This document shows, in pieces, positions 1-64,000 of a stretch of 64,000 nucleotides of DNA (the first letter of the stretch is position 1; every line of letters starts with the position of its first letter). The notes under the pieces were generated by a model. The model was not told the origin of the DNA and ran no database searches. It was given only the letters and a program-made list of their open reading frames with translations. This DNA comes from a virus (taxonomy: Duplodnaviria > Heunggongvirae > Uroviricota > Caudoviricetes), in IMG/VR virus record IMGVR_UViG_3300031998_000029, positions 15,666 through 79,665 of that record; one strand, given 5' to 3'. Made by a program: the position numbers and the translations under genes.

Positions 1-470
1 TCAAGCTCTCCAACGGACTCAGAAGTCTGGAAAATCAGAGGTATATTTATACAAGGTATGCAGACGATTTTCTGGTGTCCTCAAGATTCGATTTTGACTT
101 CAGAAAGATCGAGAAGTACATAGTCGACACGCTCCGGGGTTTCGGAGCGCCGTTCAGCATCAACTCGGAAAAGACAAGATACGGTTCTTCGTCCGGCAAA
201 AATTTCAATCTCGGACTCATGCTCAATAAGGACAACCAGATAACCGTGGGGCACAAGAAGAAAAGACAGTTACAGGCGATGCTCTCTTCGTATGTCATGG
301 ATAAAATGCACGGAAAGAGTTGGGAAAAGAACGACGTACAGGCCATGGAAGGCTATAGAAACTATTACCATATGGTGGAAGGAGAGGTGATAGACAGAAT
401 AGTACAGCATCTGAACGAGAAGTTCAGAGTAGACATCATGCAGATGATAAGAGAAGATTTGAAAGTTTGA
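1..470 (+). CDS. Reverse transcriptase, C-terminal ~155 aa (5' end outside window); group II intron-like / retroelement RT
   Basis: Frame starting nt 3 is open to 470 and reads ...KLSNGLRSLENQRYIYTRYADDFLVSSRFDFDF... (YADD box at nt 60-71), then INSEKT (motif 6), FNLGLML (motif 7, LG) and QAMEGYRNYY resembling the GWxNYY thumb/X-domain motif of group II intron maturases; the ORF-track entry 75..470 is the same frame. Confidence 0.7.
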   Translation, partial: KLSNGLRSLENQRYIYTRYADDFLVSSRFDFDFRKIEKYIVDTLRGFGAPFSINSEKTRYGSSSGKNFNLGLMLNKDNQITVGHKKKRQLQAMLSSYVMDKMHGKSWEKNDVQAMEGYRNYYHMVEGEVIDRIVQHLNEKFRVDIMQMIREDLKV

Positions 471-560
471 CAGATGCACCAATGATGATATTCCTTTTGG
501 AGTATGCTCTTCGCTGTCAGCAAGAGTAACGTAACGGCGGGGAAAAGCCGGATACTGCAG
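471..560 (+). ncRNA. Structured element copy A (shares 5' segment and CTCTY-C-GC-TGWCA-GC-RAGAG hairpin with copies at 1027 and 12291), directly 3' of RT stop
   Basis: cagatgcaccaatgatgat...gctcttcgctgtcagcaagagtaacgtaacgg aligns with copies B/C; hairpin stem shows compensatory change (ctctt/aagag vs ctctc/gagag). Confidence 0.35.
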
Positions 561-1026
561 CAGCAGCATCGCCAGGAACATGTAGACTCTAGCCGGAAAT
601 CCTCAACCCCATCCCGGGAATACCCAAGATTAATACAAGATACCCGGATCCAGCTACCGAATCTCCACCATATCCTGAAAAGAAATAGAGCGACACCCGT
701 CTACCAGGCTCGAACCAGCTCTGCCGAGCGACTCGGCGCCTGGCCTTCCGCCCGCCTCACCAGTTAGACATCACCAAGTTCGATTGAATGCAATGTCAGA
801 CAGAGAAAGGAAGCGACCTTTGATGTATACCAGGAAAACCAGAGACAGATGGGACATACTTACAAACTGGGGTTATGGCTGGGAATGCGAATACAGCGCA
901 TATTCACCCAAAGAAGCCAGACAGACTCTCAGGGACTACAGAGAAAACTCGTGCGGAAGATTTGCCGTTCGCATGGAAAAACATCGCGAGAGAATATTTG
1001 AATAAGTAACGAGAAATTTGATATTA

Positions 1027-1330
1027 ACCTACGATGCAGATTGATTGTCGCAAAACATACATAGCAATCGCTCTCCGCTGACAGCGAGAGTAACGAGATA
1101 ATACGGATTCGCCTTTACTTTCAGATCAGGCAGGCAGGAGCAGGATCAAAGAAAGATCCTGCCCGCCTGCCGATCAGGAAAGTAAGGGCTCTCTCCCGGC
1201 ATAAGCTTTTTATAACGTCGGATTAAGACGACGTTATAAAGCTTTTATGGATCGTAGGACAACACAGATCGAGTAGTGAGTATAAAGCCGTATCGAGTAT
1301 GCTGTGGCGTACAACCCTCGCATAGCGTCC
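1027..1330 (+). ncRNA. Structured ncRNA-like element copy B (ornate, multi-hairpin)
   Basis: acctacgatgcagattgattgt...caatcgctctccgctgacagcgagagtaacgagataatacggattcgcc, then an extended ~25 bp hairpin (gatcaggcaggcagg...cccgcctgccgatc) and a perfect 16 bp hairpin (aagctttttataacgtcg/cgacgttataaagctt), then conserved ttatggatcgtaggacaa; no ORF; homologous to 12291-12530. Confidence 0.45.
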
Positions 1331-1375
1331 GTACAACGCTCCGGGGTCGCAGCAGGAATTAGAGGTCTAGTGTAG

Positions 1376-1436
1376 CGGAAAAGCACGCCCCCGCAGACGG
1401 GGGATGGGTTAGGTTCGACTCCTGACGGTCTCGACC
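1376..1436 (+). ncRNA. tRNA-like 3' module lacking anticodon arm (D-arm-like, 6 bp variable-type hairpin cccccg/cggggg, T-arm ttagg-ttcgact-cctga, ...ACCA end)
   Basis: ggttcgactcc T-loop consensus and 3' gacca; no complementary 5' acceptor strand or 7-nt anticodon loop found. Confidence 0.3.
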
Positions 1437-1614
1437 AAAACGAAAATTCCTTAAAATTACAAAGATATGAAAAAGCAGCGTAAAACTAATGAAAGTATGG
1501 TCAGCAGAGTAGACCGCCGGTGAGATATGTACAGTCAAATCCGGCCGCTGTTCCCGTGGGTGAAAGTCCCACGGCTCGATTTCAATTAATACATAGGTAT
1601 GAGGTATTTGCAAA

Positions 1615-1827
1615 ATGAAAGCAACTGTTTCGCGTGTTTATGTCTTAATAAGACATCTCCCATTCGTAGGGGGACAGATTGAGGGAATCTTTTTGTCAAA
1701 CGACAGCGCTCTGAAGTGGCTGGAAGAACAAGTACAAAACGGCGAATGGTGCGCGTTTGATGCAAAGTATAATACCGAAATTAAAGAATGGGATGTCAAA
1801 GGAGGAAAATATGTTACGTTACGTTGA
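1615..1827 (+). CDS. hypothetical protein
   Basis: ORF track; first gene after long non-coding region; weak RBS. Confidence 0.4.
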   Translation: MKATVSRVYVLIRHLPFVGGQIEGIFLSNDSALKWLEEQVQNGEWCAFDAKYNTEIKEWDVKGGKYVTLR

Positions 1828-2299
1828 TATTCCAGATGGTAGATACAGCGGGTTGTGGTTCGACTCTGACCCCTGGAGGCTTACCGCAGAAGATCAGTGT
1901 TGGGACGCTGAAACCCTCCGTCAATTAAAAGAAGAGTATAATGTTGTATTTTGTACTGATGGAGACGGGGTCACCCCTATAATGGTTTCAAAAGAATGGG
2001 GAATAGTTCTTGGCTGTGAAGACGATGGTACTATCTATTTCAATCAAAAATACGGGCAGCCCGACATGTGTTTTTCTTTGGTGTGGGTAAAGCACTTCAT
2101 GGCAGATCTTAAGGAGGCATATAAGATGGGCGTTAAGGAACTGTGGGAAGAATTTGGAGATGTCCCCATGGATCCGGAAACGGAGTGCATAGAAAGCGAT
2201 TGGCGCAGCTTTCCAAAAGGCACGCACAGAGAAGATATTTGGCACTGGTTTGAAGAAGAGTTTGGGATCGAAGTACATACTCTGATGTACGGAGAATAA
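1811..2299 (+). CDS. hypothetical protein
   Basis: ORF 1757..2299 trimmed to ATG 1811 preceded by GGAGG at 1801-1805. Confidence 0.6.
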   Translation: MLRYVDIPDGRYSGLWFDSDPWRLTAEDQCWDAETLRQLKEEYNVVFCTDGDGVTPIMVSKEWGIVLGCEDDGTIYFNQKYGQPDMCFSLVWVKHFMADLKEAYKMGVKELWEEFGDVPMDPETECIESDWRSFPKGTHREDIWHWFEEEFGIEVHTLMYGE

Positions 2300-2327
2300 A
2301 ACACAACTGTATAGAGAGGAATTGTAT

Positions 2328-2500
2328 ATGACGGTCTATCTCATTTTTGACACAGTCCCCATCCATCGCGAGGTTGTCGGGGTTTTTTCTACCGAGCAGA
2401 AAGCGAGAGAGTGGCTTGACAGAGCATACGATGATTTTGGATGGACATACGGAGAAGTCAGCTCAGCAATTATCGAACCGTGGGTTGTTGACCTCGAATA
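2328..2500 (+). CDS. hypothetical small protein (57 aa)
   Basis: ATG after agagagga RBS; MTVYLIFDTVPIHREVVGVF...; below ORF-track size cutoff. Confidence 0.45.
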
Positions 2501-2536
2501 ATACTTAGAATAAAACATAACTTTGATGAGAAACTT

Positions 2537-2788
2537 ATGAATTATAAGATTGGAGACAAGATATTTTTTATAGGAATCCGTTGCAATATCAGCAAGCTAA
2601 TGGGAGATGTAGGCGACTGTAGTTGGTTTTGCCCAAAACAAGTTCCAGATTGTGAACGATACGTCTGTGAATGCGAGATTGGCAATCAGGCGGCTGCCGA
2701 CAGCTTTAATAATGACGATGACTCTTGTTATGCTTCACGAGCCGAAGCAGAAAGCGCGTTACGGAAGTTGCAACAGAAACATATTTGA
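2537..2788 (+). CDS. Cys-rich small protein (putative Zn-binding)
   Basis: CSWFCPKQVPDCERYVCECE cysteine cluster. Confidence 0.55.
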   Translation: MNYKIGDKIFFIGIRCNISKLMGDVGDCSWFCPKQVPDCERYVCECEIGNQAAADSFNNDDDSCYASRAEAESALRKLQQKHI

Positions 2789-2825
2789 TAATGCCCTATG
2801 ATTTAATAAGGAGATATGACAATGT

Positions 2826-3710
2826 ATGAGTGAGAATCCTTTTGAAGCAATAGCGAACATTTACAATTACGCCGTTGAAGAAGCGGATAAGTTGGGGTAT
2901 GCGAATACATTCAAGAAATGTGCAGAGCTTTTCTTTAAGGCTGTCAATGAAGAGAGCGCCTTGAGAGACAATCCGGTTCACTTTTCGGATGTCGAATATC
3001 TCGACGGATACTTCATTTTTGGCTCCGGCACGAACTCTGTGGTTCACTTCCATATAGATGAATGCCCGGGCTGGAAATTCGGCATTTGGTGGAATGTTCC
3101 AGAAGAAGGAAAATCATCTGTTTCCGGAGATTTCTTCGCTCAGTTTGAGGAAGCTATAGACAAGTTCAAGCCATCTGCATCCGAGATCAACGGGAAAATC
3201 AACATTGATCCTGATGGAAATTTCTCGGCTTCTGTATGGGGAGTATCAAGAGAAATCCGATTTATCCGAGATGAACCGTACCTTTCATTCTGCCGATCTT
3301 ATTGCTTCTGGGATTACAACACCGAGCATCATACACGAGAAGAAGCAGAGCAGGAATACAGAGAATATAGAGAGCGCAAAGATAATGAGTATAATTACAC
3401 AGCTCTGGTAGACGGTAAAATCCTGATGTTCGTGAGGGAAAAAGTTCTTCCAATATTTAAAAACGCAAGGATTGTAGACAGAGGTGATGGTTGGTCTCCA
3501 AGATATGATGTTGTTGCGCCTTTGAAGGACAATACAGACATTGTGAACAAGCGCGGCTGCTACAATTGGTTTGCTGAGGATGACGAAGAAGGTCAAAAGA
3601 TTATGGATGAATTCAATGTATTAATAAAAGAGGGTGAGGATTACGGAGATAAGTACGGGTTCTATTATTCTGCGCCCATCCACAGCAACATTGGGTTCTA
3701 TGAAGAATAA
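2826..3710 (+). CDS. hypothetical protein
   Basis: 294 aa ORF; RBS aaggagat upstream. Confidence 0.65.
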   Translation: MSENPFEAIANIYNYAVEEADKLGYANTFKKCAELFFKAVNEESALRDNPVHFSDVEYLDGYFIFGSGTNSVVHFHIDECPGWKFGIWWNVPEEGKSSVSGDFFAQFEEAIDKFKPSASEINGKINIDPDGNFSASVWGVSREIRFIRDEPYLSFCRSYCFWDYNTEHHTREEAEQEYREYRERKDNEYNYTALVDGKILMFVREKVLPIFKNARIVDRGDGWSPRYDVVAPLKDNTDIVNKRGCYNWFAEDDEEGQKIMDEFNVLIKEGEDYGDKYGFYYSAPIHSNIGFYEE

Positions 3711-3736
3711 AATCAACACTTGATAAGGAGAAAGCA

Positions 3737-4102
3737 ATGCGAAAATACATTGAAGCAGAAGCGGCGTTAAAAGCGGTCTGCAAAGATTGTGATATACGAC
3801 ATCCGTCTGAAAAAGATGAGTGCCCGTACAAGTTCACTGGTTGTATGGCGTTTTATAACGTATACGATATTCCTATTGCTGACGTGCAGGAAGTAAAGCA
3901 CGGAAAGTGGATTGAAAAGAAACACCTGATGCCGCTCGCTTTCGATATTTTTCCCCTTGATTTTGATAATTATGACGAGAAAATACATACTGAGTGGGTG
4001 TCATATTGGCATTGCTCGTTGTGCGACAATGAACAGAGTCGCAACATAAAGCCATCAGACAATTATTGTCCGCATTGCGGCGCAAAGATGGACTTGAAAT
4101 AA
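3737..4102 (+). CDS. Zn-ribbon protein
   Basis: CKDC...CPYKFTGC and C-terminal CSLC...CPHCGAKM. Confidence 0.6.
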   Translation: MRKYIEAEAALKAVCKDCDIRHPSEKDECPYKFTGCMAFYNVYDIPIADVQEVKHGKWIEKKHLMPLAFDIFPLDFDNYDEKIHTEWVSYWHCSLCDNEQSRNIKPSDNYCPHCGAKMDLK

Positions 4103-4130
4103 AACAATTATTGATATAAGAGGTGTAAAA

Positions 4131-4331
4131 ATGAACATCGTTAAACCTGGAAAACCTCAGAACAAAGGAGAGTTTCATTTTATCTGTGAAAAATGTGGGT
4201 GTGAATGGTATGCCGACAGGGGCGATAAAGGATTGGGAATATCGCCGCCCTGCTGCGAGTTTTATGCATACATGAGATGTCCAAATTGTCACTCAGAAAC
4301 TATAGACGAAAATCATAAAATAAAGCGTTGA
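4131..4331 (+). CDS. Zn-ribbon protein
   Basis: CEKCGC...CPNCHSE; RBS agaggtg. Confidence 0.55.
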   Translation: MNIVKPGKPQNKGEFHFICEKCGCEWYADRGDKGLGISPPCCEFYAYMRCPNCHSETIDENHKIKR

Positions 4332-4345
4332 TAGGAGCGATAAAG

Positions 4346-4576
4346 ATGTGCGGCAGCAACAATGGCAGGCATATTTGTGCCACCTGTTCTCATAGCGACG
4401 GATGCATGGCCGGGTTTTTTGATGACGACTGGTTTCCTGCGAATATGGAGAAAGTTATCGATAATCTCGACAATCATAGATATGATGATAAAAGGATAGC
4501 TATGAAAAAATTCCTTATTCAAGAATACCTGTACGACTATGACCGTCGAACATACATTGAAGTCGATGCGAGGTGA
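4346..4576 (+). CDS. hypothetical Cys/His-containing protein
   Basis: ORF 4328..4576 trimmed to ATG 4346 after aggag. Confidence 0.5.
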   Translation: MCGSNNGRHICATCSHSDGCMAGFFDDDWFPANMEKVIDNLDNHRYDDKRIAMKKFLIQEYLYDYDRRTYIEVDAR

Positions 4577-4582
4577 AAGACT

Positions 4583-5011
4583 GTGTTGTATAAAATAGTT
4601 CCTAAAAAACCTATTGCGTCAATCATCGACGCAGAGTCGCCGGACAGCGCAATAGATGCATTCGCTTGGAGTATGGACGACGACATGAATATTTATTTTG
4701 AAGCTGTTCCCGCAACCGACGCGGAAACAAAGGAGTTTGAAGAATCTAAGCAATCTTTTGCTACTCATCTCCGAATCTGCTCCGTCTGCGGGAGGCCGGT
4801 ATATGCCGGCATGACAAACGCGGATGGAAGTTTTTATGTCCACGAGGAATGCTTTGAGACATACATGAACGAGACTTATGGTGCGTGGTTTGAAGTCGAT
4901 GATGACGGCTGCGGCGGCTATTATATGGGTTGCGAACGTGAAGAACCTATCGGCCCCTATGCCACCGGCATCTTCTATACAGAGTGGGAAGACGAGGAGT
5001 TTGAAGAATAA
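4583..5011 (+). CDS. hypothetical protein with CxxC and acidic C-terminus
   Basis: GTG start after gaggtgaaaga; CSVCGRP...HEECFE. Confidence 0.6.
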   Translation: MLYKIVPKKPIASIIDAESPDSAIDAFAWSMDDDMNIYFEAVPATDAETKEFEESKQSFATHLRICSVCGRPVYAGMTNADGSFYVHEECFETYMNETYGAWFEVDDDGCGGYYMGCEREEPIGPYATGIFYTEWEDEEFEE

Positions 5012-5094
5012 TGTATATAAGAAAAACGCGAGACCGCTGAAAGGATGAAATTTGAGAAGAATAAAATCAACTTTTCATAACGGATGGTGTAGAT

Positions 5095-5481
5095 ATGGAG
5101 AATAAGATTGTAATACGACTTCCAAACGGTTATCACCTTGTTGCGGAACAGAATTCAGATCCCAACTATCTCAACGAAATATTTATCGGGATTTTGGACG
5201 AATATGGAGTGTGGCATCAAGACCTCGCCGTCGTAAGATGTGCATACGAAATAGACGATGAATTCCGCGTTCATTGGAAAGACGAGGAATTTGACGTTCT
5301 GGTGTATTCCGACGAGAACAACGAAGATTTCACACATGACTTCACAGTCGGACTGTATCATAAAGAAGATGGCTTAAATATTTGTGGAGAACATGGTTGT
5401 GACGGTTGCTTGTATCAGCATCACAACGATATTGATATATGCAAACAGGAAGCCGCAAGAAAGAATAAAATGACTTTTTGA
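5095..5481 (+). CDS. hypothetical protein
   Basis: ORF track, 128 aa. Confidence 0.6.
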
Positions 5482-5498
5482 TAAGGAGAATATTTATA

Positions 5499-5762
5499 GT
5501 GGCGAAATGTAAAGCATGCGGAAAAGAAATGCTGTCTGCCGTTGGTTGCACGTTCAATTTAATACAGATGGCAGACGGGAAAACAATTAAACGTCATAAG
5601 GTCGGCGACGAGGGGTGGTATGACAAAGGGCAGAGATGCGGTGACTGCGGTGCTTTATATGGTCATTATCATCACCCCGGATGCGACGTGGAGCGTTGCC
5701 CCGTTTGTGGAGGTCAGCTTATTAGTTGCTTTTGTGACATAACGAGCTATGTTAGGAAGTAA
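5499..5762 (+). CDS. Zn-finger protein (multiple CxxC)
   Basis: GTG 5499 after aaggagaa; AKCKACGK...CGDCG...CPVCGG. Confidence 0.55.
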
Positions 5763-5791
5763 AACCAATATTCGATAAGAGGTTTAGAAGG

Positions 5792-6103
5792 ATGATAAAA
5801 GAATTCATAAAGAATAAGTCCAAAATCATCGTCATTTGGGCGAAATACGATGATGCCCATACATACTTTACGGGCGATATTCCGACGAGCGCGGACGCGA
5901 TTGCTTCTATTCACCGTTTCGAGTCGGTCGAATCATTTTCAATGTATTGGCGTGCAATACGCGATTGCCCGGAAGATATGTGGTATTGGGTTCTTGTTGA
6001 AGAGAACGGGTGTCAAACCTGTATCTGTTCAGGAGCTTGCGATAGCGGTGACGAGGATGTCTTTGTTGAGTGTTTCGGCGCGGGATATTTTGAAGAAACA
6101 TAA
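5792..6103 (+). CDS. hypothetical protein
   Basis: ORF track; RBS agaagg. Confidence 0.55.
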   Translation: MIKEFIKNKSKIIVIWAKYDDAHTYFTGDIPTSADAIASIHRFESVESFSMYWRAIRDCPEDMWYWVLVEENGCQTCICSGACDSGDEDVFVECFGAGYFEET

Positions 6104-6130
6104 AACCTTGATTTGATAAAAGGAGAACTG

Positions 6131-6679
6131 ATGAGAAAGTTTATTTGTATTTTTCTAATGACTATGATGATTCTGTCTGTTATGTCTGGGTGTGACTTTG
6201 ACTCTGAGGAATTTGGGTCGGCATCGGATACGATCAGGACAAAGGAAGCAGCAAATATACTGCAATACAACCAGCCAACTCCGACCGATATTTCGTATTC
6301 GCTTGAACGATATAACCTAATACGCAGAACATACTGGGTAAACGGACAGAGGGAGAAAGCAAACTCTCTTCCTTGCGAAATAGAAAAGCCGCTCGGATAT
6401 ATAGTATTATTTTCCGGCAATGTTGTTGTCGGAAATTTTATTGTAGACGGCAAGGTTTCAAGCTTAAACAGTTTCCTTACCCCAGATAGTGAGTATTACT
6501 CCAGCAGTGCTATAAATAAGTGGCTTGCCGATGTAGATGGGTCGTATGGAACAAACGACAGTGGGATTTTCTTCTTTACTCCGGACGGCAAGTATATCGA
6601 ATGGAGCGGTGACTATCTTTATTCTGATATTCCGTTTGTGGTTGAATCGCCGGTTCTCAATATTGGAGATGGTAATTGA
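6131..6679 (+). CDS. putative lipoprotein (signal peptide with lipobox LSVMSGC)
   Basis: ATG 6131 after aaaggagaa; MRKFICIFLMTMMILSVMSGC. Confidence 0.6.
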   Translation: MRKFICIFLMTMMILSVMSGCDFDSEEFGSASDTIRTKEAANILQYNQPTPTDISYSLERYNLIRRTYWVNGQREKANSLPCEIEKPLGYIVLFSGNVVVGNFIVDGKVSSLNSFLTPDSEYYSSSAINKWLADVDGSYGTNDSGIFFFTPDGKYIEWSGDYLYSDIPFVVESPVLNIGDGN

Positions 6680-6680
6680 T

Positions 6681-7073
6681 ATGAAGAAACTCGGAATAGC
6701 AATAATAATAATTTTTGCAGTGATATTAATAGTCGTTTTCCCTATTTATTTTGGTGGAACTCCGACCGGCAGAGCAGCATGGAATAGTTGGTTTCACGAC
6801 GTTCAGAAGGCAGATGACACCACAAGTTACCATACAAAAAAGCAGGTAGAGGACGCTTGCCGTTCTATGATAGCGTCTTATAATTCAGACAGGTTAACAT
6901 ACGAGCAGTATAAAGATAGCGACAATGCCGTCAAGCAGGAATGGGCGGAGCAGGCGAAAATGAGAGCAAATAAAACCGCAAGTACATATAACAACTATAT
7001 TCTTAAAAACAGTTATGTTTGGAAGGGTAATGTTCCGGCAGATATTTATATGGAGCTTTCGTATATTAAATAA
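6681..7073 (+). CDS. membrane-anchored protein (N-terminal TM helix)
   Basis: ATG 6681 MKKLGIAIIIIFAVILIVVFPIYF; listed ORF 6537..7073 has a spurious N-terminal extension. Confidence 0.55.
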   Translation: MKKLGIAIIIIFAVILIVVFPIYFGGTPTGRAAWNSWFHDVQKADDTTSYHTKKQVEDACRSMIASYNSDRLTYEQYKDSDNAVKQEWAEQAKMRANKTASTYNNYILKNSYVWKGNVPADIYMELSYIK

Positions 7074-7098
7074 AACTCCAGATTGACGAGGTGAACAA

Positions 7099-7299
7099 AT
7101 GAAATATTGCGTAACGATTGTGAGAACTGGTTGTGTGTTCGTAAAAGCTAATAGCCCCGAAGAAGCAATGGATATTGCAGACCATCAAATAACTGATACT
7201 GTGAATTGGTCAGATGATTGGAATCCGACAGCCGCAGATGCCATAGAAGATGACATCTTTCCGGATTGTACATTCGTAAGCGAAAAGGCGTTTGAATAA
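7099..7299 (+). CDS. hypothetical small protein
   Basis: ORF track; RBS gaggtg. Confidence 0.45.
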   Translation: MKYCVTIVRTGCVFVKANSPEEAMDIADHQITDTVNWSDDWNPTAADAIEDDIFPDCTFVSEKAFE

Positions 7300-7326
7300 A
7301 ACAGTTTTTGATAAGAAGAGGCAATA

Positions 7327-7515
7327 ATGGATTTTCCAAATATGACTAAAGAAGAACTTTCTAAACAATTATATCAAGAGGTTTCATACTATAATGAGGA
7401 TTTAATGGGCTTATGCCAGATACTTGTAAAACAAGTCCCTCGGAAATATATATATAGAATAATTAGCAAAATGTATAGAGTGAGAAAGACTACTACTGAT
7501 AAAACCGGGATTTAA
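7327..7515 (+). CDS. hypothetical small protein
   Basis: ORF track. Confidence 0.45.
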   Translation: MDFPNMTKEELSKQLYQEVSYYNEDLMGLCQILVKQVPRKYIYRIISKMYRVRKTTTDKTGI

Positions 7516-7526
7516 CGAGGTGTTAA

Positions 7527-7868
7527 ATGAGAACAGGTAATATTCAAGCTAGCTTTACAATGAGTGTACCATATGATAACCCAGATAAAAATGGTGTGTC
7601 ATATAGTTATGAAGCTATCCAGAATGCGCTTTCTTCTGTGATAGTCCCATTACCAATTATAGTTTGTCCTAATAATGGAGATTCAATGATAATTGGAAAT
7701 ACAACTTGTAAGCCATATGCAATTCAGCATAATAAAAAAGAAAACATCATCGAATTCACGGTGGATGGTGTCATATATTTCGGAGGCACGGAATGCTTCG
7801 TGAATGAGATAGACGGTAATAAGACTATTACCGATTTTGAGATTGCAAATTTTGGCTTTTCAGAATAA
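7527..7868 (+). CDS. hypothetical protein
   Basis: ORF track; RBS gaggtg. Confidence 0.5.
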   Translation: MRTGNIQASFTMSVPYDNPDKNGVSYSYEAIQNALSSVIVPLPIIVCPNNGDSMIIGNTTCKPYAIQHNKKENIIEFTVDGVIYFGGTECFVNEIDGNKTITDFEIANFGFSE

Positions 7869-7951
7869 AAACCAATATCTGGCATATGAGAGATATGGGT
7901 GGTGTAAACCAACCGTCTCTTATATAAACAATACATATCAACTATCTAATA

Positions 7952-8137
7952 ATGCAGGAGGATAATATGACTTATGAGGTCTTAATGAGAATCTCGGCAG
8001 CCTACCGCAAAGTCGTCGATGCGGAAAACGAAGAAGAAGCAAAAGATATTGCGTGGGACGAAGGGGACTTTGGCGAAGCGTTTGACATTGACGGAGAGTT
8101 TGTTTCTTGTGTGCCAGTCACGGATACCGAGGTGTAA
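7952..8137 (+). CDS. hypothetical acidic small protein
   Basis: ORF track; RBS caggagga; alternative start ATG 7967. Confidence 0.4.
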   Translation: MQEDNMTYEVLMRISAAYRKVVDAENEEEAKDIAWDEGDFGEAFDIDGEFVSCVPVTDTEV

Positions 8138-8146
8138 TGATAGGTA

Positions 8147-8386
8147 ATGAGCGATAAACATATCAACAAGAAACTCTTTTTAAAAGACCTGAAATGGGTT
8201 CTCCGTCCATGTGTGGGGAGCAACTACGCAGATTGTATTGCGTCTGACGAAGATTTCTTTAACGATGTGATTCGGGATGTGGAAGAGACGAGCGCATGGG
8301 AAGACGAAGGCTGTTATAACGAAGATGATGTCCGTCTCGCGGTAGGCCGGGTTTTAATAGAACGATTAAACATAGCTTACTATTAA
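8147..8386 (+). CDS. hypothetical small protein
   Basis: ORF track. Confidence 0.45.
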   Translation: MSDKHINKKLFLKDLKWVLRPCVGSNYADCIASDEDFFNDVIRDVEETSAWEDEGCYNEDDVRLAVGRVLIERLNIAYY

Positions 8387-8396
8387 GGAGCTGCAT

Positions 8397-8789
8397 ATGA
8401 ACACAAGAATAGATTATTTGTACCGTGACGCAAGCAACTATAAAGCCTATAATTCCGTAGTGTTATCCGGGAAGATGTCCGCAGAAGACGCAGAGCGCAT
8501 TAGTAAGTGCTTGTGCGACGGTACATACTTTATACCGAGAGATGTCGGACTTCCCGAAATTCGAGTCTGCGGCTATCGTACCGATGACGACCACTGCTGG
8601 TTCGAGTGGGAAATAGGCGTCGACAAATATACCGGAGAAGCATTCGGATTTGAGCTTACCGAAGATAAGCCCACGGTGGGCATAAGAGTTTCTGAGCTTG
8701 TAAAAAACTTTGAAAGTGTAAAGAAATGGAACGAGACAAGCTGGATGGAAGACTACGAATATAAGTCATACGACCAGTTTTGTGAGTAA
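8397..8789 (+). CDS. hypothetical protein
   Basis: ORF track; RBS aaggag. Confidence 0.55.
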   Translation: MNTRIDYLYRDASNYKAYNSVVLSGKMSAEDAERISKCLCDGTYFIPRDVGLPEIRVCGYRTDDDHCWFEWEIGVDKYTGEAFGFELTEDKPTVGIRVSELVKNFESVKKWNETSWMEDYEYKSYDQFCE

Positions 8790-8853
8790 GCAATACAATA
8801 AAAGCGACGCAATATTTAAATGGGTGACGTGATAACAAAAAAGGATAAAGGCA

Positions 8854-9090
8854 ATGATTGAGATTGGAATGGTTTATACATTTGACACTCATGGCGGAGA
8901 TTCTACATGGAATGATAGAAGCGGAGAAAATGCGTTGTTGTTCGTCCGCTTACGGAAGATGAAGCAGATCTTTTTGATGTTGGTCAGATGTATCGCATCA
9001 GGTTTAGTGATGGCGTTGAAACGGATGCTTTTGAGGATGAACTTTCGTAAATTAGACAAACTTTCATTGGATGTTTTAAAGGAGTTATGA
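8854..9090 (+). CDS. hypothetical protein
   Basis: ORF track; composition atypical, could be non-coding. Confidence 0.3.
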   Translation: MIEIGMVYTFDTHGGDSTWNDRSGENALLFVRLRKMKQIFLMLVRCIASGLVMALKRMLLRMNFRKLDKLSLDVLKEL

Positions 9091-9091
9091 A

Positions 9092-9268
9092 ATGTATTCA
9101 GAAACAGATATAATTAAAAGTTTGAAAATTGCAAGCAGAGAAATCACGGATGACTGTTCTTGGAGCGGAGCGATTATATTGGCTGAAATAATTCTTGATA
9201 AGTCAGAAGATTCTATTATGGAAATGATCGATGATTTAAAAATAAAATTTGCAGAGGATGATAAATAA
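9092..9268 (+). CDS. hypothetical small protein (58 aa)
   Basis: ATG 9092 after aaaggag; below ORF-track cutoff. Confidence 0.4.
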   Translation: MYSETDIIKSLKIASREITDDCSWSGAIILAEIILDKSEDSIMEMIDDLKIKFAEDDK

Positions 9269-9744
9269 TGCCTACACCCGACTTTGTAAAAGCAAAACTC
9301 GACAAAGTGTACACGGACTCCGTACTGAGAAAAGAAATGTCGCCGAGCTCATGGGCTGGCGACGTCTCGTATATGCCGGTTGTCAGAATGAAAATGACAT
9401 GCGGAGGCGGGATGGGAGGATCTCAATGGTACGAATATATACAACGAGAATCGTTTTTCTCGGCCTGTTCTTTTGTTATAACAGCGGGCGGGAACTCATT
9501 TTCCCACCATCCGACGCTTGTTTCTGCGGCAGGAGACCACGGCATCATTCACGTCAAAACATGGGATAACAAAGATATCATTCTGAATACGGCTTATATG
9601 GTCAAAGCGGATTATTTTACGATAGCAACCGCAAATCTGTACAGCCAAAATCATAATTTTCCAATCGGAGTCTATGCTTTCAGCTATCTGATTCCGGACG
9701 GGCATACATTGACACTGTCTAACGAATGCAGACCGGTGATATAA
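9268..9744 (+). CDS. hypothetical protein
   Basis: ORF track, 158 aa, start overlaps previous stop (ATAATG). Confidence 0.55.
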   Translation: MPTPDFVKAKLDKVYTDSVLRKEMSPSSWAGDVSYMPVVRMKMTCGGGMGGSQWYEYIQRESFFSACSFVITAGGNSFSHHPTLVSAAGDHGIIHVKTWDNKDIILNTAYMVKADYFTIATANLYSQNHNFPIGVYAFSYLIPDGHTLTLSNECRPVI

Positions 9745-9941
9745 AACACATGAAAGAAATCAGGCTTAAATGGGACGATCTTAGCCCCACGGAAAAAGAA
9801 ATTGCAGTTAATAACTACAGAAGTATAAGAACGGTTGAAGAAGAAGCGGAGTGCAGCGAAGAGCGTGCGAGAAACGATACCCCATTTTGCAGGGGTTTTT
9901 ATAAGAACATGACGACCGGAGAGATTACGGTCGATATCTGA
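9726..9941 (+). CDS. hypothetical small protein
   Basis: ORF track; alternative start ATG 9750. Confidence 0.4.
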   Translation: MQTGDIKHMKEIRLKWDDLSPTEKEIAVNNYRSIRTVEEEAECSEERARNDTPFCRGFYKNMTTGEITVDI

Positions 9942-9972
9942 CTTAAGATCGATTATAAAGGAGAGGATATAT

Positions 9973-10224
9973 GTGTATGCAGTAGTGTTTACATACAGTT
10001 TTGACCACGACGTCGCTGTTTACCTTTACAAGACACAGGACGAAGCCGTACAGCATCTGGAAGATTATCTAAAAGAGAGATTCGCGCATGAAGCTACAGA
10101 CCAAAAGACCCACTACGGCATATCATTTGATATAAGCGAAGACGGTCTTTACGGTACATATAAGCAGCATTTTTTAGATCACATCGAAACTACCACGGTT
10201 AGGGTCGGGACGGTATACGATTAA
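9973..10224 (+). CDS. hypothetical protein
   Basis: GTG start after aaggagagga. Confidence 0.5.
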   Translation: MYAVVFTYSFDHDVAVYLYKTQDEAVQHLEDYLKERFAHEATDQKTHYGISFDISEDGLYGTYKQHFLDHIETTTVRVGTVYD

Positions 10225-10253
10225 CTCATGGAAACACAAAAGGAGTAATTAAT

Positions 10254-10823
10254 ATGGAGTTTATATTAAATTTATTGTTTGCAGCTTTGTGTGGAGCTAT
10301 GGTGGGGTTAGTATTCGGCACAGTTTTCTTTGTATATAGTCATCGACCAGCAAAAGATGAATTCGAAAATAACGACAGTAAATCACAAAGCGGCATTTTA
10401 GTAGATATCATGAGAGACGGAAAAAGAAGATTCGTTCCGTTTTACGATATCAAGTCCGGAGATTTCATAGCCTATCTGGGAGTGTTCGCGGGTGATGACG
10501 CGCATCAGAGCGGAGATGCATCATATGACGGATGGCTATTTTATGACAGTAACGGACTCAGTGTGTTTCCCGAAGATCTTGACGGAGACGTCCGCGACGA
10601 CAGAGAAGATAAATGGTTTGGGATAGTCCGGTGGTGTAACGAAGATATAGCATGTAAGATGGTATGCATGGGAATCACCCCTACAAAGAAAAGCATATTA
10701 GAGGTCAGGGATTTTTGCGAAAAGAATAAATCTTTCAATGATACAATGTGCAAAGCCGGTTGGGATATGATCGAAACGGCGATACGGGAATGCGATAAGG
10801 AGCGGAAATATGGAAGATTCTAA
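10254..10823 (+). CDS. membrane protein (N-terminal TM helix)
   Basis: MEFILNLLFAALCGAMVGLVFGTVFFVY; RBS aaggag. Confidence 0.6.
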   Translation: MEFILNLLFAALCGAMVGLVFGTVFFVYSHRPAKDEFENNDSKSQSGILVDIMRDGKRRFVPFYDIKSGDFIAYLGVFAGDDAHQSGDASYDGWLFYDSNGLSVFPEDLDGDVRDDREDKWFGIVRWCNEDIACKMVCMGITPTKKSILEVRDFCEKNKSFNDTMCKAGWDMIETAIRECDKERKYGRF

Positions 10824-10977
10824 TAATAATGTTGAAATAAACGTGTTTGATGTAGAGGAAATACATAATAACTGTACCGTTCAGATTCTCAAGAACAGCG
10901 TGACCGGAGAAACAAGCGTCGGATGGTGGGAAAATGAGTTCCCGCCCGCTGTTATAACAAAAGAACAGGCCGACTAA
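10809..10977 (+). CDS. hypothetical small protein (56 aa)
   Basis: ATG overlapping previous stop; fills gap. Confidence 0.35.
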
Positions 10978-10986
10978 GGAGGATAT

Positions 10987-11538
10987 ATGGGTTACTATGT
11001 GAACGCAGACGGGTTTATAACATTAAAGGAAGGCAAGTACGATAAGGAAATGCTCCTGGCTGTAAGAAATAAACTTAATAAAGCATTTGATGAATATGAC
11101 TGTGGCTCTAACGACGATATCCCTTACTATTCTTTCGGACTGTGCGGAAATTATTATGCAGACGAAGTGTGTAAAACGCTTGATGATGTAGCCGACATGG
11201 TCGGCAATTATATAACTGACGGGGAAGTACAGTTTTCCGGCGAAGATAGGGAATATTGGCGATTCGTATTTAAGAACGGTATGTGGATAGAGGAGCCGGG
11301 ACATGTCGTATATAACGAGGACGACCTTGCGACTCAATCCGACGTGGTTATAGAAGTATGCCCGCATTGCAGCAACGAGGTTGAGATGCGCTGGAATACA
11401 AAAGTTTCCGGGCTCAGAGCCTTTTGCCCCTTCTGCGGAAATAGGCTCATGCTGTGCAGCGAGTGCGACGGGATGATTGTCGGATGCGACTACGACTCCG
11501 ACTCCGATACCTGTAAATTTAGCAGACCCACATACTAA
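10987..11538 (+). CDS. hypothetical protein with C-terminal Zn-ribbon cluster
   Basis: RBS aaggagg; CPHCSNE...CPFCGNRLMLCSECDG. Confidence 0.6.
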   Translation: MGYYVNADGFITLKEGKYDKEMLLAVRNKLNKAFDEYDCGSNDDIPYYSFGLCGNYYADEVCKTLDDVADMVGNYITDGEVQFSGEDREYWRFVFKNGMWIEEPGHVVYNEDDLATQSDVVIEVCPHCSNEVEMRWNTKVSGLRAFCPFCGNRLMLCSECDGMIVGCDYDSDSDTCKFSRPTY

Positions 11539-11679
11539 ATAAATTAACCCGTCCATTGGGTATTGACAACAACGACGGGGTTACAATGTTTCTTTATAAA
11601 AGTCAAGTTCCGAAGCTATTAAAGGGATTCTTTTATACCGATATATAAAAAACACGAAAAAACAGAATGCCGCAGACCC

Positions 11680-11712
11680 ATTGGCGCTCAATGGGTCTGG
11701 GCTATTTTGATG
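11680..11712 (+). terminator. putative hairpin terminator / regulatory stem (cagacccattg-gcgct-caatgggtctg + ggctatttt)
   Basis: 11 bp perfect stem followed by T-rich tract; part of a motif repeated at 20444. Confidence 0.35.
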
Positions 11713-11795
11713 AGATGCTATAGTGTATGGTATTTCAGATAACGCAAAAAAACAGTTGTCTGTTATTTTATTCCAAAAAGAAAGGTGGTGCGACG

Positions 11796-11990
11796 ATGAT
11801 AAAGTCGGAACAGTTTCTCCTCATCATGAACGATTCGCTCGGTGCTGCTGCGGTCGGCGGAGCATTGGAGAACCTGATGCCAAACGCCGGTTTTATTGAC
11901 GACGTAAAGAGGCATATGGACGCCCGCAGAAAGTCTGCGTGCCGCAGAAACAGAGCATTTGCCGGACAAAAAGCACCGGCTCAGGCTTAA
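11796..11990 (+). CDS. hypothetical small protein
   Basis: ATG 11796 after aaaggtggtg; listed ORF 11727..11990 extended. Confidence 0.45.
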   Translation: MIKSEQFLLIMNDSLGAAAVGGALENLMPNAGFIDDVKRHMDARRKSACRRNRAFAGQKAPAQA

Positions 11991-12092
11991 ACACAACAAA
12001 CTGGTTTTCCTTTTAAGAAGCGCCCCGAAACCCATTGGGGCGCAGGGGATCGGGAGATTGTTTACAACCGCAAAGGTTGTAAACGGTTATAT

Positions 12093-12168
12093 CTGAACGT
12101 GGTGCAGTGGGTAGCACTCCTGATTTGGGATCAGGAAGTCGCAGGTTCAAATCCTGCCGTTCAGACCA
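12093..12168 (+). tRNA. tRNA-Pro (anticodon TGG)
   Basis: Cloverleaf by eye: acceptor ctgaacg/cgttcag, D gtgc/gcac, AC stem cctga/tcagg loop tttggga, T gcagg-ttcaaat-cctgc, encoded CCA. Confidence 0.85.
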
Positions 12169-12290
12169 CGGGCGAAGCGGTTACGCACTCTGCCCGGTCA
12201 TGGTCTCCTTTCTCTCCATAGCTCCTCCCGCCGCCGGACTTCCCGCGTGCGGGAGGGGCGCACTTATTTTCTATAAAGATAAAATTTATT

Positions 12291-12530
12291 ACCTACGATG
12301 CAGATTGATTGTTCAGATCACAACAATCGCTCTCCGCTGTCAGCGAGAGCAACAAGATGACACGGATTCGCCCTTGCCCTTCACCTCCGCGTCACTGCCG
12401 GGACGCAGGACGACCCGGCAGGGCGCGAGAGGAGAAGGCTCATACCGGCATAATCAGCGAAAACTCCATTATGGATCGTGGGACAATAAAAGTTCATACT
12501 CGGGCGGCTCGCAAGTCCCCGGGTTTTCAT
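12291..12530 (+). ncRNA. Structured ncRNA-like element copy C (homolog of 1027-1330)
   Basis: acctacgatgcagattgattgt...caatcgctctccgctgtcagcgagagcaacaagatgacacggattcgcc; long imperfect hairpin at the position of copy B's long hairpin but with different sequence (structural covariation); conserved ccggcataa[hairpin]ttatggatcgtgggacaa. Confidence 0.45.
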
Positions 12531-12605
12531 GCTGGCGTGGCTCAAAGGCAGAGCAACGCACTTGTAATGCGTAGGTTGTGGGTTCGATTCCCTCCGCCAG
12601 CTCCA
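12531..12605 (+). tRNA. tRNA-Thr (anticodon TGT)
   Basis: acceptor gctggcg/cgccagc, D gctc/gagc, AC acgca-cttgtaa-tgcgt, T-loop ttcgatt (one T-stem mismatch), CCA encoded. Confidence 0.75.
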
Positions 12606-12694
12606 TTGGCGCGGCGTAAAGGTTGGTTGCCGAGGCGAATATTTATAGCCAAAACTGTGGGAGACTGTTATTCCTGCCAAGTCGCGCCTTATTT

Positions 12695-12770
12695 GCCGAC
12701 ATAGCTCAGCAGGCAGAGCAGGCGCTTCGTAAGCGCAAGATTGCAGGTTCGATTCCTGCTGTCGGCTCCA
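12695..12770 (+). tRNA. tRNA-Thr (anticodon CGT)
   Basis: acceptor gccgaca/tgtcggc, D gctc/gagc, AC ggcgc-ttcgtaa-gcgca, T gcagg-ttcgatt-cctgc, CCA encoded. Confidence 0.8.
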
Positions 12771-12817
12771 ATTTTCAAACACACAGAAACACAAATAAAT
12801 CAGAAAGGAGAATTACA

Positions 12818-13009
12818 ATGGCTTACAGAATTGTACAAAAAGAATTTAACCCAAACACAGGCAAAAACCTCGTCGAAATCGTACTGGACAGCGATTCAGA
12901 TCTTTCGGAAGTCGGTACTGATTATTCCCCGGGCAGCATCGCGGTAGTGGCAGACTCCGGAGCTCCGTCATATATGCTGAATGCTTCAGAAGAATGGAAG
13001 GAGTTATAA
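12818..13009 (+). CDS. hypothetical small protein
   Basis: ATG 12818 after aaaggag; listed ORF 12623..13009 runs through the tRNA. Confidence 0.55.
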   Translation: MAYRIVQKEFNPNTGKNLVEIVLDSDSDLSEVGTDYSPGSIAVVADSGAPSYMLNASEEWKEL

Positions 13010-13010
13010 A

Positions 13011-13430
13011 ATGAGCGTTTTACGAGATATAGTCCGCGCAAAAATATTCGCGTCGGGCGGCGGGGGAGGCGGAAACGCCGTGCTTTCCGGCACGTTTATA
13101 GCGACTCAAAATACCGCATCGCACATAATCGAAGAGCTGATCGGATCGACTGTAACTCATTTTTTGATAACGGCCATGCCGTCACCCAGCGCAACAATCC
13201 AGTCTTCGGCACGTGCTTTCAGCGCCGGGTTTATCAACATGGAGGATACCATGAGCTTCTCTATTGGAACGAGTTCAAGCGGAACATCGGTTGCAGCCAT
13301 TAGAATAAAAGACACCGAGGATGAAAGCTTTTCGTTAGACAAGACGACGGGAGTTTTTAAGGTTGCCACGGGAACCGCCGGACTCGGGTATATTCTTGCC
13401 GGAATAACATATAAGTGGTTTGCTTGGTGA
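13011..13430 (+). CDS. hypothetical Gly/Ser/Thr-rich protein
   Basis: ATG 13011 after ggaaggag; GGGGGG tract. Confidence 0.55.
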   Translation: MSVLRDIVRAKIFASGGGGGGNAVLSGTFIATQNTASHIIEELIGSTVTHFLITAMPSPSATIQSSARAFSAGFINMEDTMSFSIGTSSSGTSVAAIRIKDTEDESFSLDKTTGVFKVATGTAGLGYILAGITYKWFAW

Positions 13431-13440
13431 GGTGGTGTAT

Positions 13441-13695
13441 ATGAGATATTATAAGACCGTTGAAAATGGATATATTACGTCTGTGGGAACAGGTCTCAGC
13501 GGGGAAGAAATCAGTATAACAGAATATAATAACCTGCTTTCCGTGATCGGCAATCGTCCACAGGACACATACGATACATGGTATCGCCTGCGTGAAGACC
13601 TTACATGGGAGTCGTATTCGGCTCCTGCGGCAGACCCCGATCCGGAAATAGACGCTTCAGAAGCGTTCGAGATTATTTTCGGAGGTGCTGAATGA
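13441..13695 (+). CDS. hypothetical protein
   Basis: ATG 13441 after gaggtgg. Confidence 0.5.
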   Translation: MRYYKTVENGYITSVGTGLSGEEISITEYNNLLSVIGNRPQDTYDTWYRLREDLTWESYSAPAADPDPEIDASEAFEIIFGGAE

Positions 13696-14114
13696 GATAC
13701 AGCCATGCTATAAAAATAAGAGATGTGATGCACAAGGCATCCGAATCTCTTTCCGATAACGATGCTTATGAAGCCATGGAGCTTATCGAAGACTGGAAGT
13801 CCGGCATTGAATACCCCGGCGAAAAACGATTAAGATACGGAAATGATCTGTATAAAACAAAGAGCGCACACCGTTCGCAGTCGGATTGGACTCCGGATAT
13901 CGCTACGTCGCTCTACGAAAAAATACCGGAACCGGGTCAGGGAGACAGCCCGAGCAGCCCAATTGCCTACAACGGCAACATGGCGCTCGAAAACGGAAAA
14001 TATTATTCTCAGTTTGAGATAACATATCTGTGTATCCGTGATACCGTAAATCCCGTATATAACAACCTCGCAGACCTTGTAGGTTTGTATGTAGAGGTAG
14101 TAAACCAAAACTAA
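13692..14114 (+). CDS. hypothetical protein
   Basis: ORF track; ATGA overlap with upstream gene. Confidence 0.55.
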   Translation: MRYSHAIKIRDVMHKASESLSDNDAYEAMELIEDWKSGIEYPGEKRLRYGNDLYKTKSAHRSQSDWTPDIATSLYEKIPEPGQGDSPSSPIAYNGNMALENGKYYSQFEITYLCIRDTVNPVYNNLADLVGLYVEVVNQN

Positions 14115-14128
14115 TAATTTAAATCATC

Positions 14129-14162
14129 CAAACCGGAGTTACAATACTCCGGTTTGTTTTTC
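14129..14162 (+). terminator. Rho-independent terminator
   Basis: aaccggagt-tacaat-actccggtt followed by tgtttttctc. Confidence 0.6.
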
Positions 14163-14171
14163 TCAAAATGA

Positions 14172-15275
14172 ATGGAAAGGAATGTCACAGTGCGAAAATT
14201 AGCAAGTATAAAGACGATCTCGGACATACTTCCGATTGAGGGCAAAGACAGGATCGTCCTGGCGCTCGTAGACGGATGGAGCGTCATTGTTAAGAAGGAC
14301 GAGTTTCAGGTCGGTGACAAGTGCGTTTATGTAGAAATAGATTCCGTAATGCCGGAGAAAGAAGAGTTCGAGTTTCTCAGGAAGGTAAACTTCAGAATTA
14401 AAACCATGAAGATGTCCGGGGTTTTATCGCAGGGTATCTGCTTCCCGTTAAGCATTCTTCCGAAGAAAGAGGACGGAGAATATGAGACAGAGGAAGATGT
14501 CACCGAAATACTCGGTATAAAGCAATATGAAAAGACGATGGATACAGAACCGCAGACAGCTCCGTGCAAGAAGGTTTCAAACAAGTATCCGCACTGGTTA
14601 ATGAGAATGGCATGGTTCAGAAAGCTGGTTCTTCCGAAGAAAAAGGCACGCGGCTTTCCGTCTTTCGTGTCCAAGACCGATGAAAGCAGGATCCAGAACA
14701 TGCCGTTCATCTTAAAAGATAAAAGAAAGTGGATTGCAACAGAAAAGATAGACGGACAAAGCGGTACTTTCTGCCTGGTCAGACATAAGTCCCGTCTGCC
14801 TTTTATAAAGGATAAGTTTGAGTACATAGTATGCTCCCGTAATTACAGAACCGACGACAAAAGCACGTCTTACTGGAAGGTATCTGACAGATATAACATC
14901 AGGGACGTTCTGGAAAAGCTGATCGGCGATAACGACTGGGTTGTGATTCAGGGCGAATGCATCGCTCCCAACGTCCAGGGCAACAAATACAAGGTCAAAG
15001 AGGCAGATCTGTATGTGTTCAATCTTATCTACCCGGACGGCAGAGTGGGATCACTTACCGCCAAGTATGCCTGTGAAGCTTTCGGTCTGAAATTTGTTCC
15101 GATAATTGAAACGGGATATATACTGCCGGATACCGTTAATGAAGTCCTTGAATATGCTCACGGACAGAGCATGATCGGAGACACCATAAGAGAGGGAATC
15201 GTGTTCAGAAGCATGGACGGCAGGCTGAGTTTCAAGGCGGTCGATCCGATTTTCCTTATGAAGTATGACGAATAA
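14172..15275 (+). CDS. ATP-dependent RNA ligase-like protein (Rnl5/DraRnl-like: N-terminal OB/tRNA-binding-like domain + nucleotidyltransferase domain)
   Basis: KxDG lysine-adenylylation motif in WIATEKIDGQSGTF; N-terminus VRKLASIKTISDILPIEGKDRIVLALVDGWSVIVKKDEFQVGDKCVYVEIDSVMP resembles OB/tRNA-binding domains. Confidence 0.6.
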   Translation: MERNVTVRKLASIKTISDILPIEGKDRIVLALVDGWSVIVKKDEFQVGDKCVYVEIDSVMPEKEEFEFLRKVNFRIKTMKMSGVLSQGICFPLSILPKKEDGEYETEEDVTEILGIKQYEKTMDTEPQTAPCKKVSNKYPHWLMRMAWFRKLVLPKKKARGFPSFVSKTDESRIQNMPFILKDKRKWIATEKIDGQSGTFCLVRHKSRLPFIKDKFEYIVCSRNYRTDDKSTSYWKVSDRYNIRDVLEKLIGDNDWVVIQGECIAPNVQGNKYKVKEADLYVFNLIYPDGRVGSLTAKYACEAFGLKFVPIIETGYILPDTVNEVLEYAHGQSMIGDTIREGIVFRSMDGRLSFKAVDPIFLMKYDE

Positions 15276-15906
15276 CGACAGTTCTATAAGCGTAAGAATT
15301 TTCGGGGTTCCGGAGAGGATGGATTGTATAAAAAAGAATCAGAAAATTCTCTCCGTTTCCGACGACCACATATTCATCGACTATGACCACGACGGCGTGA
15401 TTCCCACAGCGAAGCGTACGTGGTCAAAAGAAACGGACAAAGAGTTTACGATGGTTTTACAGGACGATATCGACCTTTGCGACAATTTTCTCAGCTATTG
15501 CAACAGGATAGTGAGAGCTCATCCTAATGAAATCATCGCTCTTTTTCCGGTTCAGTTTGTCCGACGTGTCCCGGAGAGCAGACTGCCGAAAAAGTCTCCA
15601 TATATTTCTACAAATACCTTGTCCGGATGCGGTGTCATTATGAGAACCGAATATGTTTCACCATGTTTGAATCGATGGACGGACGACAACGCTCTCGGAG
15701 ACGACACAAACATACAGAGATGGGCAAGAGAAAACAGCGTGGGCGTTCTCACCACAATACCTTCTCTCATTCAGCATATAGGAGATGTTTCGGTATTTCT
15801 GCCGGGGAGAGTTATCGGCAGAACAAAGTATTTTGAAAAAGACCCGAAGAATGTCGATTGGGATAATGGGTACGTCACACCGTGGACAAATATTATTGAA
15901 GATTGA
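15265..15906 (+). CDS. putative GT-A-like glycosyltransferase (DxD motif); function uncertain
   Basis: Solid 213 aa ORF; LQDDIDLCDNF DxD-like motif; no P-loop. Confidence 0.35.
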   Translation: MTNNDSSISVRIFGVPERMDCIKKNQKILSVSDDHIFIDYDHDGVIPTAKRTWSKETDKEFTMVLQDDIDLCDNFLSYCNRIVRAHPNEIIALFPVQFVRRVPESRLPKKSPYISTNTLSGCGVIMRTEYVSPCLNRWTDDNALGDDTNIQRWARENSVGVLTTIPSLIQHIGDVSVFLPGRVIGRTKYFEKDPKNVDWDNGYVTPWTNIIED

Positions 15907-15920
15907 GAGTGATTGAGTAT

Positions 15921-16373
15921 ATGAACAACCTGTGTTCGAAGTGCGGCAAGACAACGGCGAGGATCTATCCGGATCATACATGCCAGGGCTGCTATAATTA
16001 CTTCCATCAGGGCGGCACAGAGAATGAGCTGCCGAATAAAGGAGAGATAGTACGCGACAACCGTGGTTATGTGGTTTGTCACATATGCGGACGAGCCTAC
16101 AAACGTCTTGGTTCCCATGTCCGAGAGAGCCATGGCATGACTACGGCGGAGTACAAACAGGAATTTGGGCTCTGCAATAATGCAAAGACGACAGAGCCTG
16201 AGTATTCTCAGCATATGAGGGACTTGGCTTACGAAAACGGAATGCCGGAAAGACTGATCCGGTCTGGATACGCAACTCGCATTCGGAAGGGTGAACGCTA
16301 TAAAAGGCTTGGCAAGAAATCTCGTCTTCAGGAGTGCTTAGACCGCTCAAAAAGATATAAAAAGACGAAATAA
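15921..16373 (+). CDS. Ros/MucR-family C2H2 zinc-finger DNA-binding protein with N-terminal Zn ribbon
   Basis: CHICGRAYKRLGSHVRESHGMTTAEYKQEFGL matches the Ros/MucR signature CxxC...H...H.MTPxEYRxKWGL; N-terminal CSKCGK...CQGC. Confidence 0.6.
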   Translation: MNNLCSKCGKTTARIYPDHTCQGCYNYFHQGGTENELPNKGEIVRDNRGYVVCHICGRAYKRLGSHVRESHGMTTAEYKQEFGLCNNAKTTEPEYSQHMRDLAYENGMPERLIRSGYATRIRKGERYKRLGKKSRLQECLDRSKRYKKTK

Positions 16374-16397
16374 ATGTGAATAAAATTCGGGTTTTAT

Positions 16398-16466
16398 AAA
16401 ACGGTGGCGGAATAGGCAGACGCTTACGCCGTTAGGTTATGCGTGGTGCAAATACACGCCCGTTAA
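16398..16466 (+). ncRNA. tRNA-like element E1 (class-II-type D-arm TGGCGGAATAGGCAGACGC + T-arm-like gcgtg-gtgcaaata-cacgc + short acceptor-like stem; no anticodon arm)
   Basis: D-arm matches tRNA positions 8-26; paralog of element at 32492; lies in the 5' leader of the phosphoesterase gene. Confidence 0.35.
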
Positions 16467-16480
16467 AAAGGAGAGATAAT

Positions 16481-17236
16481 ATGATTTTCGTAACAGGCGA
16501 TTGTCACGCAGACTTCAGACGATTCTCCAAAGAGAATTTTCCTGAACAAAAAGAAATGACCAGAGACGACACGGTGATCGTGTGCGGGGATTTCGGTCTG
16601 TGGCATGATGCGCCCGGCGAGCAATGGTGGTTCAGATGGATAGAGGAAAAGCCGTTTACGCTGGTTTTTGCAGACGGCAACCATGAGAACTTCGACAGGC
16701 TGTACTCAAATGAATTCCCGGTGGTTGATTTTCACGGAGGAAAAGCTCACAAGATTCGAGAAAATCTATATCATCTGATGAGAGGATATATATTTGACTT
16801 CGAAGGCAAATCATTCTTTGTCTTCGGAGGAGCTCAGAGCCACGATATACAGGACGGAATCTTAGACAGAAGTGATTTTGAATCAGACGAAAGTTTCTTA
16901 AATACCGTTAAATCCTGGAATGAAAAAGGGAAATATTTCCGCATCAATCATATTTCGTGGTGGAAGCAGGAACTTCCCACACAGGACGAAATGGACTTCG
17001 GAATCAGCACTCTTAAGCAGCACGGCAATAAAGTTGACTTTGTAATATCCCACTGCTGTCCGCAGGAAATAGCGTCGATGAACGGGTATCACACCCCGGA
17101 CATACTGACTTCTTACTTCGATGGTATTGCAAGGCAGATCAAATTCGATAAGTGGTTTTTTGGGCACTATCATAATAACAACACAACATATTCAAAGTTC
17201 GTAATGCTGTACGAAAACATCGAAAGAATCTTATAA
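16481..17236 (+). CDS. calcineurin-like metallophosphoesterase
   Basis: ATG 16481 after aaaaggagag; motifs GDCHAD, GDFGLW, GNHE. Confidence 0.8.
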   Translation: MIFVTGDCHADFRRFSKENFPEQKEMTRDDTVIVCGDFGLWHDAPGEQWWFRWIEEKPFTLVFADGNHENFDRLYSNEFPVVDFHGGKAHKIRENLYHLMRGYIFDFEGKSFFVFGGAQSHDIQDGILDRSDFESDESFLNTVKSWNEKGKYFRINHISWWKQELPTQDEMDFGISTLKQHGNKVDFVISHCCPQEIASMNGYHTPDILTSYFDGIARQIKFDKWFFGHYHNNNTTYSKFVMLYENIERIL

Positions 17237-17244
17237 CATAAGAA

Positions 17245-17613
17245 ATGGAGTTTGATAGGGAATTATCAAAATATAAAAAGGAGACATTTTTCGTGAGTGA
17301 TATCTTGATTCGTGGCATGAGCTTGCCAAAAGAAGGATATCGGCAAGTCTTTATCACCGCAGAGGGCGAAGTTATTTGTTTTCCGACAACTCCGGCAAAC
17401 GGTGAAAGGCGGTACATGGCAGTCGAACTTCCGCCGCATGGGGATTTGATAGACAGATGCGACATTAAAAATAAAGAAATAACCATTGATTACGATGAAT
17501 GGGATGACACTTTTGAAGATGGGCTTTTGTTCGTTACTAATCTAATTGATGACGCACCCACCATCATTCCGGCAGATGAGGAGGCGAGGAATAATGGGAC
17601 TTACTACGACTGA
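17245..17613 (+). CDS. hypothetical protein
   Basis: ORF track. Confidence 0.5.
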   Translation: MEFDRELSKYKKETFFVSDILIRGMSLPKEGYRQVFITAEGEVICFPTTPANGERRYMAVELPPHGDLIDRCDIKNKEITIDYDEWDDTFEDGLLFVTNLIDDAPTIIPADEEARNNGTYYD

Positions 17614-17875
17614 ATATATAGAACTAGAAGCTGCGCTGAAACAAGCCGGGTTTGTACATGGAAAATGGGATGACAAATATATTAGTTCTGATAAACTGAA
17701 ATCCCTTCCCGTAGCTGATGTTCGTCCTGTGGTGCGGGGAGAGTGGGAAAGAGTGGGAAACACAGATCATTTTAAATGTACTTGTTGCAATAACATGATA
17801 TTGGCAACTTGGGATATGCCATCAGAATTGTTTAACTTCTGTCCGAATTGCGGCGCGGATATGCGAGGTGGATAA
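17594..17875 (+). CDS. hypothetical protein with C-terminal Zn ribbon
   Basis: ATG 17594 after gaggaggcgagga; CTCCNN...CPNCGA. Confidence 0.5.
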   Translation: MGLTTTEYIELEAALKQAGFVHGKWDDKYISSDKLKSLPVADVRPVVRGEWERVGNTDHFKCTCCNNMILATWDMPSELFNFCPNCGADMRGG

Positions 17876-18162
17876 TGGAAATTAAAGAAGCAATAGAATT
17901 GCTGGACAATCTGCTTGGGATGATTGAAGACAACCATGGCAACGATTATGACGAGGCTCTTCACATGGCAATCTCCGCGCTGGAGAAGCAAGCGCCGAAA
18001 AAACCGATAGGAGCAAAAAGATTTGCAGATTTGTATCTTGGTTTTTGCCCATCTTGTGGGGAAGGCAACTATTCAGAGTACGGCTTCTGCGGTAAATGTG
18101 GACAGGCTACCGACTGGGCGGAGGCGGCTGACGATGAAAGTATGTTTGAAAAGGAAGGCTGA
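17875..18162 (+). CDS. Zn-ribbon protein
   Basis: ATG 17875; CPSCGEG...CGKCGQ. Confidence 0.55.
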   Translation: MEIKEAIELLDNLLGMIEDNHGNDYDEALHMAISALEKQAPKKPIGAKRFADLYLGFCPSCGEGNYSEYGFCGKCGQATDWAEAADDESMFEKEG

Positions 18163-18164
18163 GA

Positions 18165-18293
18165 ATGACTGAATATGTCGAAGTATTGAGCGATATTGCA
18201 TACAGGATGGTCTGTCTTAGTGCAGAGTTAGGATTTATCGGTTTTGTACTTTTGTTATTACTATTGTTTAAGAACATGGGGGGCAAGAAGTAA
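18165..18293 (+). CDS. small hydrophobic peptide (42 aa)
   Basis: ATG after aaggaaggctgag; FIGFVLLLLLLF TM segment. Confidence 0.3.
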   Translation: MTEYVEVLSDIAYRMVCLSAELGFIGFVLLLLLLFKNMGGKK

Positions 18294-18294
18294 A

Positions 18295-18810
18295 ATGAAG
18301 AAAAAGTTTGTCAAAGGTACTTTTGAGCTTGATGTAGGCGTAACGGACTTGTCCGAATACGAAGAAAAGCACAGACAAATAATTACCAGATTGTTAAAGT
18401 GGGCTGAGTTTTTTGATGTGGCGATAATTTTGAGGACTTCAAATGATAATCATTATCTTTGTGAATATATGATTACCGGAGAAACGGCAAAATATTGTCT
18501 CAGTTTATATTCAGAGCTAAAGCAGATGTTAAAATCTGATTTCCCAAAATTTGAGACCTTATGGCAGGGCAGCGGCGACATCCTTTATATCCTAGATGAT
18601 ATGAAAGATCAGAACAAAAGGGGTGTAAATATGAGCAACTACGAAAGAGGGCGTTGGGATATGTTTGAGCTCCTGTCTTCAATCTGCTATGACAAACAGA
18701 TGTATTTTTTACAGGATGACGGCAGCGTTTATTCCAGATTATCAGGAGATTATTTATCGAGAGATAACGCAATTAAAGAATTTTGTGATTTACAGCACTG
18801 GAATTGGTAA
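18295..18810 (+). CDS. hypothetical protein
   Basis: ATG 18295 MKKKFVKGTF...; listed ORF 18244.. extended. Confidence 0.55.
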   Translation: MKKKFVKGTFELDVGVTDLSEYEEKHRQIITRLLKWAEFFDVAIILRTSNDNHYLCEYMITGETAKYCLSLYSELKQMLKSDFPKFETLWQGSGDILYILDDMKDQNKRGVNMSNYERGRWDMFELLSSICYDKQMYFLQDDGSVYSRLSGDYLSRDNAIKEFCDLQHWNW

Positions 18811-18856
18811 TATAAATGTGGTTTGAATACTGATTGAAATCATAGGTGAATAAAGT

Positions 18857-19033
18857 ATGACAAAACGTGAGATTAGCGAATGGATTGAAGCGCATGATGC
18901 GCAGAATTGGAGTGTAGACGAAATAGCTAAAGGGATTGTTTTAGATACCATCAATAATACATCCTTTGCAGAAGATACTTACCCCGGACTAAAAGATCAG
19001 TTAATTCACATGGTAATTAATTGGCACGATTAA
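18857..19033 (+). CDS. hypothetical small protein (58 aa)
   Basis: ATG after ggtgaataaagt; below ORF-track cutoff. Confidence 0.35.
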   Translation: MTKREISEWIEAHDAQNWSVDEIAKGIVLDTINNTSFAEDTYPGLKDQLIHMVINWHD

Positions 19034-19139
19034 AAATCAAATGGAGTTTTTGTGAAACTTATAGACAAGATTTGTTAAGCGCGGTTTGGGAGTGCATAAC
19101 CACATACATGGAAATGTAAGTCAAAAAGGGGGTCAAAGG

Positions 19140-19598
19140 ATGTTACATATAATCGAGGGTGATATTTTACTTTCAGATGCAGCGGCAATTTGTCATCAGG
19201 TTAATTGTCAAAACGTGATGGGTTCTGGCGTTGCTAAAGAACTCTATATAAAATGGCCGGAGGTCAAACAAAGGTATCATGAGTTCTGCAAAGGCAAAAA
19301 TCCGTATGATTTACTTGGCAAAGTTCAAGTCGTTGAACTTGACGAGTTCCCGGCCGGCAACAAGGTTGTTATAAACATCTTCGGGCAGCTTAATTTTGGA
19401 CGTCAGAAAGTTTGTTATACCGACTATAGCGCCCTTGATGAAGCATTCCAGAACCTTAACCGCCTCTGTGCCACTAAAAAAATAGCACTTCCCTACGGAT
19501 TCGGATGCGGTCTTGCCGGTGGAAATTGGAAGACAGTTGAGCGAATAATGCTAAAGCGCCTTTGGCTGCCCGAAGTATACATATATATGAAAGAGTAG
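19140..19598 (+). CDS. Macro domain protein (ADP-ribose binding / ADP-ribosyl hydrolase-like)
   Basis: ATG 19140 after aaagggggtcaaagg; MLHIIEGDILLSDAAAICHQVNCQNVMGSGVAKEL matches the macro-domain N-terminal signature. Confidence 0.7.
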   Translation: MLHIIEGDILLSDAAAICHQVNCQNVMGSGVAKELYIKWPEVKQRYHEFCKGKNPYDLLGKVQVVELDEFPAGNKVVINIFGQLNFGRQKVCYTDYSALDEAFQNLNRLCATKKIALPYGFGCGLAGGNWKTVERIMLKRLWLPEVYIYMKE

Positions 19599-19731
19599 AG
19601 TTTATGCCCGCCGAAATCTGCGGATTGCCGGTGAAAGACAGCCATTGCGGTGGTGTCACGAGTAGAGATGCGTTTTGAAAGTGTTTATTGCGAAAGGCGA
19701 AATCACTTATTAATTATAATGGAGGCGTTCT

Positions 19732-19935
19732 ATGAAAATCATTAAGATCGGCGACCCGTCTCGCCTGAAACAAATTAAACGATTCACCTGTAAACAGTGC
19801 GGCTGCATATTTGAAGCCGGTAAAGAAGAGTATAATTCCGGAATGCAGTATAACGAGATTTACTACATGTGTCGTTGTCCGACATGCGGGCGCACGGCAT
19901 ATAAGGGAGAAGGCGATGGTGACGATGAAGATTGA
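19732..19935 (+). CDS. Zn-ribbon protein
   Basis: CKQCGC...CRCPTCGR; RBS aatggagg. Confidence 0.5.
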   Translation: MKIIKIGDPSRLKQIKRFTCKQCGCIFEAGKEEYNSGMQYNEIYYMCRCPTCGRTAYKGEGDGDDED

Positions 19936-20104
19936 AATTGTGTCAGGTGTTGAAGGTTCTTGTCTGGTTGTAAATAATACCAGAATTTCCGGCCCGAAAC
20001 CGTGGGGAGGAGGAACGGTAATACATACGTGGGATCTTACACCGAAAGAAGTTGAAGAGCTTGCAAAAATATGTAACGAAACACTATCACATATGAAAGC
20101 GTGA
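19917..20104 (+). CDS. hypothetical small protein
   Basis: ATG overlapping previous stop; listed ORF 19811..20104. Confidence 0.4.
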
Positions 20105-20105
20105 T

Positions 20106-20387
20106 TTGATTATGGATATTATTATTAAAGACAGAGCTCATGGCAAAACTTCCGACCTTGTAAGGTCTTCCGCATACACCGGAATACCTATCGTGTGCCC
20201 AAGACCAGATTATATAAAAGATTGCGCGGAACAGCTCGGCATAGAGATTCCGGAGCCGATTCCGTATTACCAGTATGTCAATAAGTTGACATCTGCAAAG
20301 AAGGTTTATATTGACGAGCTTGATTTCTTTATCAGATATGCATTCGGTTCTGACGTTGAGTGCGTAACGATATCTCGAAACGAATAA
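20106..20387 (+). CDS. hypothetical protein
   Basis: ORF track. Confidence 0.5.
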   Translation: MIMDIIIKDRAHGKTSDLVRSSAYTGIPIVCPRPDYIKDCAEQLGIEIPEPIPYYQYVNKLTSAKKVYIDELDFFIRYAFGSDVECVTISRNE

Positions 20388-20443
20388 AGCAACGAGTGGT
20401 GTTCGCAAAAATGAAAAAACAAAATCCACGGATGCGCTGGGGC

Positions 20444-20486
20444 TCAATGGGTTTAAGCTAGTTTGATGAAAAACTATAGTGTACAT
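20444..20486 (+). promoter_or_regulatory. Conserved promoter-like motif (second copy of GCTCAATGGGTYT..TTTGATGA..CTATAGTGTA)
   Basis: Near-identical ~45 nt motif at 11689-11727 upstream of ORF 11796; here upstream of the iscS-like gene; TATAGT -10-like hexamer. Confidence 0.45.
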
Positions 20487-20499
20487 TTCTTTGGTGGTG

Positions 20500-21666
20500 A
20501 TGAAAATGATTTATTTAGATAACGCGGCAACGACCCAAATAGACCCGGAGGTTTTGGACGCTATGATGCCGTACCTGACCGACCAATACGGAAACGCGGG
20601 TACGCTGTACGAACTCGGCAGAAATGCTAAATCGGCAATAGACCGTGCGAGAGCGCAGGTCGCGGAGTTTGTCGGCGCCGCACCCGAACAGATAATCTTT
20701 ACTTCCGGCGGAACGGAAGCAAATAACATGGTGTTCTTTTCTCTGCGTGACTTTTTGAAAAAATCCAAAAAGACTCACATAATCTCGGCATACAACGAAC
20801 ACGACTCTGTTTTCGGAGCTGTGAGGGCGCTGTGCATGAAAGAAGATTTTTATTCTACTCTTTTACTTCCTGACTCACGAGGAGTAATCGACCCTGCGAA
20901 CCTACATAAATCCATACTCGACGACACCGGGCTTGTCTCAATAATGTATATGAACAATGAGACAGGCTCTGAAAACGACGTGTCTGAGATATCAAGGATT
21001 TGTTCGCAGAAAGATATACTATTCCATACGGACTGTGTACAGGCTGCGGGTAGCTGTGTGCTTAATGCAAAGGAAATCGGCTGTGATTTTATGTCTGTTT
21101 CTTCTCATAAAATACACGGCCCGAAGGGTGTGGGAGCTTTGTTTGTAAAGGACGCAAAGTATATCGCTCCAATGATATATGGCGGATCGGTTCAGGAATT
21201 TGGATTAAGGGGCGGAACCGAAAACGTTGCAGGAATAGTCGGATTTGGTAAGGCGTGTGAGCTCATGTCCAAACAGATCCACGAGATTGACATCCATAAC
21301 TCGGTGCTGAAGCAGCTTTTCTACTCAAATCTAAAGAACGAGCTTTCTGAGTACGGACTGGAGGACATACTGCACATCAACGGGGACACAGTGGTCAAGC
21401 ATGGGAAAACGATTAATGTCAGGTTTGACGATGTGGACGGAGAAACTCTGCTGGTGTTCCTTGACGCAAGGGGTGTCTGCGTTTCTTCGGGTTCTGCATG
21501 CAACAGCCATGAGTCCACTCCCAGTAGAGTGCTTTTATCTATGGGTATAGACCCGGAAGATGCCAGGAACTCAATCAGGGTATCGTTTTCAAAGTTCAAT
21601 ACAGAACACGAAGTGATGGAGGCTGCGGAAGTGGTCGCTTTGTGCGTAAGGATGCTGCATATATGA
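20500..21666 (+). CDS. iscS: cysteine desulfurase (NifS/IscS family, PLP-dependent class V aminotransferase)
   Basis: IYLDNAATTQ...FTSGGTEANN...SVSSHKIHGPKGVGALFV PLP-lysine motif. Confidence 0.85.
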   Translation: MKMIYLDNAATTQIDPEVLDAMMPYLTDQYGNAGTLYELGRNAKSAIDRARAQVAEFVGAAPEQIIFTSGGTEANNMVFFSLRDFLKKSKKTHIISAYNEHDSVFGAVRALCMKEDFYSTLLLPDSRGVIDPANLHKSILDDTGLVSIMYMNNETGSENDVSEISRICSQKDILFHTDCVQAAGSCVLNAKEIGCDFMSVSSHKIHGPKGVGALFVKDAKYIAPMIYGGSVQEFGLRGGTENVAGIVGFGKACELMSKQIHEIDIHNSVLKQLFYSNLKNELSEYGLEDILHINGDTVVKHGKTINVRFDDVDGETLLVFLDARGVCVSSGSACNSHESTPSRVLLSMGIDPEDARNSIRVSFSKFNTEHEVMEAAEVVALCVRMLHI

Positions 21667-21881
21667 AGATAAAGTATCCCAAAAACGAAACTGTCTGGCT
21701 GTCATACGCCAATAAAAAAGGAGAAACAATTTATATTCTTACCAGCAAGCCGGACAGAGACTATTACTTCCTTTACGAAGTAGACGCTCAAAGCGGAGAT
21801 ACTAAGAAACTCGGAAGGGCAAAATCTCCTATTGAGCTTGAGAACAAATTCGATGTAATATCCCACATGAACAGCAAATAA
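21642..21881 (+). CDS. hypothetical protein
   Basis: ORF track; overlaps upstream stop. Confidence 0.45.
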   Translation: MRKDAAYMKIKYPKNETVWLSYANKKGETIYILTSKPDRDYYFLYEVDAQSGDTKKLGRAKSPIELENKFDVISHMNSK

Positions 21882-21885
21882 AAAA

Positions 21886-21921
21886 TTCCCGACAAAAAAT
21901 AGTCGGGAATTTTCATCTTTT
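21886..21921 (+). terminator. Rho-independent terminator
   Basis: aattcccgac-aaaaaatag-tcgggaatt followed by ttcatctttt. Confidence 0.65.
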
Positions 21922-21987
21922 ATTTTGTATTTCCTTGCAATAGCATTTCTCAATAGTGTAAAATATATTTAAGAGAGGGGATGTATC

Positions 21988-22383
21988 ATGAGAAACGACT
22001 ATGACTTTGACACAGATTATATGTCCGAAGAAGAAATCGAGAGTTTGATTAACGAGGATGTCGATGAACTTGCTAAAGCTATCGAAATTGACGAAAGCAG
22101 AACTTCCATAATCAATCCTGCAAGGCTTAAAGAAATTCAAATCTCGTATAGCATCTTAAAACGAATAGCAAAATCAAAGGGCGTAAGAATTAAATGCGAT
22201 CTTTTCGAACCGTTTAACAGCGTTGGATGTATCTCTGTTATAGGTGAAGACATAATAATTAATCAACCTAAATGGTTTAATTATGTTTCAAATCTTGCGT
22301 CTAACATCGAAGTATATCCAAAAACAAATGGCACAGTTCAAATAAACTTTACATTTCATGGACTCACTAAACCTATAGAGTAA
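21988..22383 (+). CDS. hypothetical protein
   Basis: ORF track; RBS agagagggg. Confidence 0.55.
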   Translation: MRNDYDFDTDYMSEEEIESLINEDVDELAKAIEIDESRTSIINPARLKEIQISYSILKRIAKSKGVRIKCDLFEPFNSVGCISVIGEDIIINQPKWFNYVSNLASNIEVYPKTNGTVQINFTFHGLTKPIE

Positions 22384-22395
22384 AAGGAGAATATA

Positions 22396-22755
22396 ATGGG
22401 ACGAATTAACAGCTTTGATATAGTCAAGATGGTAACAGACGAAGCAAGTAAACAGTTCGGTCGTGCGTGGACTGTCAATAAAGACAAAGAGTCTGAGTTA
22501 AATGATGCTTGTAAGCGTATAGATGAGTTTGCGGAGAGGATAGACGCCGAGACTATAGAAGTAGAAGTTGATGACATCTCAATGGATATCATAATTTCTG
22601 TCTGTTGTTCGGATTTAATTGTAGACGAAAAAGACGATGTATTTTACGACATAGCTAAAAAATCCAAGGCGATGTTCTTTAGATGCGGAGAATTGAAAGA
22701 TACTTTAGATGTAGGTTTTATATTTTCGAAGATATGGGAAAGGTATCACGGATAA
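22396..22755 (+). CDS. hypothetical protein
   Basis: ORF track; RBS aaaggag. Confidence 0.55.
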   Translation: MGRINSFDIVKMVTDEASKQFGRAWTVNKDKESELNDACKRIDEFAERIDAETIEVEVDDISMDIIISVCCSDLIVDEKDDVFYDIAKKSKAMFFRCGELKDTLDVGFIFSKIWERYHG

Positions 22756-22756
22756 T

Positions 22757-22987
22757 ATGAACGACAGACGAAGAGCATTGTTAAAAAAAGCGATTGCCGC
22801 TCTTAATACTGCAGAGCAGTACATATCTACCGCGCTCGATCAGGAGCAGGAGTGTCTTGACAATCTTCCGGAGAACCTTGAGTCAAGCGAGAGATACGAA
22901 AAAATGGAATCTGCAGTCGAGAGTCTCGAAGAAGCGCTGGAAGATATCGACAACACCAGAACAAAAATAGAAGAAGCATCTGAATAG
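22757..22987 (+). CDS. acidic coiled-coil protein
   Basis: ORF track; ATAATG overlap. Confidence 0.5.
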   Translation: MNDRRRALLKKAIAALNTAEQYISTALDQEQECLDNLPENLESSERYEKMESAVESLEEALEDIDNTRTKIEEASE

Positions 22988-23018
22988 CAAATAAACTATA
23001 GAAATATAGGGGGCGGGA

Positions 23019-23624
23019 TTGATGTTGGATATTATGCTCGGTATCGCTCTTTGGGGAGTTGCTGGTGCTATATCAAAGAAGCAGGCGAGAGATGAAAAAA
23101 TCCGAAAGATGAAAGAAGAAAAGCGCAACGCTTACTTAGAAGAAATGACCAAGAACTTCCGTGCTTCAAAAGAGCTTGAGACAGAAGTGGAAGACTATAT
23201 AAGAAGCGGAAAGAATGTGTATGATATATATGAGACAATAGAAGATAATCTCTTAGAGGTTTTTGGGATCGAATATCCTAAACAATTCATGCTGCCCGGT
23301 ATAAAGGGATATCCGAGATATATGAGCGATGATCCTCAAAACCCGTTTTATTGGACAAAACATCTTTTGCTTTCTAAACAGGGAAAGATTGCTCAAAATG
23401 AATTTTACTCTGGGTTTCCTATTTCAAAAGGCGAGAACAAAGATTTATGCATAAAGATGGGTCGGCAAATAGAGCGAAACTTAATGAGCAACAACACGGG
23501 ACTAAGACTTATACTTAAGCCGGATTTTTCTTTTGGAGGAGCTCCAATTTATAATCCGGAAGGCAGCAAGATGATTCTTGATTTTTGGGCAAACACAACA
23601 GATCCAGAATGGAGGTTATGGTAA
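23019..23624 (+). CDS. membrane-anchored hypothetical protein (convergent with repressor)
   Basis: N-terminal MMLDIMLGIALWGVAGAI TM; RBS agggggcgggattg. Confidence 0.55.
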   Translation: MMLDIMLGIALWGVAGAISKKQARDEKIRKMKEEKRNAYLEEMTKNFRASKELETEVEDYIRSGKNVYDIYETIEDNLLEVFGIEYPKQFMLPGIKGYPRYMSDDPQNPFYWTKHLLLSKQGKIAQNEFYSGFPISKGENKDLCIKMGRQIERNLMSNNTGLRLILKPDFSFGGAPIYNPEGSKMILDFWANTTDPEWRLW

Positions 23625-23641
23625 GTCATTTTCATCCCGTC

Positions 23642-24439
23642 TTATTCGCCACAGACGAAGTAGTCCGGGGTAGATATTTTCTTCTCTAATATTACCCTGC
23701 CTAGACACCTGACAGATATATTACTATCTGCTCCGATGTATACATTCGTTTCTTTAAGCAAAGGGTTAGACGAAATCAAGGAAAGGTTTCTTGACGAGTC
23801 GATATAGTATTGCTTGCAATACATTGCTCCGTCGACATCAAATATTCCAACGTCCCCGATATTCATCGGGGCATTTTTCTCGACATACACGATATCTCCG
23901 TCGGATATATACGGAAGCATGCTGTCGCCCTGAATTCTTACGGCAAAATTCGCAGTTTCCGGGATACCGTTGTCGAAGGGGATCATTTCGAACTCATCGT
24001 TTTCCAAAGGAAAAGACGCGCCGGCAGCAGACGGTGTAGAATAGAGTGGTATGTATCTGCGAGTATCAGACTTTTTCCCTTTCGTCGAAGTCTTAAAGTC
24101 ACCCCTCTTTTTTTCAAGAGAGCAGACGGAGCTCACAATTTGTTTGCCCAACCTGTCCAGCAGTCTGTAGTCAAATAATAGTCTCAGTTCGTCTGTTGTT
24201 AATGACAGTTCGTCAAATCCATTGTTCTCTATGCCAAGAATATCGTCAACAGATACACCAAATACATGAGACAATGAGACCAGAGCGTCCAAAGACGGTT
24301 TCTTGGCGGCGGATTCCCAGTTTCTTATCGTAACAACAGACACACCGACCTTTCGACTGAGCTCATGCTGTGTCATTGAGGCGCGTTCTCTTAACATCCT
24401 GATTCTGTTACTCAACGTCATTTTGTTATTATCTCCCAA
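23642..24439 (-). CDS. CI/LexA-like phage repressor (XRE-family HTH + S24 peptidase domain)
   Basis: HTH QHELSRKVGVSVVTIRNWES; C-terminal GDSMLPYISDGDIVYVE with Ser and downstream YCKQYY Lys dyad. Confidence 0.85.
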   Translation of the reverse strand: MGDNNKMTLSNRIRMLRERASMTQHELSRKVGVSVVTIRNWESAAKKPSLDALVSLSHVFGVSVDDILGIENNGFDELSLTTDELRLLFDYRLLDRLGKQIVSSVCSLEKKRGDFKTSTKGKKSDTRRYIPLYSTPSAAGASFPLENDEFEMIPFDNGIPETANFAVRIQGDSMLPYISDGDIVYVEKNAPMNIGDVGIFDVDGAMYCKQYYIDSSRNLSLISSNPLLKETNVYIGADSNISVRCLGRVILEKKISTPDYFVCGE

Positions 24440-24725
24440 TAATTTATGATTGATTCTGCATTGACAAAATGATATGTATTATGTTATAGTTAGATAACAA
24501 AAGTTTCTGTAACAAACATTAACATAAACTGTTGTTTATGTCAAGAGTTACCATTAATTATAAGGAGGTTCATAAAATAAAAAAAAGACCGGGGCACATT
24601 TCTGCACCCCGGAGAGAGGAAAAGAGTTGTATTACTACAACCCCGGGGTTTATGTACACACACCCAAAACATAAACCCTATTGTAGTATAACATACTCTC
24701 CGTAAAAAATCAACGGAGGTATAAT
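24440..24725. promoter_or_regulatory. Lysogeny switch region: divergent promoters and operator-like inverted repeats
   Basis: ttgacaaaatgatatgtattatgttatagt (-35 TTGACA, 17 nt, -10-like), gttat...ataac half-sites, acaaaca...tgtttat inverted repeat, ccccgggg palindromes, between the repressor (-) and rightward operon (+). Confidence 0.6.
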
Positions 24726-25043
24726 GTGAAAATTTTATCTTTATCAGAATTCAAAGTTTTCTGCGACAAACAGGGCTATACACAGTACATCTACGACACT
24801 ACCAATCAATCATGGAAATCGAAGCTGTTTACATATAACGAGGTTTCAAGATATAATAAGGTGCAAGTATTACTATATCCGTATTATTATATCGGATTTA
24901 AGGGGCAGTCAAGCAGCATTTGTTTCAAATCGGTGAAGTATATTAGAATCCACGATGAAATAATAGGCACCGTTTTCGATATAGTATGCGGAGTTGAACA
25001 CGACCCCACAAGGGAAGTTGTGTATACTATGATCGCTGATTAA
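24726..25043 (+). CDS. hypothetical protein
   Basis: GTG start after aacggaggtataat; first gene of rightward operon. Confidence 0.45.
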   Translation: MKILSLSEFKVFCDKQGYTQYIYDTTNQSWKSKLFTYNEVSRYNKVQVLLYPYYYIGFKGQSSSICFKSVKYIRIHDEIIGTVFDIVCGVEHDPTREVVYTMIAD

Positions 25044-25136
25044 AAAAAATTTTTTATCATAATTTAAAATTTCCTTCTGTAAGCGGTTTTCTTATGTTAT
25101 AATATACTTATAACAGCAACGGAAGGAGCATATTAC

Positions 25137-25568
25137 TTGGACAGCAATTGCAGACACCCGAAAATAGGAGAAATCTATCTTATGCGCTTCGGCGGAAGCG
25201 GCAGCGAGCAGAGCGGATTGAGACCCGGGCTTGTTTTCCAGAACAATACGGGAAATCTCCACAGTCCGAACATAATTGCGCTGCCGCTGACAAGCGCCAT
25301 CAAAAAGACAGAGCAGCCTACCCATGTACTCATACCGTCCGACGAAACCGGGCTTCTTAAAGACAGCATTGTTCTCTGTGAAAACCCGGAAAGAATGTCT
25401 AAGGATAAGATCGGCGCTTACATAACGACGATCCCGGATAAGTATATGGGCGATGTCGCCGCAGCCAGTATAATTGCGTCTTCTGCAATTTCTTTCTTAG
25501 ATCAGGAGACACTTATAGACTTATGGCGCAAAGCGGTTTCTCTCAACGCAGTTCGAAAAACTGCGTGA
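25137..25568 (+). CDS. MazF/PemK-family toxin-like protein (CcdB/MazF fold)
   Basis: TTG start after ggaagga and a TGtTATAAT extended -10; KIGEIYLMRFGGSGSEQSGLRPGLVFQNN...IIALPLTSAIKK...VLIP matches the MazF/PemK N-terminal pattern. Confidence 0.55.
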   Translation: MDSNCRHPKIGEIYLMRFGGSGSEQSGLRPGLVFQNNTGNLHSPNIIALPLTSAIKKTEQPTHVLIPSDETGLLKDSIVLCENPERMSKDKIGAYITTIPDKYMGDVAAASIIASSAISFLDQETLIDLWRKAVSLNAVRKTA

Positions 25569-25591
25569 TACATATAAAAAGGAGGGCTGTT

Positions 25592-26539
25592 ATGTATAAT
25601 GCTGTTTTAAAAGAGGAGTTTATAAAAACCCAAACAAGTGTCTCCGTAAGAACCGCATATAAACATCTGTTTGAAGCCATAGAGAAATTTGAAAGAGAGT
25701 GGGGCGCAGATATCTGCACAAGAACGCCGGAGGAACTCAGACCGGTAATGGATGATATATTGGGTGTGACCAGATACGGCAACAGAATGAGAACCGGTCT
25801 CTTAAAAAAGTACGCTTTATGGTGTATGGAAAACAATGTCCCCGGGGCTTGCAAGGGCGTTTTTGAAGTCGATCTGTCAAACGTAAGTAAGATGCGGACA
25901 CAGACCGTTAAAAACCCCGCACACCTGCAAGCTTATCTTAACGTCCTGTTTGGCCCGGAAAAAGACGAAGGAACAGACAACGCATTAAGATGCTTTTTCT
26001 GGCTTGCCTACGGAGGATTGCTTGAAGAAGATGCCATCAAGGTAACAGCAAAAGATGTAGACCTTGTGAATATGGTGTTTAGATTCAACGGTGAAGAGTA
26101 TCCCATATACAGAGAGGCGGTACCGTGTTTTAGGAACTGTGCGACGTTGACTCAGTTTGCTTTAAAATACCGTAACGGAACCGTATATAAAGACAGATGC
26201 CTCGGAGACAGTTTGTTAAGGCGTACCTCCTTTCCAGATAAGGATATAGTAGGAATAAGATCTCAGGTTTCAAAAGCAGTCACTACAGCATATAAGTCCG
26301 GCAAAACCGATATATGTCTGAGCTACTTTAAGGCGTGGCTGTCCGGAGTGTTTTATCGGACATACATTGCCGAGAGTATGGGCATAGCTCCGGACTTTAC
26401 AAACCCGGTCGCAAAACTGATGCAGAACATATCATACTCTCTGGATAACACAAGGGCGTCCATTAGCTCGTACCGAAATTATAAGGCAAAATGGTACTTA
26501 AACGATTATGAACAATGGAAAACAACGCTGATAGTATAA
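25592..26539 (+). CDS. hypothetical protein; degenerate tyrosine-recombinase-like fold (box I Arg replaced)
   Basis: NALRCFFWLAYGGLLEEDAIKVTAKDVDL resembles integrase box I but TG-R is GG-L; no HxxR box II. Confidence 0.3.
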   Translation: MYNAVLKEEFIKTQTSVSVRTAYKHLFEAIEKFEREWGADICTRTPEELRPVMDDILGVTRYGNRMRTGLLKKYALWCMENNVPGACKGVFEVDLSNVSKMRTQTVKNPAHLQAYLNVLFGPEKDEGTDNALRCFFWLAYGGLLEEDAIKVTAKDVDLVNMVFRFNGEEYPIYREAVPCFRNCATLTQFALKYRNGTVYKDRCLGDSLLRRTSFPDKDIVGIRSQVSKAVTTAYKSGKTDICLSYFKAWLSGVFYRTYIAESMGIAPDFTNPVAKLMQNISYSLDNTRASISSYRNYKAKWYLNDYEQWKTTLIV

Positions 26540-26624
26540 TCTAATCCTTGACAATCAGGAGCCTGCACAGACAGGCTTCTTATTTTGATTTTAAAATATT
26601 ATTTTAACCCATGTTATAATATAT

Positions 26625-26699
26625 CGGGATGTCGCCAAGCGGTAAGGCACGGGATTTTGGCTCCCGCATTCGTCGGTTCGAACCCGACCATCCCAGCCA
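26625..26699 (+). tRNA. tRNA-Gln (anticodon TTG) with C1:A72 mismatch
   Basis: Close to Firmicutes tRNA-Gln: D gcc-aagcggtaa-ggc, AC cggga-ttttggc-tcccg, T gtcgg-ttcgaac-ccgac, acceptor cgggatg/catccca, G73, CCA encoded; preceded by tataat. Confidence 0.75.
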
Positions 26700-26728
26700 A
26701 GGCATAGCCTACAAAAGAATAGAAAGGG

Positions 26729-27304
26729 ATGATCAGATGGATGGATAACAAAGAAAGATTTCTGTCTCTTTGCGCAGACATAAAGCGAGAGGGGGTAGAA
26801 GAGCTTCTCTCCTGGCTCGGGAAGAGCGACTTTTTCATTTGTCCTGCAAGCACAAGATTTCACGGAGCATATCAAGGCGGACTCCTGGAACACTCTCTGA
26901 ACGTATATGATGAGCTGAGAAGGCTTCTTACAGTATACCCGGAGATCAATGTTCCCGAGGAGTCCATAATAATCTGCGCATTGTTTCATGACTTATGCAA
27001 GGTAAATATGTATGGGTCTGAAAAGCGCAACAGAAAGAACGAGAGAGGACAATGGGAAACATACGATGCTTATACGATCCAGGAAAAATTTTGTTTCGGC
27101 GGACACGGAAGTAAATCGGTTTTTATCATTCAGCAGTTTATGAAACTGACGCCGGAAGAAGCAGTGGCGATTAACTGCCACATGTCCGCATTCGACGAAA
27201 ATAAGTATGTCGGCAACGCCTATGAGCAGTTTCCTTTTGCATGGCTGCTCTCGGCAGCGGATCAATCAGCAACCTATATAAAGGAATCCAAAGCTAATAC
27301 ATAA
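26729..27304 (+). CDS. HD-domain phosphohydrolase
   Basis: H...HD motif: FHGAYQGGLLEHSLNV ... ALFHDLCK. Confidence 0.6.
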   Translation: MIRWMDNKERFLSLCADIKREGVEELLSWLGKSDFFICPASTRFHGAYQGGLLEHSLNVYDELRRLLTVYPEINVPEESIIICALFHDLCKVNMYGSEKRNRKNERGQWETYDAYTIQEKFCFGGHGSKSVFIIQQFMKLTPEEAVAINCHMSAFDENKYVGNAYEQFPFAWLLSAADQSATYIKESKANT

Positions 27305-27319
27305 CTAACGGAGGAGTAA

Positions 27320-28021
27320 ATGGCTGAAGAAAAACTCAATCTTTATCAAAAACTTGCAAAAATCAGAGCGATAGCCGACGTAGTGGCCAAGGATAAGAAA
27401 GGTTACAACTATAACTATGCCGATATCATAACTATCCTGGCAAAAGTAACCGGCGGCATGAAGAAGTACGGAGTGACGCTTATTCCGTCTGTCGTACCGG
27501 GTACGGGCAATGTTTCTCAGAATGTAATAGTCAATACGAAGTTTGACAAGACCGGCAAACCGTATGAACAGACAGCTTCGGAAATGGTGGTGACCGCAGA
27601 TATGGTGTTCAGGTGGGTAAACGAAGACGATCCGAGCGAGTTTATCGACGTCCCGTGGTTTCTTACCGGCTCACAGGGAGACCCGTCTCAGGCTTTTGGT
27701 TCCGGTATTACATACTGCACGAGATACTTCCTTACAAGCTACTTCCAGATAGCGCAGGCGGACACAGACCCCGACGACTACCGAAGTAAGCAGAAGGCGG
27801 CGGAAGAATCTGAAAACAGGGCGGTCGCAGAGAGCATAATAAGCGAGCTTGATGTTCTGGTAAGAAACTACCTTGCAGATAATCAGGGCAAATCGGAAGA
27901 CGTCAAACAGCTTATGTCCAGATATGCCAAGAACGGTAATTATAAAAGCATTAGAGAACCGATGCTTGCGTCCAAACTTCTTGAGGATTTCAAGACGAGG
28001 TTCATAAACAGTAATAATTAA
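27320..28021 (+). CDS. erf: ERF-family single-strand annealing protein
   Basis: N-terminus LNLYQKLAKIRAIADVVAKDKKGYNYNYADIITIL typical of Erf; acidic C-terminus. Confidence 0.8.
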   Translation: MAEEKLNLYQKLAKIRAIADVVAKDKKGYNYNYADIITILAKVTGGMKKYGVTLIPSVVPGTGNVSQNVIVNTKFDKTGKPYEQTASEMVVTADMVFRWVNEDDPSEFIDVPWFLTGSQGDPSQAFGSGITYCTRYFLTSYFQIAQADTDPDDYRSKQKAAEESENRAVAESIISELDVLVRNYLADNQGKSEDVKQLMSRYAKNGNYKSIREPMLASKLLEDFKTRFINSNN

Positions 28022-28044
28022 ATCGGAAGAAAGGGGAATTTACT

Positions 28045-28422
28045 TTGGGATTCAGAAATAACAGTTATGCCGTTGTTTGGTCAACCGAAACGGTTTCGGA
28101 CACTTTGACCAAGGGAAGAATAAGCATAAGCAGAAAGAATAAGCAGACCGGAGAATACGAACAGGACTTCGGAGGATTCGTTAGTTTTATAGGAAGCGCC
28201 TGTGCGAAGAAAGCATCGCAGTTAAAAGAAAAGGATCGTATAAAACTTGGAGACGTCGATGTTTCCAATAAGTATGACAAGGAAAGAAACACGACATACA
28301 CAAACTTTAAGATATTCAGTTTTGAACTCGCCGATGAGCCGGCCGGATCACGCTCAGCGAACACAGAGCCGCAGCCGTCAGTAGACTCCGGTGAGATTGA
28401 CGATGAAGACCTTCCGTTCTAA
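28045..28422 (+). CDS. ssb: single-stranded DNA-binding protein
   Basis: TTG start after aaagggga; OB-fold-sized, C-terminal acidic tail DDEDLPF. Confidence 0.8.
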   Translation: MGFRNNSYAVVWSTETVSDTLTKGRISISRKNKQTGEYEQDFGGFVSFIGSACAKKASQLKEKDRIKLGDVDVSNKYDKERNTTYTNFKIFSFELADEPAGSRSANTEPQPSVDSGEIDDEDLPF

Positions 28423-28434
28423 TAGGACGAACAG

Positions 28435-29211
28435 ATGAGCGAGGCGATCTATCGACCACTTATAGACGATATGACGTGGAGCTACAGCAGAGTAGAGTGC
28501 TTCAATGATTGTCCTTATCGATGGTTCTTGACATATATCTGCAAGGAAAGCGGTGTTCCGCAGTTTTACAGCTCTTACGGTACTTTCATTCATAAACTAA
28601 TCGAACAGTATTATCGCGGAGAGATCACAAAGGAAGAGATGCATCTGAGATTTCTGATTGATTTCAGCAAAGAGGTACAAGGAGTCCGACCGAAAGAAAG
28701 CACCGTAAAAAAATACATAGAGCAGGGAAATGAATACCTGAAAGGGTTTGAGCCGTTCCCGTTTGATATGATAGACGTCGAATCCAGAGTGGAATTTGAC
28801 ATAGACGGCATTCCTTTTGTGGGAATCATCGATTATATCGGCGAAAAAGACGGAGATATATATATTGTCGACAACAAATCCAGAGATCTTAGGCCAAGAA
28901 GTGGTCGAAAAACACCCACACAGAACGATAAAGATCTGGATGATACTCTTCGACAACTGTATATTTATTCAACTGCTGTAAAACAGAAATACGGAAAGTT
29001 TCCGAGAGCACTATGTTTGAACTGTTTCAGAACCGGAGTGTTTATAAAAGAGCAATTTGATGAGCAGAAATACAACGAAGCAATCGAGTGGGCGAAGACG
29101 AGCATTGAAAGAATAAAGAACGCAGACGAGTTCTATCCGAATGTAGAATTCTTCGGTTGTCAATATATATGCAATCACTACAGCGACTGCTGTTACTGGC
29201 AGGGGAGGTGA
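28435..29211 (+). CDS. PD-(D/E)XK exonuclease, Cas4/RecB-like with C-terminal Cys cluster
   Basis: GIIDYIGE...IYIVDNKS (D...D-x-K) and C-terminal CLNC...CQYICNHYSDCC; adjacent to erf/ssb. Confidence 0.65.
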   Translation: MSEAIYRPLIDDMTWSYSRVECFNDCPYRWFLTYICKESGVPQFYSSYGTFIHKLIEQYYRGEITKEEMHLRFLIDFSKEVQGVRPKESTVKKYIEQGNEYLKGFEPFPFDMIDVESRVEFDIDGIPFVGIIDYIGEKDGDIYIVDNKSRDLRPRSGRKTPTQNDKDLDDTLRQLYIYSTAVKQKYGKFPRALCLNCFRTGVFIKEQFDEQKYNEAIEWAKTSIERIKNADEFYPNVEFFGCQYICNHYSDCCYWQGR

Positions 29212-29223
29212 TAAGAGTTTACT

Positions 29224-30555
29224 ATGCCGAGAGGTGATTTTAGCAGTTTATCAAGCGAATCCGGGATTATAGCATCGCTCATACATAACCCCGAGCTCAT
29301 ATATCATTCAGAAAACCTGCTGCCGACACACTTCAGTAACTACGATAACAGATGCGTGTACGCTGCAATAGGGGAACTTGTAAAGAAGGGAATAACTTCC
29401 GTTGATCCCTACAACATTATAGAAGTTTTGAACTCGTCCACGGCTACAAAGAAGTATGCTGAGAACCTGACGGTAGAAAAACTCTTCGAGCTTATAGAGG
29501 TAAGCGATCTTCTCGCCAGAAACTCGGTAGAAGAATACAAACTTCTTGCAAATAACGTTCTTGATGCCGCGCTTCGACGAGACATGTATCAGGGTCTGCA
29601 GAAATGCATGAATATATGCATGGATGAAAACCAGCAGGATATACAGCAACAGGTTTATCAGGTAATCGACGAAACAATCTCGTCGTATTCGTCTGCGGAA
29701 GACGTACCGGCTTACTCCGACGTCGTTGACGGGCTCTGGGACGAGATAAAAGCGAGACAGGAACAAGGATACTCCGGCATCCCGTTCAAATTCCCGGCGC
29801 TTAACGATTATGTGACCGGAGAACGTGGAGAGCTTATCATTTTCGGAGCTCAACAGAAGGTGGGCAAGAGCATAATGCTTTTAAATGTGGCGGTGGATCT
29901 GCTGAGGCAGGGTTACTCGGTTTTATATATAGATTCCGAGCTCTCTACAAGACTTTTTACCGCAAGGCTTCTTGCTCATCTCTCCGGGGTGTCATACCGT
30001 GATCTCACATCCGGACATTACAGTAAAGAGGACGAAGAGAAGATCCTGGCATCAAAAGAATGGGTAAAAACAAAGAAGCTTACACACGTTTACATGCCGT
30101 TTTTTGATCAGCAGAGTATTTTTTCTCTTACAAAGAAGGTCGACCACAAACAGGGCATCGACGTTATCATAATCGATTATTTTAAGTCTACCGGCAACGA
30201 AATGGACGCTTATCAGACATACGCTGCAATGGGCAGATGCGTTGATCTGGTTAAAAATGAGATAGCCGGAGACATGAATGTGGTTGCAATAGGCGCAGCT
30301 CAGGCAACCATAAATAATAAGCTTGCAGACTCCGCAAAAATAGCCAGAAATGCATCCACGATAATAATGCTTGTGGATAAGACCCCGGAAGAAATAGAAG
30401 CTGACGGCGTGGAGTGCGGAAATAAGAAGATGATAGTCACAGTAAACAGAAACGGTGCTCAAATGGCGCCCGGAGAATACATAGACCTGATGTTTGACGG
30501 CGATCATATTTCTTATGAGCAAGCAAAGCAGCATATACCGCAGTCTCCGTTCTGA
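29224..30555 (+). CDS. replicative DNA helicase (DnaB-like)
   Basis: Walker A GAQQKVGKS, DnaB-type RecA-like domain IIIDYFKS...; 443 aa. Confidence 0.8.
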   Translation: MPRGDFSSLSSESGIIASLIHNPELIYHSENLLPTHFSNYDNRCVYAAIGELVKKGITSVDPYNIIEVLNSSTATKKYAENLTVEKLFELIEVSDLLARNSVEEYKLLANNVLDAALRRDMYQGLQKCMNICMDENQQDIQQQVYQVIDETISSYSSAEDVPAYSDVVDGLWDEIKARQEQGYSGIPFKFPALNDYVTGERGELIIFGAQQKVGKSIMLLNVAVDLLRQGYSVLYIDSELSTRLFTARLLAHLSGVSYRDLTSGHYSKEDEEKILASKEWVKTKKLTHVYMPFFDQQSIFSLTKKVDHKQGIDVIIIDYFKSTGNEMDAYQTYAAMGRCVDLVKNEIAGDMNVVAIGAAQATINNKLADSAKIARNASTIIMLVDKTPEEIEADGVECGNKKMIVTVNRNGAQMAPGEYIDLMFDGDHISYEQAKQHIPQSPF

Positions 30556-30569
30556 TATGGGGTGAAAAC

Positions 30570-31559
30570 ATGCGAATAGAAGATCTCTTGAACTCCATAG
30601 ACGCAGTCGAGTTTCTTTCTCAGTATACGGATTTAAAAGAAGAGAACGGAGAATACTGGGGAATCAGTCCACTGTCAAATCCGCCCGAAAAAACACCTTC
30701 TTTTTCTGTTAGAAAAGAAACGGGGAAGTTCTATTGCTTTTCAACCGGCATCGGAGGCTCGCTAATAACGTTTTTAAAATATTATCACGGCATTTCGGCG
30801 TCGGAAGCAATAGAAATGCTCAAAAAGTACGCCGGTGTAGACGGAGAAGTCTTTGTACCAAGAGAAAAAATGGCCGCAACTATAGTTTGCAAGCAGTTTT
30901 CAAGGCCGACACATCTGCAAAAGACGTCGAAAGCCGTGATTTTGCCCGACAATTACATGGAGCGGTATGAAAAAACGGATGAAAAGCTCTCCGTCTGGGA
31001 AAATGAGGGTATTTCAAGAGCTTCTTTGGATAGATTTCAGGTATACTACGATAGTTTCTCGGACAGGCTTGTATATCCCATAAGAAATATGGACGGAAAG
31101 ATAGTAAATGTGGGCGGGAGAACGCTTGATCCAATGTGGAAAGAGAAAAAACAGCGTAAATACTGTTATTTTCACTCTTGGGGCACTATTGAGACTATCT
31201 ATGGGGTTCCTGAAAACCTTGAATATATCAAACAGAAGAAAGAAGTCATTCTTTTTGAGGGATGCAAGAGTGTTTTGCTTGCCGACACATGGGGCATACG
31301 CAATACAGGAGCGATTTTAACCAGTCATCTTTCGCCATCTCAGTTGAAAATACTTGCCAAACTCGGCTGCAGAGTGGTTTTTGCGCTCGACAAGGATGTT
31401 CGTGTCCGCGACGACCATAATATCGCAAAACTAAAGCAATTTGTTAATGTTGAGTATCTATGGGACAGCGGAGATCTGCTCGACGACAAAGACGCGCCTG
31501 TAGATAAAGGCATAGAGGTTTTTCAAAATCTATACGAACATCGTCTTAAATATAGATAA
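30570..31559 (+). CDS. DNA primase (DnaG-like, degenerate Zn finger + TOPRIM)
   Basis: KTPSFSVRKETGKFYCFSTGIGGSLITF zinc-finger-region homologue; TOPRIM ILFEGCKSVLLAD...VFALDKD. Confidence 0.7.
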   Translation: MRIEDLLNSIDAVEFLSQYTDLKEENGEYWGISPLSNPPEKTPSFSVRKETGKFYCFSTGIGGSLITFLKYYHGISASEAIEMLKKYAGVDGEVFVPREKMAATIVCKQFSRPTHLQKTSKAVILPDNYMERYEKTDEKLSVWENEGISRASLDRFQVYYDSFSDRLVYPIRNMDGKIVNVGGRTLDPMWKEKKQRKYCYFHSWGTIETIYGVPENLEYIKQKKEVILFEGCKSVLLADTWGIRNTGAILTSHLSPSQLKILAKLGCRVVFALDKDVRVRDDHNIAKLKQFVNVEYLWDSGDLLDDKDAPVDKGIEVFQNLYEHRLKYR

Positions 31560-31583
31560 ATTCAATGAATAAAAGGAGTTTTC

Positions 31584-32435
31584 ATGTCTAACAAAAATCT
31601 AATCAAAACAACCATAGCTATTACTTGTATAGTGCTTGCCATCATATTTTTCGCAAGCTGCTCTGTCGTTGTCGGTGCAGGACACACCGGAGTAGTTTCG
31701 ACATTTGGCCGCATCAGTTCCGATGTGCTTCAGGAGGGTTTCCATTTGAAAGCTCCCTGGCAGAGAGTTCAGAAGATGGACAACCGTATCGTCAAGCTTG
31801 AAGTCGCAACAGAAGCTTTTAGTTCAGACCTTCAGACAGTTTCGGTTAATCTCGCTGTTAATTATAGAGTGGACACCACCATGTCCTACTATATTATCAA
31901 GAATGTCGGTAAGCACTTCGAGGATGTTTTGATTACGCCGACTGTAAACGAAGTTCTCAAGTCTATTATTGCACACTACACGGCAGAGCAGTCGATAACC
32001 AATCGTGTCACTATCTCAGAATCCATTATTGAAGGATTAAACGGCAAGCTCAATCAAAACGGTATCTATGTATCCGATATAAACATCATTGACTTTGATT
32101 TCAGTGATACATATATTCAGGCAATCGAAGCCAAGCAGGTTGCAGAACAGCAGAAGCTGAAGGCGTTGATTGAGCAGGAGCAGCTCACCATGGAAAAGAG
32201 CGCTCAGGCAGAACGAGATATTATCGCAGCGGAAGCGGCGCTTGAAGTTTCTAAAATTGAGGCAGAAGCAGTTGAGTTCGCGGGCAGAAAAGAAGCCGCC
32301 GCGAACAAAGCGATTGCCGAAAGTATCACGCCGGAGCTTGTAGAGTATTACAAAATCCAGAGATGGGATGGCGCGTTACCTCATATCACGGGTATGGACA
32401 CCATTATCACCATGTCTGAAACTGATAAGCAGTAG
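31584..32435 (+). CDS. SPFH/band-7 (prohibitin/HflC-like) membrane protein
   Basis: N-terminal TM, SPFH core and C-terminal coiled coil AEQQKLKALIEQEQ... Confidence 0.7.
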   Translation: MSNKNLIKTTIAITCIVLAIIFFASCSVVVGAGHTGVVSTFGRISSDVLQEGFHLKAPWQRVQKMDNRIVKLEVATEAFSSDLQTVSVNLAVNYRVDTTMSYYIIKNVGKHFEDVLITPTVNEVLKSIIAHYTAEQSITNRVTISESIIEGLNGKLNQNGIYVSDINIIDFDFSDTYIQAIEAKQVAEQQKLKALIEQEQLTMEKSAQAERDIIAAEAALEVSKIEAEAVEFAGRKEAAANKAIAESITPELVEYYKIQRWDGALPHITGMDTIITMSETDKQ

Positions 32436-32491
32436 GAGGTGGTAAAAATGTACAGCGGCAACGGTAATCCGGCATACCCGCTTGAGTAATA

Positions 32492-32606
32492 AATGCGGTG
32501 GTGGAATAGGTAGACGCTTAGTAAATGCATAAAAAGGCGTAAAGGAGCCGGAAATCTGGCGAGTGCAAGCAAAAGCATATGTGTGGTGCAAATCCACATC
32601 CGCATT
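32492..32606 (+). ncRNA. tRNA-like element E2 (perfect 7 bp acceptor aatgcgg/ccgcatt, class-II D-arm TGGTGGAATAGGTAGACGC, T-arm tgtgg-tgcaaat-ccaca; aberrant ~65 nt core, no canonical anticodon arm)
   Basis: Paralog of E1 at 16398; possible tRNA pseudogene, interrupted tRNA or tRNA-mimic RNA. Confidence 0.4.
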
Positions 32607-32979
32607 TTCTAAATATAGATTTATTTATGGAGATGATCGCATTCTTTATTATTCTGACGCGGCTTTAAGGTACGCAGTTGATAGGTGCCTAGAACGTGAC
32701 CGTTATATAGTCGGCATCACGGTACCCTGGGGGAAGAGAAACGAAGTTTCTGAAAAACTGCTCTCAATGGCAAAGAACGTTGCCAGATATCGTACAACAA
32801 ACTTCCGATTTGAAATAATGTTTGAGAATGGGAGTATAATTCAGTATTTTCCTCCCTCTGAAGAAAGTCGTGGACGTGCGTTACACCTACTGATTGTTAG
32901 TAAAGACATAGATGACGATCTGTTACGAGATGTATTTATACCAATGGAACGAAGATATTATAAAAACGATGTTTTATAA
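32563..32979 (+). CDS. hypothetical protein (start uncertain; overlaps tRNA-like element)
   Basis: No in-frame ATG before ~32767; may be shorter or non-coding at the 5' end. Confidence 0.3.
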   Translation: MQAKAYVWCKSTSAFSKYRFIYGDDRILYYSDAALRYAVDRCLERDRYIVGITVPWGKRNEVSEKLLSMAKNVARYRTTNFRFEIMFENGSIIQYFPPSEESRGRALHLLIVSKDIDDDLLRDVFIPMERRYYKNDVL

Positions 32980-32989
32980 GGAGAGACAA

Positions 32990-33427
32990 ATGAGCAAAAT
33001 TTACCTTGCACATCCCATTACGGGATTAAACACGAAAAATGTATTTGATTATTATGATGGAATTTCCTATGCGTTAGAGGAGAGGCATATCATTTATTCT
33101 CCAATGACTGGGAAAGACTATCTGCGAAACGAAACGACCATGCAGAAAAGCTATGAAGATTATCCAATTAGCACAGGACACGCAATCTTCGAGCGAGATA
33201 TGTGGATGGTGTCATCTGCCGACATTGTTCTTTGCGACTTCACAGGAGCGCAGACCGTTTCTATTGGATGTTGCTTTGAAATGGCAGTGGCGGCGAAACT
33301 TGGCAAACACACAATTGTTGTTATGGAGGACGGAAATCCACATGACCACCGCTTTATACGTGAAGCCGCTGATATTGTATTTCCTACAATAGAGGATGCA
33401 ATCGCTTATATCAAATTATTGCCTTAA
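32990..33427 (+). CDS. nucleoside 2-deoxyribosyltransferase-like family protein
   Basis: ATG 32990 after aaggagag; MSKIYLAHPITG... and catalytic-Glu region SIGCCFEMAVAAKLGKHTIVV resemble the NDT family. Confidence 0.5.
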   Translation: MSKIYLAHPITGLNTKNVFDYYDGISYALEERHIIYSPMTGKDYLRNETTMQKSYEDYPISTGHAIFERDMWMVSSADIVLCDFTGAQTVSIGCCFEMAVAAKLGKHTIVVMEDGNPHDHRFIREAADIVFPTIEDAIAYIKLLP

Positions 33428-33516
33428 ATCATGGGTTTTATAGAGTAATAAAACGATGGTTTTATAGAAAGTAAGAAGGAGGCGGTTTTATAGAACGAAA
33501 AGCATTATGTTTAGTA

Positions 33517-34017
33517 ATGACCACAATACTCTTGATTTTAATATGTGTAACCATTCCAGTTAACGCAAGAGCGGACTTTGCTCCGAGACACATAATGTTT
33601 GAAGAAAACTTAGTGTGCGGTGTTCCGCTGAGAGAAAAGAAAGACTTCTCGGAAGAGGAGCAGATCAAATCAACACCTTATAATATATGGGTTACGCCTG
33701 AAGCTCCCGTAAAAGATAGGGAAGGGATGACATATTTAGGCTGGTATAGAATTACAGGATACGACACCTGTATTGCATGCTGTGGAAAGACGGACGGAAT
33801 TACGGCGTCTGGCACGAACGCATCTGTCGGACGTACCTGTGCAGCCGCCAGGAATTTACCATTCGGTACAGTGATTTACATAGAAGGAATCGGATATAGA
33901 ACGGTCGAAGATCGCGGAGGTGGCGTAAACGGTAATCATATAGATGTATTGTGTGCAAACCACGACGACTGTTATGCGATAACCGGATACGCGAATGTTT
34001 GGATTGTAGAAGAATAA
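33517..34017 (+). CDS. secreted 3D-domain protein (MltA-like lytic transglycosylase domain)
   Basis: Signal peptide MTTILLILICVTIPVNARA; YRITGYDTCIACCGKTDGITASGT...VEDRGGGVNGNHIDV matches the 3D-domain pattern. Confidence 0.65.
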   Translation: MTTILLILICVTIPVNARADFAPRHIMFEENLVCGVPLREKKDFSEEEQIKSTPYNIWVTPEAPVKDREGMTYLGWYRITGYDTCIACCGKTDGITASGTNASVGRTCAAARNLPFGTVIYIEGIGYRTVEDRGGGVNGNHIDVLCANHDDCYAITGYANVWIVEE

Positions 34018-34097
34018 AAGCGTACAGCTTTATCATGACTTAGAAAGGAGGATGGAGTTGTGCGCACATAAAACTTATAAGTCTCTCCTTCTGAAGA

Positions 34098-34832
34098 TTG
34101 AGAGTATTAGTAGCTTGCGAAGAAAGTCAAACAATTTGCAAGGCATTTCGAGAACTGGGACACGAAGCATATAGTTGCGATATTCAAGACTGTTCCGGAG
34201 GGCATTCGGAATGGCATATAAAAGGCGACGTGTTGCAGATACTTAATCCAAATCATCAATACATGCCCGGATACGACTGGTATGGATTTAAATTCAGAAC
34301 AATGGATGGATTGTTGCATTGTATAGAAGGAAAATGGGATTTGATTATCGCACATCCACCATGCACCTATATAACTGCCGCCGGAGCTTGCAGAATGTAC
34401 CCGACAAAAGGCAATATAGATCAGCAAAGACTTAAAAAAGCATTAGAGGCCAAAGAGTTCTTTATGAAGTTTTGGAATGCGGATTGTCCGAATATTTGTA
34501 TTGAAAATCCAAGGCCACTTAAGGTGGTGGGTTTACCTGTTGAATCACAACGAATACAACCATACGAGCACGGAGAACCATGGAGTAAGCTCACTTACCT
34601 TTGGATAAAAGGACAACTCCCGTTGCTACGGCCATCTAAAATAATGACTGAATATAAACCATACATATCATGCGGGACGAGCCGAAATAAAGGAAACCCG
34701 GACAAAGCCGGCTTTAGCCGCAGCGGAGGAGCTCAAAAAGTCAGAAGCAAAACATTCCCCGGCGTTGCGAAAGCGATGGCCGAGCAATGGAGTAAGATAG
34801 ACACTTTACAATTTACAGATATAAAAGTGTGA
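34098..34832 (+). CDS. hypothetical protein
   Basis: 244 aa ORF; has an HPPC tetrapeptide but no other methyltransferase motifs. Confidence 0.5.
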   Translation: MRVLVACEESQTICKAFRELGHEAYSCDIQDCSGGHSEWHIKGDVLQILNPNHQYMPGYDWYGFKFRTMDGLLHCIEGKWDLIIAHPPCTYITAAGACRMYPTKGNIDQQRLKKALEAKEFFMKFWNADCPNICIENPRPLKVVGLPVESQRIQPYEHGEPWSKLTYLWIKGQLPLLRPSKIMTEYKPYISCGTSRNKGNPDKAGFSRSGGAQKVRSKTFPGVAKAMAEQWSKIDTLQFTDIKV

Positions 34833-34900
34833 AAAATGACAGTAAAATTCCAAGAATAATGTGATGTCGGAAAGGAGGAGTGTAAATAAAGTCTTATATA

Positions 34901-37900
34901 ATGTACCACTGTCACACGGAATATAGTCTGCTTGATAGCTGCGCCAAATATACTGAATACTTAGACTTGGCAAAACGAGACGGCTCAAAAGCCATATCAT
35001 TCAGCGAACATGGAAAACCGATGAATTGGACGGAGAAGTGGGCGGCATGCAAAAAAGTCGGCATGCGATATATACACTCGGTAGAAATCTATCTTACCGA
35101 GTCTCTTGAGGAAAAAGTCCGCGATAATTACCACACGGTATTGATGGCTAGAAATATGGACGGCGTACAAGAACTCAACTCTTTGGTGAGCAAATCCTGT
35201 GACGAAGATCATTTCTATTATACAAACAGAATAAGCTTCGACGAGTTTTTGGGGATGTCCGAAAACATTATATCGACTAGCGCTTGTCTGGCGTCGCCGT
35301 TGAATAAGCTCCCCGACGACCATCCGAGGTATATGGAACTCGCTCGAAAGTATGACTTTCTCGAAGTCCAAGCTCATAATCATCCTGAGCAGATCGAATT
35401 TAACAAGCGTCTCGCAAAACTTTCAAAACAAATCGGGAAACCGTTGATTGCGGGAACAGATACGCATAGCCCGAGCAAATATAAAGCCGAGTGCAGATCA
35501 GCTCTACTTTCTGCAAAACACAAATCATACGGCGATGAAGATGCTTTCGACCTTACATATAAAACATACGATGAGCTTGCGGAAATGTTCCGCAGACAAG
35601 GGGCTTTGTCAGAAGAGGATTATGTAACAGCTATCGAAAACACCAACCTCCTTTACGACATGACAGAAGATATCGAGTTAGATACTTCTATAAAATACCC
35701 GATACTCTATGGCTCTAGAGAAGCCGATTCACAGAAGTTTACTGAGACAGTCGAACGACTGTTTAAAGAAAAGCTTGACAAGGGTATTATTCCAAAAAGT
35801 CAGGAGCAAGCTTTCCGAGTTGCCATTGACGAAGAGATGCGGGTTTTTCAAAAGCTGCATATGGACGGGTTCATGCTCTCGATGAGCGAAATAATCAGAT
35901 GGTGTAAAGAGCAAGGAATGGCGATAGGAACCGCAAGAGGTTCTGTAGGCGGTTCAAGAGTCGCTTATGTGACCGATATCATAGATTTGAATCCCGAAAC
36001 ATGGCACACAGTATTCTCGCGCTTCGCAAATGAATACCGAGAAGAAATCGGTGATATTGATATTGACTGCGTTGAATCTGATAGACCGGCAATTTTCAAA
36101 TATATTACCGGACGATTCGGTACGGATAAGACAGCGCGTGTTGCATCGTTCGGCACAATGCAGGCAAAGGGAGTTATCGATGATGTTGGGAGACATCTTG
36201 CGATCAAATGGAAAGAGTCACATCCGAACAATGAGGATAACCCGTGGTCTTTGCCGAACATTGCAAAAATAAAAACCGAGTTTGATTCAGATCCGGAAAA
36301 GACCAAGCAAAAGTATCCGGAACTCTTCTATTATTTCGACGGTTTGTTCGACACAAAAATATCTCAGTCAGTGCATCCGGCGGGAATGGTAATTAGTCCG
36401 ATCACACTTGCCGACAATTTTGGGGTGTTTGATAAGGATAATGAAAACTGTCTGATGCTTGATATGGAAAACATTCACGACTTTACCGGTCTTGCCAAGT
36501 ATGATTTTCTTATTTTGAAAACAGTTCAGGTAATACGTGATACTTGTCGTTATCTTAATGCCCCATATCCACAAACCCACGAAATAAACTGGGATGATGA
36601 AAATGTGTGGAAAGACATGGTAAGAAGCCCTTCGGGTATATTCCAGTTCGAAGGCAGTTTTGCATTCGACAGTTTGAAAAAGTTTAAACCCAAAAGTATT
36701 TTTGATATGTCAATAGTTACCGCCTGTATACGTCCGTCAGGATCGTCGTATAGAGAACAGCTCCTTGCAAGAGTTCCACATAAAAACCCATCAGAACTCA
36801 TTGATAAACTACTTTCGGACAACCTTGGATATCTAATATATCAGGAAGACACCATCAAGTTTTTACAGGAGATATGTGGGCTTTCAGGAAGCGAAAGCGA
36901 TAACATACGCAGAGCAATCGGGCGAAAACAAAAGGAAAGGCTCGACGCGGCTCTCCCATCAATACTCGAGGGTTATTGCAGAAAGTCGCCGCAGCCACGA
37001 GAGACTGCCGAAAGCGAAGCAAAAGAGTTTCTTCAGATAATCGAAGACAGCGCCAGCTATCAATTTGGTTATAACCATAGCGTTGCGTATTGTCTTCTCG
37101 GATATCTTTGTGCCTATTACCGCTATCATCATCCGATAGAATTTATAACGTCATTTTTGAACAACGCGGCGAACGAAGACGATATCAGAAACGGAACTGA
37201 ATACGCAAGTCGGGTAGGCATCAAGATCACGATGCCCAAATGGGGGCTGTCGAAAAGTGAATACTTTTTCGACAGGGACAAAAACATCATCGCAAAGGGT
37301 CTGACTTCAATAAAGTACATGAGCGACGGTATTGCGGAAGACCTGTACAATCTCGCTCATCAGAATACATACACTACATTCATGGACGTTCTCTTTGATC
37401 TTGACAAAAAGACTTCGCTTAACACAAGGCAACTTGACATTCTTATCAAGCTTGACTTCTTCTCGGAGTTTGGAAATCAGCGCGAGTTGCTTCGCATAAC
37501 GGATATGTTTTATGAAACTTTCAAAAAGGGCGAAGTAAAAAAACTCAGCAAAGAAAAGGTTGATGGCACTCCGCTTGAGCCTATAGTCAAAAAATACTCC
37601 ATCGGTGTGACAAAGTCGGGGGGCGTTGCCAAGAGCTACACGATACTCGATGTGACGTCCATCCTGCGAGAAGTTGAAAAGGCAATCAAAGATATCCACA
37701 TGGACGACCTTGGAGATGTTTTAAAGGTCAAAAACTTTGTCGATGTCATGGGGTATGCCGGATATGTTTCCGGTAAAGAAGAAGACAGAAGAAAACTGTA
37801 TGTAATGGATGTATTCCCTGTGTGCAGAAAAAGAGACGGAAAGCAGTTCGCTTATTCAATCATAACGAAGTCGATAGGCAGCGGGAAAGAAGCGAGGTTC

Positions 37901-38023
37901 ACTGTTTACAACAGGGTTTACAACACAAATCCTATAAAGGAAGGAGATATCGTGTATTGTAAGTCATACGAAAGAGACGGGTCGTATTTCAGAATGACTG
38001 AATTCGACAAAATCTATTGTTAG
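34901..38023 (+). CDS. dnaE: DNA polymerase III alpha subunit-like replicative polymerase (DnaE-type, N-terminal PHP domain)
   Basis: MYHCHTEYSLLDSCAKY PHP motif; 1040 aa; RBS aaaggagg. Confidence 0.85.
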   Translation: MYHCHTEYSLLDSCAKYTEYLDLAKRDGSKAISFSEHGKPMNWTEKWAACKKVGMRYIHSVEIYLTESLEEKVRDNYHTVLMARNMDGVQELNSLVSKSCDEDHFYYTNRISFDEFLGMSENIISTSACLASPLNKLPDDHPRYMELARKYDFLEVQAHNHPEQIEFNKRLAKLSKQIGKPLIAGTDTHSPSKYKAECRSALLSAKHKSYGDEDAFDLTYKTYDELAEMFRRQGALSEEDYVTAIENTNLLYDMTEDIELDTSIKYPILYGSREADSQKFTETVERLFKEKLDKGIIPKSQEQAFRVAIDEEMRVFQKLHMDGFMLSMSEIIRWCKEQGMAIGTARGSVGGSRVAYVTDIIDLNPETWHTVFSRFANEYREEIGDIDIDCVESDRPAIFKYITGRFGTDKTARVASFGTMQAKGVIDDVGRHLAIKWKESHPNNEDNPWSLPNIAKIKTEFDSDPEKTKQKYPELFYYFDGLFDTKISQSVHPAGMVISPITLADNFGVFDKDNENCLMLDMENIHDFTGLAKYDFLILKTVQVIRDTCRYLNAPYPQTHEINWDDENVWKDMVRSPSGIFQFEGSFAFDSLKKFKPKSIFDMSIVTACIRPSGSSYREQLLARVPHKNPSELIDKLLSDNLGYLIYQEDTIKFLQEICGLSGSESDNIRRAIGRKQKERLDAALPSILEGYCRKSPQPRETAESEAKEFLQIIEDSASYQFGYNHSVAYCLLGYLCAYYRYHHPIEFITSFLNNAANEDDIRNGTEYASRVGIKITMPKWGLSKSEYFFDRDKNIIAKGLTSIKYMSDGIAEDLYNLAHQNTYTTFMDVLFDLDKKTSLNTRQLDILIKLDFFSEFGNQRELLRITDMFYETFKKGEVKKLSKEKVDGTPLEPIVKKYSIGVTKSGGVAKSYTILDVTSILREVEKAIKDIHMDDLGDVLKVKNFVDVMGYAGYVSGKEEDRRKLYVMDVFPVCRKRDGKQFAYSIITKSIGSGKEARFTVYNRVYNTNPIKEGDIVYCKSYERDGSYFRMTEFDKIYC

Positions 38024-38032
38024 GAGGTAAAA

Positions 38033-38404
38033 ATGCCGATGGGATATTTTTACAATGATTTTATTACCAGTAGCACAAGCGGGTCTATAAGGATACCCGG
38101 GAATGGGACGCCCCCGATCCTAATCCGCCCCATGGAACCGCCTATTACCGTAACGTTGAGCAGCAGCAACGTGGATCTCTCCGACTATTATAATGAGTTG
38201 ATGAAGACATATAATGATGAACTTATTTATAATGAGTTGATGAAGAAAGATAATGATGAACTTATTCGGATATATGGCAATGCGTTTGATAACTTCTACT
38301 GCGAGAAAAGAATTTTTTCAATTAAGGAAGACGACCCAGACGAAGCAACGGAAAACGACGGTCTGGATGAGTTTCTGAGATCGTTCAAAATAATCCCGGA
38401 ATAA
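38033..38404 (+). CDS. hypothetical protein
   Basis: ORF track; RBS taggaggt. Confidence 0.5.
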   Translation: MPMGYFYNDFITSSTSGSIRIPGNGTPPILIRPMEPPITVTLSSSNVDLSDYYNELMKTYNDELIYNELMKKDNDELIRIYGNAFDNFYCEKRIFSIKEDDPDEATENDGLDEFLRSFKIIPE

Positions 38405-38427
38405 ATATTTTAATTTGAGAGGTATAT

Positions 38428-38631
38428 ATGAAGGCAGAAAACAAATGCAGTATGTGCGGTAAAACATTCGATATTTGGGATGAGCAGGAGGATTTTTCGA
38501 TAGAAAAACAGTTGGGCTACGGAACAAAGTACGACGGACACAGAGTAAGCGTACGGTTATGCTGCGAGTGTATGGAAAAAATCATAGATCAGTGCAAGAT
38601 CTCTCCTTTGGGTGAACGCATATGGGAGTAG
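38428..38631 (+). CDS. Zn-ribbon protein
   Basis: CSMCGK...CCECMEK. Confidence 0.5.
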   Translation: MKAENKCSMCGKTFDIWDEQEDFSIEKQLGYGTKYDGHRVSVRLCCECMEKIIDQCKISPLGERIWE

Positions 38632-39164
38632 AGATTCTGAAACACCCGACCGAAGACGACTGGATACTTTGTAAAAAATGCACGCTTGTAACCATATCCA
38701 AGGATTCTAACACCCCGCCGACAAGCGAATGGAAGGTTAAGCTCTTAAAAGCAAACCATTCTCCGATACGAACGCTGCAGTTCTGTTTCAGACTTACTGA
38801 TATACCTTACTGGGTCTCGGTGCATCTTGCGCGACATGTTCATGCAACACCGTTCGTATCTACGCAAAGAAACGACCGTCAAAATAAATATGACCGCGCA
38901 AACGCACCGCAGGACGCCCCTGTTACTATGTGCTGGTATATGAATGCTGAAGAGCTTATAACGGTTGCTCATAAGAGGCTGTGTATGCTTGCGGCCAAAG
39001 AAACCAGGGATATAGTCAGAGAAATATGCGACAGAGTGATAGAAACAAACCCGGAGTTTGAGAGTCTGCTCGTTCCGAACTGTGTTTATCGCGGAGGAAT
39101 CTGTGATGAATTCAATTGTTGCGGGAAGAACAGACAGTACAGAAAAAAGGAGGCGGATGATTGA
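38622..39164 (+). CDS. ThyX-like (flavin-dependent thymidylate synthase fold) protein, short/divergent
   Basis: IRTLQFCFRLTDIPYWVSVHLARHVHATPFVSTQRNDRQNKY aligns with the ThyX core [30 protein letters not shown]; third Arg of RHR is Val; 180 aa. Confidence 0.55.
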   Translation: MGVEILKHPTEDDWILCKKCTLVTISKDSNTPPTSEWKVKLLKANHSPIRTLQFCFRLTDIPYWVSVHLARHVHATPFVSTQRNDRQNKYDRANAPQDAPVTMCWYMNAEELITVAHKRLCMLAAKETRDIVREICDRVIETNPEFESLLVPNCVYRGGICDEFNCCGKNRQYRKKEADD

Positions 39165-39694
39165 GAGTTTTAGCAATATCCGGACATGCTCAGAACGGAA
39201 AAGACACCATAGCCGGTCTGCTTGCAAGTGAATTGCAAGCCAGAGGGCTAAGAGTGCTGATAGCACATTATGCGGATCTGCTGAAATACATATGCAGAAC
39301 GTTTTTCGGCTGGGACGGAAATAAAGACGAAAACGGAAGACACATCCTACAGTATGTGGGAACCGACGTTATCAGGAAACAGTCTCCTGATTTCTGGGTC
39401 GATTTTATATCTTCAATCCTAAAGTATTTCGGAGATAACTGGGATTACTGCATAATCCCAGATTCGAGATTTCCGAACGAAATAGACAAACTGAAATCTG
39501 ACGGGTTTGATGTTACTCATTTAAGGGTTGTAAGAAGCAACTTTATAAGCCCATTAACCGAGGAACAACAAATGCACCCATCTGAAACCGCGCTCGACGA
39601 TATAAAAGCGGACTTTTATATAGAGAACAACGGAAGCATAGCAGATCTTAAATCAAAGATAGAAGCATGGGTGGAGGAAAATGTTTATGAGTAA
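39161..39694 (+). CDS. deoxynucleoside monophosphate kinase (T4 gp1-like)
   Basis: P-loop ISGHAQNGKDT; LQYVGTDVIR and YCIIPDSRFPNEID...VTHLRVVR match T4 gp1 blocks. Confidence 0.75.
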   Translation: MRVLAISGHAQNGKDTIAGLLASELQARGLRVLIAHYADLLKYICRTFFGWDGNKDENGRHILQYVGTDVIRKQSPDFWVDFISSILKYFGDNWDYCIIPDSRFPNEIDKLKSDGFDVTHLRVVRSNFISPLTEEQQMHPSETALDDIKADFYIENNGSIADLKSKIEAWVEENVYE

Positions 39695-40331
39695 ACGAAG
39701 CAGACTTAAAAGGAGTAATGTTGAAATTGACCTTGAACGTCTTCTTGTGGAGAACGGATTCGTTGACGAGTATTACTATCTCGATGCTCTTAAGCAACGG
39801 AAGCTTTTTCTGGAAGAAGAAATCAGTCAAGAGACAGTTTCCGAGATAGTAAAACACATTTTAAGATTCAACAAGGAGGACGAAGCAATCCCCGTAGCGG
39901 AGAGAAAACCCATTATATTATATCTCTCTTCCAACGGCGGAGATGTCGATCCGGGTTTTGAATTAATAGACGTAATCTTACACAGCAAGACGCCGGTTTA
40001 CACAGTAAATCTCGGATACTGGTACAGCATGGGATTCCTTATCGGAATCGCAGGACACAAGAGATATGCGTCTTCCAATTCCAAATGTCTTATGCACGAC
40101 GGCTCTCAGTTTATTTACAACAGCGGGTCTAAGGTACAAGATCAGTTGGAGTTTCAGAAGAAGATCGAGGCGCGTGTAAAACGTCATGTTCTTAACTGCA
40201 GTAAATTAACCGAAGAGGAATACAACGGCAAACTCCGGGTAGAGTGGTATCTGTTCGCAGACGAAGCAAAGGAAAAAGGATTCATAGATTATATTATCGG
40301 CGAAGACTGCGAACTTGACGAAATCATTTGA
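39681..40331 (+). CDS. ClpP-like serine protease (S14 family)
   Basis: ILYLSSNGGDVDPGFELIDVI...LGYWYSMGFLIGIAG...CLMHDGS parallels the ClpP Ser/His blocks. Confidence 0.7.
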   Translation: MFMSKRSRLKRSNVEIDLERLLVENGFVDEYYYLDALKQRKLFLEEEISQETVSEIVKHILRFNKEDEAIPVAERKPIILYLSSNGGDVDPGFELIDVILHSKTPVYTVNLGYWYSMGFLIGIAGHKRYASSNSKCLMHDGSQFIYNSGSKVQDQLEFQKKIEARVKRHVLNCSKLTEEEYNGKLRVEWYLFADEAKEKGFIDYIIGEDCELDEII

Positions 40332-40339
40332 GGAGTTAT

Positions 40340-41053
40340 ATGGCTACAAAGAAGAAACAAACGACGGACTCTTCGTCTCCCGAAGCTCCGCGAGAAATAG
40401 AAAGAGATTTATTCTACGGCCTTTATTTAGACGACGAACAGCTTGCGTTTGCAAACGCGATCTGGAATCCCGATATAGATATAGTTTTCTGTAATTCATG
40501 CGCCGGTACGGGCAAAACAACAATAGCTACAGGGGTTGCAAATCTTCTCGTTCAATATAAATTCTTCGACAATATTGTTTATATCATGTCGCCTTATGGC
40601 GAGAAGAAACAAGGGTGGCTTCCCGGAACAATTACAGAGAAGTCCTCGGTATATTTTGAAGCCTTTTATCAAGCTCTCATGAACTGCGACATCAATCCGC
40701 ACACATCCGTAAATACGGAAAGCATGGTTAATCAGAAGAACGGGACGGGATTTATAACCTGTATTACCGACACATTCCTTCGCGGAACCAACCTTGACAA
40801 CGTGGTTGTCATTGTCGATGAAGCACAGAATTATACCGTTCCGCAACTCAAGAAAGTTCTTACGCGAATCGGCAAAAAAGCAAAAGTAATAGTCATAGGT
40901 CACGAACTTCAGTGCGATCTTGACGATAACAAAGTAAGCGGATTTATAAAGTATATCGAACACTTCAGAGATAAAGAACGCGCCGCAGTATGTTCGCTTT
41001 CCACCAATCACAGAGGATGGATAAGTCAGCATGCGGACGAGCTTGAGGGGTAG
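40340..41053 (+). CDS. phoH: PhoH-like ATPase
   Basis: Walker A CAGTGKTT, Walker B VIVDEAQN; ATG 40340 after ggagttat. Confidence 0.8.
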   Translation: MATKKKQTTDSSSPEAPREIERDLFYGLYLDDEQLAFANAIWNPDIDIVFCNSCAGTGKTTIATGVANLLVQYKFFDNIVYIMSPYGEKKQGWLPGTITEKSSVYFEAFYQALMNCDINPHTSVNTESMVNQKNGTGFITCITDTFLRGTNLDNVVVIVDEAQNYTVPQLKKVLTRIGKKAKVIVIGHELQCDLDDNKVSGFIKYIEHFRDKERAAVCSLSTNHRGWISQHADELEG

Positions 41054-41275
41054 GTGAGAAGTATGACGCCTATGCAAGCAATTAAGGCAAAGTGCGCCGA
41101 GTGTTCAGAGTCCGCAAGAGAGGTAAAATATTGCCCTGTAAAAGACTGCGCTCTATATCCTTTCAGACTGGGACGCAACCCAAACATAAAGCGAAGTTAT
41201 ACAGAGGAACAAAAGCAGGAAATGAGAGACAGGCTCGCCGCTGCCAGAGACGCGAAAATCGCCAAGGAACAGTAA
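41054..41275 (+). CDS. Zn-finger-containing small protein
   Basis: CAECSES...CPVKDC. Confidence 0.45.
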   Translation: MRSMTPMQAIKAKCAECSESAREVKYCPVKDCALYPFRLGRNPNIKRSYTEEQKQEMRDRLAAARDAKIAKEQ

Positions 41276-41393
41276 CAAACCATTAGCAAAAGTCTAATGG
41301 AATCTCTCATGACTTAAAAACCTTGCGTACTGATATTATCAGACAAACCTACATAAAACATAGCGAAATATCTAATGAAAAGGGGACGAAAAA

Positions 41394-41957
41394 ATGAAAG
41401 CGTTAACGGTACTTGTGGATATGGATGACGTTCTTGAAAACCTGTGCGACACCTGGCTCTCTGTGCTAAACGAGCGTCACGGGACAAGCGTTGGCGTAGA
41501 AGATATACAAGAATGGGATATAACAAAGTTTTTCCCATCACTTACAAGAAAGGAAGTTTTTCGTCCCCTTGAAGAAAAGGATACATGGATCAGGGTAAAA
41601 CCCTGTCAGGGAGCCTGTGAGTATACAAAGAAAATGATTGAAGACGGGCATAGAGTTATTGTCGTAACCGCTTCAAATCCCGGTTCGAAGGCTGTGAGTT
41701 ATAAATTTAAATATGTACTGTTTAAATACTTCCCGCATTTTTCATATAAAGATGTGGTAATCGCCACTCAAAAACAGCTTATAAAGGGCGATGTTTTAAT
41801 TGACGACAATCCTGCTAATCTGGAAAATGCGGATTACTTCGGTATACTTGTCAACAGACCACACAACCGGAACTATAAAATACAATCAGGCAGGATGAAG
41901 CGTGCGGACACATGGGATGAAATTTACCGTCTCATCTGCAAGCTCGCACAGGATTAA
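41394..41957 (+). CDS. 5'(3')-deoxyribonucleotidase (HAD superfamily)
   Basis: N-terminal VLVDMDDVLEN DxDx(V/T) motif. Confidence 0.65.
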   Translation: MKALTVLVDMDDVLENLCDTWLSVLNERHGTSVGVEDIQEWDITKFFPSLTRKEVFRPLEEKDTWIRVKPCQGACEYTKKMIEDGHRVIVVTASNPGSKAVSYKFKYVLFKYFPHFSYKDVVIATQKQLIKGDVLIDDNPANLENADYFGILVNRPHNRNYKIQSGRMKRADTWDEIYRLICKLAQD

Positions 41958-41968
41958 AGGAGTGATTT

Positions 41969-42178
41969 ATGAGAGAGATTATATTGTACTCGACGCACTG
42001 CCCCAGGTGCTGGGTGCTTGAACGCAAGCTCAACGATAAAGGAGTGTCTTATAATACAGTAGACTCTGAAGAAGAGATACTCTCGATGGGAATTGAAGAG
42101 GTTCCGGTTCTGAGCGTTGACGGTGAGCTCATGGAGTTTTCAAAGGCAGTGCAGTGGGTGAACGCTTTGGAGGAATAA
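41969..42178 (+). CDS. nrdH: NrdH-like glutaredoxin
   Basis: CPRC redox motif in a 69 aa thioredoxin-fold protein, directly upstream of nrdD. Confidence 0.7.
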   Translation: MREIILYSTHCPRCWVLERKLNDKGVSYNTVDSEEEILSMGIEEVPVLSVDGELMEFSKAVQWVNALEE

Positions 42179-44098
42179 ATGAACATCAACATAGACTTAA
42201 AGCGGAATTTCGTTAATGCATATAACGCAATGCAGAGCCAGTACGGAGAAGAAATGGCCGCGTTAAATGGATTTTCCGGCAATCAGCTTAGCTACACAGA
42301 CTTTATAGATAATTTTATTGACTCGGACACAGTGGCGGATGCATCTGTGGACGGCAATGCAAATGTTGGGCAAAAGGATATAGTTACTCTCGTGAATGAA
42401 ATGCCTAAGCCCCACCAAAAGCTTCTTGCTTTTAATAAAGTTTTCTACGAAATAAATAAAAAATATGGATTCAAGGCCGCAAACGACTGGCTCAAGAACG
42501 AATGGGACGGTCATTTATACATGCATGACGCCAATACATGCACATTCGTTTCGTATTGCTTTGCTTATGATCTGAAAGATCTGGCAGAAAAAGGTCTGTT
42601 CTTTATTGAAAACTTTAACTACGAACCGCCGAAACACCTTACAACATTCATAGACTTCGTCAAAGAGTATGTATCGTACTGTTCCAACAGAACAAGCGGT
42701 GCGGTAGGTCTGCCAAACATAATTCCTTACATGTATTATTTCTGGAGCAGAGACGTCAAAAGAGGATATTTTACTGAGACGCCAGAGAAATATGCAAAGC
42801 AGAACATTCAACGAGTGTTATATGCTCTTAACCAGCCGTATACAAGGAACGGCATTCAAAGCGCTTTTACGAATTTTTCGATATTTGATCATCCTTATCT
42901 TGAGGCTTTATTCGGAGGTTCTGTGTTCCCAGACGGAACATACATGATAGACGAAATAGAGGGCATAATGAGTTTCCAAAAAATGTACCTGGAAACGATG
43001 TCTGAAATTCGTGCGAAGAATATGATGACCTTCCCTGTCAATTCCATTTCGTTACTGAGACAGAACGGTAAGTTTGTAGACGAGGAGTTTGCCAGATATG
43101 CGTGCGAGCATAATCGCAAGTGGAACGACAGCAACTTATTTATAGACTCTTCAGTAACAAGCCTGTCCAACTGCTGCCGTTTGAAATCAAATATTGAAGA
43201 CCTCGGATATTTTAATTCCATTGGAGGTACAGCACTTAAGGTAGGATCGGTAAAAGTAAGCACCGTTAATCTTGCAAGACTCGCTCTTGAAAACAGAACA
43301 GAGACAGAGTATATAGATGCGCTTAAGAAGATCGTGTGGTTAGATATGCAGGCTCTTGACTGCGTAAGAAGTATTATCCATCGCAATGTCGATAAGGGCT
43401 TACTTAAAAACTTCTCTCTCGGGTTAATAGACTTTGAACATCTTTATAATACAATAGGATTCATTGGCATATACGAGACAATGAAGACGTTCGGATATAC
43501 TCGTGTAGACGAACTTGGCAACACTTATTATACGGAAGACGCAGAAAGATTCGGCAAGATGATATTTGATACATTACACGAGGTAAAGGCCGAGTTTGCA
43601 AGAGATAAAGACTATCAAATTAATTGCGAACAGATACCCGGTGAAACCGCAGCCGCAAAATTAATGAAAAAGGATATGTTCTTTTATCCGAACTCAGTAG
43701 TTAGAGATCTGCCGTTATATGGAAATCAGTTCATACCCCTTGGCATCAAAACTACCTTACAGGAGAGAATACGTATTGCTGCAATGTTTGACAGATTTTG
43801 TAATGGAGGCAGTATACTTCATGCAAATATTGAAGCTCCTTTCAGTACACCTGAGCAGGCGTGGGACATGCTTAACTATATCGCCGATCAGGGCGTTACA
43901 TATTTTGCATTCAATACTAAGATTCAGGCGTGTAAGCACAATCACGCATTCTTCGGAAAGGTTTGTCCAGAGTGCGGAGAACCCGTGCATACTGAATATA
44001 CGAGAATAGTTGGCTTCTATACCCCCATCAAAACTTATTCAAAAGAAAGAAAGGCAGAATACTTAATGCGAGAGTGGGAGAACTTAAATGCTGATTAA
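42179..44098 (+). CDS. nrdD: anaerobic ribonucleoside-triphosphate reductase (class III)
   Basis: 639 aa; C-terminal Cys cluster CKHNH...CPECGEP and glycyl-radical-like TRIVGFYTP. Confidence 0.85.
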   Translation: MNINIDLKRNFVNAYNAMQSQYGEEMAALNGFSGNQLSYTDFIDNFIDSDTVADASVDGNANVGQKDIVTLVNEMPKPHQKLLAFNKVFYEINKKYGFKAANDWLKNEWDGHLYMHDANTCTFVSYCFAYDLKDLAEKGLFFIENFNYEPPKHLTTFIDFVKEYVSYCSNRTSGAVGLPNIIPYMYYFWSRDVKRGYFTETPEKYAKQNIQRVLYALNQPYTRNGIQSAFTNFSIFDHPYLEALFGGSVFPDGTYMIDEIEGIMSFQKMYLETMSEIRAKNMMTFPVNSISLLRQNGKFVDEEFARYACEHNRKWNDSNLFIDSSVTSLSNCCRLKSNIEDLGYFNSIGGTALKVGSVKVSTVNLARLALENRTETEYIDALKKIVWLDMQALDCVRSIIHRNVDKGLLKNFSLGLIDFEHLYNTIGFIGIYETMKTFGYTRVDELGNTYYTEDAERFGKMIFDTLHEVKAEFARDKDYQINCEQIPGETAAAKLMKKDMFFYPNSVVRDLPLYGNQFIPLGIKTTLQERIRIAAMFDRFCNGGSILHANIEAPFSTPEQAWDMLNYIADQGVTYFAFNTKIQACKHNHAFFGKVCPECGEPVHTEYTRIVGFYTPIKTYSKERKAEYLMREWENLNAD

Positions 44099-44564
44099 AG
44101 GAATCATAGACGAAGACTTTGTAAATTATAGAATACCATCAATGTTCATCAATACTGCCTTCTGTGATTTTAAATGCGAAAAAGAAAGCGGGGTTCGCTG
44201 TTGCCAAAACAGCGACCTCGCTCACCAAAAATGTATTAATCTTGATACAGACGCAATCATTCAGAGATATTTAGATAATCACATAACGAGAGCGATCTGC
44301 TTCGGAGGACTCGAACCTTTCGAGCAGTACGATGAACTGCTTGAGTTTGTAGCTAAATTCAGGAATGGGTATGATTGCAACGATCCGATTGTAATATACA
44401 CCGGCTACAATAAAACCGAGATTTCATTTCAGGTAGAGATGCTCAGATTATACGGCAACATCATCATAAAGTTCGGACGCTTTATTCCGAATCAGGAGTC
44501 GCACTACGACGAAGTGCTCGGCGTTAATCTCGCCTCCCTAAATCAATACGCAGAAAAACTGTAA
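44088..44564 (+). CDS. nrdG: anaerobic RNR activating protein-like (radical SAM, atypical Cys spacing)
   Basis: 158 aa directly after nrdD; FCDFKCEKESGVRCC cluster rather than canonical CxxxCxxC. Confidence 0.5.
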   Translation: MLIKGIIDEDFVNYRIPSMFINTAFCDFKCEKESGVRCCQNSDLAHQKCINLDTDAIIQRYLDNHITRAICFGGLEPFEQYDELLEFVAKFRNGYDCNDPIVIYTGYNKTEISFQVEMLRLYGNIIIKFGRFIPNQESHYDEVLGVNLASLNQYAEKL

Positions 44565-44578
44565 TCTAGGAGTAAAAA

Positions 44579-44776
44579 ATGCATATCAAAGTTAATCCAG
44601 ATGAAGAGTATGTCCGCGAGGTCAGAAAGAAATTAAAGGATAATAGCGGATATTGCCCCTGTAAGCTCAAGAAAACACCCGAAACAAAATGTATATGTAA
44701 AGAGTTTACCGACATGTGTGAACGCGGAGAAAGCGGCATGTGCGGCTGCGGTTTATACATAGCAACAAAGGAATGA
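44579..44776 (+). CDS. ferredoxin:thioredoxin-reductase catalytic-subunit-like Cys protein (CPC..CIC..C..CGC)
   Basis: CPCKLKKTPETKCICKEFTDMCERGESGMCGCG resembles the FTR-C CPC-Xn-CPC-Xn-CHC Fe-S/disulfide motif. Confidence 0.4.
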   Translation: MHIKVNPDEEYVREVRKKLKDNSGYCPCKLKKTPETKCICKEFTDMCERGESGMCGCGLYIATKE

Positions 44777-44789
44777 ACGGAGGGTTATA

Positions 44790-45227
44790 TTGAAGATTAA
44801 ACTTAAAAAGTTAAGAGAAGATGCCGTCATGCCTATTCGCGGATCTAAGCATGCCGCCGGAGCAGACTTATACGCATGTCCCGAAGAGCAGATTATTATA
44901 ATACCCCCTAATGAAACAGTCAAAATACCAACAGGAATCGCAATAGAAACGCCGAGAGGTTATTTCGGGGCTATAGTTGCGAGAAGCGGTCTTGCGACTA
45001 ACTTTGGATTACGCCCCGCAAATTGTATAGGCGTGTTGGATGAAGATTACCGTGGGGAAGTGATAGTTGCTCTGCATAACGACTCCAAGGCAGACCGGGA
45101 AATACGCAAGGGTGATAGAATCGCACAGCTTGTTATGATGCCGTATCTGCCCATAGAATTTGTGGAGGCGGATGAGCTTAGCGAAACAGTCAGGGGCGAG
45201 GGGGGATTTGGTTCGACGGGAAAGTAA
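44790..45227 (+). CDS. dut: dUTP diphosphatase
   Basis: AGADL, RSGLA, GVLDEDYRGE, RIAQLV, GGFGSTG dUTPase motifs. Confidence 0.95.
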   Translation: MKIKLKKLREDAVMPIRGSKHAAGADLYACPEEQIIIIPPNETVKIPTGIAIETPRGYFGAIVARSGLATNFGLRPANCIGVLDEDYRGEVIVALHNDSKADREIRKGDRIAQLVMMPYLPIEFVEADELSETVRGEGGFGSTGK

Positions 45228-45277
45228 AGTATATAACCGAGAATAGTGGATATAATTGTAGCGAAGGTGATAATGAT

Positions 45278-45415
45278 ATGATCGTTAGCTGTTCAATAAA
45301 CGGCGTGCAAATGAGTATTGAAGAAATAAAGAAGATCAAAATCCACTCGGAAGTTATAGATCGCGCGGTTGAGTCAGTAAATAAAAAACTGAGAAAGCCC
45401 GCAATTCCTTGTTGA
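45278..45415 (+). CDS. possible small ORF (45 aa)
   Basis: ATG after gaaggtga. Confidence 0.2.
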   Translation: MIVSCSINGVQMSIEEIKKIKIHSEVIDRAVESVNKKLRKPAIPC

Positions 45416-45440
45416 GCCATTTCTAACATGGTATAATATA

Positions 45441-45473
45441 GGCAGGGCTTAACAGCTCTGCCTTATTTTTTTA
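45441..45473 (+). terminator. Rho-independent terminator (preceded by TGgTATAAT extended -10-like box at 45426-45434)
   Basis: ggcag-ggcttaacagct-ctgcc + ttattttttta. Confidence 0.6.
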
Positions 45474-45491
45474 TACAAAAGAAGGTGTGAT

Positions 45492-46913
45492 GTGGCAAAA
45501 TCAAAAATGAGAAAACCAAAAGAGACCAAAGCTACGGAGAGGGTTGTGATAGCTAAATACATCAGAGTGTCAACAGACAAACAAAGAGAAGAGGGTTACT
45601 CTGTTGATATTCAAAAAGAAAGACTGGACAGTTATGCAAGATCTCTCTTTCCGGAATCAACATACGATGTCGAATACAGGGAATATGTTGATGACGGGTT
45701 TAGCGGCGGTTCCCTTGAAAGACCACAAATGACGCAACTCATTGAAGATGTTAAAAACGGAGTAATAACCCATGTCATTGTAATGAAACTCGACAGGTTA
45801 AGCAGATCGCAGAAAGACACGCTTTATTTGATTGAGGATATATTCCTCCCAAATAACGTGGCATTTATTTCGATGGGGGAGAGCTTTAACACAGACACTC
45901 CTTTCGGAAGAGCCGTTGTAGGAATACTATCTGTGTTCGCTCAGCTCGAACGAGAGAACATTTTTGAGCGAACACGCAGCGGAATGCAGAAGAGAGTAGA
46001 GCTCGGCTACTGGCCGGGAGGAGGCGCCATTCCCTTCGGTTACGATTACGACGCCAATCAGGGCATACTCATTCCCAACGGAAACGCCGACACAGTACGC
46101 ACTGTGTTCGAACTGTATACAAGAGGTTATTCGGCTCAGTATATAGCCAATCTTCTAGGACTTAAGTACGATAAGCTCGTAAACAATATACTGACTAGGA
46201 AAACATATACCGGTGCAATTGTCTATAATAGCATAGAGTATAAAGGAAAACATCAGCCGATTATCTCAGAAGAGTTGTATGAGAAAGTACAGGCGATGAT
46301 TCAGGACAGATCATCAAAAAGGTTTGTTTCAGCAACGACCAACCTGCTTACCGGCATGGTATACTGCGGCAGATGCGGAGCAAAGATGCGATATATCAAA
46401 TGGGGCAAGCACGGAAGGTCGAGATTGATGTGCTACTCACAGGAAAAGTCCAAACCATATCTTGTCAAAGACCCTGACTGCGAAAATGAAAAGCCTTGGG
46501 CGGACGATGTAGAAGACACCGTAATTAAACTACTTTTCGAACGAGCGCATGTCAACGAATGTAATAATACGAATGAAGAACAGGCCGACCCGGTTAAGAT
46601 GCTTCAGTCCCAAAGAGTTTCCCTTGTCAACAAACTAAAAAGACTATATATTATCTACGCAGAAGGCGACGATGCTATTACACAAGTCATAAACGAGACA
46701 AAGGAAGAAGTAGCGAAAATAGAAAAGAGAATCGAAGGAGAGATTGCTAAGAGAGCGACCACTATTATCGAGCAAGACATTCAAGAGAAACTGTCCTCTC
46801 TCGAAGAATCGTGGCAATATTTAGATGTATCAGAAAAACAAAATATAGTCCGATCTCTTATAAACAAAGTCACGATAACCGGACATCGTATTCACATTGA
46901 TTTCAAAATTTAA
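45492..46913 (+). CDS. large serine recombinase (phage integrase)
   Basis: N-terminal resolvase domain YIRVSTDKQ (catalytic Ser), DDGFSGG, KLDRLSRS; large C-terminal Cys-containing domain; 473 aa. Confidence 0.9.
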   Translation: MAKSKMRKPKETKATERVVIAKYIRVSTDKQREEGYSVDIQKERLDSYARSLFPESTYDVEYREYVDDGFSGGSLERPQMTQLIEDVKNGVITHVIVMKLDRLSRSQKDTLYLIEDIFLPNNVAFISMGESFNTDTPFGRAVVGILSVFAQLERENIFERTRSGMQKRVELGYWPGGGAIPFGYDYDANQGILIPNGNADTVRTVFELYTRGYSAQYIANLLGLKYDKLVNNILTRKTYTGAIVYNSIEYKGKHQPIISEELYEKVQAMIQDRSSKRFVSATTNLLTGMVYCGRCGAKMRYIKWGKHGRSRLMCYSQEKSKPYLVKDPDCENEKPWADDVEDTVIKLLFERAHVNECNNTNEEQADPVKMLQSQRVSLVNKLKRLYIIYAEGDDAITQVINETKEEVAKIEKRIEGEIAKRATTIIEQDIQEKLSSLEESWQYLDVSEKQNIVRSLINKVTITGHRIHIDFKI

Positions 46914-46983
46914 AATGTACTCGACATCAGATAGTCATTCCGATGACTGTCACATGTCGAGAAAGGCAAATGAGGTACAGATC

Positions 46984-47637
46984 ATGACAAGAAAAGCTGC
47001 TCTGTTAGAAGCCATAGAAATTATCAAAACAATAGAAATTAATCCAGAACATAAAGAGATCCTACTCAAAAAGTTACAATCATGCGCCGACGATCTGCCC
47101 TATAATAAATGGACGAAGGAAAGCATATTTGACGCATTCGATCAGTTTATCGAAGAACATCACCGCAATATCTCAGTCCGCGATATGGACTCTTACGGAC
47201 TGCCGCCCCGATGTGCGATAATGAGGGAGTTCGGAATGACGGGCGCAGAATTCAGAGATACTTACTATCCGCTTGAACCTATATCAAGGATTTATTACGA
47301 CCCAGATCTCATTGCAAAGTTTAAAGAAGAATACATCCGATGTGGAGCAAACACAAAACAAGAATTTGATATACTTCGTAACAGGTCAATACCAAACAGC
47401 GCGACGATATTAAGACGCACAGGAATCAAATCTTGGAGGCTTCTGCTATACATCGCTAACATAAAGAAACCTGTTCCGCCGAAAGAACATACACAGTTTG
47501 AGATAACATATCACTCAGACCAACTTGATAAAATGCAAGCAATCAACAGATTTAATCTATTGCCCGATGAAGAACGAACAATAGAGAATTTACAAAAGAT
47601 GCTCGAACGGCGTATTGAGCATATATACACAGCGTAA
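46984..47637 (+). CDS. hypothetical protein downstream of integrase (possible directionality factor)
   Basis: ATG 46984 after gaggtacag; listed ORF 46897..47637. Confidence 0.45.
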   Translation: MTRKAALLEAIEIIKTIEINPEHKEILLKKLQSCADDLPYNKWTKESIFDAFDQFIEEHHRNISVRDMDSYGLPPRCAIMREFGMTGAEFRDTYYPLEPISRIYYDPDLIAKFKEEYIRCGANTKQEFDILRNRSIPNSATILRRTGIKSWRLLLYIANIKKPVPPKEHTQFEITYHSDQLDKMQAINRFNLLPDEERTIENLQKMLERRIEHIYTA

Positions 47638-47643
47638 AAAAAA

Positions 47644-47670
47644 GGCTCACGACATCAAAATCGTGAGCCT
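47644..47670. terminator. bidirectional Rho-independent terminator between convergent operons
   Basis: aaaaaaa-ggctcacga-catcaaaa-tcgtgagcc-tatattttt. Confidence 0.7.
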
Positions 47671-47707
47671 ATATTTTTACCTTGTGTCTATATTCTCAAA
47701 TGAACAC

Positions 47708-48097
47708 TTAGTGCAACAGTCCGATAAGAGCAGCAATGACTGCGGTAACAACAGTTGTGCACGCCGCTGTGATAACAGCTATTCTTACTGAGTTATAATT
47801 ATGTACAGCTTGTTTACTGGGAGCGTTTTCAACTTCTGAAATCTTCTCAGTAAGTTTACGGTCTGTTTCTTGGAGTGCTCGTCCCTGTTCCTCCACCTTT
47901 TCTTTGGTGTCTTTGACCGTCTCTTCAATGGTTCCAAGACGCTGGGCTATTACCTCAACGGATGTTGCTATTTTGTATATTGCCTTTTGGTCGGTTTTAA
48001 TATCCCGGATCTCGGCTTCCGCATTGTCGAGCCGGTGTGAATTGCTTTTGGCGCGTTGATCTGTTTCAATAAGCATGATTCTTTCTTGATCAGTCAT
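47708..48097 (-). CDS. XhlA-like lysis-associated membrane protein
   Basis: Coiled-coil N-terminus and single C-terminal TM AVITAACTTVVTAVIAALIGLL; last gene of lysis cassette. Confidence 0.5.
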   Translation of the reverse strand: MTDQERIMLIETDQRAKSNSHRLDNAEAEIRDIKTDQKAIYKIATSVEVIAQRLGTIEETVKDTKEKVEEQGRALQETDRKLTEKISEVENAPSKQAVHNYNSVRIAVITAACTTVVTAVIAALIGLLH

Positions 48098-48100
48098 CGA

Positions 48101-48463
48101 TTACTCCTCCGTCACATGACAATCTGCGACGACGGCGGCAATAGCACCATTTGTTTGGATGAGTTCCTTCATCTGTGCTAAAGCGTCATCGACATATTCG
48201 CTGAACTGTGCAAACGAAATAACTCTAACAAGCCAAGGAAATCTTTCGCAGAACTTATCGTACACGGCGGAGAGCTTGAGTTTGCCGGTGCCCGACCCAA
48301 ATTCTTTTTCAGCCAAAAGAACGGCCTGAAGCAGCCAGCCTAAAATCATGTTGTAACGCTCCTCGGAGTTTAATCTTATAAACTTAATTAAAGAAATGGC
48401 TCCGCCGCAAACAAAAATGATTATGCAGGTTATCCAATACCAATTGTTTAATATAAAATCCAT
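48101..48463 (-). CDS. putative holin
   Basis: N-terminal TM NWYWITCIIIFVCGGAISLIKF; position in lysis cassette. Confidence 0.5.
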   Translation of the reverse strand: MDFILNNWYWITCIIIFVCGGAISLIKFIRLNSEERYNMILGWLLQAVLLAEKEFGSGTGKLKLSAVYDKFCERFPWLVRVISFAQFSEYVDDALAQMKELIQTNGAIAAVVADCHVTEE

Positions 48464-48476
48464 TCCTACACCTCTC

Positions 48477-48797
48477 TTATATTGGGGGACTGACCACGTC
48501 CGTATCCAACTCTTTGAAATTATTTGCTTTAGCGGTCTCGAAAGTGATTCCGCCTTCTGAATGGTCAGACTGTGCGAGCTTTAAATAAAACGAACAGACG
48601 GTTCCGTGCGCTGCCCATGGCAAACCAACCATAGAGCTGATCCATGGCAATGAACCCATATACCCTTTATAGATGCAGTAAAAAGCCAGAAGAAATCCGC
48701 CTGTCGTTACGATCCAAAGAAGCGACCGTATGTCCGATACTAGCTTTTTGGAGTAATCTATTTTCTTTTTCTTCTTTTTGCTCTTGCCGTTTGCCAT
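48477..48797 (-). CDS. putative holin / membrane protein
   Basis: Lys-rich N-terminus, two hydrophobic segments; directly downstream of endolysin. Confidence 0.45.
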   Translation of the reverse strand: MANGKSKKKKKKIDYSKKLVSDIRSLLWIVTTGGFLLAFYCIYKGYMGSLPWISSMVGLPWAAHGTVCSFYLKLAQSDHSEGGITFETAKANNFKELDTDVVSPPI

Positions 48798-48798
48798 A

Positions 48799-49731
48799 TT
48801 ATTTGTCTTCCGTCAGTCCTTTGCTGATTTCACGAAGAGACAAAATAAGCTTGTCTATAACCTCTTTGACGCTCTGGGGAGAGTCGGAGCCGTCGGGTTT
48901 TATATTCTTTTCCATCCAGGCGGCAAGTCTGTACATGAGAGTGATAAACTGCTCGCGTGTAATAAAGGACGGCCACATATAATTCGGCTCACCGTTAATA
49001 CTCTCTCCATTGCCGTAAATCAGACTATTCTTAATAGCCCAATTCCGCGCTTCCGCACTATAAGGGCTTGCGTCGTTGTTTTGTAAAGATTTAAGATAAG
49101 TTGTAAACATCTCGGCAAACTTTTCGTTTGTCATATCTTCATCCTCTCCTTCTTCCGTGCCGGTGGTATCCGTATAGTCTACCCAGGGGATAAGCCCCCA
49201 CTTAGTCCATTGCCTTGCGTTATACCCGGGCTTTTCTCCGATATTCTTGACGGCGGTTATCTGCACCCCGTCCTTCCAGATCGGCGTGCATTCTACGCCC
49301 AGTCCGTTTCCGATATATACACCGATGTGTCCGCTGCACCAGAGCGCGGCACCTATCGGGATATCTGCTTTGAAATTCGTAGTCACGCCCTTGCAAAGCT
49401 GTATCATGCCATCCGCAGATACGTCGGGAACTTTGTTAGAAGCGTATTTTGCGCCGCCATATGTGGCGGAACGGTCGCCATTCCACCCCCAGAGTATGGC
49501 TTTAATAAGATTAACGCAATCAAAACCCCAATAGTTTTTGTTTACAAGAGTATTGAACTTATCTTTTTTAGCCTGAGTGTACCAATTAGGATACTGTGCA
49601 GCCTTGCTTGCAATAATTGAGGGGGTGACCGGCGAACCAACACACCCCCACATATACACCGTATTATAATTCTTTGCTATATCGAGACACTTTGCCACCA
49701 ATTCTTTGGCGTTCATTTTAATTCCTCCCAA
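48799..49731 (-). CDS. endolysin (Cys-peptidase/amidase-like catalytic domain + C-terminal wall-binding region)
   Basis: VYMWGCVG...GFDCVNLIKAILWG resembles the NlpC/P60 / amidase_5 catalytic Cys region; acidic linker; adjacent to holins. Confidence 0.6.
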   Translation of the reverse strand: MGGIKMNAKELVAKCLDIAKNYNTVYMWGCVGSPVTPSIIASKAAQYPNWYTQAKKDKFNTLVNKNYWGFDCVNLIKAILWGWNGDRSATYGGAKYASNKVPDVSADGMIQLCKGVTTNFKADIPIGAALWCSGHIGVYIGNGLGVECTPIWKDGVQITAVKNIGEKPGYNARQWTKWGLIPWVDYTDTTGTEEGEDEDMTNEKFAEMFTTYLKSLQNNDASPYSAEARNWAIKNSLIYGNGESINGEPNYMWPSFITREQFITLMYRLAAWMEKNIKPDGSDSPQSVKEVIDKLILSLREISKGLTEDK

Positions 49732-49753
49732 ACAAAAGTTGGTTTAGCCTGTT

Positions 49754-50617
49754 TTAAGTTGCATCAGGAGTGACAGAATAAACATTTTTCTCTGCGGTAA
49801 ATGTACCCATACCAGGTATAGCTTCCACATATTGTAAACATATCGTTGTAAAATGTAACTTACTATCGCTATAATTTATGCCACCGCTAAAATACGCATA
49901 AGAAGTCGAGCCAATAGACGACGACGCATCGATTACTTTGTCGAGCATATAATACTCCGGATTTTCAGACCCCGACGGAATATATTTAAGAACGACCGCC
50001 TTTCCGTTTCTGGCTGCGGAGTTTATATCACCTATTGTGGGCGTCCCTGTTGCCGTCTCTGTCATTGATGTACTCCCTGCGGTTCCGCTTGTTTGTGTAA
50101 AGGTGACAGTACAAACAGTGTTTGTAGCGGCCGTGATTTGCTCTGCGGTCACGGTATGATCAGAACGGACGCTAATAGCGATAAACGACATGTCTCCGGT
50201 AGTTCTCGGATATCCTGACGGGTCAGACAGTACGGCGCGATATGTACTCAGATAAGTCATCATATCCATAACGTCTCTGGGTTCCGCAATGGCGCTAGAC
50301 GACACCATTAGATTTGTGTATCTGAAGATTACAACACTGCCGGAGTTATAAGCTTCGTCTATCTCTTCATATGTCTTGTCCGCGCTATAGCTGGTGGTAC
50401 CCGATTGTGATATAGTTACAAGAAAAGTACCGGAACTATCGACGGACTCCTCTTCTGATCCGTCCTCGGACATTGCATCGAGCCTATCTGCGATTTTCAG
50501 CATAAGCTCCTCTTCGGTATTTGCGGCTACCGGAGGAGTCATAGTTTCAAGACTGACGTCTTCTCCGGCAATTTTTGCAAGTAATATTTTCTGACGAGTA
50601 TTAAGATTATTGTTCAT
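49754..50617 (-). CDS. tail-associated protein, paralog of 50740-51639
   Basis: N-terminal ~47 aa nearly identical to neighbour (KILLAKIAGEDVSLETMTPPVA...), divergent Ser/Thr-rich C-terminus. Confidence 0.5.
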   Translation of the reverse strand: MNNNLNTRQKILLAKIAGEDVSLETMTPPVAANTEEELMLKIADRLDAMSEDGSEEESVDSSGTFLVTISQSGTTSYSADKTYEEIDEAYNSGSVVIFRYTNLMVSSSAIAEPRDVMDMMTYLSTYRAVLSDPSGYPRTTGDMSFIAISVRSDHTVTAEQITAATNTVCTVTFTQTSGTAGSTSMTETATGTPTIGDINSAARNGKAVVLKYIPSGSENPEYYMLDKVIDASSSIGSTSYAYFSGGINYSDSKLHFTTICLQYVEAIPGMGTFTAEKNVYSVTPDAT

Positions 50618-50739
50618 TTAACGCCTCCTAAAAAATAATTCCCCATACATAAGAAATGTGCAGGGCTGGTATATTCGGATATTGGTTTGCCTTCCTTGTA
50701 ATAGAAGCTGTGACCAGAGAACCGACATATTCGTGTTTA

Positions 50740-51639
50740 TTACGACACCGTACATACCAGGTAGCCCGTTTCGGCGTCGGTATGGAATTCAAACTCGGAG
50801 TCTCCTGACATTGACGTAAATTTTGCATAATTGTTCTCCGGATGATCATAGTCGTAGTTGTAGATTTCTGTGCATCGATAAATGTCAACCGAATATACAT
50901 TAGTGCTATGGTTGTAAATGCGAAGTATGAACAACACCATATTATTAGAATTGAGCATGGTGTCTACAACATCAGTTAAAGTTTTATCAAGAGTAATTTT
51001 ATTTAATGTAAAATCTGGATATCCGCTAGTGTCAACATCCGTATTACAAAAAGAAAAATGAGGCTTTTGAAAAGGCAGCGCATCCGAAAGTTCTCTTATA
51101 TATAATGAGCTAAACTCTGATTCGGGATGAATAAGTTGAAAAGAAAATGTATAAGTATTTCCAGGGACGAAGGTTGCATCCATAAAATAATCAAAATGAG
51201 CGTAATCCGGCTCCCCGTCCTCCCCTTGGACAAACAGCAAGGTGCCACAGCGCAAACCAACATAACCTACATTGTCAGAAATATGAACGGTTGCACTGTC
51301 ACTGGCATCATTTACTTTATAAGTAACAATGTCGCCATCCTCTGGGTATGGAACCTCAAAATGATAATCCGCAACAGGCACATCGCCAATTTCATATCGA
51401 TAAGATACTGTCGTTGAAGCCTTAATAACCACTTCCTCCGATGCATATGTGCCTTCTTGGTATTTATATCCTGTTTGTTCAATACCAGCGGGTATATTAT
51501 CAAGTCTCTCGGCAATCTCAAGCATAAGCTTTTCCTCGGGGCTTGTAGCGACTGGTGGTGTCATGGTTTCAAGACTCACATCCTTGCCCGCTAACTTAGC
51601 GAGTAAGACCTGCCAACGGGTTTTAATGCTTTCTGTCAT
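50740..51639 (-). CDS. tail-associated protein, paralog of 49754-50617
   Basis: Shared N-terminus (WQVLLAKLAGKDVSLETMTPPVA...), unrelated C-terminal domain. Confidence 0.5.
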   Translation of the reverse strand: MTESIKTRWQVLLAKLAGKDVSLETMTPPVATSPEEKLMLEIAERLDNIPAGIEQTGYKYQEGTYASEEVVIKASTTVSYRYEIGDVPVADYHFEVPYPEDGDIVTYKVNDASDSATVHISDNVGYVGLRCGTLLFVQGEDGEPDYAHFDYFMDATFVPGNTYTFSFQLIHPESEFSSLYIRELSDALPFQKPHFSFCNTDVDTSGYPDFTLNKITLDKTLTDVVDTMLNSNNMVLFILRIYNHSTNVYSVDIYRCTEIYNYDYDHPENNYAKFTSMSGDSEFEFHTDAETGYLVCTVS

Positions 51640-51712
51640 ATAAATACCTCCTAAAATAATAATGCCCGCGCATAAGAATGCGCGGGTTATGGCAATTTCT
51701 TAAACTCTATTA

Positions 51713-54700
51713 TTACAACGCTGAGCCCGGGTTCAGCATGAATCCGGAGATAAGGCGCCCGATGTGTTCAAACCCGTTATAATACGGGAAGGGATTTATG
51801 CCGTCATATGGCTCAAAATACTGATGTCGATTATATTGATTAAATCCGCAGGCACGATATAAGTCAAAGCAGGGTATCTGATAATCCTCTGTCGCCATTT
51901 CACGTAAGGCGTCGCAGTATTCTTTCAAAGTTTTATTCTCTGAATTCTGCTGAGTATTCGAATCGGTATATGAAACAACTCCAGACGGATTGTTTTCAGT
52001 ATATTCATCCCACCATCTCCATAAGGGCGTTACAAATATTATTTTGATATGTGGATATGCGCCGAGTATATATAAGATTACAGAACGAGTTGCGCTTAAC
52101 ATAGAAGACGTGACGCTTGTGGGGCCGCTAGGATTGTCAATGGGAATATTCCCGAGCCAGTCATTACCGCCATAATTGATAACAATGTAATCAACGGTAT
52201 TCCAGTCCAACGCCTTAAGCATTGACAACTTGTATTGAACATAATTGGTTTCCGTGCCCCACCACTTAATATCGTTATAGTCGGAAGATGATACGCCAGA
52301 CTCAATCCTAGTCCAATTGCCGTCATATATAGATGCGGCCAGGGAAGCCATTGAAAGCCAGCGGTGTACGCCGGTATAGCTCATGTTGGTGTTGCCGAAT
52401 CCCGCGTTTATCACATTCAGTCCGGTGAACTTCGCAATATACGACGGATAGTCGTACGGAGTGTAATAGTCTCCAAGAACAGAATCTCCGAAGAAAACTG
52501 CTGTCTTCCCCGACAATATTCCTTTAGCGCCGACCAGCTCATCGTTACCAAACAGAGATTCATGATCCATCTCGCCGGAAACAGTGATAATTCCGGAGCC
52601 TTTCGCAACATTAACACCCGAGATAATTCCGATGGCCGCCTTGGTGCCCCAACTGACGCGCTCTTGAGCAAGTTCATACTCCACTGTTACCGGTGAGTCG
52701 TTGGTGTTCTCGTACTGAAGGAAATCCTGGAAGTCTGCCAGCTTTTCTGCGTTCGTTGTTCCGGAAGCATTGTAACAGAAAATATATTGTTGCCCGGTCG
52801 CAGATAATCCACACGTATTATAACTGGCATGATCATATCCGTTCCTTGCCGCTATAAAGTGACTGCATCTACTTAAGCCGGACGCAACGCCATACCCGTA
52901 GGTATAATCAGATGGTATTGTATATTTGAATATCGTAAGCCCTTGGCTGTTTGTATCTACAGCGAAATTGCTCATTTCATCATTTGAGCCGCTGAAAACG
53001 ATCTTGCCAAACGTTTCCGCCAACCTGCCGGTGCTCCAATTATATAAACCCTCGGACACATCAGGCAGTGTTTTAGAAAAACTGTCGGTGTTGACGGATA
53101 AGTTGACTGTGGTAACGGGTACAAAGGGTCTTACGTTTCGGTTGTTTGTTGCAGGCGATACTGCTATTGGGTCTGGGTTCGGAAGCCCCACACCGGTCTG
53201 CCTGCTTTTGATTTTTGTTGTAATTATCGGTATTGATTTCGGAGTATATTTAACGGTCGTGCCCGTTATTTGATATTCATATTCTTTGGGTATCAATCCA
53301 CCGTCTTCTCCGACCCGCAGAGGCTTTCCAGCGTTGACCTCGCCCTGATTTTTATCAACTTTATCAAACAGTGTTTTTATTACGCTTTCGTCGTTTGTCC
53401 ACTGAAACCCGTAATACTCCGATGTCGATACAACGTGAGGTAAAACATATCTCGGATTTACGGTTACATACGGTCGTATATTTTGATTAAATGCCGCTCT
53501 GGTAGCTTCGCTTGAAACATAATACCAACTCGTGCTTTGCCCATCCGTATCATACCTTAGTGTAATTCTGTCTGCGTCAATATTGCATCCGCTTCCGACA
53601 TATATTATATTATATCCGCCTGTCTGGGTCGTGCCCAACTGATCCATTCTGATATATTTCCCAGATGGCAGGTTGCAGTTAGATATGTGAAGTTTCGCAT
53701 CTAATATAGTTCGGAAAGATATATATTGAAGATCTGAGCTGGAATCAAAGGTACAGTGATCTAAGAAGATGTTTGGATGGGTATTAGAATCATCTCCGAT
53801 ATAAAAAGCAGAATTATTCCAGTTTGCATCGTTCGCCGGCGTTAAATCCCCAATATATGATCCCGATCTGACCGTGGCGTTTTGAACCATCGCCGTATTT
53901 CCTGCGCCGCCAAAATAAAAACCGCCATGACCCCTTGCCTGGTATATGCCGCCGTCAACATACAGATTTCCATTATTGTTGACAGCGCTATGCAGTCCGT
54001 TAACATTTATCCCTTTTAGATACGTAACAGAACCGTCGCCGGTATTAATTCCTATTATGTACTGGTTTCTACTATCGCCGGAGTTTGGATATCGAGCGTC
54101 TACAGAAATGGTCGTTTGTGAGTCGGTGCTCTCAACCGTCAATCTTCCCTGATAGTTGAATATTCCATATGTTCTTGAATTTCCGTATATGTAGGTTTCT
54201 GTTTCCGAATCCCATCGGCCTGTGTACTTCGCGCTGATATTGCATCCTCGTATTACGGCAGCTCCACGGCTCATTAGATATGCGCCAACTACATAATATG
54301 TATTGCTGTCGTTTTCATCATAATAGCTTGAAACTATAGAAATATCACAATTCTCCACCAGTATATTTCCGCTTTGCACCAAAAACGTCATGGCCTGTCT
54401 GCAGTTGGCAGTTATAGAATATGTCCCGCCATAGACGCGCAATTCAGACGAATCGGATGGCGACTGAGCATTGGTTCCCCAGCGAAACAATTCCGCCGCA
54501 CCATTAGCCGAGGTTATATTACTCATAACGACTGCGCTATTTGTGGTACTGCCATCAATCGTAACGTTCGCAACTGATGATGTCTCGCGCCTTATAAGTC
54601 CGGCAGGAGATGTAACAGTGATCGTATATCCGGCAAGGTCTATAACAATATCTACGGCGGGGGAGCAGGTGCGCGTCTCGGTATAACTAGAGAGAAGGGT

Positions 54701-55279
54701 CATCCTTGTACTTCCGTTTATATGAGTCTCTACGCGCACTTTTGCATCGGCGCTTGTTTCAGCAACGTCCGTTCCTTTGGAAAAACTTGCGTTCGCATCA
54801 TCTACAGCATCGTATAGACTCTTATAGAATAATACGGGCTTAAAGCTAGGCTGAGGGGAAAGTTCTCCGTCCTCACCGACTTCCATTATCTTTCTGTAAT
54901 TCTCCGCGCCCTGATTCGCGTCAAGCTTACTAGAAACGTCTACATCCTGAAGCGCAGTATCCGCTAATGCAAGACTGTCCTGAACATCTTGAGCCAGATC
55001 ATTCCTTTGTATATTGGTCAAATTGAGGGTGATGACAGCGTCCGGAATGTCTACTCCGCCGGACTGAAGTTTTAATTCTCCGGTTTCGGTATCGAAACTA
55101 AAGCCGTCTGCTTTGCCGCCAACCGATGTATTGAGCGCTTTGACGGCACGGTCAATGATTCGCATATTTGAATCGACCTGTGTGCCGTTCATCAGCAAAC
55201 GCCAGTCTAGGAAGGACATTGAGGTTTCAAGCGCATCAGTAAGCGCGAGACCTAAAAAATCTGTACTACTTGTACTCAT
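51713..55279 (-). CDS. tail spike/fibre protein with right-handed beta-helix repeats and C-terminal SGNH/GDSL esterase domain
   Basis: 1188 aa; beta-helix block GGIYQARGHGGFYFGGAGNTAMVQNATVRSG shared with ORF 55340-57244; C-terminal FFGDSVLGDYY (block I GDS), INYGGNDW (block III), DGINP (block V). Confidence 0.7.
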   Translation of the reverse strand: MSTSSTDFLGLALTDALETSMSFLDWRLLMNGTQVDSNMRIIDRAVKALNTSVGGKADGFSFDTETGELKLQSGGVDIPDAVITLNLTNIQRNDLAQDVQDSLALADTALQDVDVSSKLDANQGAENYRKIMEVGEDGELSPQPSFKPVLFYKSLYDAVDDANASFSKGTDVAETSADAKVRVETHINGSTRMTLLSSYTETRTCSPAVDIVIDLAGYTITVTSPAGLIRRETSSVANVTIDGSTTNSAVVMSNITSANGAAELFRWGTNAQSPSDSSELRVYGGTYSITANCRQAMTFLVQSGNILVENCDISIVSSYYDENDSNTYYVVGAYLMSRGAAVIRGCNISAKYTGRWDSETETYIYGNSRTYGIFNYQGRLTVESTDSQTTISVDARYPNSGDSRNQYIIGINTGDGSVTYLKGINVNGLHSAVNNNGNLYVDGGIYQARGHGGFYFGGAGNTAMVQNATVRSGSYIGDLTPANDANWNNSAFYIGDDSNTHPNIFLDHCTFDSSSDLQYISFRTILDAKLHISNCNLPSGKYIRMDQLGTTQTGGYNIIYVGSGCNIDADRITLRYDTDGQSTSWYYVSSEATRAAFNQNIRPYVTVNPRYVLPHVVSTSEYYGFQWTNDESVIKTLFDKVDKNQGEVNAGKPLRVGEDGGLIPKEYEYQITGTTVKYTPKSIPIITTKIKSRQTGVGLPNPDPIAVSPATNNRNVRPFVPVTTVNLSVNTDSFSKTLPDVSEGLYNWSTGRLAETFGKIVFSGSNDEMSNFAVDTNSQGLTIFKYTIPSDYTYGYGVASGLSRCSHFIAARNGYDHASYNTCGLSATGQQYIFCYNASGTTNAEKLADFQDFLQYENTNDSPVTVEYELAQERVSWGTKAAIGIISGVNVAKGSGIITVSGEMDHESLFGNDELVGAKGILSGKTAVFFGDSVLGDYYTPYDYPSYIAKFTGLNVINAGFGNTNMSYTGVHRWLSMASLAASIYDGNWTRIESGVSSSDYNDIKWWGTETNYVQYKLSMLKALDWNTVDYIVINYGGNDWLGNIPIDNPSGPTSVTSSMLSATRSVILYILGAYPHIKIIFVTPLWRWWDEYTENNPSGVVSYTDSNTQQNSENKTLKEYCDALREMATEDYQIPCFDLYRACGFNQYNRHQYFEPYDGINPFPYYNGFEHIGRLISGFMLNPGSAL

Positions 55280-55339
55280 GTATCCTCCTTTGTGTATTTA
55301 TAAATCTATTTAATTTACACATAAGTCGTATTGTATGGG

Positions 55340-57244
55340 TCACGACTGAGACCCGTAGTTTTCTCCGGTATACACCAGATGTTCTTCTATTTTTGCTGTA
55401 TCTCGTGTCAACGTCTCATTTGCTCTTGGTGTATATTGCACGTCATCTGCAAGCACAATATCCGACCACTCCACGCCATTATTCCAGTATCTGGCGGTAC
55501 GCATGTATATCTTGTCCGCCCTTAATGTGGACGTGTTAGTGTCGTACAGGTTGCAGTTTTCGCCGATATAAATCATATTATAATCATCTGGTGTATCGGG
55601 GTAAGTGTATATCCGTCCTTGCGGATCATAATCTCTCAGAAGCTGGTCTATGCGCACAAACTTACCGTCCGGAATATTTGTATTTGAAATGTAGAGCTTA
55701 CATTTCCGGCTTCGTTTAAACGAGACAAAGTCCGTACCAGCTCTGCCGCTGAGAATGCAATTATCCATATAAACAGTTGGGTTTACTACATCTGTAAGAT
55801 TCCATGTAAAATAGAAAGATACATAATTAAGAGATAACCCCGGGGGCATCAGGCTTCCCTGATAATCTCCATCTCTAAGAGTAGCGTTTCTTACATGCGC
55901 AACCGTGTTTACACCGCCGAAAACAAATCCGCCATGAGCAATTGCCTCATATATACCGCCATCTACGTTAGTGGTACCCATATCAAATACACCGGAGTTT
56001 ACTCCGGTAATATGGCAATCCTTCAAATTTAAAACGCTTGCGGAATTATGGTTGAGAATGCCATAAGTAGAAGCGCACACGCCCTCCTCATAGTAAGGTG
56101 CGTCAACAAAGATTCTGGTTCCGTCTGCGGTAACATTACTGCCGATATTCCAAACGCCGAGCGTATATGCATCACCCGATCCGGTATATCTAGTGTCTAT
56201 ATTACAGTCCTTAAGACTTATAGGATCGCTATTGTAGGCAAGAACCCCCGCAAATTGTGAACTCACAGCCGAACCGGATCCCCTGACAACAATATTGCAG
56301 CTATCTAAGTTTATTGACCCGCCGGCAATTGCATAAAAAGCGGCTCCAAAAGAACTTTCACCAAATAAAGAGTATTTTCCGCCAACTATCTTTAGTGTAG
56401 CATTGTCGTTTCCGGTATATCTCCAATACGCCAACATGAGCGCGGCATTCGGGCTTCTGAGTTCAACCTCACTTCCTGTCGTTTGACCGTTGATAGTGAC
56501 ATCTATGGCTGTGCTGCTGTCGTAGCTGATAAACCGCGCCGCAGTGGTGCTTATTTTATGTCCTGCAAGATCAAGAGAAAAACTTACCTGTGGCGTTATT
56601 ATTTCTGTCTCTCCGCAGTCGTCCAAGAGTTGCATACTTACCTGACTGCCGGTATTATCGACAACGACTTTTGCAGACTCGGCACTTGCAGTAGATCCTC
56701 TGGCAAATCCGTTATTCATGTCGGTCACAGCCTCATATAAACTCGGATAATAGTAATACGGGTCGTTTATGATCGTGGTAACTTTAGAAGTTGCGAGAAC
56801 CAGACGACTGGATGCAGGATCTCCCTGAGAACCTCCGAATGTCATGCTGTCAACTATCCCGAGCATATAAGGATCAAGTTCTCCAAGCGTGGTGCCCATA
56901 AGTGAGCCGGCGCTCGAACTTGCAATGCCGATCAGGATAGACTTTATCGTACCGACAAGCTCGCCCGAAAGGTTCAGGTATCCCGCAATGTCTTCTATGC
57001 TTACCGCCTTGCCCGTAGTCAAGATGGAGCTACTGTTAAGCACAAGCCTCGATATGTCGGGATATACATATACTTGTCCCTCTACGGGTATATCACCACC
57101 GGTGCCAACGCTTATGATAAAAGGAAATTGGATTGAAGACTTCCCAAGCCCAAAAGGAAATGTGATAGACTTACTGCTAAGTATAAACGGGACGGAATGT
57201 GTGTTATCACGCATTATAAAGGGGAATGATATTGTCTTCATCAA
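55340..57244 (-). CDS. tail spike protein (beta-helix), paralog of the N-terminal/middle part of 51713-55279
   Basis: 634 aa; shared blocks YPSLYEAVTDMNNGF / YKSLYDAVDDANASF and GGIYEAIAHGGFVFGGVNTVAHVRNATLRDG. Confidence 0.6.
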   Translation of the reverse strand: MMKTISFPFIMRDNTHSVPFILSSKSITFPFGLGKSSIQFPFIISVGTGGDIPVEGQVYVYPDISRLVLNSSSILTTGKAVSIEDIAGYLNLSGELVGTIKSILIGIASSSAGSLMGTTLGELDPYMLGIVDSMTFGGSQGDPASSRLVLATSKVTTIINDPYYYYPSLYEAVTDMNNGFARGSTASAESAKVVVDNTGSQVSMQLLDDCGETEIITPQVSFSLDLAGHKISTTAARFISYDSSTAIDVTINGQTTGSEVELRSPNAALMLAYWRYTGNDNATLKIVGGKYSLFGESSFGAAFYAIAGGSINLDSCNIVVRGSGSAVSSQFAGVLAYNSDPISLKDCNIDTRYTGSGDAYTLGVWNIGSNVTADGTRIFVDAPYYEEGVCASTYGILNHNSASVLNLKDCHITGVNSGVFDMGTTNVDGGIYEAIAHGGFVFGGVNTVAHVRNATLRDGDYQGSLMPPGLSLNYVSFYFTWNLTDVVNPTVYMDNCILSGRAGTDFVSFKRSRKCKLYISNTNIPDGKFVRIDQLLRDYDPQGRIYTYPDTPDDYNMIYIGENCNLYDTNTSTLRADKIYMRTARYWNNGVEWSDIVLADDVQYTPRANETLTRDTAKIEEHLVYTGENYGSQS

Positions 57245-57253
57245 GACACCCCT

Positions 57254-57661
57254 TTATGTAACAGTCTGGTAATCCGACAGTGTAATTTTCAGAGACTCAG
57301 CAGCTATTGTAACTGTGGTGTTGCTTTCTATAGTTCTTGCTTCGTCAAGTAGTCCGGCGGACAGCAAATGTGCTCCCGACCCGCTGCCGTCAAACAAAAC
57401 CCAATATCTGGCTTTATGATCCGAGTCAAACCATGTGGCCGTACTCTGCGGGAATGAAAGTGCGGCGGTATTTTTCACCATACCGTTAGACGGTTGAGAA
57501 AATGCTAGGATCTGCACTCTGGAGTAGGCGCCGCCGGAAGGTTCGCTGACTCCCGTTCCGCCAGCTACTGGCAATGTACTCGACAGGCCGAGCCAGAATT
57601 GACCGGAGCTATTAGTATAGGCTGTACTCATGATGGAGTTAATCCAGTATGTACTGTTCAT
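57254..57661 (-). CDS. hypothetical tail-associated protein
   Basis: ORF track; position between tail genes. Confidence 0.5.
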   Translation of the reverse strand: MNSTYWINSIMSTAYTNSSGQFWLGLSSTLPVAGGTGVSEPSGGAYSRVQILAFSQPSNGMVKNTAALSFPQSTATWFDSDHKARYWVLFDGSGSGAHLLSAGLLDEARTIESNTTVTIAAESLKITLSDYQTVT

Positions 57662-57678
57662 AAATCCAGTCCTTTCTT

Positions 57679-58071
57679 TTATCGATTATTATTCGCTTTA
57701 ATATAAATATGACCCTGGCATACCCTTGCAGCCTCGTTAGACACCGCTTCAATCTGGTATATGTATTTCCCACGAAGATCTTTGGTGTCATTCCGGGCAA
57801 AATCAAAGAAAACCAGAGCCCCTCCGTCTGTAGAAATTCTCACCTCTCCCTGCTTTGTGAGGCTGGGGGAGACAGCAACAGAACTGTCTCCGAGCCCAGA
57901 CGTAACGCCGAGAGGCGTCAGGGTTAAAGTGAACGAATATAAAGAAGCATCTTCTGTGTCATACGGAGAGCGGTCTTCATTTAGCAAAGGTATTTCCCAG
58001 GGGGTAGTATCGCCCCCATAAATTTCTAAGTCGGGGAGGCGTTCAATACAAAAATAAAATTTATCTTTCAT
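57679..58071 (-). CDS. hypothetical tail-associated protein
   Basis: ORF track. Confidence 0.5.
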   Translation of the reverse strand: MKDKFYFCIERLPDLEIYGGDTTPWEIPLLNEDRSPYDTEDASLYSFTLTLTPLGVTSGLGDSSVAVSPSLTKQGEVRISTDGGALVFFDFARNDTKDLRGKYIYQIEAVSNEAARVCQGHIYIKANNNR

Positions 58072-58073
58072 AA

Positions 58074-58874
58074 TCAGACCCCCACATTTATAGGAAACTC
58101 ACAGAATATTCTTAATATACCGTGTCCTGTTACAGTTAGGTAGTTGTCGCCTTTCACCAATCTGAAAAACTTCAGGTTGGAATTTGGATATAGGTTCAGC
58201 CCCGCATTGTTTGTGATTATACCGGCATTGTTGTCGATACAGATGGACGAAACCGCATTGGGAATGTTTTCAAACTTGAACAGCCTGTTATTGTCTGATC
58301 GGTTAAGTATAGAGAACTCCTCTCCGGGCTGAAGGATCTCAAGCTTCGGCATGTAGTATCCATGGTGGCTGCTTTCATTATAGAAAACAATTGGGGTAGC
58401 TCCGTTAATCTCATACTCGAAAGTCTGCGGATAAAGATATGCGTACTGGCTGTCGCATTCTATCTTGGCCTGAAAAGCCCAGGGTATCATTTCAAATTCT
58501 ATAATATCCAGCTTGGTCACGATGCACCGATATCTGACGTATGACAAATCTTCCTGTTCAACTTCTAGCCATAAGTATTTATCATATCCCGTCAGCCATG
58601 TAGCTATCGCGTCCATTTCATACCGGTCTAAGTATTTTCTTTCGTCAATCCTGTGCTGATTAACACCGAACACCATAGTGTGTTCCAGTTTATTGTTGTT
58701 CTTAGTACCATAAAACAATGGTTTCCATCGACTCGCAAGCTTGTCTTCCACAGGAGTGACTGTACTTGCGAACGTACCGGCGCCCTGAGTATGACTTTCG
58801 ATATCATATATCATAAGATCGAAGTCGTCGCATGGAGTCCCGTTAAATATAAATGATTTGCCCCAAAAAGCCAA
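58074..58874 (-). CDS. tail component (possible distal tail / baseplate protein)
   Basis: 266 aa; position and size only. Confidence 0.35.
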   Translation of the reverse strand: MAFWGKSFIFNGTPCDDFDLMIYDIESHTQGAGTFASTVTPVEDKLASRWKPLFYGTKNNNKLEHTMVFGVNQHRIDERKYLDRYEMDAIATWLTGYDKYLWLEVEQEDLSYVRYRCIVTKLDIIEFEMIPWAFQAKIECDSQYAYLYPQTFEYEINGATPIVFYNESSHHGYYMPKLEILQPGEEFSILNRSDNNRLFKFENIPNAVSSICIDNNAGIITNNAGLNLYPNSNLKFFRLVKGDNYLTVTGHGILRIFCEFPINVGV

Positions 58875-58908
58875 AACCGCACCTCCTTTCTATGAATATA
58901 TCCAAGAT

Positions 58909-59121
58909 TTATTCTTCTTTCAGCATGGGAGTAGCAACATTGCACTGACTCAACATGCCGATTGTTTCATTCAGTATCTGATAGCATCCGACAAGACTTG
59001 TAGCGTTTTTAATGCCCGCGACATTAATGCCGTCCAAAGCCTTGGCCACCGCGTCTATGCGCTGAATTATTCCGTTTTTAAAAGACTCGTCGAATACAAT
59101 CTTGTTAACTGTGTTTTCCAT
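58909..59121 (-). CDS. hypothetical small protein
   Basis: ORF track; RBS aaaggag. Confidence 0.4.
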   Translation of the reverse strand: MENTVNKIVFDESFKNGIIQRIDAVAKALDGINVAGIKNATSLVGCYQILNETIGMLSQCNVATPMLKEE

Positions 59122-59132
59122 AATATCTCCTT

Positions 59133-61154
59133 TTATACAAATATTTTAGGCACGGCGACACGCCATGCAGATCCGTCGTAAACGTAGGGTGTTGCGTTAT
59201 GCCACGATCCGTTGTAGTAAATTTTACACACAACAGAGCCCGCATCACTTCCACCGCCGCCCGAACCGTCCGGAGGTACAACATATAATTCCAGTCTTCC
59301 TGCATCGGTGCCTCTTACGCATCTAAACCATAAATAATACGTTTGTCCTGCTCTGACAGGGAAGCTGATGTTGAGATTCCTTGGCTGTCCGAATAAGTTG
59401 TCGTAATATATATACGAAACCGGACTTCCTTCATAGAGGTTATACATATTGTCGGTACCAACATAGCCGCAAGTTGCAAGATCTCCTGTAGTATAAAACT
59501 GTGCCGTCCCTGAATAAGCAAATCTGACATTTAATCTGTATAGATCAAACTGTTCCATGTCTACCGCGCCGTAGAACAGCGTCGTTAGAGCATCGGGCGC
59601 CACGCGAGGCTGGAGCGTCCATGGAGTATTTTCGTCTCCCTGATCGGGTATCCCGTCCCCTGGAGCAATAATCTGTATATCGAATACTCCGCCGGACTCT
59701 CCATACCGGAAGCACTTATACCAGAAATAGTATTCGGTTCCCGCCGTGACGTTTGCCGATATCTCAAGACCGCTTCCGTCTAACGACTGATTTTCAGCAG
59801 TATATAGCGAATGAAGGGGGAATCCGTCGTATAAATCGCAGTATTCAAAATCATATAAATAGTCATTGTTCTGGGAAACTACATAACCCACGCATCCGTT
59901 ATGATAGGTTGTGGAGACAATTTGAAATTTTGCCACACCCGATGTCTCAAATACAAACCTCCTGTATCCTATTTCAAAGGGCACCAGTTCGTGTTGATAT
60001 CTAAAAATCTCGTCTTCTGACAACACCGGAACCACAGTAGAATAGCGGCTTATACTCCACTCTTCGTGACGCAGAGGTGAAATTTCAACAGTAGTTGTTC
60101 CGCTTGCGTTGGCAGATTTTGGTCTCACCCAAAAGTGATAGGTATATCCATGTATTACATATATGTTGTATAGGAAATGATTTCCGTCACCGCTCACAGA
60201 CATATCTTCAAGGCTTTCCGCGTTGTATGGAATGCCCGTGGATCTATCAAATGTGGTGTTCCCTTCCATTGTAACAAATCCCACAGTCTCAAGGTCTGGC
60301 TCTCCGTCTCCTTCTAGCCCGTTATAACTAAAGAAAGAAACTCGCCCGTCCTCAGTAGCGGTGAATGTAATTTTCTGAATCTCACAAACTCCAAGAGATA
60401 TATAGTTTATTTGAGAATAGTCGCGTATCTCGATAAACATTTCACTCTTGGCTGTCCAATTCATCGCGGGAGTGTCTATGTGTGCCACGCACGACCCAGA
60501 CCAGGAAACACATTTATACCAGAAATAATATGTCGTATTCGTATCAACATTTATACTGATGCGAAAATTTCTTCCGTCTCCCGAGTTTTCATCGTAATAT
60601 ATGTAGCTGGCCGGTTCGCCGTTTCCATTGCTGAAGTCGGGCGTGGTGCCGACAAATCCGCAGGTGTCTATGTCTCCGGTGGTATAAAAAACAGCCTGTC
60701 CTGAAACATCAAATCTGCATTTGATACATCTCACATCTTCCGAGCCAAGGCTGACGCTTTGCGTATAATTCGTATACAGAGGAGAATTGCTCAGGTCTGT
60801 CGTCGTCAACCGCCAGTTTCCGATTATTTCGGGAAGAGGTTCGCCTCCTCCTTGCCCTCCGCCTCCGGATCCGCCGCCTCCTTCGCCGCCTCCGCCGGAC
60901 GTGTTTGTTATTGTTATTGAAAACTCTCCGGATGCCAGTTCATGCCACAATCTGCACCAGAAATAATATGTGCCCGGCTCCAGTGTATGCGTAATGTCAA
61001 AATTTCCGGTGGCCGGGGTGTCCGATACCACAAGATCGGTAGGCACGCTGGTATCTACATCAAAGTTATTGCTTGTAGAAATATACCCGTATACATGTTT
61101 TGTGCCGGTAGAGTAATACCTGACAGTACGGCTCGATCCCACAACTACCGGCAT
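59133..61154 (-). CDS. tail fibre/receptor-binding protein with four internal repeats and Gly-rich linker
   Basis: 673 aa; ~100 aa repeat recurring 4x (FYTTGD[IL].TCG[FY]VGT...YIYYD...YY[FL]W[YF][KR]C); linker GGGGEGGGGSGGGGQGGGEP. Confidence 0.6.
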   Translation of the reverse strand: MPVVVGSSRTVRYYSTGTKHVYGYISTSNNFDVDTSVPTDLVVSDTPATGNFDITHTLEPGTYYFWCRLWHELASGEFSITITNTSGGGGEGGGGSGGGGQGGGEPLPEIIGNWRLTTTDLSNSPLYTNYTQSVSLGSEDVRCIKCRFDVSGQAVFYTTGDIDTCGFVGTTPDFSNGNGEPASYIYYDENSGDGRNFRISINVDTNTTYYFWYKCVSWSGSCVAHIDTPAMNWTAKSEMFIEIRDYSQINYISLGVCEIQKITFTATEDGRVSFFSYNGLEGDGEPDLETVGFVTMEGNTTFDRSTGIPYNAESLEDMSVSGDGNHFLYNIYVIHGYTYHFWVRPKSANASGTTTVEISPLRHEEWSISRYSTVVPVLSEDEIFRYQHELVPFEIGYRRFVFETSGVAKFQIVSTTYHNGCVGYVVSQNNDYLYDFEYCDLYDGFPLHSLYTAENQSLDGSGLEISANVTAGTEYYFWYKCFRYGESGGVFDIQIIAPGDGIPDQGDENTPWTLQPRVAPDALTTLFYGAVDMEQFDLYRLNVRFAYSGTAQFYTTGDLATCGYVGTDNMYNLYEGSPVSYIYYDNLFGQPRNLNISFPVRAGQTYYLWFRCVRGTDAGRLELYVVPPDGSGGGGSDAGSVVCKIYYNGSWHNATPYVYDGSAWRVAVPKIFV

Positions 61155-61274
61155 GCAATATATCTCCCAATAGTTTAAATCAGACTCAAGATATATATCT
61201 TCCTGAATAGATTGATCCAGAGTGCGCCATACCGATGATTCCCTTTTTACCCAGCTAATATGACATCACCCCTT

Positions 61275-64000
61275 TTATATCTGGAAAAATAATTGGCCTG
61301 TAACCGGGTTGGATGGCAGGTCGCTACTGCTTCCAAAATTTTCACCATAAGTCAAAGTAATGCTGTTCATCAAATTTATATCAGATATATATATTAAACC
61401 TGCTGCACTTATCGACATATTACCGGACGATTCAATTTTCAACGCGACACCATTTAAAGTAGTAAGAAAGACTCTCTCAGCCGCTTCAGACGTAGTTCCG
61501 CTGCCCTGATTATCATAGCTTAAATATCCGATCCTGTCGCCAAGAATGACGTTTCCTGTGTTATTATCTAAAGTACATCCGTTATAAATATAATAAGCCG
61601 CGCCGTCATCGGCTCCCTGCCCCGTAGCATAATATTTACCTCCGTAAATCTGCGGAGAGAGTATTTTGGCTGCATCAATATGTGAGCTTTTAATATACCC
61701 TGGTACCTGGACTGAATTCGCCGCAGTAATTGCTTGATTCGCTGCGGATAACGCCTGACCCGCCGAAGTCAGCGCACTATTTGCCGTATTTTGAGCATTT
61801 GCCGCAGCCGTGCCTATAGCGCTTACAGACTCCTGAAGTTCAGAAACAATTCCGTCGGTATCTATGTCGCTCCAGCTAATACTCGACCCGGGGCCGAGCG
61901 TAATGTTGCCGCGCATGGTTATATTTCCATCTCCGTCAATAACCAGAGTATTTTGACCTGTATCATCGTTATGAATCACAAGCCCTTTAAGATCAAGATA
62001 ACCCGGAAGGAATTGCCCGCTACTATTGGTCATCGCCCTTCCGCTGCCGTCAATAAAAGTGGCGCCTTTGACCGTCCCGGAAAACGTACCGCTACTTGCG
62101 TATAATTGACCGGAACTGCTAACTTCGAACGGGTGCCTTCCATCTACTTCTTCCCCGATTGCTATAGAACCACCGGTAATGCTTCCGGAGAACGAACCGG
62201 TAGCGCCCGAAAGCTCTCCCGAAAATGTTCCGGTAGCCGCCGACAGTGTTCCCGAAAACGTACCATCGCAGCCCTGAAGCGTGCCCTTTATATAAACATT
62301 GCCGTTTGTATCTACCCAAAACTTGGCATGTCCGTCCGTATTCCAGACTTCGTTTCCGTTATTGTCCAAAGTCACGATGGATCCGGCGCTGTCTACACTG
62401 CCTATTCCGAAGCCCAGGTTCGGATCGAGGATGATTTGACGAGCAGAGCTTGAAAGCGTAAACTTTGCGTTATATAACGAAGCCCCGCTGCCGTCGACCC
62501 TAAAGGACATGTTACTTCCGTCCGGCTTGGTGCTTTCGATTATTAAATTCTGTCCGGCGACCATCGTGCCGACAATATATGGGGCTGCTATTCCGTAAGC
62601 AAATCCCGTCGGATTACCGGCAAACTGCAGGTTGGGATCAAATATTTTACCAATCGCCATCTTTGCTGTCGCCCAGTTATCTTCCGTAAAAGCCACCATA
62701 CTGTTAACAAGCCAGATCTCTTCTGGTTCATAAGCGGTATGAGTGCTGTCAGTCCATTTCCTGATTCTTATACCGGTGTCATCAAAAGAACTCGCCTGTT
62801 CGCCGGATGACATGATGCTGTTTTTCGCGACGTCTACCGCCGAGTCGATGAACTCTTTTATCTTTGACGAAGCGCCGCTGTCAACAAACGATGAGTAAAC
62901 TCCGTTCTTATAGTTTAGTGTTTTGCCAAAAGAAACGCTCTTATCTAAAAGCTTTGTGAGCTTGAATGAACGGTCGAACGAGGTATACGCGCTGCTGAAT
63001 TCAATAGAAAAAGAAGACGGGTCTTCATAGTTGATATGAACGCCGATAACATACGGCTGAAGAATCTCGTCGTTTATATTAAGATATATCTTTTTGCCAA
63101 GAGATAACTGCTGGTTGAATATGGCGAACTCTTCGAGGCTTAAAAAGTTTGCGCTCTTAACGGTGAAATTATATGTCGGGCTCGCGTGTTCATATAAAAC
63201 CCCCTGCCCATATTCATACAACTCCCACTCAATTTGATGCTGTTCGTAATTCGTAACTTCCTGAGTAAAGAACAGTCTTCCATCTTCTACGGTGAATACC
63301 GCGCCGATTTCACTGTGGGATGAGATTGAGCGCACCCCCGTAAGGGTCAGATTGCCGGAAGGAAAATATGAATCGCCGACGTGTCCGTTTGTTAAATACG
63401 CGGTAAATACATAATCCCCGTCCGATTGTTCGGATAATACCGCGCTGACTATATATCCCGAGAATGTATCAAAACTTATGAATCCGCCAGAGAAAGAATA
63501 TGTATCGTATTCTCCGTCAACATACGAAACAAGAGAATCCGCAATCGTAATCTCTGCATTTTCCACAGCGGTATTCAGATCCGTACTGTCATACGTAGCA
63601 ACTGTCTGAGCAACGAACGTACTGTCCTGAACGGTATCTTCAATAAAATACCTGTTAAGTATTGCCATTTCTTCGGCTGTAAAGAAATTTTCAAAAGCCA
63701 CCTGAGCGTTAATGTTTCTAAGATCATTAAGCAACCCCGCTGCCTGAGCCTTTAGCTCCTCTACCATCGCAGACCTTGAATCGATTTCAAAATGCATGGC
63801 AGATATCTGACTATTAATGTCGTCGAGATTTTCCTGTGTGTTTATACCCTGCGAGATGCCCTGTATGATAACGGCCTGCACATTTTCAAGGGAAGACAGC
63901 TCTGCTTCCGAGTCGGAAATTCCGGCCTGTTCCGTAAGTATCTGAAGAACCTTTACATTGTACGCGACCGTCGTATTGTAATAGTTGCTCTGAGCAGACT
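61275..64000 (-). CDS. large tail fibre-like structural protein (N-terminus outside window)
   Basis: Reading frame stays open from 63881 to the window end (...SAQSNYYNTTVAYNVKVLQILTEQAGISDSEAELSSLENVQAVIIQG...); Gly/Ser/Thr repeats GTFSGTLSAATGTFSGELSGATGSFSGS. Confidence 0.6.
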   Translation of the reverse strand, partial: SAQSNYYNTTVAYNVKVLQILTEQAGISDSEAELSSLENVQAVIIQGISQGINTQENLDDINSQISAMHFEIDSRSAMVEELKAQAAGLLNDLRNINAQVAFENFFTAEEMAILNRYFIEDTVQDSTFVAQTVATYDSTDLNTAVENAEITIADSLVSYVDGEYDTYSFSGGFISFDTFSGYIVSAVLSEQSDGDYVFTAYLTNGHVGDSYFPSGNLTLTGVRSISSHSEIGAVFTVEDGRLFFTQEVTNYEQHQIEWELYEYGQGVLYEHASPTYNFTVKSANFLSLEEFAIFNQQLSLGKKIYLNINDEILQPYVIGVHINYEDPSSFSIEFSSAYTSFDRSFKLTKLLDKSVSFGKTLNYKNGVYSSFVDSGASSKIKEFIDSAVDVAKNSIMSSGEQASSFDDTGIRIRKWTDSTHTAYEPEEIWLVNSMVAFTEDNWATAKMAIGKIFDPNLQFAGNPTGFAYGIAAPYIVGTMVAGQNLIIESTKPDGSNMSFRVDGSGASLYNAKFTLSSSARQIILDPNLGFGIGSVDSAGSIVTLDNNGNEVWNTDGHAKFWVDTNGNVYIKGTLQGCDGTFSGTLSAATGTFSGELSGATGSFSGSITGGSIAIGEEVDGRHPFEVSSSGQLYASSGTFSGTVKGATFIDGSGRAMTNSSGQFLPGYLDLKGLVIHNDDTGQNTLVIDGDGNITMRGNITLGPGSSISWSDIDTDGIVSELQESVSAIGTAAANAQNTANSALTSAGQALSAANQAITAANSVQVPGYIKSSHIDAAKILSPQIYGGKYYATGQGADDGAAYYIYNGCTLDNNTGNVILGDRIGYLSYDNQGSGTTSEAAERVFLTTLNGVALKIESSGNMSISAAGLIYISDINLMNSITLTYGENFGSSSDLPSNPVTGQLFFQI

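Follow-up and report, generated by a model that had tools for sequence, protein, structure and literature searches.

Retrons are bacterial anti-phage systems of one reverse transcriptase (RT), one non-coding RNA (ncRNA) and one toxin. Retron Ec73 is carried by a phage-type element, the P4-like prophage phiR73, as the module described here is carried by a phage. Ec73 has a single msr-msd, with its effector gene between the msd and the RT, and it is defence cargo of a satellite prophage.

The order a1 - G - msr - msd - G - a2 has been described for retrons, as the available part of Mestre et al. 2020 (PMC7736814) sets out. Effector-less ('orphan') retrons, of the Ec107-like clade 2, are treated in the available parts of that paper and of Toro 2026 (10.64898/2026.05.14.725207), the latter reporting their enrichment in gut Bacillota; these parts mention neither multiple ncRNAs nor phage carriage. 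In Staphylococcus jumbo phages, the retron-like RT MarsHill gp206 has a long non-coding neighbour suspected to hold an ncRNA (10.1101/2020.12.14.422802); this ncRNA is undefined and no multi-copy architecture is reported for it.

We analysed a 64,000-nt stretch of viral DNA (IMGVR_UViG_3300031998_000029:15666-79665; the window) that opens in an RT gene. The RT is matched best, by HMM, sequence and fold, by those of type I-A/II-A retrons (Ec78/Eco7, Ec83, St85/Sen2 and Ec73), and the module resembles these retrons in its a1/a2 repeats, opposed G residues, msr-type hairpins and an RNA copy just upstream of the RT. Unlike these retrons, it has no PtuAB-like or NDT-like effector, it has at least three ncRNAs per RT (some of them downstream of or far from the RT), its templates are mostly unstructured and A/C-rich, its RT has degenerate VTG and NAxxH motifs and ~85 extra N-terminal aa, and its carrier is a roughly 100-kb phage of gut Clostridia. 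With orphan retrons, as the available parts of the two papers present them, it shares a retron RT and ncRNA that lack an accessory module. With MarsHill gp206 (the MarsHill phage is lytic), to which the RT is 23% identical, it shares a phage RT of retron type, the absence of a linked effector and an adjoining non-coding stretch.

We found no report in the literature of several templates per retron RT, the nearest case being the Staphylococcus jumbo phage RT. Nor did we find a description of a phage-borne, multi-template, effector-less module of retron type with hypervariable, largely unstructured templates. From sequence comparison and modelling, we consider it probable that in this phage-borne module one RT is served by several msr-msd-like ncRNAs on the same strand, from which cDNAs would be synthesised.

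Classification of the reverse transcriptase

The earlier note had recognised an RT gene with motifs 5-7 at the start of the window, and the plus-strand frame from nt 3 bears this out: its translation, ...YIYTRYADDFLVSS...INSEKTRYG...NLGLMLN...GYRNYY..., contains the YADD-region, EKT and LG motifs, and at greater length it reads KLSNGLRSLENQRYIYTRYADDFLVSS...INSEKTRYGSS...NLGLMLNKDNQITVGHKKKRQLQ...EGYRNYYHMVEG...LKV before the stop codon. The upstream flank that the note had called for is supplied by two contigs, L165, which is identical to the window across 3009 nt, and L291, which is identical across 9489 nt with zero mismatches; the sequencing runs SRR9008936 and SRR9008937 contain this phage. 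Together the contigs give the full RT of 384 aa with all motifs, starting 685 nt 5' of window base 1, as well as the a2 of an upstream RNA copy. The RT gene is intact, and only the window edge cuts it.

Classification by HMM, also called for in the note, ranked retron types best with both PADLOC and NCBIfam; Pfam gave only a weak RVT_1 match for the window fragment. The top PADLOC matches were all retron RT types; RT_II-A reached 2.4e-22 with the window fragment and 2e-43 (147 bits) with the full-length relative L001. Since RT_Ec107-like scored lower with this relative (94.5 bits), the RT is not of the Ec107-like clade. With NCBIfam, the best match was retron_St85_RT (1.3e-21 for the window fragment), at 77.2 bits vs 30.6 bits for the group II model. 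For a full-length relative it reached 161.3 bits (curated cut-off 235 bits), compared with 79.8 bits for group II TIGR04416 (curated cut-off 300 bits), and the next ranks were Ec67 (86 bits), a TIR anti-phage RT (81 bits) and group II (80 bits). Because the RT scores under the cut-offs of the named subfamilies, it is a divergent lineage within the retron group.

A PDB sequence search with the RT matched the RTs of retrons Ec83, Ec78 and Ec67. An AlphaFold model was built for one member of the RT family (pLDDT 79.9), and with Foldseek its first 13 matches were retron RTs (E 4.6e-15 to 2.4e-11), followed by a group II RT (6e-10) and a DGR RT (3e-9, rank 23); DRT9 structures came below both retron and group II RTs. 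By HMM, PDB sequence search and predicted fold, the RT belongs with retron RTs.

Two retron motifs are degenerate in this RT: the NAKIH of Ec83 aligns to AVKRH, so that H alone of NAxxH is kept, and NLG occupies the position of VTG. The extra N-terminal region of ~85 aa is strongly conserved. The GYRNYY motif had been taken as a mark of group II maturases, but in an alignment with the retron Ec83 RT this G..Y/F position falls in the thumb.

The earlier note had also listed a group II intron of compact form and a DGR. Either of these, with its remaining parts upstream of the window, is extremely improbable. All these RT classes share motifs 5-7 and a thumb-like C-terminus, and the group II HMM gives a weak match (1.9e-7), but retron models and folds score much better. 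The intron search proposed in the note, made here with Rfam by gathering threshold and by E-value over 1-1700, gave no known RNA family or ribozyme domain and only a chance match to group-II-D1D4-4 at 1554-1620 (13.5 bits, E = 3.9). The flank upstream of the RT on L291 contains an a2-like repeat and A/C-rich RNA and no intron domains, and no TR/VR-type repeat longer than 28 nt was found in 1-2000, with the fetched flanks examined.

Predicted template RNAs and their retron-type architecture

By their sequences, this phage carries at least four retron-type template RNAs: an upstream copy, a, b and c (Table 1). A 26-nt repeat, a bulged hairpin followed by GUAAC, recurs around the RT of relatives; within the window, 506-531 in a and 1070-1095 in b are 88% identical, in keeping with the repeated elements noted earlier.

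Table 1. Coordinates of the RT gene, the predicted RNAs and their parts, and adjoining features in the window
Feature	Position	Strand	Details
3' third of RT gene	3-470	+	last 155 aa, motifs 5-7 and thumb; stop codon 468-470
Predicted retron-type ncRNA a	468-798	+	model R1, 49 bits, E = 3.4e-8, match 460-551
a: a1	468-483	+	interrupted
a: candidate priming G	484 or 487	+	G487 is the one aligned by the covariance model
a: hairpin 1	488-505	+	
a: hairpin 2	506-527	+	then GUAAC
a: template	about 535-781	+	A/C-rich
a: opposed G	782	+	
a: a2	783-798	+	
Conserved 60-aa gene	823-1005		AAAGGAAG 9 nt before its ATG; between ncRNAs a and b
Predicted retron-type ncRNA b	1028-1258	+	variant class; model R1, 26.1 bits (weak), match 1009-1112
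b: a1	1028-1035	+	CCTACGAT, then G1036
b: hairpin 2	1070-1091	+	then GUAAC
b: template hairpin	1111-1189	+	~35 bp
b: template hairpin	about 1203-1244	+	~16 bp
b: opposed G	1250	+	
b: a2	1251-1258	+	ATCGTAGG, 8 bp
Degenerate tRNA-like element	1362-1433		downstream of b; ARAGORN Leu(cag), Rfam tRNA model only 18.3 bits
Predicted retron-type ncRNA c	12292-12482	+	b paralogue; model R1, 34.8 bits, E = 4.1e-5, match 12273-12374
c: a1	12292-12299	+	then G12300
c: opposed G	12474	+	
c: a2	12475-12482	+	ATCGTGGG, 8 bp

Element a begins on the RT stop codon, as does the first downstream copy in relatives, and was aligned with 24 elements at the same position there. Its minimum free energy fold closes a1/a2 and both hairpins (whole element z = -2.4), and its template is weakly structured. 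Element b, which lies 540 nt further along than copy a, folds into the full retron shape at -105.9 kcal/mol, with z = -10.8 vs shuffles (template part z = -4.5); its two template hairpins agree with the long hairpins that had been seen downstream of the RT. Element c lies 11.8 kb 3' of the RT, between a tRNA-Pro and two tRNA-Thr genes. The long template hairpin of c is seen in the fold of the whole element (z = -6.4), and its a2 has a single G-U where b has A-U. Between b and c, the 5' 90 nt and the 3' sequence CCGGCAUAA...UUAUGGAUCGURGGACAA are nearly identical, whereas the central hairpin has been swapped for an unrelated one. The fourth copy is known in this phage from its 3' end alone, on the identical contig L291, where AG is followed by the a2 ATTACAGTC, 20 nt before the RT ATG.

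An alignment of 42 copies reads ...YRMAAUG (conserved), a variable hairpin 1, hairpin 2 and GUAAC, and the G following a1 is nearly invariant. We found the two hairpins of the msr part, which precede GUAAC, to be kept by compensatory changes: 87% of cells are paired, compared with 42-54% when the partners are slid, and double-sided changes occur in 109 cells vs 39 expected, a number that 0 of 500 shuffles reach. In the RNAalifold consensus of 25 full elements (median length in relatives about 300 nt), a1/a2 and both hairpins reappear; 19 of its 23 pairs show compensatory changes, pairs of the a1/a2 stem among them.

The a2 was searched independently of the covariance model, as an uninterrupted complement of the 14 nt preceding the conserved G. 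An a2 of at least 8 bp, beginning exactly at the G-proximal base and lying 196-353 nt downstream, was found in 84 of 105 distinct elements. In comparison, shuffled a1 sequences had a mean best score of 5.0, and a1 against upstream DNA reached 8 in 0 of 103 cases. A G stands immediately 5' of a2 in 92 of 94 elements (23% background). The resulting order, a1 - G - msr - msd - G - a2, matches the architecture described for retrons. The earlier note had listed a retron or DRT-like module of RT and ncRNA among its options, and it is this one that the retron placement of the RT and RNAs with a1/a2, opposed G residues and covarying hairpins favour.

Covariance model R1 was searched in the window and in the loci of RT relatives. 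From IMG/VR, 83 loci contain 173 matches between them, and loci of MAGs and metagenomes add another 73; every match has the same strand as the RT. There were no matches in loci of distant RTs. No match came from the 15 loci whose RTs diverge most, which may reflect either the reach of the model or true absence. The modal layout, found in 39 of 83 loci, is RNA1 - RT - RNA2 - RNA3, one copy upstream and two downstream. In relatives the upstream copy ends 7-30 nt before the RT start, the second downstream copy follows about 280-300 nt after the first, and further copies are scattered, some 2-3 kb downstream. Each RT has three to five templates.

In IMG/VR, a relative is encoded by at least 435 stretches, and the 120 protein clusters among the matches listed all score above 510 bits. 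Close relatives occur only in phage-size metagenomic contigs and gut MAGs, mostly of Clostridia, and in none of the isolate genomes; beyond them RT identity falls abruptly to at most 31%. By megablast, 1-3000 matched none of the GenBank phages, and the sole relative found there by tblastn of the RT is an unannotated faecal phage record (39% identity). A degenerate hairpin-2 pattern matched 3 stretches only. A 15-mer of element b had 113 matches in IMG/VR, on both strands, which were taken as chance without inspection of the loci, 15 bases being few for so large a collection.

It is improbable that these are RT-independent structured phage RNAs, such as small RNAs or processing elements of a tRNA island, which lie near the RT by conserved gene order. 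Copies far from the RT would fit such RNAs (c among tRNA genes, and the distant downstream copies in relatives), as would one hairpin-2 pattern match, L286, with no RT in its 9-kb stretch; the RT loci also all come from one related phage group sharing a ThiF-family gene, so synteny could explain the co-occurrence. However, the architecture is specifically that of a retron, with a1/a2 abutting two opposed G residues, and the copies keep to fixed places, one always ending shortly before the start of the RT and another beginning on its stop codon. The restriction of the model matches to the RT strand, and their absence from distant-RT loci, also argue for RNAs that belong to the RT.

Template evolution and gene neighbourhood

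The template parts are A/C-rich, with 29% C vs 21% in the background and G and T at 20% each vs 25%. Compared with shuffles they have a median z of -0.8, and 19% of elements lie below -2; the long msd hairpin of b and c is absent from a and from most relatives. In four close phage pairs, 1.6-3.7% of sites differ in a1 and the msr core and 7.7-25.7% of RT third codon positions differ, while the template parts have 17-19.5% substitutions and 7-10% indel columns. Hence, the template parts are the fastest-evolving portion of the module in these four pairs, and they diverge more quickly than any sequence beside them. In L018 vs L026, for example, identity falls to 0.69-0.81 over three template stretches only. 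The transition/transversion ratio is 1.3 in template parts vs 5.3 in the RT, a difference to which alignment uncertainty in diverged stretches may contribute.

The mismatches in variable templates involve A, C and T about equally, and this lack of adenine bias leaves DGR-like adenine mutagenesis unsupported. Compared by BLAST with the full window and every fetched locus, the templates of a, b and c showed no target-like match; hence, within this DNA nothing speaks for a homology-donor reading. There are 5 GATC sites in element b, but we rejected a restriction-site decoy, since GATC is only 1.46-fold enriched in family templates, like other G+C-rich palindromes, and the window shows no GATC avoidance.

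A DRT-like system, whose cDNA would be long, concatenated or double-stranded and might serve as coding sequence or promoter, as in DRT2, would account for A/C-rich unstructured templates of skewed composition, most of them with no msd hairpin, and element a does contain an open frame of 87 codons (504-767). Against this, many 1- and 2-nt indels separate the template parts of close relatives, which leaves a coding template unsupported and argues against a conserved reading frame. Further, the RT groups with retrons, its NCBIfam scores for UG/DRT models are low (Drt2 25.6 bits, Drt3a 18.4 bits), DRT9 folds rank lower, and a1/a2 with opposed G residues is retron priming geometry. We regard a DRT-like system as quite improbable.

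The gene content of the window is that of a phage, with genes for an RNA ligase, a DnaB-type helicase, a DNA polymerase, an anaerobic ribonucleotide reductase and tail proteins, and a serine-integrase-like gene. The module lies in an early region with tRNA genes and the RNA ligase; the neighbourhood in the relative L003 includes NAD-salvage-type gene families. A scan of 1-2000 for terminators and promoters found no more sites than in shuffles.

The stretch 471-1614 had been described as having no convincing ORF and no start led by a ribosome-binding site, a description that fails in one place, at the 60-aa gene between a and b, which has its upstream AAAGGAAG and 38 homologue clusters at 65-100% identity; the identical protein is also encoded on a 114,999-bp contig. 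In other phages its homologues have small early genes as neighbours, and there is no RT within 4 kb of them. Hence, it is an unrelated small gene inserted between two RNAs, and a role as a retron accessory gene was rejected. The region at issue ends at 1440 in the coordinates of the earlier note and at 1614 in its text. Several RNAs per RT, a small gene between RNAs and the copy 11.8 kb away had not been foreseen.

We found no recognisable effector beside the RT, the sequence downstream of which holds RNAs and small genes. In 76 of 81 loci a ThiF-family gene lies upstream of the RT, and this extends down to an RT identity of 36-40%; the association may be synteny only. PADLOC and Pfam detected no toxin-type domain in the four upstream proteins scanned in the relative L001. 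A 'JAB' reading of a 300-aa upstream protein in relatives was dropped, having no Pfam or NCBIfam support.

These genes bear on the possibility of a retron-type defence or superinfection-exclusion system, of the phage or of a lysogen, in which an effector would be encoded elsewhere or have escaped recognition (one candidate is the conserved ThiF-family E1-like protein, with its neighbours) and the cDNAs would be sensors or antitoxins as in bacterial retrons. The retrons characterised in the literature all act in defence, the ThiF-family gene is persistent, and the serine-integrase-like gene means that a lysogenic stage is possible. Still, we consider such a system unlikely here: the scanned upstream proteins offer no toxin-type domain, ThiF conservation is equally explained by synteny, known defence retrons do not have several rapidly diverging templates per RT, and the close relatives are confined to metagenomic phage contigs and MAGs.

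Proposed mechanism and significance

By analogy with the established retron mechanism, the RT would bind the conserved 5' hairpins of each RNA, and its synthesis would be primed by the 2'-OH of the G that follows a1. Copying of the template would begin at the base adjoining the opposed G and proceed in the direction of the 5' hairpins. The product would be one branched RNA-DNA per RNA and thus several different ssDNAs from one enzyme. Most of the predicted cDNAs would be G/T-rich and unstructured, with long hairpins expected from b and c.

We favour a function in phage-host or phage-phage conflict, with the fast-changing cDNAs as the payload, because of the early-region setting (tRNAs and RNA ligase, and the NAD-salvage-type families in L003) and the fast-changing templates. 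This is the weakest step of the argument: since no effector was identified, the functional reading rests on gene neighbourhood. As part of such a conflict, we tentatively suggest that the cDNAs may be counter-defence decoys or sponges. Other roles account for the probability that neither this suggestion nor a defence or exclusion system takes up. It is doubtful, on present grounds, that a widespread gut phage lineage uses one retron RT as a multi-product ssDNA factory, with several interchangeable, rapidly diversifying templates whose changing cDNAs are directed against the immunity of the host or of rival phages; if it did, the hypervariability would reflect an arms race or error-prone cDNA feeding back into its own gene.

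Retron priming architecture is present in a large, abundant group of uncultured gut phages. From the conserved 5' RNA module and the replaceable template cassettes, as seen in b vs c, come rules for RT recognition that can be tested. Should the cDNAs be made, this would be natural multiplexed retron DNA production, of practical interest for retron editors, and possibly also a device of a new kind for counter-defence or competition by phages. If the phage does run an ssDNA factory, the retron would be working for the virus rather than against it.

Divergence of the template parts and GATC sites

We found that divergence between phages that are otherwise 94-97% identical peaks locally in the template parts of the retron-type ncRNAs (the A/C-rich, presumably copied portions 3' of the conserved hairpins). 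Four pairs of related phage loci carrying relatives of the reverse transcriptase (RT) were compared: L018/L026, L057/L059, L021/L024 and L066/L069. In these close pairs, the template parts differ by 17-19.5% substitutions, plus indels, with a transition/transversion ratio of 1.3, and in two of the four pairs their divergence exceeds that at third codon positions of the RT. Five GATC sites fall within the 231 nt of element b, and two of these form double-stranded sites inside the long hairpin; family-wide, no GATC enrichment was found in template parts.

Features in the window and in related loci
Feature	Sequence	Position	Strand	Remarks
Template-part hot spots	L018 vs L026	~3198-3392, 4692-4888, 4987-5266
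Element b (ncRNA)	window	1028-1258	+
Conserved 60-aa gene	window	823-1005	+	RBS present; between ncRNA a and ncRNA b
Degenerate tRNA-like element	window	1362-1433	+	ARAGORN: tRNA-Leu(cag), 72 nt
tRNA island (Pro-tgg, Thr-tgt, Thr-cgt)	window	12093-12770		ncRNA c embedded within
RNA-ligase gene	window	14172-15275		phrog_968, 5e-74; 1.4 kb beyond tRNA island
Serine-integrase-like gene	window	45492-46913	+	phrog_95, 3e-112
RT insertion	L001	RT residues ~245-300		weak CBM_5_12 match, 4e-5, below cut-off
ThiF-family E1-like gene region	L001	5705-7857		also holds a 111-aa zinc-ribbon ORF
Downstream gene set	L003	8383-13143		few kb downstream of RT-ncRNA array

Variation in the RT and its neighbours

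In some family members (L001, P0002 and P0010), RT motifs 4 and 5 are separated by an extra 40-70 aa. In P0010 this insertion is Cys-rich and zinc-ribbon-like; the window's RT has none. Upstream of the RT, 76 of 81 loci encode a ThiF-family E1-like protein, to whose E1 domain the anti-phage model '6A-MBL cap2_3' gave a local match (4.5e-18). In 73 of the 76 it is accompanied by a second protein, 300 aa long, that has an HSH...S..D motif and matched nothing in Pfam or NCBIfam. Downstream, relative L003 holds nucleotidyltransferase, isochorismatase, phosphoribosyltransferase and NAMPT-like gene families, which resemble NAD-salvage counter-defence genes. The window's phage carries a serine-integrase-like gene and may be temperate, although no isolate genome was seen to hold a close relative of the RT.

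Small gene and tRNA genes beside the ncRNAs

The 60-aa protein has homologues in 38 clusters (65-100% identity) and no Pfam family match; in other phages, its gene lies amid small early genes, with no RT close by. The tRNA-like element scores 18.3 bits with the Rfam tRNA model (threshold 29), has a 6-nt anticodon loop and, on inspection of the sequence, a mismatched acceptor stem, and is followed by ACCA. Arrays of ncRNAs followed by tRNA genes also occur in relatives L057, L002 and L007. The joint presence of tRNA genes and ncRNAs may reflect co-transcription and processing, or else a counter-defence island.

Follow-up and report, generated by a model that had tools for sequence, protein, structure and literature searches.

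The locus studied here raises the question of what three diverged repeats (copies A, B and C), lying on the 64-kb stretch of DNA from a large gut phage that we analysed (the window) together with part of a reverse transcriptase (RT) gene, encode, and how they relate to that gene. We consider them to be, most probably, paralogous non-coding RNAs of the msr-msd type, with one phage retron RT serving several templates in trans. This phage carries at least four candidate templates: one that precedes the RT and lies beyond the window, plus A, B and C (Table 1). A viral RT with at least four distinct and dispersed template RNAs would be an unusual retron layout.

Table 1 Coordinates of the RT, the three repeats and the neighbouring tRNA genes in the window
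Feature	Position	Strand	Components	Assignment and basis
RT	3..470	+		retron-type RT, C-terminal 155 residues of 384 aa; translation and profile searches
Copy A	465..801	+	a1 465-472; G473 or homologous G476; hp1 488-505; hp2 507-526; TAAC 527-530; cargo 531-793 (A/C-rich, weakly structured); a2 794-801	class-1 (RT-proximal) retron-like ncRNA; covariance-model (CM) match 39 bits, fold
Copy B	1028..1258	+	a1 1028-1035; G1036; CAGAT linker; hp1 1043-1069 (GATTG...ATACATA...CAATC); hp2 1071-1090; long cargo hairpin H3 1112-1188; hairpin H4 1200-1249; opposing G1250; a2 1251-1258	class-2 retron-like ncRNA; CM match 42 bits, whole-element MFE z-score -10.0
Copy C	12292..12482	+	a1 12292-12299; G12300; hp1 12307-12328; hp2 12330-12349; cargo hairpin H3 12378-12438; short H4 12449-12473 (CATAAT/ATTATG); opposing G12474; a2 12475-12482	class-2 retron-like ncRNA; CM match 40.8 bits, whole-element MFE z-score -6.6
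tRNA-Leu(CAG)	1362..1433	+		ARAGORN; 104 nt downstream of copy B
tRNA-Pro(TGG)	12093..12168	+		ARAGORN, Rfam; 123 nt upstream of copy C
tRNA-Thr(TGT)	12531..12605	+		ARAGORN; 49 nt downstream of copy C

The three repeats are genuine. A CM of 34 positions covering the hairpin shared by A, B and C was run with filters off on both strands of the 64 kb, and the copies are its sole three strong matches (scores in Table 1), the next best (14.6 and 13.5 bits) being reverse-strand echoes of B and C. Pairwise alignment recovers the blocks that an earlier, sequence-only reading of this DNA had described as common to B and C: an identical 22-nt 5' end (B 1027-1048 and C 12291-12312, 100% identity), a second segment (B 1060-1116 and C 12319-12375, 86% identity), ACGGATTCGCC and CCGGCATAA...TTATGGATCGT[A/G]GGACAA. 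The segments between the blocks are, as had been observed, unlike in sequence yet hairpin-forming; hp2 is nearly identical in B and C and the cargo is unrelated. Copy A had been credited with the first two blocks. It does keep the small-hairpin block (A 506-531 matches B at 88% and C at 85% identity), with the reported C-G to T-A double change in the stem, but the first block comes down to a weak match, GATGCA only. The extents first proposed (471-560, 1027-1330 and 12291-12530) had to be corrected to those of Table 1. The ends of B and C are set by their closing helices, and the tails to 1330 and 12530 are without conservation. Copy A is a full-length unit of ~337 nt.

A scan of Rfam 15, with gathering thresholds and again with E<=1, over window positions 1-14000 and positions 9500-17300 of the related contig L007 matched only tRNAs, and no family was assigned to the copies. 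Kinship with ROOL, GOLLD, HEARO, OLE, raiA or group I/II introns is not supported, the 190-340-nt units being moreover much smaller than those RNAs. At E<=1 the scan also listed reverse-strand Plastid-ycf2 echoes of the window tRNAs and one chance lncRNA match in L007.

The copies were judged by the features described for retron ncRNAs (PMC7736814). Their units fall into two structural classes, class 1 including A and class 2 including B and C, with lengths of 155-374 nt across the family (medians 246 and 296). In B, a1 and a2 read CCUACGAU/AUCGUAGG, and those of C are the same except for one G-U pair. Both have a long stable stem-loop of the msd kind, their cargo folding at -0.50 (B) and -0.42 (C) kcal/mol per nt for H3 plus H4, and the predicted cDNAs also fold as DNA hairpins (z -9.6 and -4.5). 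However, class-2 cargo consists of two hairpins and not of one as in retron msd. Such a stem-loop is missing from A: the cargo of class-1 units, A included, is weakly structured (-0.26 kcal/mol per nt), and the region 455-1030, with its long, poorly structured A/C-rich cargo, has a folding z of -0.6. In the predicted fold A is closed by GUUUGACA/UGUCAGAC, an irregular helix separated by 3 nt from G476, the homologue of the branch G.

That the copies are selected RNA structures and not protein genes, as the sequence-only reading had maintained, is borne out by the covariation of three helices (P1, hp1 and hp2), by indels between B and C that are not multiples of three and by the lack of a common ORF. 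Homologs supplied this covariation, over 107 distinct sequences for hp2 and 18 units for the class-2 helices. In the class-2 block alignment 97.9% of cells are paired, against 37-53% with the partners slid, and both sides change in 16 of 21 pairs. For hp1, which was never a selection criterion, they do so in all five pairs; for hp2, 99.8% paired, in seven of eight. Since P1 pairs were picked by complementarity, their pairing percentage is partly circular, a circularity addressed by the comparison with shuffled controls: terminal inverted repeats have a median of 9 bp in real loci versus 6 bp in the controls, and a terminal-repeat score >=10 is reached by 64% of the former versus 2.5% of the latter. 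The a1/a2 helices of homologs span 8-13 bp with many compensatory variants. The G following a1 (column 9) and the G preceding a2 (column 68) are invariant in the 18 class-2 units, B and C included, and a1/a2, this pair of Gs and a stable hairpin of the cargo immediately 5' of a2 recur in every class-2 lineage. The msr, with its two short hairpins (hp1 and hp2), is within the one to three of retrons. The alignments thus establish the predicted RNA architecture together with its covariation.

The RT ORF begins upstream of the window, which includes its YADD motif and its stop codon (468-470). This fragment already matches the PADLOC profile RT_II-A (2.4e-22). The full-length protein, scored from L002:196-1350, does so at 5e-41, and its best 25 PADLOC matches are all retron RT families. 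Among NCBIfam models, retron_St85_RT gives 7e-46 and 157 bits, which does not reach the curated cut-off of 235 bits; Drt2 gives 39 bits and group II 72 bits (cut-off 300). The closest PDB structures are the Ec83, Ec78, Kva2, Ec86 and Ec67 RTs, all from retrons. All 119 homologs have the catalytic YADD. Retron RTs are recognized by an NAXXH motif in region X and a VTG triplet in region Y (PMC7736814). The corresponding positions here read DAIKRH (D143, A144, K146, R147 and H148, without variation among 8 homologs) and ITVG (I309, T310 and G312, also invariant). These variants, DAxKRH and ITVG, preserve H and G, which are the best conserved residues, and differ in spacing and order. As judged from its profiles and structural neighbors, the RT belongs to the retron clade.

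The same layout is found on more than 100 related phage contigs. One copy abuts the RT start, one or two lie just 3' of the RT stop, and B/C-type copies occur 2-10 kb from the RT, often immediately 5' of a tRNA. The RT-upstream copy stops 10-30 nt short of the RT start codon, where a retron ncRNA canonically lies, and L002 carries the 3' end of this copy from the window's own phage. Copy A, directly after the RT stop, occupies the position of the class-1 copies of the relatives. B and C start 558 nt and 11.8 kb from the RT stop and, in contrast to the ncRNA of canonical retron cassettes, are not contiguous with the gene; for the locus as a whole, contiguity of ncRNA and RT is provided by the RT-upstream copy. 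All 205 CM matches (82 loci) are on the RT strand. Moreover, class-2 hp2 differs from class-1 hp2 at 3.3 positions within a genome versus 6.0 between genomes (permutation p=2e-4). Across these contigs, strand and position are conserved, and hp2 co-varies within genomes. The placement of C between tRNA-Pro and tRNA-Thr, already described, agrees with our coordinates. Adjacency to tRNAs is real and recurs in relatives, but it is confined to the B/C class and to about half of its lineages: a same-strand tRNA, most often tRNA-Thr(TGT), lies 5-240 nt downstream of the class-2 unit in 9 of 18, and the order ncRNA then tRNA-Thr(TGT) is also seen in L007, L008, L010, L023 and L037. No consensus promoter was found ahead of B or C, and no known effector domain was recognized next to the RT of the window or of its relatives. 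In the relatives the RT is preceded by genes for two conserved domain-less proteins and for one of the ThiF family, and the locus sits among anti-defence genes.

The RT most likely copies the repeats into small DNA hairpins. It would recognize the conserved 5' (msr) module, made of the branch G plus linker, the hairpins hp1 and hp2, and (A)GTAAC, and the a1/a2 helix would place the 3' end of the cargo beside the invariant G. Synthesis would be primed from the 2'-OH of this G, and the variable 3' (msd) cargo would be copied to small single-stranded DNA folding into hairpins. The B and C templates would act in trans, over 0.56 and 11.8 kb, and because their cargo is unrelated each would yield a different DNA. 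Since a tRNA often lies 5-180 nt downstream, the 3' ends of class-2 units may be matured by tRNA processing (RNase P). Our best guess for the role of the DNA hairpins is phage-side counter-defence or inter-phage competition. The sequence-only reading had also offered ORF-less derivatives of an RT-bearing retroelement as an option. The tie to a retron RT and the msr-msd anatomy agree with this, but the copies look like extra templates and not like decayed copies of a mobile element.

It is improbable that the copies are regulatory, scaffold or decoy RNAs binding the RT or another phage protein, the RT-upstream copy being the only real template. In favor of this reading, it is the msr-like module that is conserved and co-varies with the genome, the cargo of one copy is unrelated to that of another, and B and C lie far from the RT; Type VI retrons, moreover, reportedly yield little msDNA before a trigger (10.1101/2025.10.22.683967). 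However, a1/a2, the opposing Gs and the cargo hairpin before a2, which matter for priming and templating, are retained in all class-2 lineages, and this argues against mere binding. Still less credible is that B and C are tRNA-linked RNAs independent of the RT, serving as leaders or in processing, or representing a novel phage RNA found beside tRNA genes and comparable to ROOL/GOLLD. The downstream tRNAs of nine class-2 lineages would suit such a role, but one half of the class-2 units lack a neighboring tRNA, the class-1 homologs that share their hp2, G and a1/a2 are found beside the RT and not beside tRNAs, no Rfam family is matched, and hp2 co-varies with that of RT-proximal copies of the same genome. 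As for decaying coding duplications, or remnants of a group II intron or of a DGR template/variable repeat, the position of the repeats near an RT gene and the long spurious ORFs overlapping C might evoke them. They are effectively refuted by the covariation counts, differences in the helices being compensatory. In addition, no reading frame survives the indels of 5, 8 and 25 nt, the ORFs across C pass through tRNA genes, and neither the RNA (no group II intron match) nor the RT (72 bits, far from the group II maturase cut-off of 300) is of the group II kind. DGR was rejected as a candidate: between B and C entire hairpins are replaced and changes are compensatory, without adenine specificity, and the RT is not of DGR type.

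About as improbable as mere binding is that the locus is a UG27 (class 2 UG/Abi) phage RT system with variable ncRNA arrays, although concept and ecology agree. The UG27 RT comes from gut phages, measures 380-450 aa and has multi-copy ncRNAs of conserved structure and diverse sequence (10.64898/2026.09.22.753630; PMC9226505). Its arrays, described in 2026, are variable and consist of ~150-nt units whose central hairpins give 50-100-nt cDNA hairpins, and two accessory proteins are involved (bioRxiv 10.64898/2026.09.22.753630). The locus resembles it in a phage RT of about this size that would serve several such ncRNAs, with short cDNA hairpins as predicted products, in gut Bacillota and Bacteroidota hosts and in that a defence association is not reported; the two domain-less proteins encoded ahead of the RT in relatives recall the accessory proteins. 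In contrast, UG27 belongs to the UG/Abi class 2 lineage with a YSDD motif, where all homologs here have YADD, and requires its two accessory proteins, which have no detectable domain, where the conserved neighborhood here includes a ThiF-domain protein. The 157 bits of the retron model versus 39 bits for UG/Abi (Drt2) point the same way, indirectly, UG27 being known by description alone. Its tandem units measure 135-167 nt, versus 190-370 nt with a1/a2 and opposing Gs here, and carry AUCN7UANAG and UUYA motifs around the central hairpin, plus a pseudoknot. No UG27 sequence hallmark was found at this locus: none of A, B and C contains AUCN7UANAG, and the window shows no enrichment of this motif (13 occurrences versus 10.3 expected).

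Among known systems, ROOL and GOLLD are non-coding, phage-borne and often near tRNA genes. The units described here are three to four times smaller and RT-linked, and match neither CM at E<=1. Prophage-borne E. coli retrons such as Ec67 and Ec73 (retronphage phiR73) resemble our locus in that a phage or satellite genome carries the retron. In them one msr-msd cassette precedes the RT, an effector domain or gene is present and the role is host defence, whereas here several templates are dispersed and no effector is recognizable. Most studied E. coli retrons are prophage-related (PMC7736814). Lytic Staphylococcus jumbo phages encode a retron-like, non-DGR RT (bioRxiv 10.1101/2020.12.14.422802), likewise in a large phage. 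It differs by its 501 aa and an extra N-terminal domain, is only weakly similar to the window RT (23% identity), and has no described ncRNA. Compared with bacterial retrons at large, which have one ncRNA per RT, there are four to six per RT here, of two structural classes and with copies downstream of the RT up to 10 kb or more away; no effector or toxin is recognizable, the RT has the variant motifs DAxKRH and ITVG, and the carrier is a ~115-kb phage with its own replication genes. Bacterial retrons nevertheless offer the closest RT profiles, those of type II-A / St85-Sen2 and type I-A (Ec78, Ec83), and share the RT clade, the terminal inverted repeats, the G ending a1 with an opposing G before a2, the short msr hairpins with a long msd hairpin and, in the relatives, an ncRNA directly upstream of the RT.

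A covariance model of the shared hairpin (34 positions, built from ten copies), run with filters off over the whole window, recovers copies A, B and C at 39-42 bits. The two matches that rank next, echoes of B and C on the opposite strand, score 14.6 and 13.5 bits. The repeats are located where the sequence-only reading placed them; their boundaries had to be corrected, and A is longer than it had proposed (see the table). A 26-nt hairpin block occurs three times, starting at 506, 1070 and 12329. Positions 1027-1048 are identical to 12291-12312, and 1060-1116 share 86% identity with 12319-12375. When B is aligned with C, unrelated sequence interrupts the conserved blocks, with indels of 5, 8 and 25 nt, and both copies fold much more stably than shuffled sequence (z of -10.0 for B and -6.6 for C). 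A, B and C are probably retron-type template RNAs, members of a phage retron with several dispersed templates. The earlier suggestion that they derive from the reverse transcriptase (RT) element was essentially right and is restated in these terms.

The closing helix (P1, strands a1 and a2) of C is the same as that of B, with one G-U pair. In both copies a1 is followed by a G (1036 in B, 12300 in C), the linker CAGAU, a first hairpin hp1 (GAUUG...CAAUC) and a second hairpin hp2 (CUCUCCGCUGWCAGCGAGAG, with (U/C)AAC after it). The cargo comes next, as a very long hairpin with imperfect pairing (H3) and a second hairpin (H4), and a G (1250 in B, 12474 in C) stands immediately 5' of a2. This order is the published layout of retron msr-msd transcripts, in which inverted repeats form the two ends, the msr has one to three short hairpins, the msd is a long stem-loop and two G residues oppose each other (PMC7736814). 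The predicted cDNAs of B and C would form stable hairpins (DNA-parameter z of -9.6 and -4.5, respectively). Copy A is somewhat irregular since its closing helix lies 3 nt from the G aligned with the branch G of B and C. In B, H4 followed by CUUUUAUGG scores as intrinsic-terminator-like, inside the unit and just 5' of a2; this site could also limit read-through into the tRNA-Leu gene.

Positions of the probable template RNAs and of neighbouring features in the window and in related loci
Feature	Locus	Position	Strand	Detail
Copy A	window	465-801	+
A closing helix	window	GUUUGACA 465-472 pairs UGUCAGAC 794-801	+	predicted fold
A interior	window	hp1 488-505; hp2 507-526		then TAAC and a 260-nt A/C-rich, weakly structured cargo
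Copy B	window	1028-1258	+
B closing helix	window	CCUACGAU 1028-1035 pairs AUCGUAGG 1251-1258	+	predicted fold
Terminator-like site in B	window	1208-1241
Copy C	window	12292-12482	+
60-aa ORF	window	823-1005		MYTRKTRDRWDILTNWGYGWECEY...
G+C-rich structured stretch	window	12169-12290		terminator-like hairpin and T-rich tail 12247-12273
RNA ligase	window	14172-15275		PF09414 and PHA02142 OB-fold domain
Large DNA polymerase	window	34901-38023
Large serine recombinase	window	45492-46913		PHROG integrase family, 3e-112
Three-gene block	L005	4777-8453		upstream of RT, outside window
Three-gene block	L007	5981-9640		upstream of RT, outside window
Three-gene block	L087	6823-9610		upstream of RT, outside window
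Three-gene block	L125	2590-5689		upstream of RT, outside window
Tad4	L007	2827-3165		anti-Thoeris family PF25186
Tad4	L008	2826-3164		anti-Thoeris family PF25186
NAD-salvage genes	L008	15122-18931		within 10 kb of RT
NAD-salvage genes	L005	17468-21070		within 10 kb of RT
HAD_SAK_2 protein	L005	11802-12458
Structured-looking stretch	L007	12346-12620		closed by CUCCCGAGAAC...GUUCGGGAG
tRNA genes 3' of this stretch	L007	12621-12704; 12715-12796
RT homolog with insertion	L001	9107-10507		466 aa; insertion at residues 251-283

The window begins partway through an ORF whose last position is 470 and which includes the motif YADD; this RT fragment matches PADLOC RT_II-A at 2.4e-22. A shorter contig of the same phage, L002, supplies the full 384-aa RT (196-1350) together with 195 nt 5' of it. 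The best 25 PADLOC matches of the complete protein are retron RT families only (top 5e-41). In the NCBIfam ranking retron_St85_RT leads with 157 bits (its curated cut-off of 235 is not reached), ahead of the group II intron RT (72) and Drt2 (39), and the closest solved structures are the RTs of retrons Ec83, Ec78, Kva2, Ec86 and Ec67. The retron RT signature motifs NAXXH and VTG (Mestre et al. 2020, PMC7736814) appear as the variants DAIKRH and ITVG, with H and G invariant in eight homologs. Several further RT homologs are 445-472 aa long. That of locus L001 carries, just before YADD, an insertion resembling the carbohydrate-binding module CBM_5_12 (E 4e-5, just below the Pfam cut-off).

More than 100 protein clusters are close to this RT (63-68% identity), many of them encoded on contigs of some 65-190 kb. 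In IMG/VR the RT matches at least 147 stretches, 80 of which were fetched. Loci were retrieved through the RT since the B/C hairpin is too lineage-specific: searched as an exact pattern, it had no match in IMG/VR. Samples containing the phage include SRR9008936 and JGI 3300028914. Among GTDB genomes, 36 contigs carry the RT, nearly all of them MAG contigs assigned to gut Clostridia and some to Bacteroidota, an assignment that is likely to reflect mis-binning. No close relative of the RT was found among isolated phages in GenBank, where the best match is an unannotated fecal contig (39% identity) keeping the same upstream synteny.

The hairpin model finds 205 matches in 82 loci, all 205 on the RT strand. 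One unit ends 10-30 nt 5' of the RT start codon, as seen directly in L001, L005 and L007, and occupies the position of the ncRNA in a canonical retron. Relatives carry one or two further units directly 3' of the RT stop and additional ones 2-10 kb downstream of the RT. In L002 the 3' end of the upstream unit reads ...UAG then AUUACAGUC, followed by 19 nt and the ATG. The window's phage therefore has at least four units, this one besides A, B and C. Between A and B, where most relatives carry a second RT-proximal unit, lies a 60-aa ORF without a family match; three independent contigs have it as a predicted gene.

The units fall into two classes, each with its own hallmarks across the family, which are old paralogs. 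Class 1, the RT-proximal units including A, has a short hp1 and an A/C-rich cargo of 200-250 nt with a small conserved hairpin, and in many lineages (e.g. L005 and L007) UAACAACUUGAGAAG is found 3' of hp2. Class 2, which includes B and C, carries (U/C)AGAU 3' of the branch G, a cargo made of H3 and H4, and (U)ACGG or UAUGG 5' of a2; in most members hp1 contains AUACAUA, which is present in B but not in C. The median length is 296 nt in class 1 against 246 nt in class 2, and the cargo folding energy -0.26 against -0.37 kcal/mol per nt. The small hairpin of class-1 cargo is GUUGUC-NNN-CAAC, in A CCGAG-NNN-CUCGG at about 745-757. At the apex of H3, several lineages (L007 at ~16950-16975, L005, L037, L044, L045 and L063) show another small conserved hairpin, UUAAC-NNCG-GUUAA, a tip absent from the window's B and C.

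The claim of a selected RNA structure is borne out by compensatory changes in hp1, hp2 and a1/a2. The class-2 alignment comprises 18 non-redundant units in three blocks (8 nt a1 + 12 nt; 14 nt + hp2 + 6 nt; 8 nt + 8 nt a2), which were rebuilt as fixed blocks, with N at the bulge for 19-nt hairpins, after a first MAFFT msr alignment mis-registered the hairpins. Standard pairs fill 97.9% of its 378 cells, and shifting the partners by 1-3 columns lowers this to 37-53%; the unshifted percentage is partly circular for P1, whose partners were picked by complementarity and for which a separate control was made. Both sides change in 16 of 21 pairs, and none of 500 shuffles reaches any observed covariation measure. 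All five hp1 pairs change on both sides (e.g. GAUUG/CAAUC, AGUUU/AAACU, UCCG/CGGU), and hp1 was never a selection criterion. In hp2, 99.8% of positions are paired among 107 distinct sequences and 7 of 8 pairs change on both sides, in a model-fitted alignment that favours pairing. The P1 control searched for contiguous pairing beside a G, an RNAduplex-style search having over-extended the duplexes. Real loci show a median of 9 contiguous pairs against 6 with shuffled or reversed downstream sequence, and 64% of them score at least 10 against 2.5% of controls. The G 3' of a1 and the G 5' of a2 are invariant in the 18 class-2 units, though not imposed as columns.

Within a genome, the hp2 of class-2 units resembles that of class-1 units (a distance of 3.27 positions against 6.00 between genomes) and is closer to the own-genome class 1 in 16 of 18 cases (permutation p 2e-4). 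The three units of L059 all carry GCGUUUCGC and three of the four in L060 ACCGAUGGU. If every unit of a genome has to fit one and the same RT, such likeness is to be expected. Examples of hp2 loops from different phages are GCUGUCAGC and GCCAAAGGC. B and C have an identical 22-nt 5' end, a nearly identical hp2 and unrelated cargo. BLAST with the cargo sequences of the three copies as queries, run over the window and every fetched locus, returned self-matches only, with no sign of a target or of shared cargo. Given the shared 5' part and the unrelated, unmatched cargo, the units look like modules in which the recognition part is constant and the cargo can be exchanged.

This pattern is the opposite of what retro-copying would leave: SINE-like mobility was rejected, because B and C share the msr, which would not be reverse transcribed, and differ in the msd, which would be. 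Decay of a coding region and repeats of a diversity-generating (DGR) type are ruled out by the pattern of changes in the B/C alignment and the covariation. Kinship with ROOL or GOLLD, put forward from tRNA adjacency, is not supported. At E<=1 the window's first 14 kb and locus L007 match only tRNAs in Rfam 15, besides Plastid-ycf2 matches that are reverse-strand echoes of tRNAs in the window and one chance lncRNA match in L007. The covariance-model check proposed for the copies returned no match to any named family; membership of ROOL, GOLLD, HEARO, OLE, raiA and intron families as curated is excluded, and the RNA family of A, B and C is missing from Rfam.

The closest published analogue of the multi-template locus is the UG27 array. 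These gut-phage RTs are accompanied by variable ncRNA arrays. Each unit measures about 150 nt and has a central hairpin that serves as template for a cDNA hairpin of 50-100 nt (bioRxiv 10.64898/2026.09.22.753630; first noted in PMC9226505). However, the catalytic motif is YADD in all 119 homologs rather than the YSDD of UG27, the RT profile scores favour retron over UG/Abi models, the units are longer and have retron anatomy, and none of the three copies contains the UG27 motif AUCN7UANAG, whose frequency in the window is that expected by chance. The comparison used the published description and profile scores and leaves a small probability that the locus belongs to the UG27 systems. No report of a phage retron that has several ncRNAs emerged from full-text searching of the literature.

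The window contains five tRNA genes; tRNA-Leu(CAG) follows B, and C is flanked by tRNA-Pro(TGG) and tRNA-Thr(TGT). The placement of C had been recognised from the sequence. In 9 of 18 class-2 lineages a same-strand tRNA, most often tRNA-Thr(TGT), starts 5-240 nt 3' of a2, where about 8% would be expected at roughly one tRNA per 3 kb in these loci; the other half lack it. The promoter scan found no consensus sigma-70 promoter in front of B or C. We infer that class-2 unit and tRNA may be co-transcribed and that tRNA 5' processing would release the 3' end of the ncRNA. The interval between tRNA-Pro and C contains a structured, G+C-rich sequence (GGGCGAAGCGG...GCCC, then CCUCCCGC...GCGGGAGG) with a terminator-like hairpin at its end. 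It matches nothing in Rfam and may represent a terminator or an element that trails the tRNA. Another structured-looking stretch, in L007, lies directly 5' of two tRNA genes and matches neither the retron-unit model nor Rfam.

Scans with Pfam and PHROGs revealed no recognisable toxin-like effector, either beside the RT or in the small ORFs (823-11538) that separate A from C. In relatives, the upstream ncRNA and RT are preceded by a three-gene block encoding proteins of 446-491 aa, 254-340 aa and about 225 aa (ThiF family, E1-like), a block still present where RT identity has fallen to 38-41%. In L007, the single relative that was scanned, neither of the first two proteins matches Pfam or PHROGs. 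This block could be an accessory or effector set or merely conserved synteny. Tad4 lies in the neighbourhood in L007 and L008, and in L005 and L008 several NAD-salvage genes in a row (nicotinamidase-like, PRPP-transferase, NAMPT/NAPRTase, NAD synthase) are found near the RT; the locus sits in an anti-defence-rich part of the relatives' genomes. In the window an RNA ligase follows the tRNA cluster by 1.4 kb, and in L005 a protein with a HAD_SAK_2 'Swiss Army Knife RNA repair' domain directly follows the RT-proximal ncRNAs; genes for RNA repair are found in one region with the tRNAs and retron units. Further phage genes of the window encode a DnaB-like helicase, a large DNA polymerase, NrdD, a large serine recombinase and tail proteins. 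Two GTDB matches lie on contigs of 244-359 kb; the phage may be temperate, or these assemblies chimeric.

By inference, the favoured view is that the DNA hairpins would serve the phage, in counter-defence or in competition with other phages, with low confidence in any particular biological role. A tentative and rather unlikely proposal is that one retron RT with four to six templates yields a cocktail of DNA hairpins as an offensive tool of the phage, without a toxin and with tRNA-processed distal units. The constant RT-recognition module and swappable cargo would then give different hairpins during infection, the distal units being freed from tRNA co-transcripts by tRNA-processing enzymes. 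The hairpins might act as decoys that keep host retron toxins or hairpin- or ssDNA-sensing nucleases quiet, or alternatively be directed against competing phages as weapons. Should the templates be copied, retron RTs would be natural multi-template DNA factories acting in trans, and a phage-side role would be directly testable, alongside the UG27 arrays described in 2026. The constant msr with exchangeable cargo would also offer a natural design for multiplexed in-cell DNA production.

Retrons as understood combine one RT, one ncRNA and one toxin, and guard bacteria against phages. Here, a retron-clade RT with several templates is carried by a widespread family of large gut and rumen phages. 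Unlike the single ncRNA and toxin of known retrons, these templates are several, belong to two structural classes and are accompanied by no recognisable toxin, and some of them lie kilobases from the RT, tied to tRNA genes.

Follow-up and report, generated by a model that had tools for sequence, protein, structure and literature searches.

Can a phage RNA that has the D arm, T arm and acceptor stem of a tRNA, and no anticodon arm, be anything other than the remnant of a tRNA gene? The question is raised by the window analysed here, a 64,000 nt stretch of tailed-phage DNA, in which three alike modules of this kind, here called B, E1 and E2, had been proposed from the sequence. E1 and E2 are indeed of one kind, and lie exactly where they had been placed, but B is different. 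It gives no match to R1, a covariance model derived from 115 members, taken from IMG/VR, of the family described below, with the window left out; the window therefore holds two modules of one kind plus one other.

The tRNA-like modules of the window

The features discussed in the text are as follows.

1362–1433, + strand: B, a marginal 72 nt tRNA-like cloverleaf, tRNA-Leu(cag) according to ARAGORN, outside the E1/E2 family
16398–16466, + strand: E1, member of the anticodon-less family derived from tRNA-Leu, short and in part degenerate
16398–16404, + strand: E1, 5′ strand of the acceptor-like stem P1
16405–16406, + strand: E1, equivalents of U8 and G9
16407–16423, + strand: E1, D arm
16424–16440, + strand: E1, linker of 17 nt
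16441–16459, + strand: E1, T stem-loop, with the loop UGCAAAU at 16447–16453
16460–16466, + strand: E1, 3′ strand of P1
32449–32490, + strand: mini-ORF of 13 codons (MYSGNGNPAYPLE*), read from the sequence, with a strong Shine–Dalgarno (SD) sequence and a stop codon that ends 1 nt before P1 of E2
32492–32606, + strand: E2, full-length member of the family to which E1 belongs
32492–32498, + strand: E2, 5′ strand of P1
32499–32500, + strand: E2, UG
32501–32517, + strand: E2, D arm, with the stem GUG/CGC including one G.U pair
32518–32580, + strand: E2, variable region of 63 nt
32581–32599, + strand: E2, T stem-loop, with the loop at 32587–32593
32600–32606, + strand: E2, 3′ strand of P1

Two motifs tie E1 and E2 together: TGGYGGAATAGGYAGACGC is found in the window solely at 16405–16423 and 32499–32517, and GTGGTGCAAATMCAC solely at 16443–16457 and 32583–32597, and for neither motif did any of 100 shuffles contain two matches. 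The comparative data strongly support the original prediction that both elements share a D arm of the class II (tRNA-Leu) type, a T-arm-like hairpin and an acceptor-like stem, and the 5 bp stem with a 7 nt anticodon loop is absent from both, as had been noted. P1 of E2 is the perfect 7 bp helix that was claimed, AATGCGG/CCGCATT; the aberrant core of about 65 nt is likewise present, although its measured length is 63 nt. Both elements carry the family signature (UG-GYGG-AAUAGGYAGAC-GC, AU, a 6 bp T stem and UGCAAAU), with some deviations in E1: five of the seven P1 pairs are standard and are followed by two A.A mismatches, the loop-closing pair of the T stem is G.A, and the D loop reads AGGCAG in place of AGGUAG (one U to C substitution). 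Compensatory differences between the T stems of E1 and E2 can be read from the sequence.

Model R1 scores E2 at 75.0 bits (E=2.2e-20, over 32490–32608), within the members' range of 65–91 bits, and E1 at 45.6 bits (E=1.6e-11, over 16396–16468), while the genuine tRNAs of the window reach only about 14 bits. The folding z-score of E2 is −2.96. No close relative of E1 was found in IMG/VR or in JGI metagenomes, and E1 could be an impaired, decaying or non-functional copy.

Element B lies just past the second copy of a non-coding repeat associated with a reverse transcriptase (RT). Its D arm, GGTTCGACTCC T arm and ACCA end are all present as described. It had also been said to lack an anticodon arm and a 5′ acceptor strand, but ARAGORN folds a full 72 nt cloverleaf, in which the supposed 6 bp variable-type hairpin is the anticodon arm. 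In this fold the acceptor stem has 6 bp, including two G.U pairs and one mismatch, and a 4 bp anticodon stem, topped by a G.G pair, carries the 7 nt loop CGCAGAC, in which position 33 is G and not U. No Rfam tRNA match to B was obtained even at E<=10, the element is missing after the homologous RT-ncRNA units of two other loci (L236 and L238), and no relatives of it were found in IMG/VR. B is probably a separate, marginal tRNA gene, and has nothing specific in common with E1 and E2.

A phage RNA family derived from tRNA-Leu

Judged by sequence and covariation, E1 and E2 are copies of a widespread family of structured RNAs of phages and prophages, almost all of Bacillota. At least 148 loci were found in IMG/VR (at least 120, plus 5 and 23 from further scans), and 95 species in GTDB, nearly all Bacillota, carry the family. 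The carriers in GenBank are phages of Bacillus, Listeria, Enterococcus and Lactobacillaceae, in all of which the site is unannotated; the copies in LP-101, a phi3T hybrid and phiSHEF16 were verified with R1 at 65–77 bits. No family in Rfam 15 covers an RNA of the E1/E2 type, and we found no paper on such a family in the literature; it is apparently unnamed. Absence from related phages had been put forward as evidence against the prediction, and relatives that have the neighbouring genes do lack the element within 3 kb. The element is, however, a mobile module that stands by itself and is carried by hundreds of other phages, which makes this synteny test uninformative.

The members share one architecture. 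P1, a 7 bp acceptor-like stem, covaries freely at all seven pairs, and is followed by a near-invariant D arm of the tRNA-Leu type, UG-GCGGAAUAGGUAGACGC. The anticodon arm is absent, a hypervariable linker or hairpin of 8–72 nt occupies the position of the variable arm, and on its 3′ side come AU, a 6 bp T stem and the loop UGCAAAU, in which U55 has become G. Over the 16 pairs assessed, 97.6% of cells are paired, compared with 72.5% in shuffles and 35–45% in slid controls, and double-sided changes occur in 477 cells, compared with 129 in shuffles; the D stem covaries in one divergent copy (AUG/CAU). G.U mismatches outnumber A.C mismatches by 52 to 17 (3:1) in favour of the named strand. No enriched motif was found in the variable arm beyond a weak excess of UAAG, and no antisense target of the E2 arm was found in the window. 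P1 is followed by A in just 56% of members and no CCA is encoded, which leaves the 3′ end without an obvious likeness to that of a tRNA.

The family originates from tRNA-Leu. Its 7 bp acceptor stem, U8, 3 bp D stem, A15/U48 equivalents and hairpin at the variable-arm position are those of tRNA-Leu, its D loop GGAAUAGGUAGAC almost matches that of Bacillota and phage tRNA-Leu, and the T loops are one base apart. A true phage tRNA-Leu (L249) has the same 5′ half, with a 5 bp T stem and the loop UUCAAAU, and scores 40 bits with R1. The upper half and elbow of a class II tRNA are retained in full, including G18/G19, C56 and A58 as well as U8 and the A15–U48 equivalents. Three derived characters are fixed and set the family apart: the anticodon arm is lost, the T stem has six pairs rather than five (the sixth is formed in 97%, making an acceptor/T stack of 13 bp rather than 12), and position 55 is G rather than U. 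The family also differs from tRNA-Leu in the hypervariability of its arm, in an unconserved discriminator and in escaping tRNA finders. ARAGORN called none of the 115 members a tRNA, with or without introns, and at default and intron settings gave no tRNA call for E1 or E2; the intron-containing cloverleaf that had been considered for E2 was thus not found. Neither element matched RF00005, whether the gathering score or E<=10 was applied, and no conserved 7 nt loop or U33 was found in the family interiors. These RNAs cannot decode. The invariance of the D and T loops is not explained by general tRNA-likeness, and hints at a specific partner.

Genomic setting and possible roles

E1 and E2 both lie upstream of genes, as first described: an SD sequence, AAGGAG, begins 3 nt after E1 and serves a phosphoesterase gene with its ATG at 16481, and E2 ends about 20–35 nt ahead of the probable start of the next gene. 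Many copies, including these two, are found 10–40 nt upstream of a start codon, and an ORF starts 11–40 nt downstream of about one-fifth of the members. No promoter or terminator was found adjoining E1 or E2. The element is tied to no single gene, as its neighbours form a heterogeneous set. In temperate siphophages it occupies the late-operon leader, between the late regulator and the HNH/terminase genes (in Listeria phage LP-101, between the rli62 and mcrA RNA motifs), and many copies are near packaging genes and the ends of deposited linear genomes.

Other copies keep the company of RNA genes. A tRNA lies within 300 nt in 23 of the 148 loci, on the same strand in all 23, at spacings down to 3–24 nt, and the phiSHEF16 element begins at the 3′ end of the phage tmRNA. 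Tandem arrays of three to five copies occur; in one of them (L260) P1 is common to four of the five copies and the arms differ. The element often adjoins the phage RNA genes ROOL and drum, as well as tmRNA and tRNA genes.

We favour, with slightly better than even confidence, a model in which E1 and E2 are non-decoding, tRNA-Leu-derived RNAs of Bacillota phages that are excised by tRNA-processing enzymes and bear the variable arm as their payload. The element would be part of the transcripts of + strand operons or of tRNA arrays. Of the host enzymes, RNase P would cut 5′ of P1, and the 3′ side would be processed by RNase Z or by exonucleases; the outcome would be a stable tRNA-shaped small RNA, and the mRNA downstream would gain a defined 5′ end. 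The additional base pair and G55 would exclude the RNA from translation, and the lineage-specific arm, displayed on the conserved chassis, would bind some factor of the host or phage or serve as its decoy. That the RNA is transcribed, processed, supplied with CCA and stable is suggested by resemblance and context, and a payload by the hypervariability of the arm and the arrays. E1, whose stem is weakened and whose arm is almost absent, would be a minimal version that serves processing alone, or else a copy in decay. The role as tRNA mimic or decoy that was originally put forward is possible and compatible with the data.

Three other explanations deny the family any RNA function of its own or return it to decoding. 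The thought that these are decaying, functionless tRNA-Leu pseudogenes, one of the original suggestions, draws on a 5′ half near-identical to that of a genuine tRNA-Leu and on the weak acceptor stem, T-stem G.A pair, changed D loop and lack of kin of E1, which alone could be decaying. For the family it is contradicted by the near-complete pairing with abundant compensatory changes and by the invariant derived characters, which are seen again in hundreds of unrelated phages; the score of E2 is mid-range for the family, and independent decay would not have led to a single architecture, so that we regard this explanation as very unlikely. A site acting as DNA (an attachment site, a cos- or pac-associated site or a protein-binding site) would suit the copies near packaging genes and genome ends, yet both stems covary, the mismatches favour one strand, the orientation follows that of neighbouring tRNAs without exception and the place within genomes varies. 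We hold a DNA-level site to be highly improbable, and an attachment-site relic, as once suggested, does not fit elements in which both halves are present. A functional decoding tRNA, with an intron or odd anticodon arm hidden in the variable region, is scarcely credible: ARAGORN can be forced, at 70–80% with introns, to report E2 as tRNA-Ala (25 nt intron) and E1 as tRNA-Val, but a 90% threshold gives 13 calls, whose identities are inconsistent. Interiors of 8, 17 or 22–28 nt cannot accommodate both an anticodon arm and a variable arm, and the 13 bp stack and G55 are unlike elongator tRNAs, as is the want of a conserved 7 nt loop and U33.

A cis-acting 5′ leader deserves more weight, although we consider it unlikely. 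Here the element would act on its own transcript, by making or protecting the 5′ end of the mRNA or by controlling the ribosome-binding site, and would have no function as a free RNA. The proximity to start codons (10–40 nt) fits such a role equally well, and the late-operon leader site of the temperate siphophages is in keeping with it. On the other hand, the downstream genes are mutually unrelated, three copies (in L001, L004 and L005) precede an intrinsic terminator and no gene, and others stand in tRNA arrays, beside a tmRNA or in tandem. Moreover, a plain hairpin would suffice for 5′ protection, making an invariant elbow superfluous.

Returning to excised, non-decoding RNAs, the arrays allow a bolder version, which we put forward tentatively as a possibility. 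Bacillota phages may use a tRNA-Leu, disabled for translation by G55, the extra T-stem pair and the lack of an anticodon arm, as the chassis of a natural ‘tRNA scaffold’ through which varied hairpins are expressed and stabilized. Array copies share the chassis, and even the acceptor stem, and differ only in the arm. The arms could then be lineage-specific effectors, for example decoys or sponges for tRNA-directed defence enzymes of the host or for other RNA-binding factors, with excision by RNase P and RNase Z doubling as mRNA punctuation. If true, this would define a new, widespread class of trans-acting phage RNAs. The combination of an invariant elbow, a hypervariable arm, fixed changes that should exclude the RNA from translation, and arrays points to a specific partner and to a role in phage–host conflict or late-gene RNA processing. 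The family is tractable, as its hosts are genetically workable and model phages (Listeria LP-101, Bacillus subtilis phi3T and Enterococcus phiSHEF16) carry it at unannotated sites. A covariance model would close an annotation blind spot, in the ‘empty’ gaps beside terminase genes and within tRNA clusters.

Comparison with other tRNA-like RNAs

The tRNA-like domain of tmRNA resembles the family in being non-decoding, in having ends that form an acceptor stem stacked on the T arm, and in a large insertion at the place of the anticodon arm. In contrast, the family has a full D stem, has no tag reading frame or pseudoknots, and lacks the G3.U70 alanine identity, its third P1 pair varying freely; the tmRNA search of ARAGORN found nothing. 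YrlA (RF02553), proposed earlier as a possible relative, is also a non-coding RNA found in phages with a tRNA-like module that has D and T arms. The topology is reversed, however: the ends of the YrlA RNA lie in the Ro-binding stem and its acceptor-like arm is closed, whereas the ends of the family lie in the acceptor-like stem. E1 and E2 had no match to RF02553 at E<=10, and no Ro/TROVE protein was found among the window proteins scanned, a subset of the ORFs. The sole weak YrlA match, of 17.8 bits against a gathering score of 69, bridges two other tRNA-like elements in L005.

Another candidate was the DUF2815 RNA (RF03084), which E1 matches weakly over GG(C/U)AGAC and the A-rich SD stretch that precedes a phage gene. 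We rejected it as the identity of E1: at 16.6 bits (E=1) the match falls short of the gathering score, 41.2, the alignment covers unstructured flanks alone, and no match was seen in typical members of the family.

Signals of the mascRNA/MALAT1 type and the T4 ‘species 1 and 2’ RNAs, the latter encoded in the T4 tRNA cluster, are tRNA-shaped, non-decoding modules that RNase P and RNase Z release from longer transcripts; the T4 stable RNAs are not known to have a function. The family differs in its defined descent from tRNA-Leu, in the fixed G55 and additional T-stem pair, in the hypervariability of its arm and in its tandem arrays. The known non-decoding tRNA mimics comprise tmRNA, YrlA, mascRNA and the tRNA-like structures of viruses, and the anticodon-less tRNA-Leu family apparently adds to these one that is very common and had not been described.

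Elements E1 and E2 in the phage genome

The original prediction described two tRNA-like elements on the + strand of the window, E1 (16398-16466) and E2 (32492-32606), as non-canonical modules with common D-arm and T-arm motifs, and motif, layout, ARAGORN and Rfam checks show that this description is correct. The two common motifs, TGGYGGAATAGGYAGACGC (16405-16423 and 32499-32517) and GTGGTGCAAATMCAC (16443-16457 and 32583-32597), each occur exactly twice in the window; two matches per window were seen in none of 100 dinucleotide-preserving shuffles for either motif.

Layout of E2 (+ strand)
32492-32498 with 32600-32606: P1, a perfect 7-bp acceptor-like closing stem
Directly after the 5′ strand of P1: UG, before the D arm
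32501-32517: D arm
Between D arm and T hairpin: interior (variable arm) of 63 nt
32581-32599: T hairpin of 6 bp, with loop UGCAAAU

E1 has the same layout except that its interior is 17 nt long, five of the seven closing pairs form and the loop is closed by G.A; a compensatory difference (C-G to U-A) distinguishes the T hairpins of the two elements. ARAGORN found five tRNAs in the window, namely four canonical ones and a tRNA-Leu(cag) at 1362-1433, and none at E1 or E2, which were called only at thresholds of 70-80%, as Val and as an intron-containing Ala, respectively. The Rfam search of the window returned the four canonical tRNAs and no others, and it lent no support to the suggestion of a YrlA-like RNA, as neither element matched tRNA, tmRNA or YrlA at E<=10. 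E1 also weakly resembles the Rfam DUF2815 RNA motif (16.6 bits, E=1), over a stretch (16413-16483) that takes in GGYAGAC and the Shine–Dalgarno (SD) region; this could be chance or a distant motif relationship.

The tRNA-Leu(cag) call is the third predicted element, B. Its canonical T arm was seen correctly, but the 5′ acceptor strand and anticodon arm thought to be missing are both present in the full 72-nt cloverleaf drawn by ARAGORN, which has a weak acceptor stem, a G at position 33 and a G.G pair atop the anticodon stem. B had no Rfam match even at E<=10, and no relatives were found in IMG/VR. A reverse transcriptase (RT) gene is followed by two tandem structured non-coding units, and B comes directly after the second of them. 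We considered whether it forms part of an RT-associated RNA; this was rejected because homologous RT and two-copy units at two metagenomic loci (L236 and L238) have no tRNA-like end. Together with the ARAGORN and Rfam results, this marks B as a separate singleton, a marginal gene for a tRNA or tRNA-like RNA with no relationship to E1 or E2. The original prediction therefore stands for E1 and E2 but needs correction for B, which does not belong to the same family.

The RT region has features of its own. At the start of the window is the C-terminal part of the RT (YADD motif), followed by the two units (3-1360 overall). Each unit starts with the hairpin GCTCTYCGCTGWCAGCRAGAGTAACG (506-531 and 1070-1095), whose two copies differ by compensatory changes. 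The second unit contains two long near-perfect hairpins, at 1118-1186 (CAGGCAGGCAGG...CCUGCCCGCCUG) and at 1200-1249 (a 21-nt inverted repeat). The layout recurs in L236 (735-1290) and L238 (4640-5190). The RT gene may be split or mis-called, as all 118 RT homologues are short gene calls (85-272 aa).

Both E1 and E2 occupy short + strand intergenic gaps, and no promoter-like or terminator-like site was found beside either. E1 is flanked by a MucR-like gene and a metallophosphoesterase gene and is 1.1 kb downstream of an RNA ligase gene, and E2 lies between a phrog_200 gene and an uncharacterized ORF. E1 is located within a neighbourhood of RNA-repair-like genes; the relative L238 carries a Metallophos gene and RtcB near its RT, and no E1-like element.

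Genes of the RNA-repair-like set and temperate-lifestyle markers
14172-15275: Rnl-type RNA ligase (RNA-repair-like)
16481-17236: metallophosphoesterase (RNA-repair-like)
19086-19598: phosphatase, phrog_335 (RNA-repair-like)
26729-27304: HD phosphohydrolase (RNA-repair-like)
23642-24439 (-): CI/LexA-like repressor
25523-26539: integrase-like gene, with tRNA-Gln(UUG) directly after it (26625-26699)
45492-46913: large serine integrase

The virus is probably temperate and large, with a host among the gut Bacillota. When 20 kb of the window was compared by megablast with the phages in GenBank, nothing matched, which marks the virus, on sequence comparison, as a phage without a close deposited relative. 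Loci with homologues of the phosphoesterase (49-62% identity) or of the gene upstream of E2 (72-74%) had no element within 3 kb; as the element is not syntenic, these relatives could not be used for covariation specific to E1 or E2.

The mechanical start of the ORF after E2 (32563-32979) is GTG 32563, inside the E2 variable arm, from where the frame runs through the T arm. AAAGGAG lies 15 nt upstream of this GTG, and GGAG lies 8 nt upstream of ATT 32641. The start methionine of the homologue in L132 aligns with ATT 32641, and this non-canonical codon, rather than GTG 32563, is probably the true start. Upstream, a mini-ORF of 13 codons (32449-32490) with a strong SD sequence (AGGAGG) stops 1 nt short of P1, the acceptor-like stem of E2, and a ribosome terminating on it would overlap this stem.

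A family of phage RNAs with a conserved fold

Scanning IMG/VR with an exact pattern, the D-arm motif joined to the T-loop motif by a variable gap, gave at least 120 loci with gaps of 46-76 nt, against a chance expectation of about one match. Shorter gaps added five loci and then 23 further short-interior loci in a scan tolerant of either D-loop base (AGGYAG); the AGGCAG form of E1 was present in none of these 23, and scanning JGI metagenomes for it gave two chance matches only. The same pattern occurred in 95 GTDB species genomes, nearly all Bacillota, with carriers in Bacillus, Paenibacillus, Lactobacillaceae, Enterococcus, Leuconostoc, Weissella, Lachnospiraceae and Oscillospiraceae. In GenBank, BLAST located it in phages infecting Bacillus, Listeria, Enterococcus and lactobacilli, the site being unannotated every time. 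Rfam 15 assigned no family at gathering score to any of about 30 member loci, and we found no description of the family in the literature searched, although it may have been described elsewhere.

We aligned 115 distinct IMG/VR members and built from this alignment a covariance model, with the window excluded, which was run over the window unfiltered. E2 scored 75.0 bits (E=2e-20) and is a typical member, given that family members score 65-91 bits and secondary divergent copies 41-59 bits. E1 scores towards the bottom of the range (45.6 bits, E=1.6e-11), which is explained by its short interior and three defects. The best real tRNAs of the window reached 13.5-13.9 bits, and B gave no match.

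As the scan pattern specified loop motifs only, the stems provide an independent test of the fold. Counting the pairs of P1, D stem and T stem, 97.6% of cells in the alignment were paired, against 72.5% in shuffles (none of 500 reached the observed value) and 35-45% when the partner was slid by one to three columns; both sides had changed in 477 cells, against 129 in shuffles. Each of the seven P1 pairs occurs in all four Watson–Crick types, and four of the six T-stem pairs covary. Register tests fixed the T stem at six pairs, not five, with P1 pairing of 86-97% in that register and collapsing in others. The D stem (GCG/CGC) is invariant in the alignment, and is AUG/CAU in a divergent copy at L254. 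G.U pairs outnumber A.C mismatches by 52 to 17, which indicates that the structure is formed by RNA read from the strand shown.

Conservation extends to bases outside the pattern: the UG after P1 (97-100%), GCGG (95-97%), the A, U and G before the T stem (91%, 100% and 92%) and the CC after the T loop (99-100%). The conserved bases correspond to what we take, by our own reading of tRNA numbering, to be the tRNA core positions U8, A14/A15, G18/G19, U48, U54, C56 and A58. It is the D arm and the acceptor/T stack that are conserved; the variable arm is not. Interiors fold, under constraint, into one to three hairpins. For 60 of 114 members, exactly two nucleotides (AU) separate the last helix from the T stem, which is the position of a class-II variable arm. 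Short interiors occur naturally in the family, with 8 nt at one locus (L240) and 22-36 nt, with the stems intact, at others. UAAG was the sole motif in excess in the variable arm, and weakly so (z=2.7); SD-like and GGA (CsrA-type) motifs were not enriched there. A search for antisense targets of E1 and E2 across the whole window found complements of at most 10-12 nt, the level of shuffled sequence.

Genomic setting of the family

No neighbour family dominated when ORFs downstream (92) and upstream (103) of the element were scanned with Pfam; the neighbours are heterogeneous, and BLAST clustering placed HNH, terminase and late-regulator genes beside a subset only. Temperate siphophages carry the element with a late regulator (DUF722 and DUF1492 families) on one side and HNH, terS or terL on the other, and in Listeria phage LP-101 (L126, 2312-2737) the order is regulator, rli62, element, mcrA RNA motif and HNH. 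Some copies are followed by an intrinsic terminator, others by an SD sequence and start codon within 11-40 nt. Named orphan RNAs also occur nearby, with ROOL RNA at L033 (667-1386) and drum RNA at L031 (1-335); a DUF3800-VIII RNA lies near the member in a phi3T hybrid (L127, 4358-4423).

Among the matches listed, a tRNA lies within 300 nt at 23 of 148 loci, on the same strand in all 23 and sometimes only 3-24 nt away. In the Enterococcus myophage phiSHEF16 the element sits inside a tRNA cluster and begins at the last bases of the phage tmRNA; at this site (L128, 2645-3125) the tmRNA (130 bits) is followed by the family member without a spacer, both unannotated in the GenBank record. Tandem arrays hold five copies at L260 (1087-2800, - strand), three at L254 (185-698) and four at L082 (252-2653), all in large phage contigs. 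Four of the five L260 copies have the acceptor stem TCTCGG/CCGAGA in common and differ in their arms, and some array copies have variant T loops (UGAAAAU, UUCAACU). Other tRNA-like sequences beside members (L005, 5703-5779 and 5899-5975; L260, about 1700-1790 and 2700-2790) have canonical T loops, but their anticodon arms are aberrant or missing. The occurrence of non-decoding tRNA-likes in the RNA clusters of phages may extend beyond this family.

Possible function and relation to known tRNAs

The fold is conserved, strand-specific, tRNA-Leu-derived and non-decoding, and it behaves as a free-standing module. From this we infer a mechanism. The features that the element retains, the acceptor/T stack and the elbow, are exactly those that serve RNase P, RNase Z and the CCA-adding enzyme in tRNA processing. 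Its presence in tRNA arrays, with tRNA-like spacing, makes excision in the manner of a tRNA most likely. Such excision would yield a stable tRNA-shaped RNA and, at the same point, a cut in the polycistronic transcript. The hypervariability of the arms, and arrays in which they are carried on a common chassis, suggest that the variable arm may be a payload, and the invariant loop sequences would imply a specific partner. The chief alternative is that the element acts purely in cis, as part of the leader of the gene downstream; this is compatible with a role for the excised RNA. The observation on E1 and E2 opens up a widespread family of tRNA mimics in phages, which appears to be unnamed.

The family can be compared directly with tRNA-Leu at L249, where a family member is preceded, at a distance of about 110 nt, by a genuine phage tRNA-Leu(UAG). 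The 5′ half of this tRNA, GUGGCGGAAUUGGCAGACGC, is of the same type as that of the member. The tRNA has a T stem of 5 bp, a T loop of UUCAAAU and an anticodon arm, whereas the member has a 6-bp T stem, a UGCAAAU loop (a single substitution, at position 55) and no anticodon arm. The covariance model scores true tRNA-Leu genes at 32-40 bits. By these sequence comparisons the family is a derivative of tRNA-Leu. ARAGORN called none of the 115 members a tRNA, either by default or with introns of up to 100 nt allowed, and at a 90% threshold it called 13, with seven different ‘identities’; on this evidence the elements are non-decoding. A plausible effect of the fixed G55 and the 13-bp stack is to exclude the element from EF-Tu and the ribosome; a 13-bp stack is also what sets tRNA-Sec apart from elongator tRNAs.
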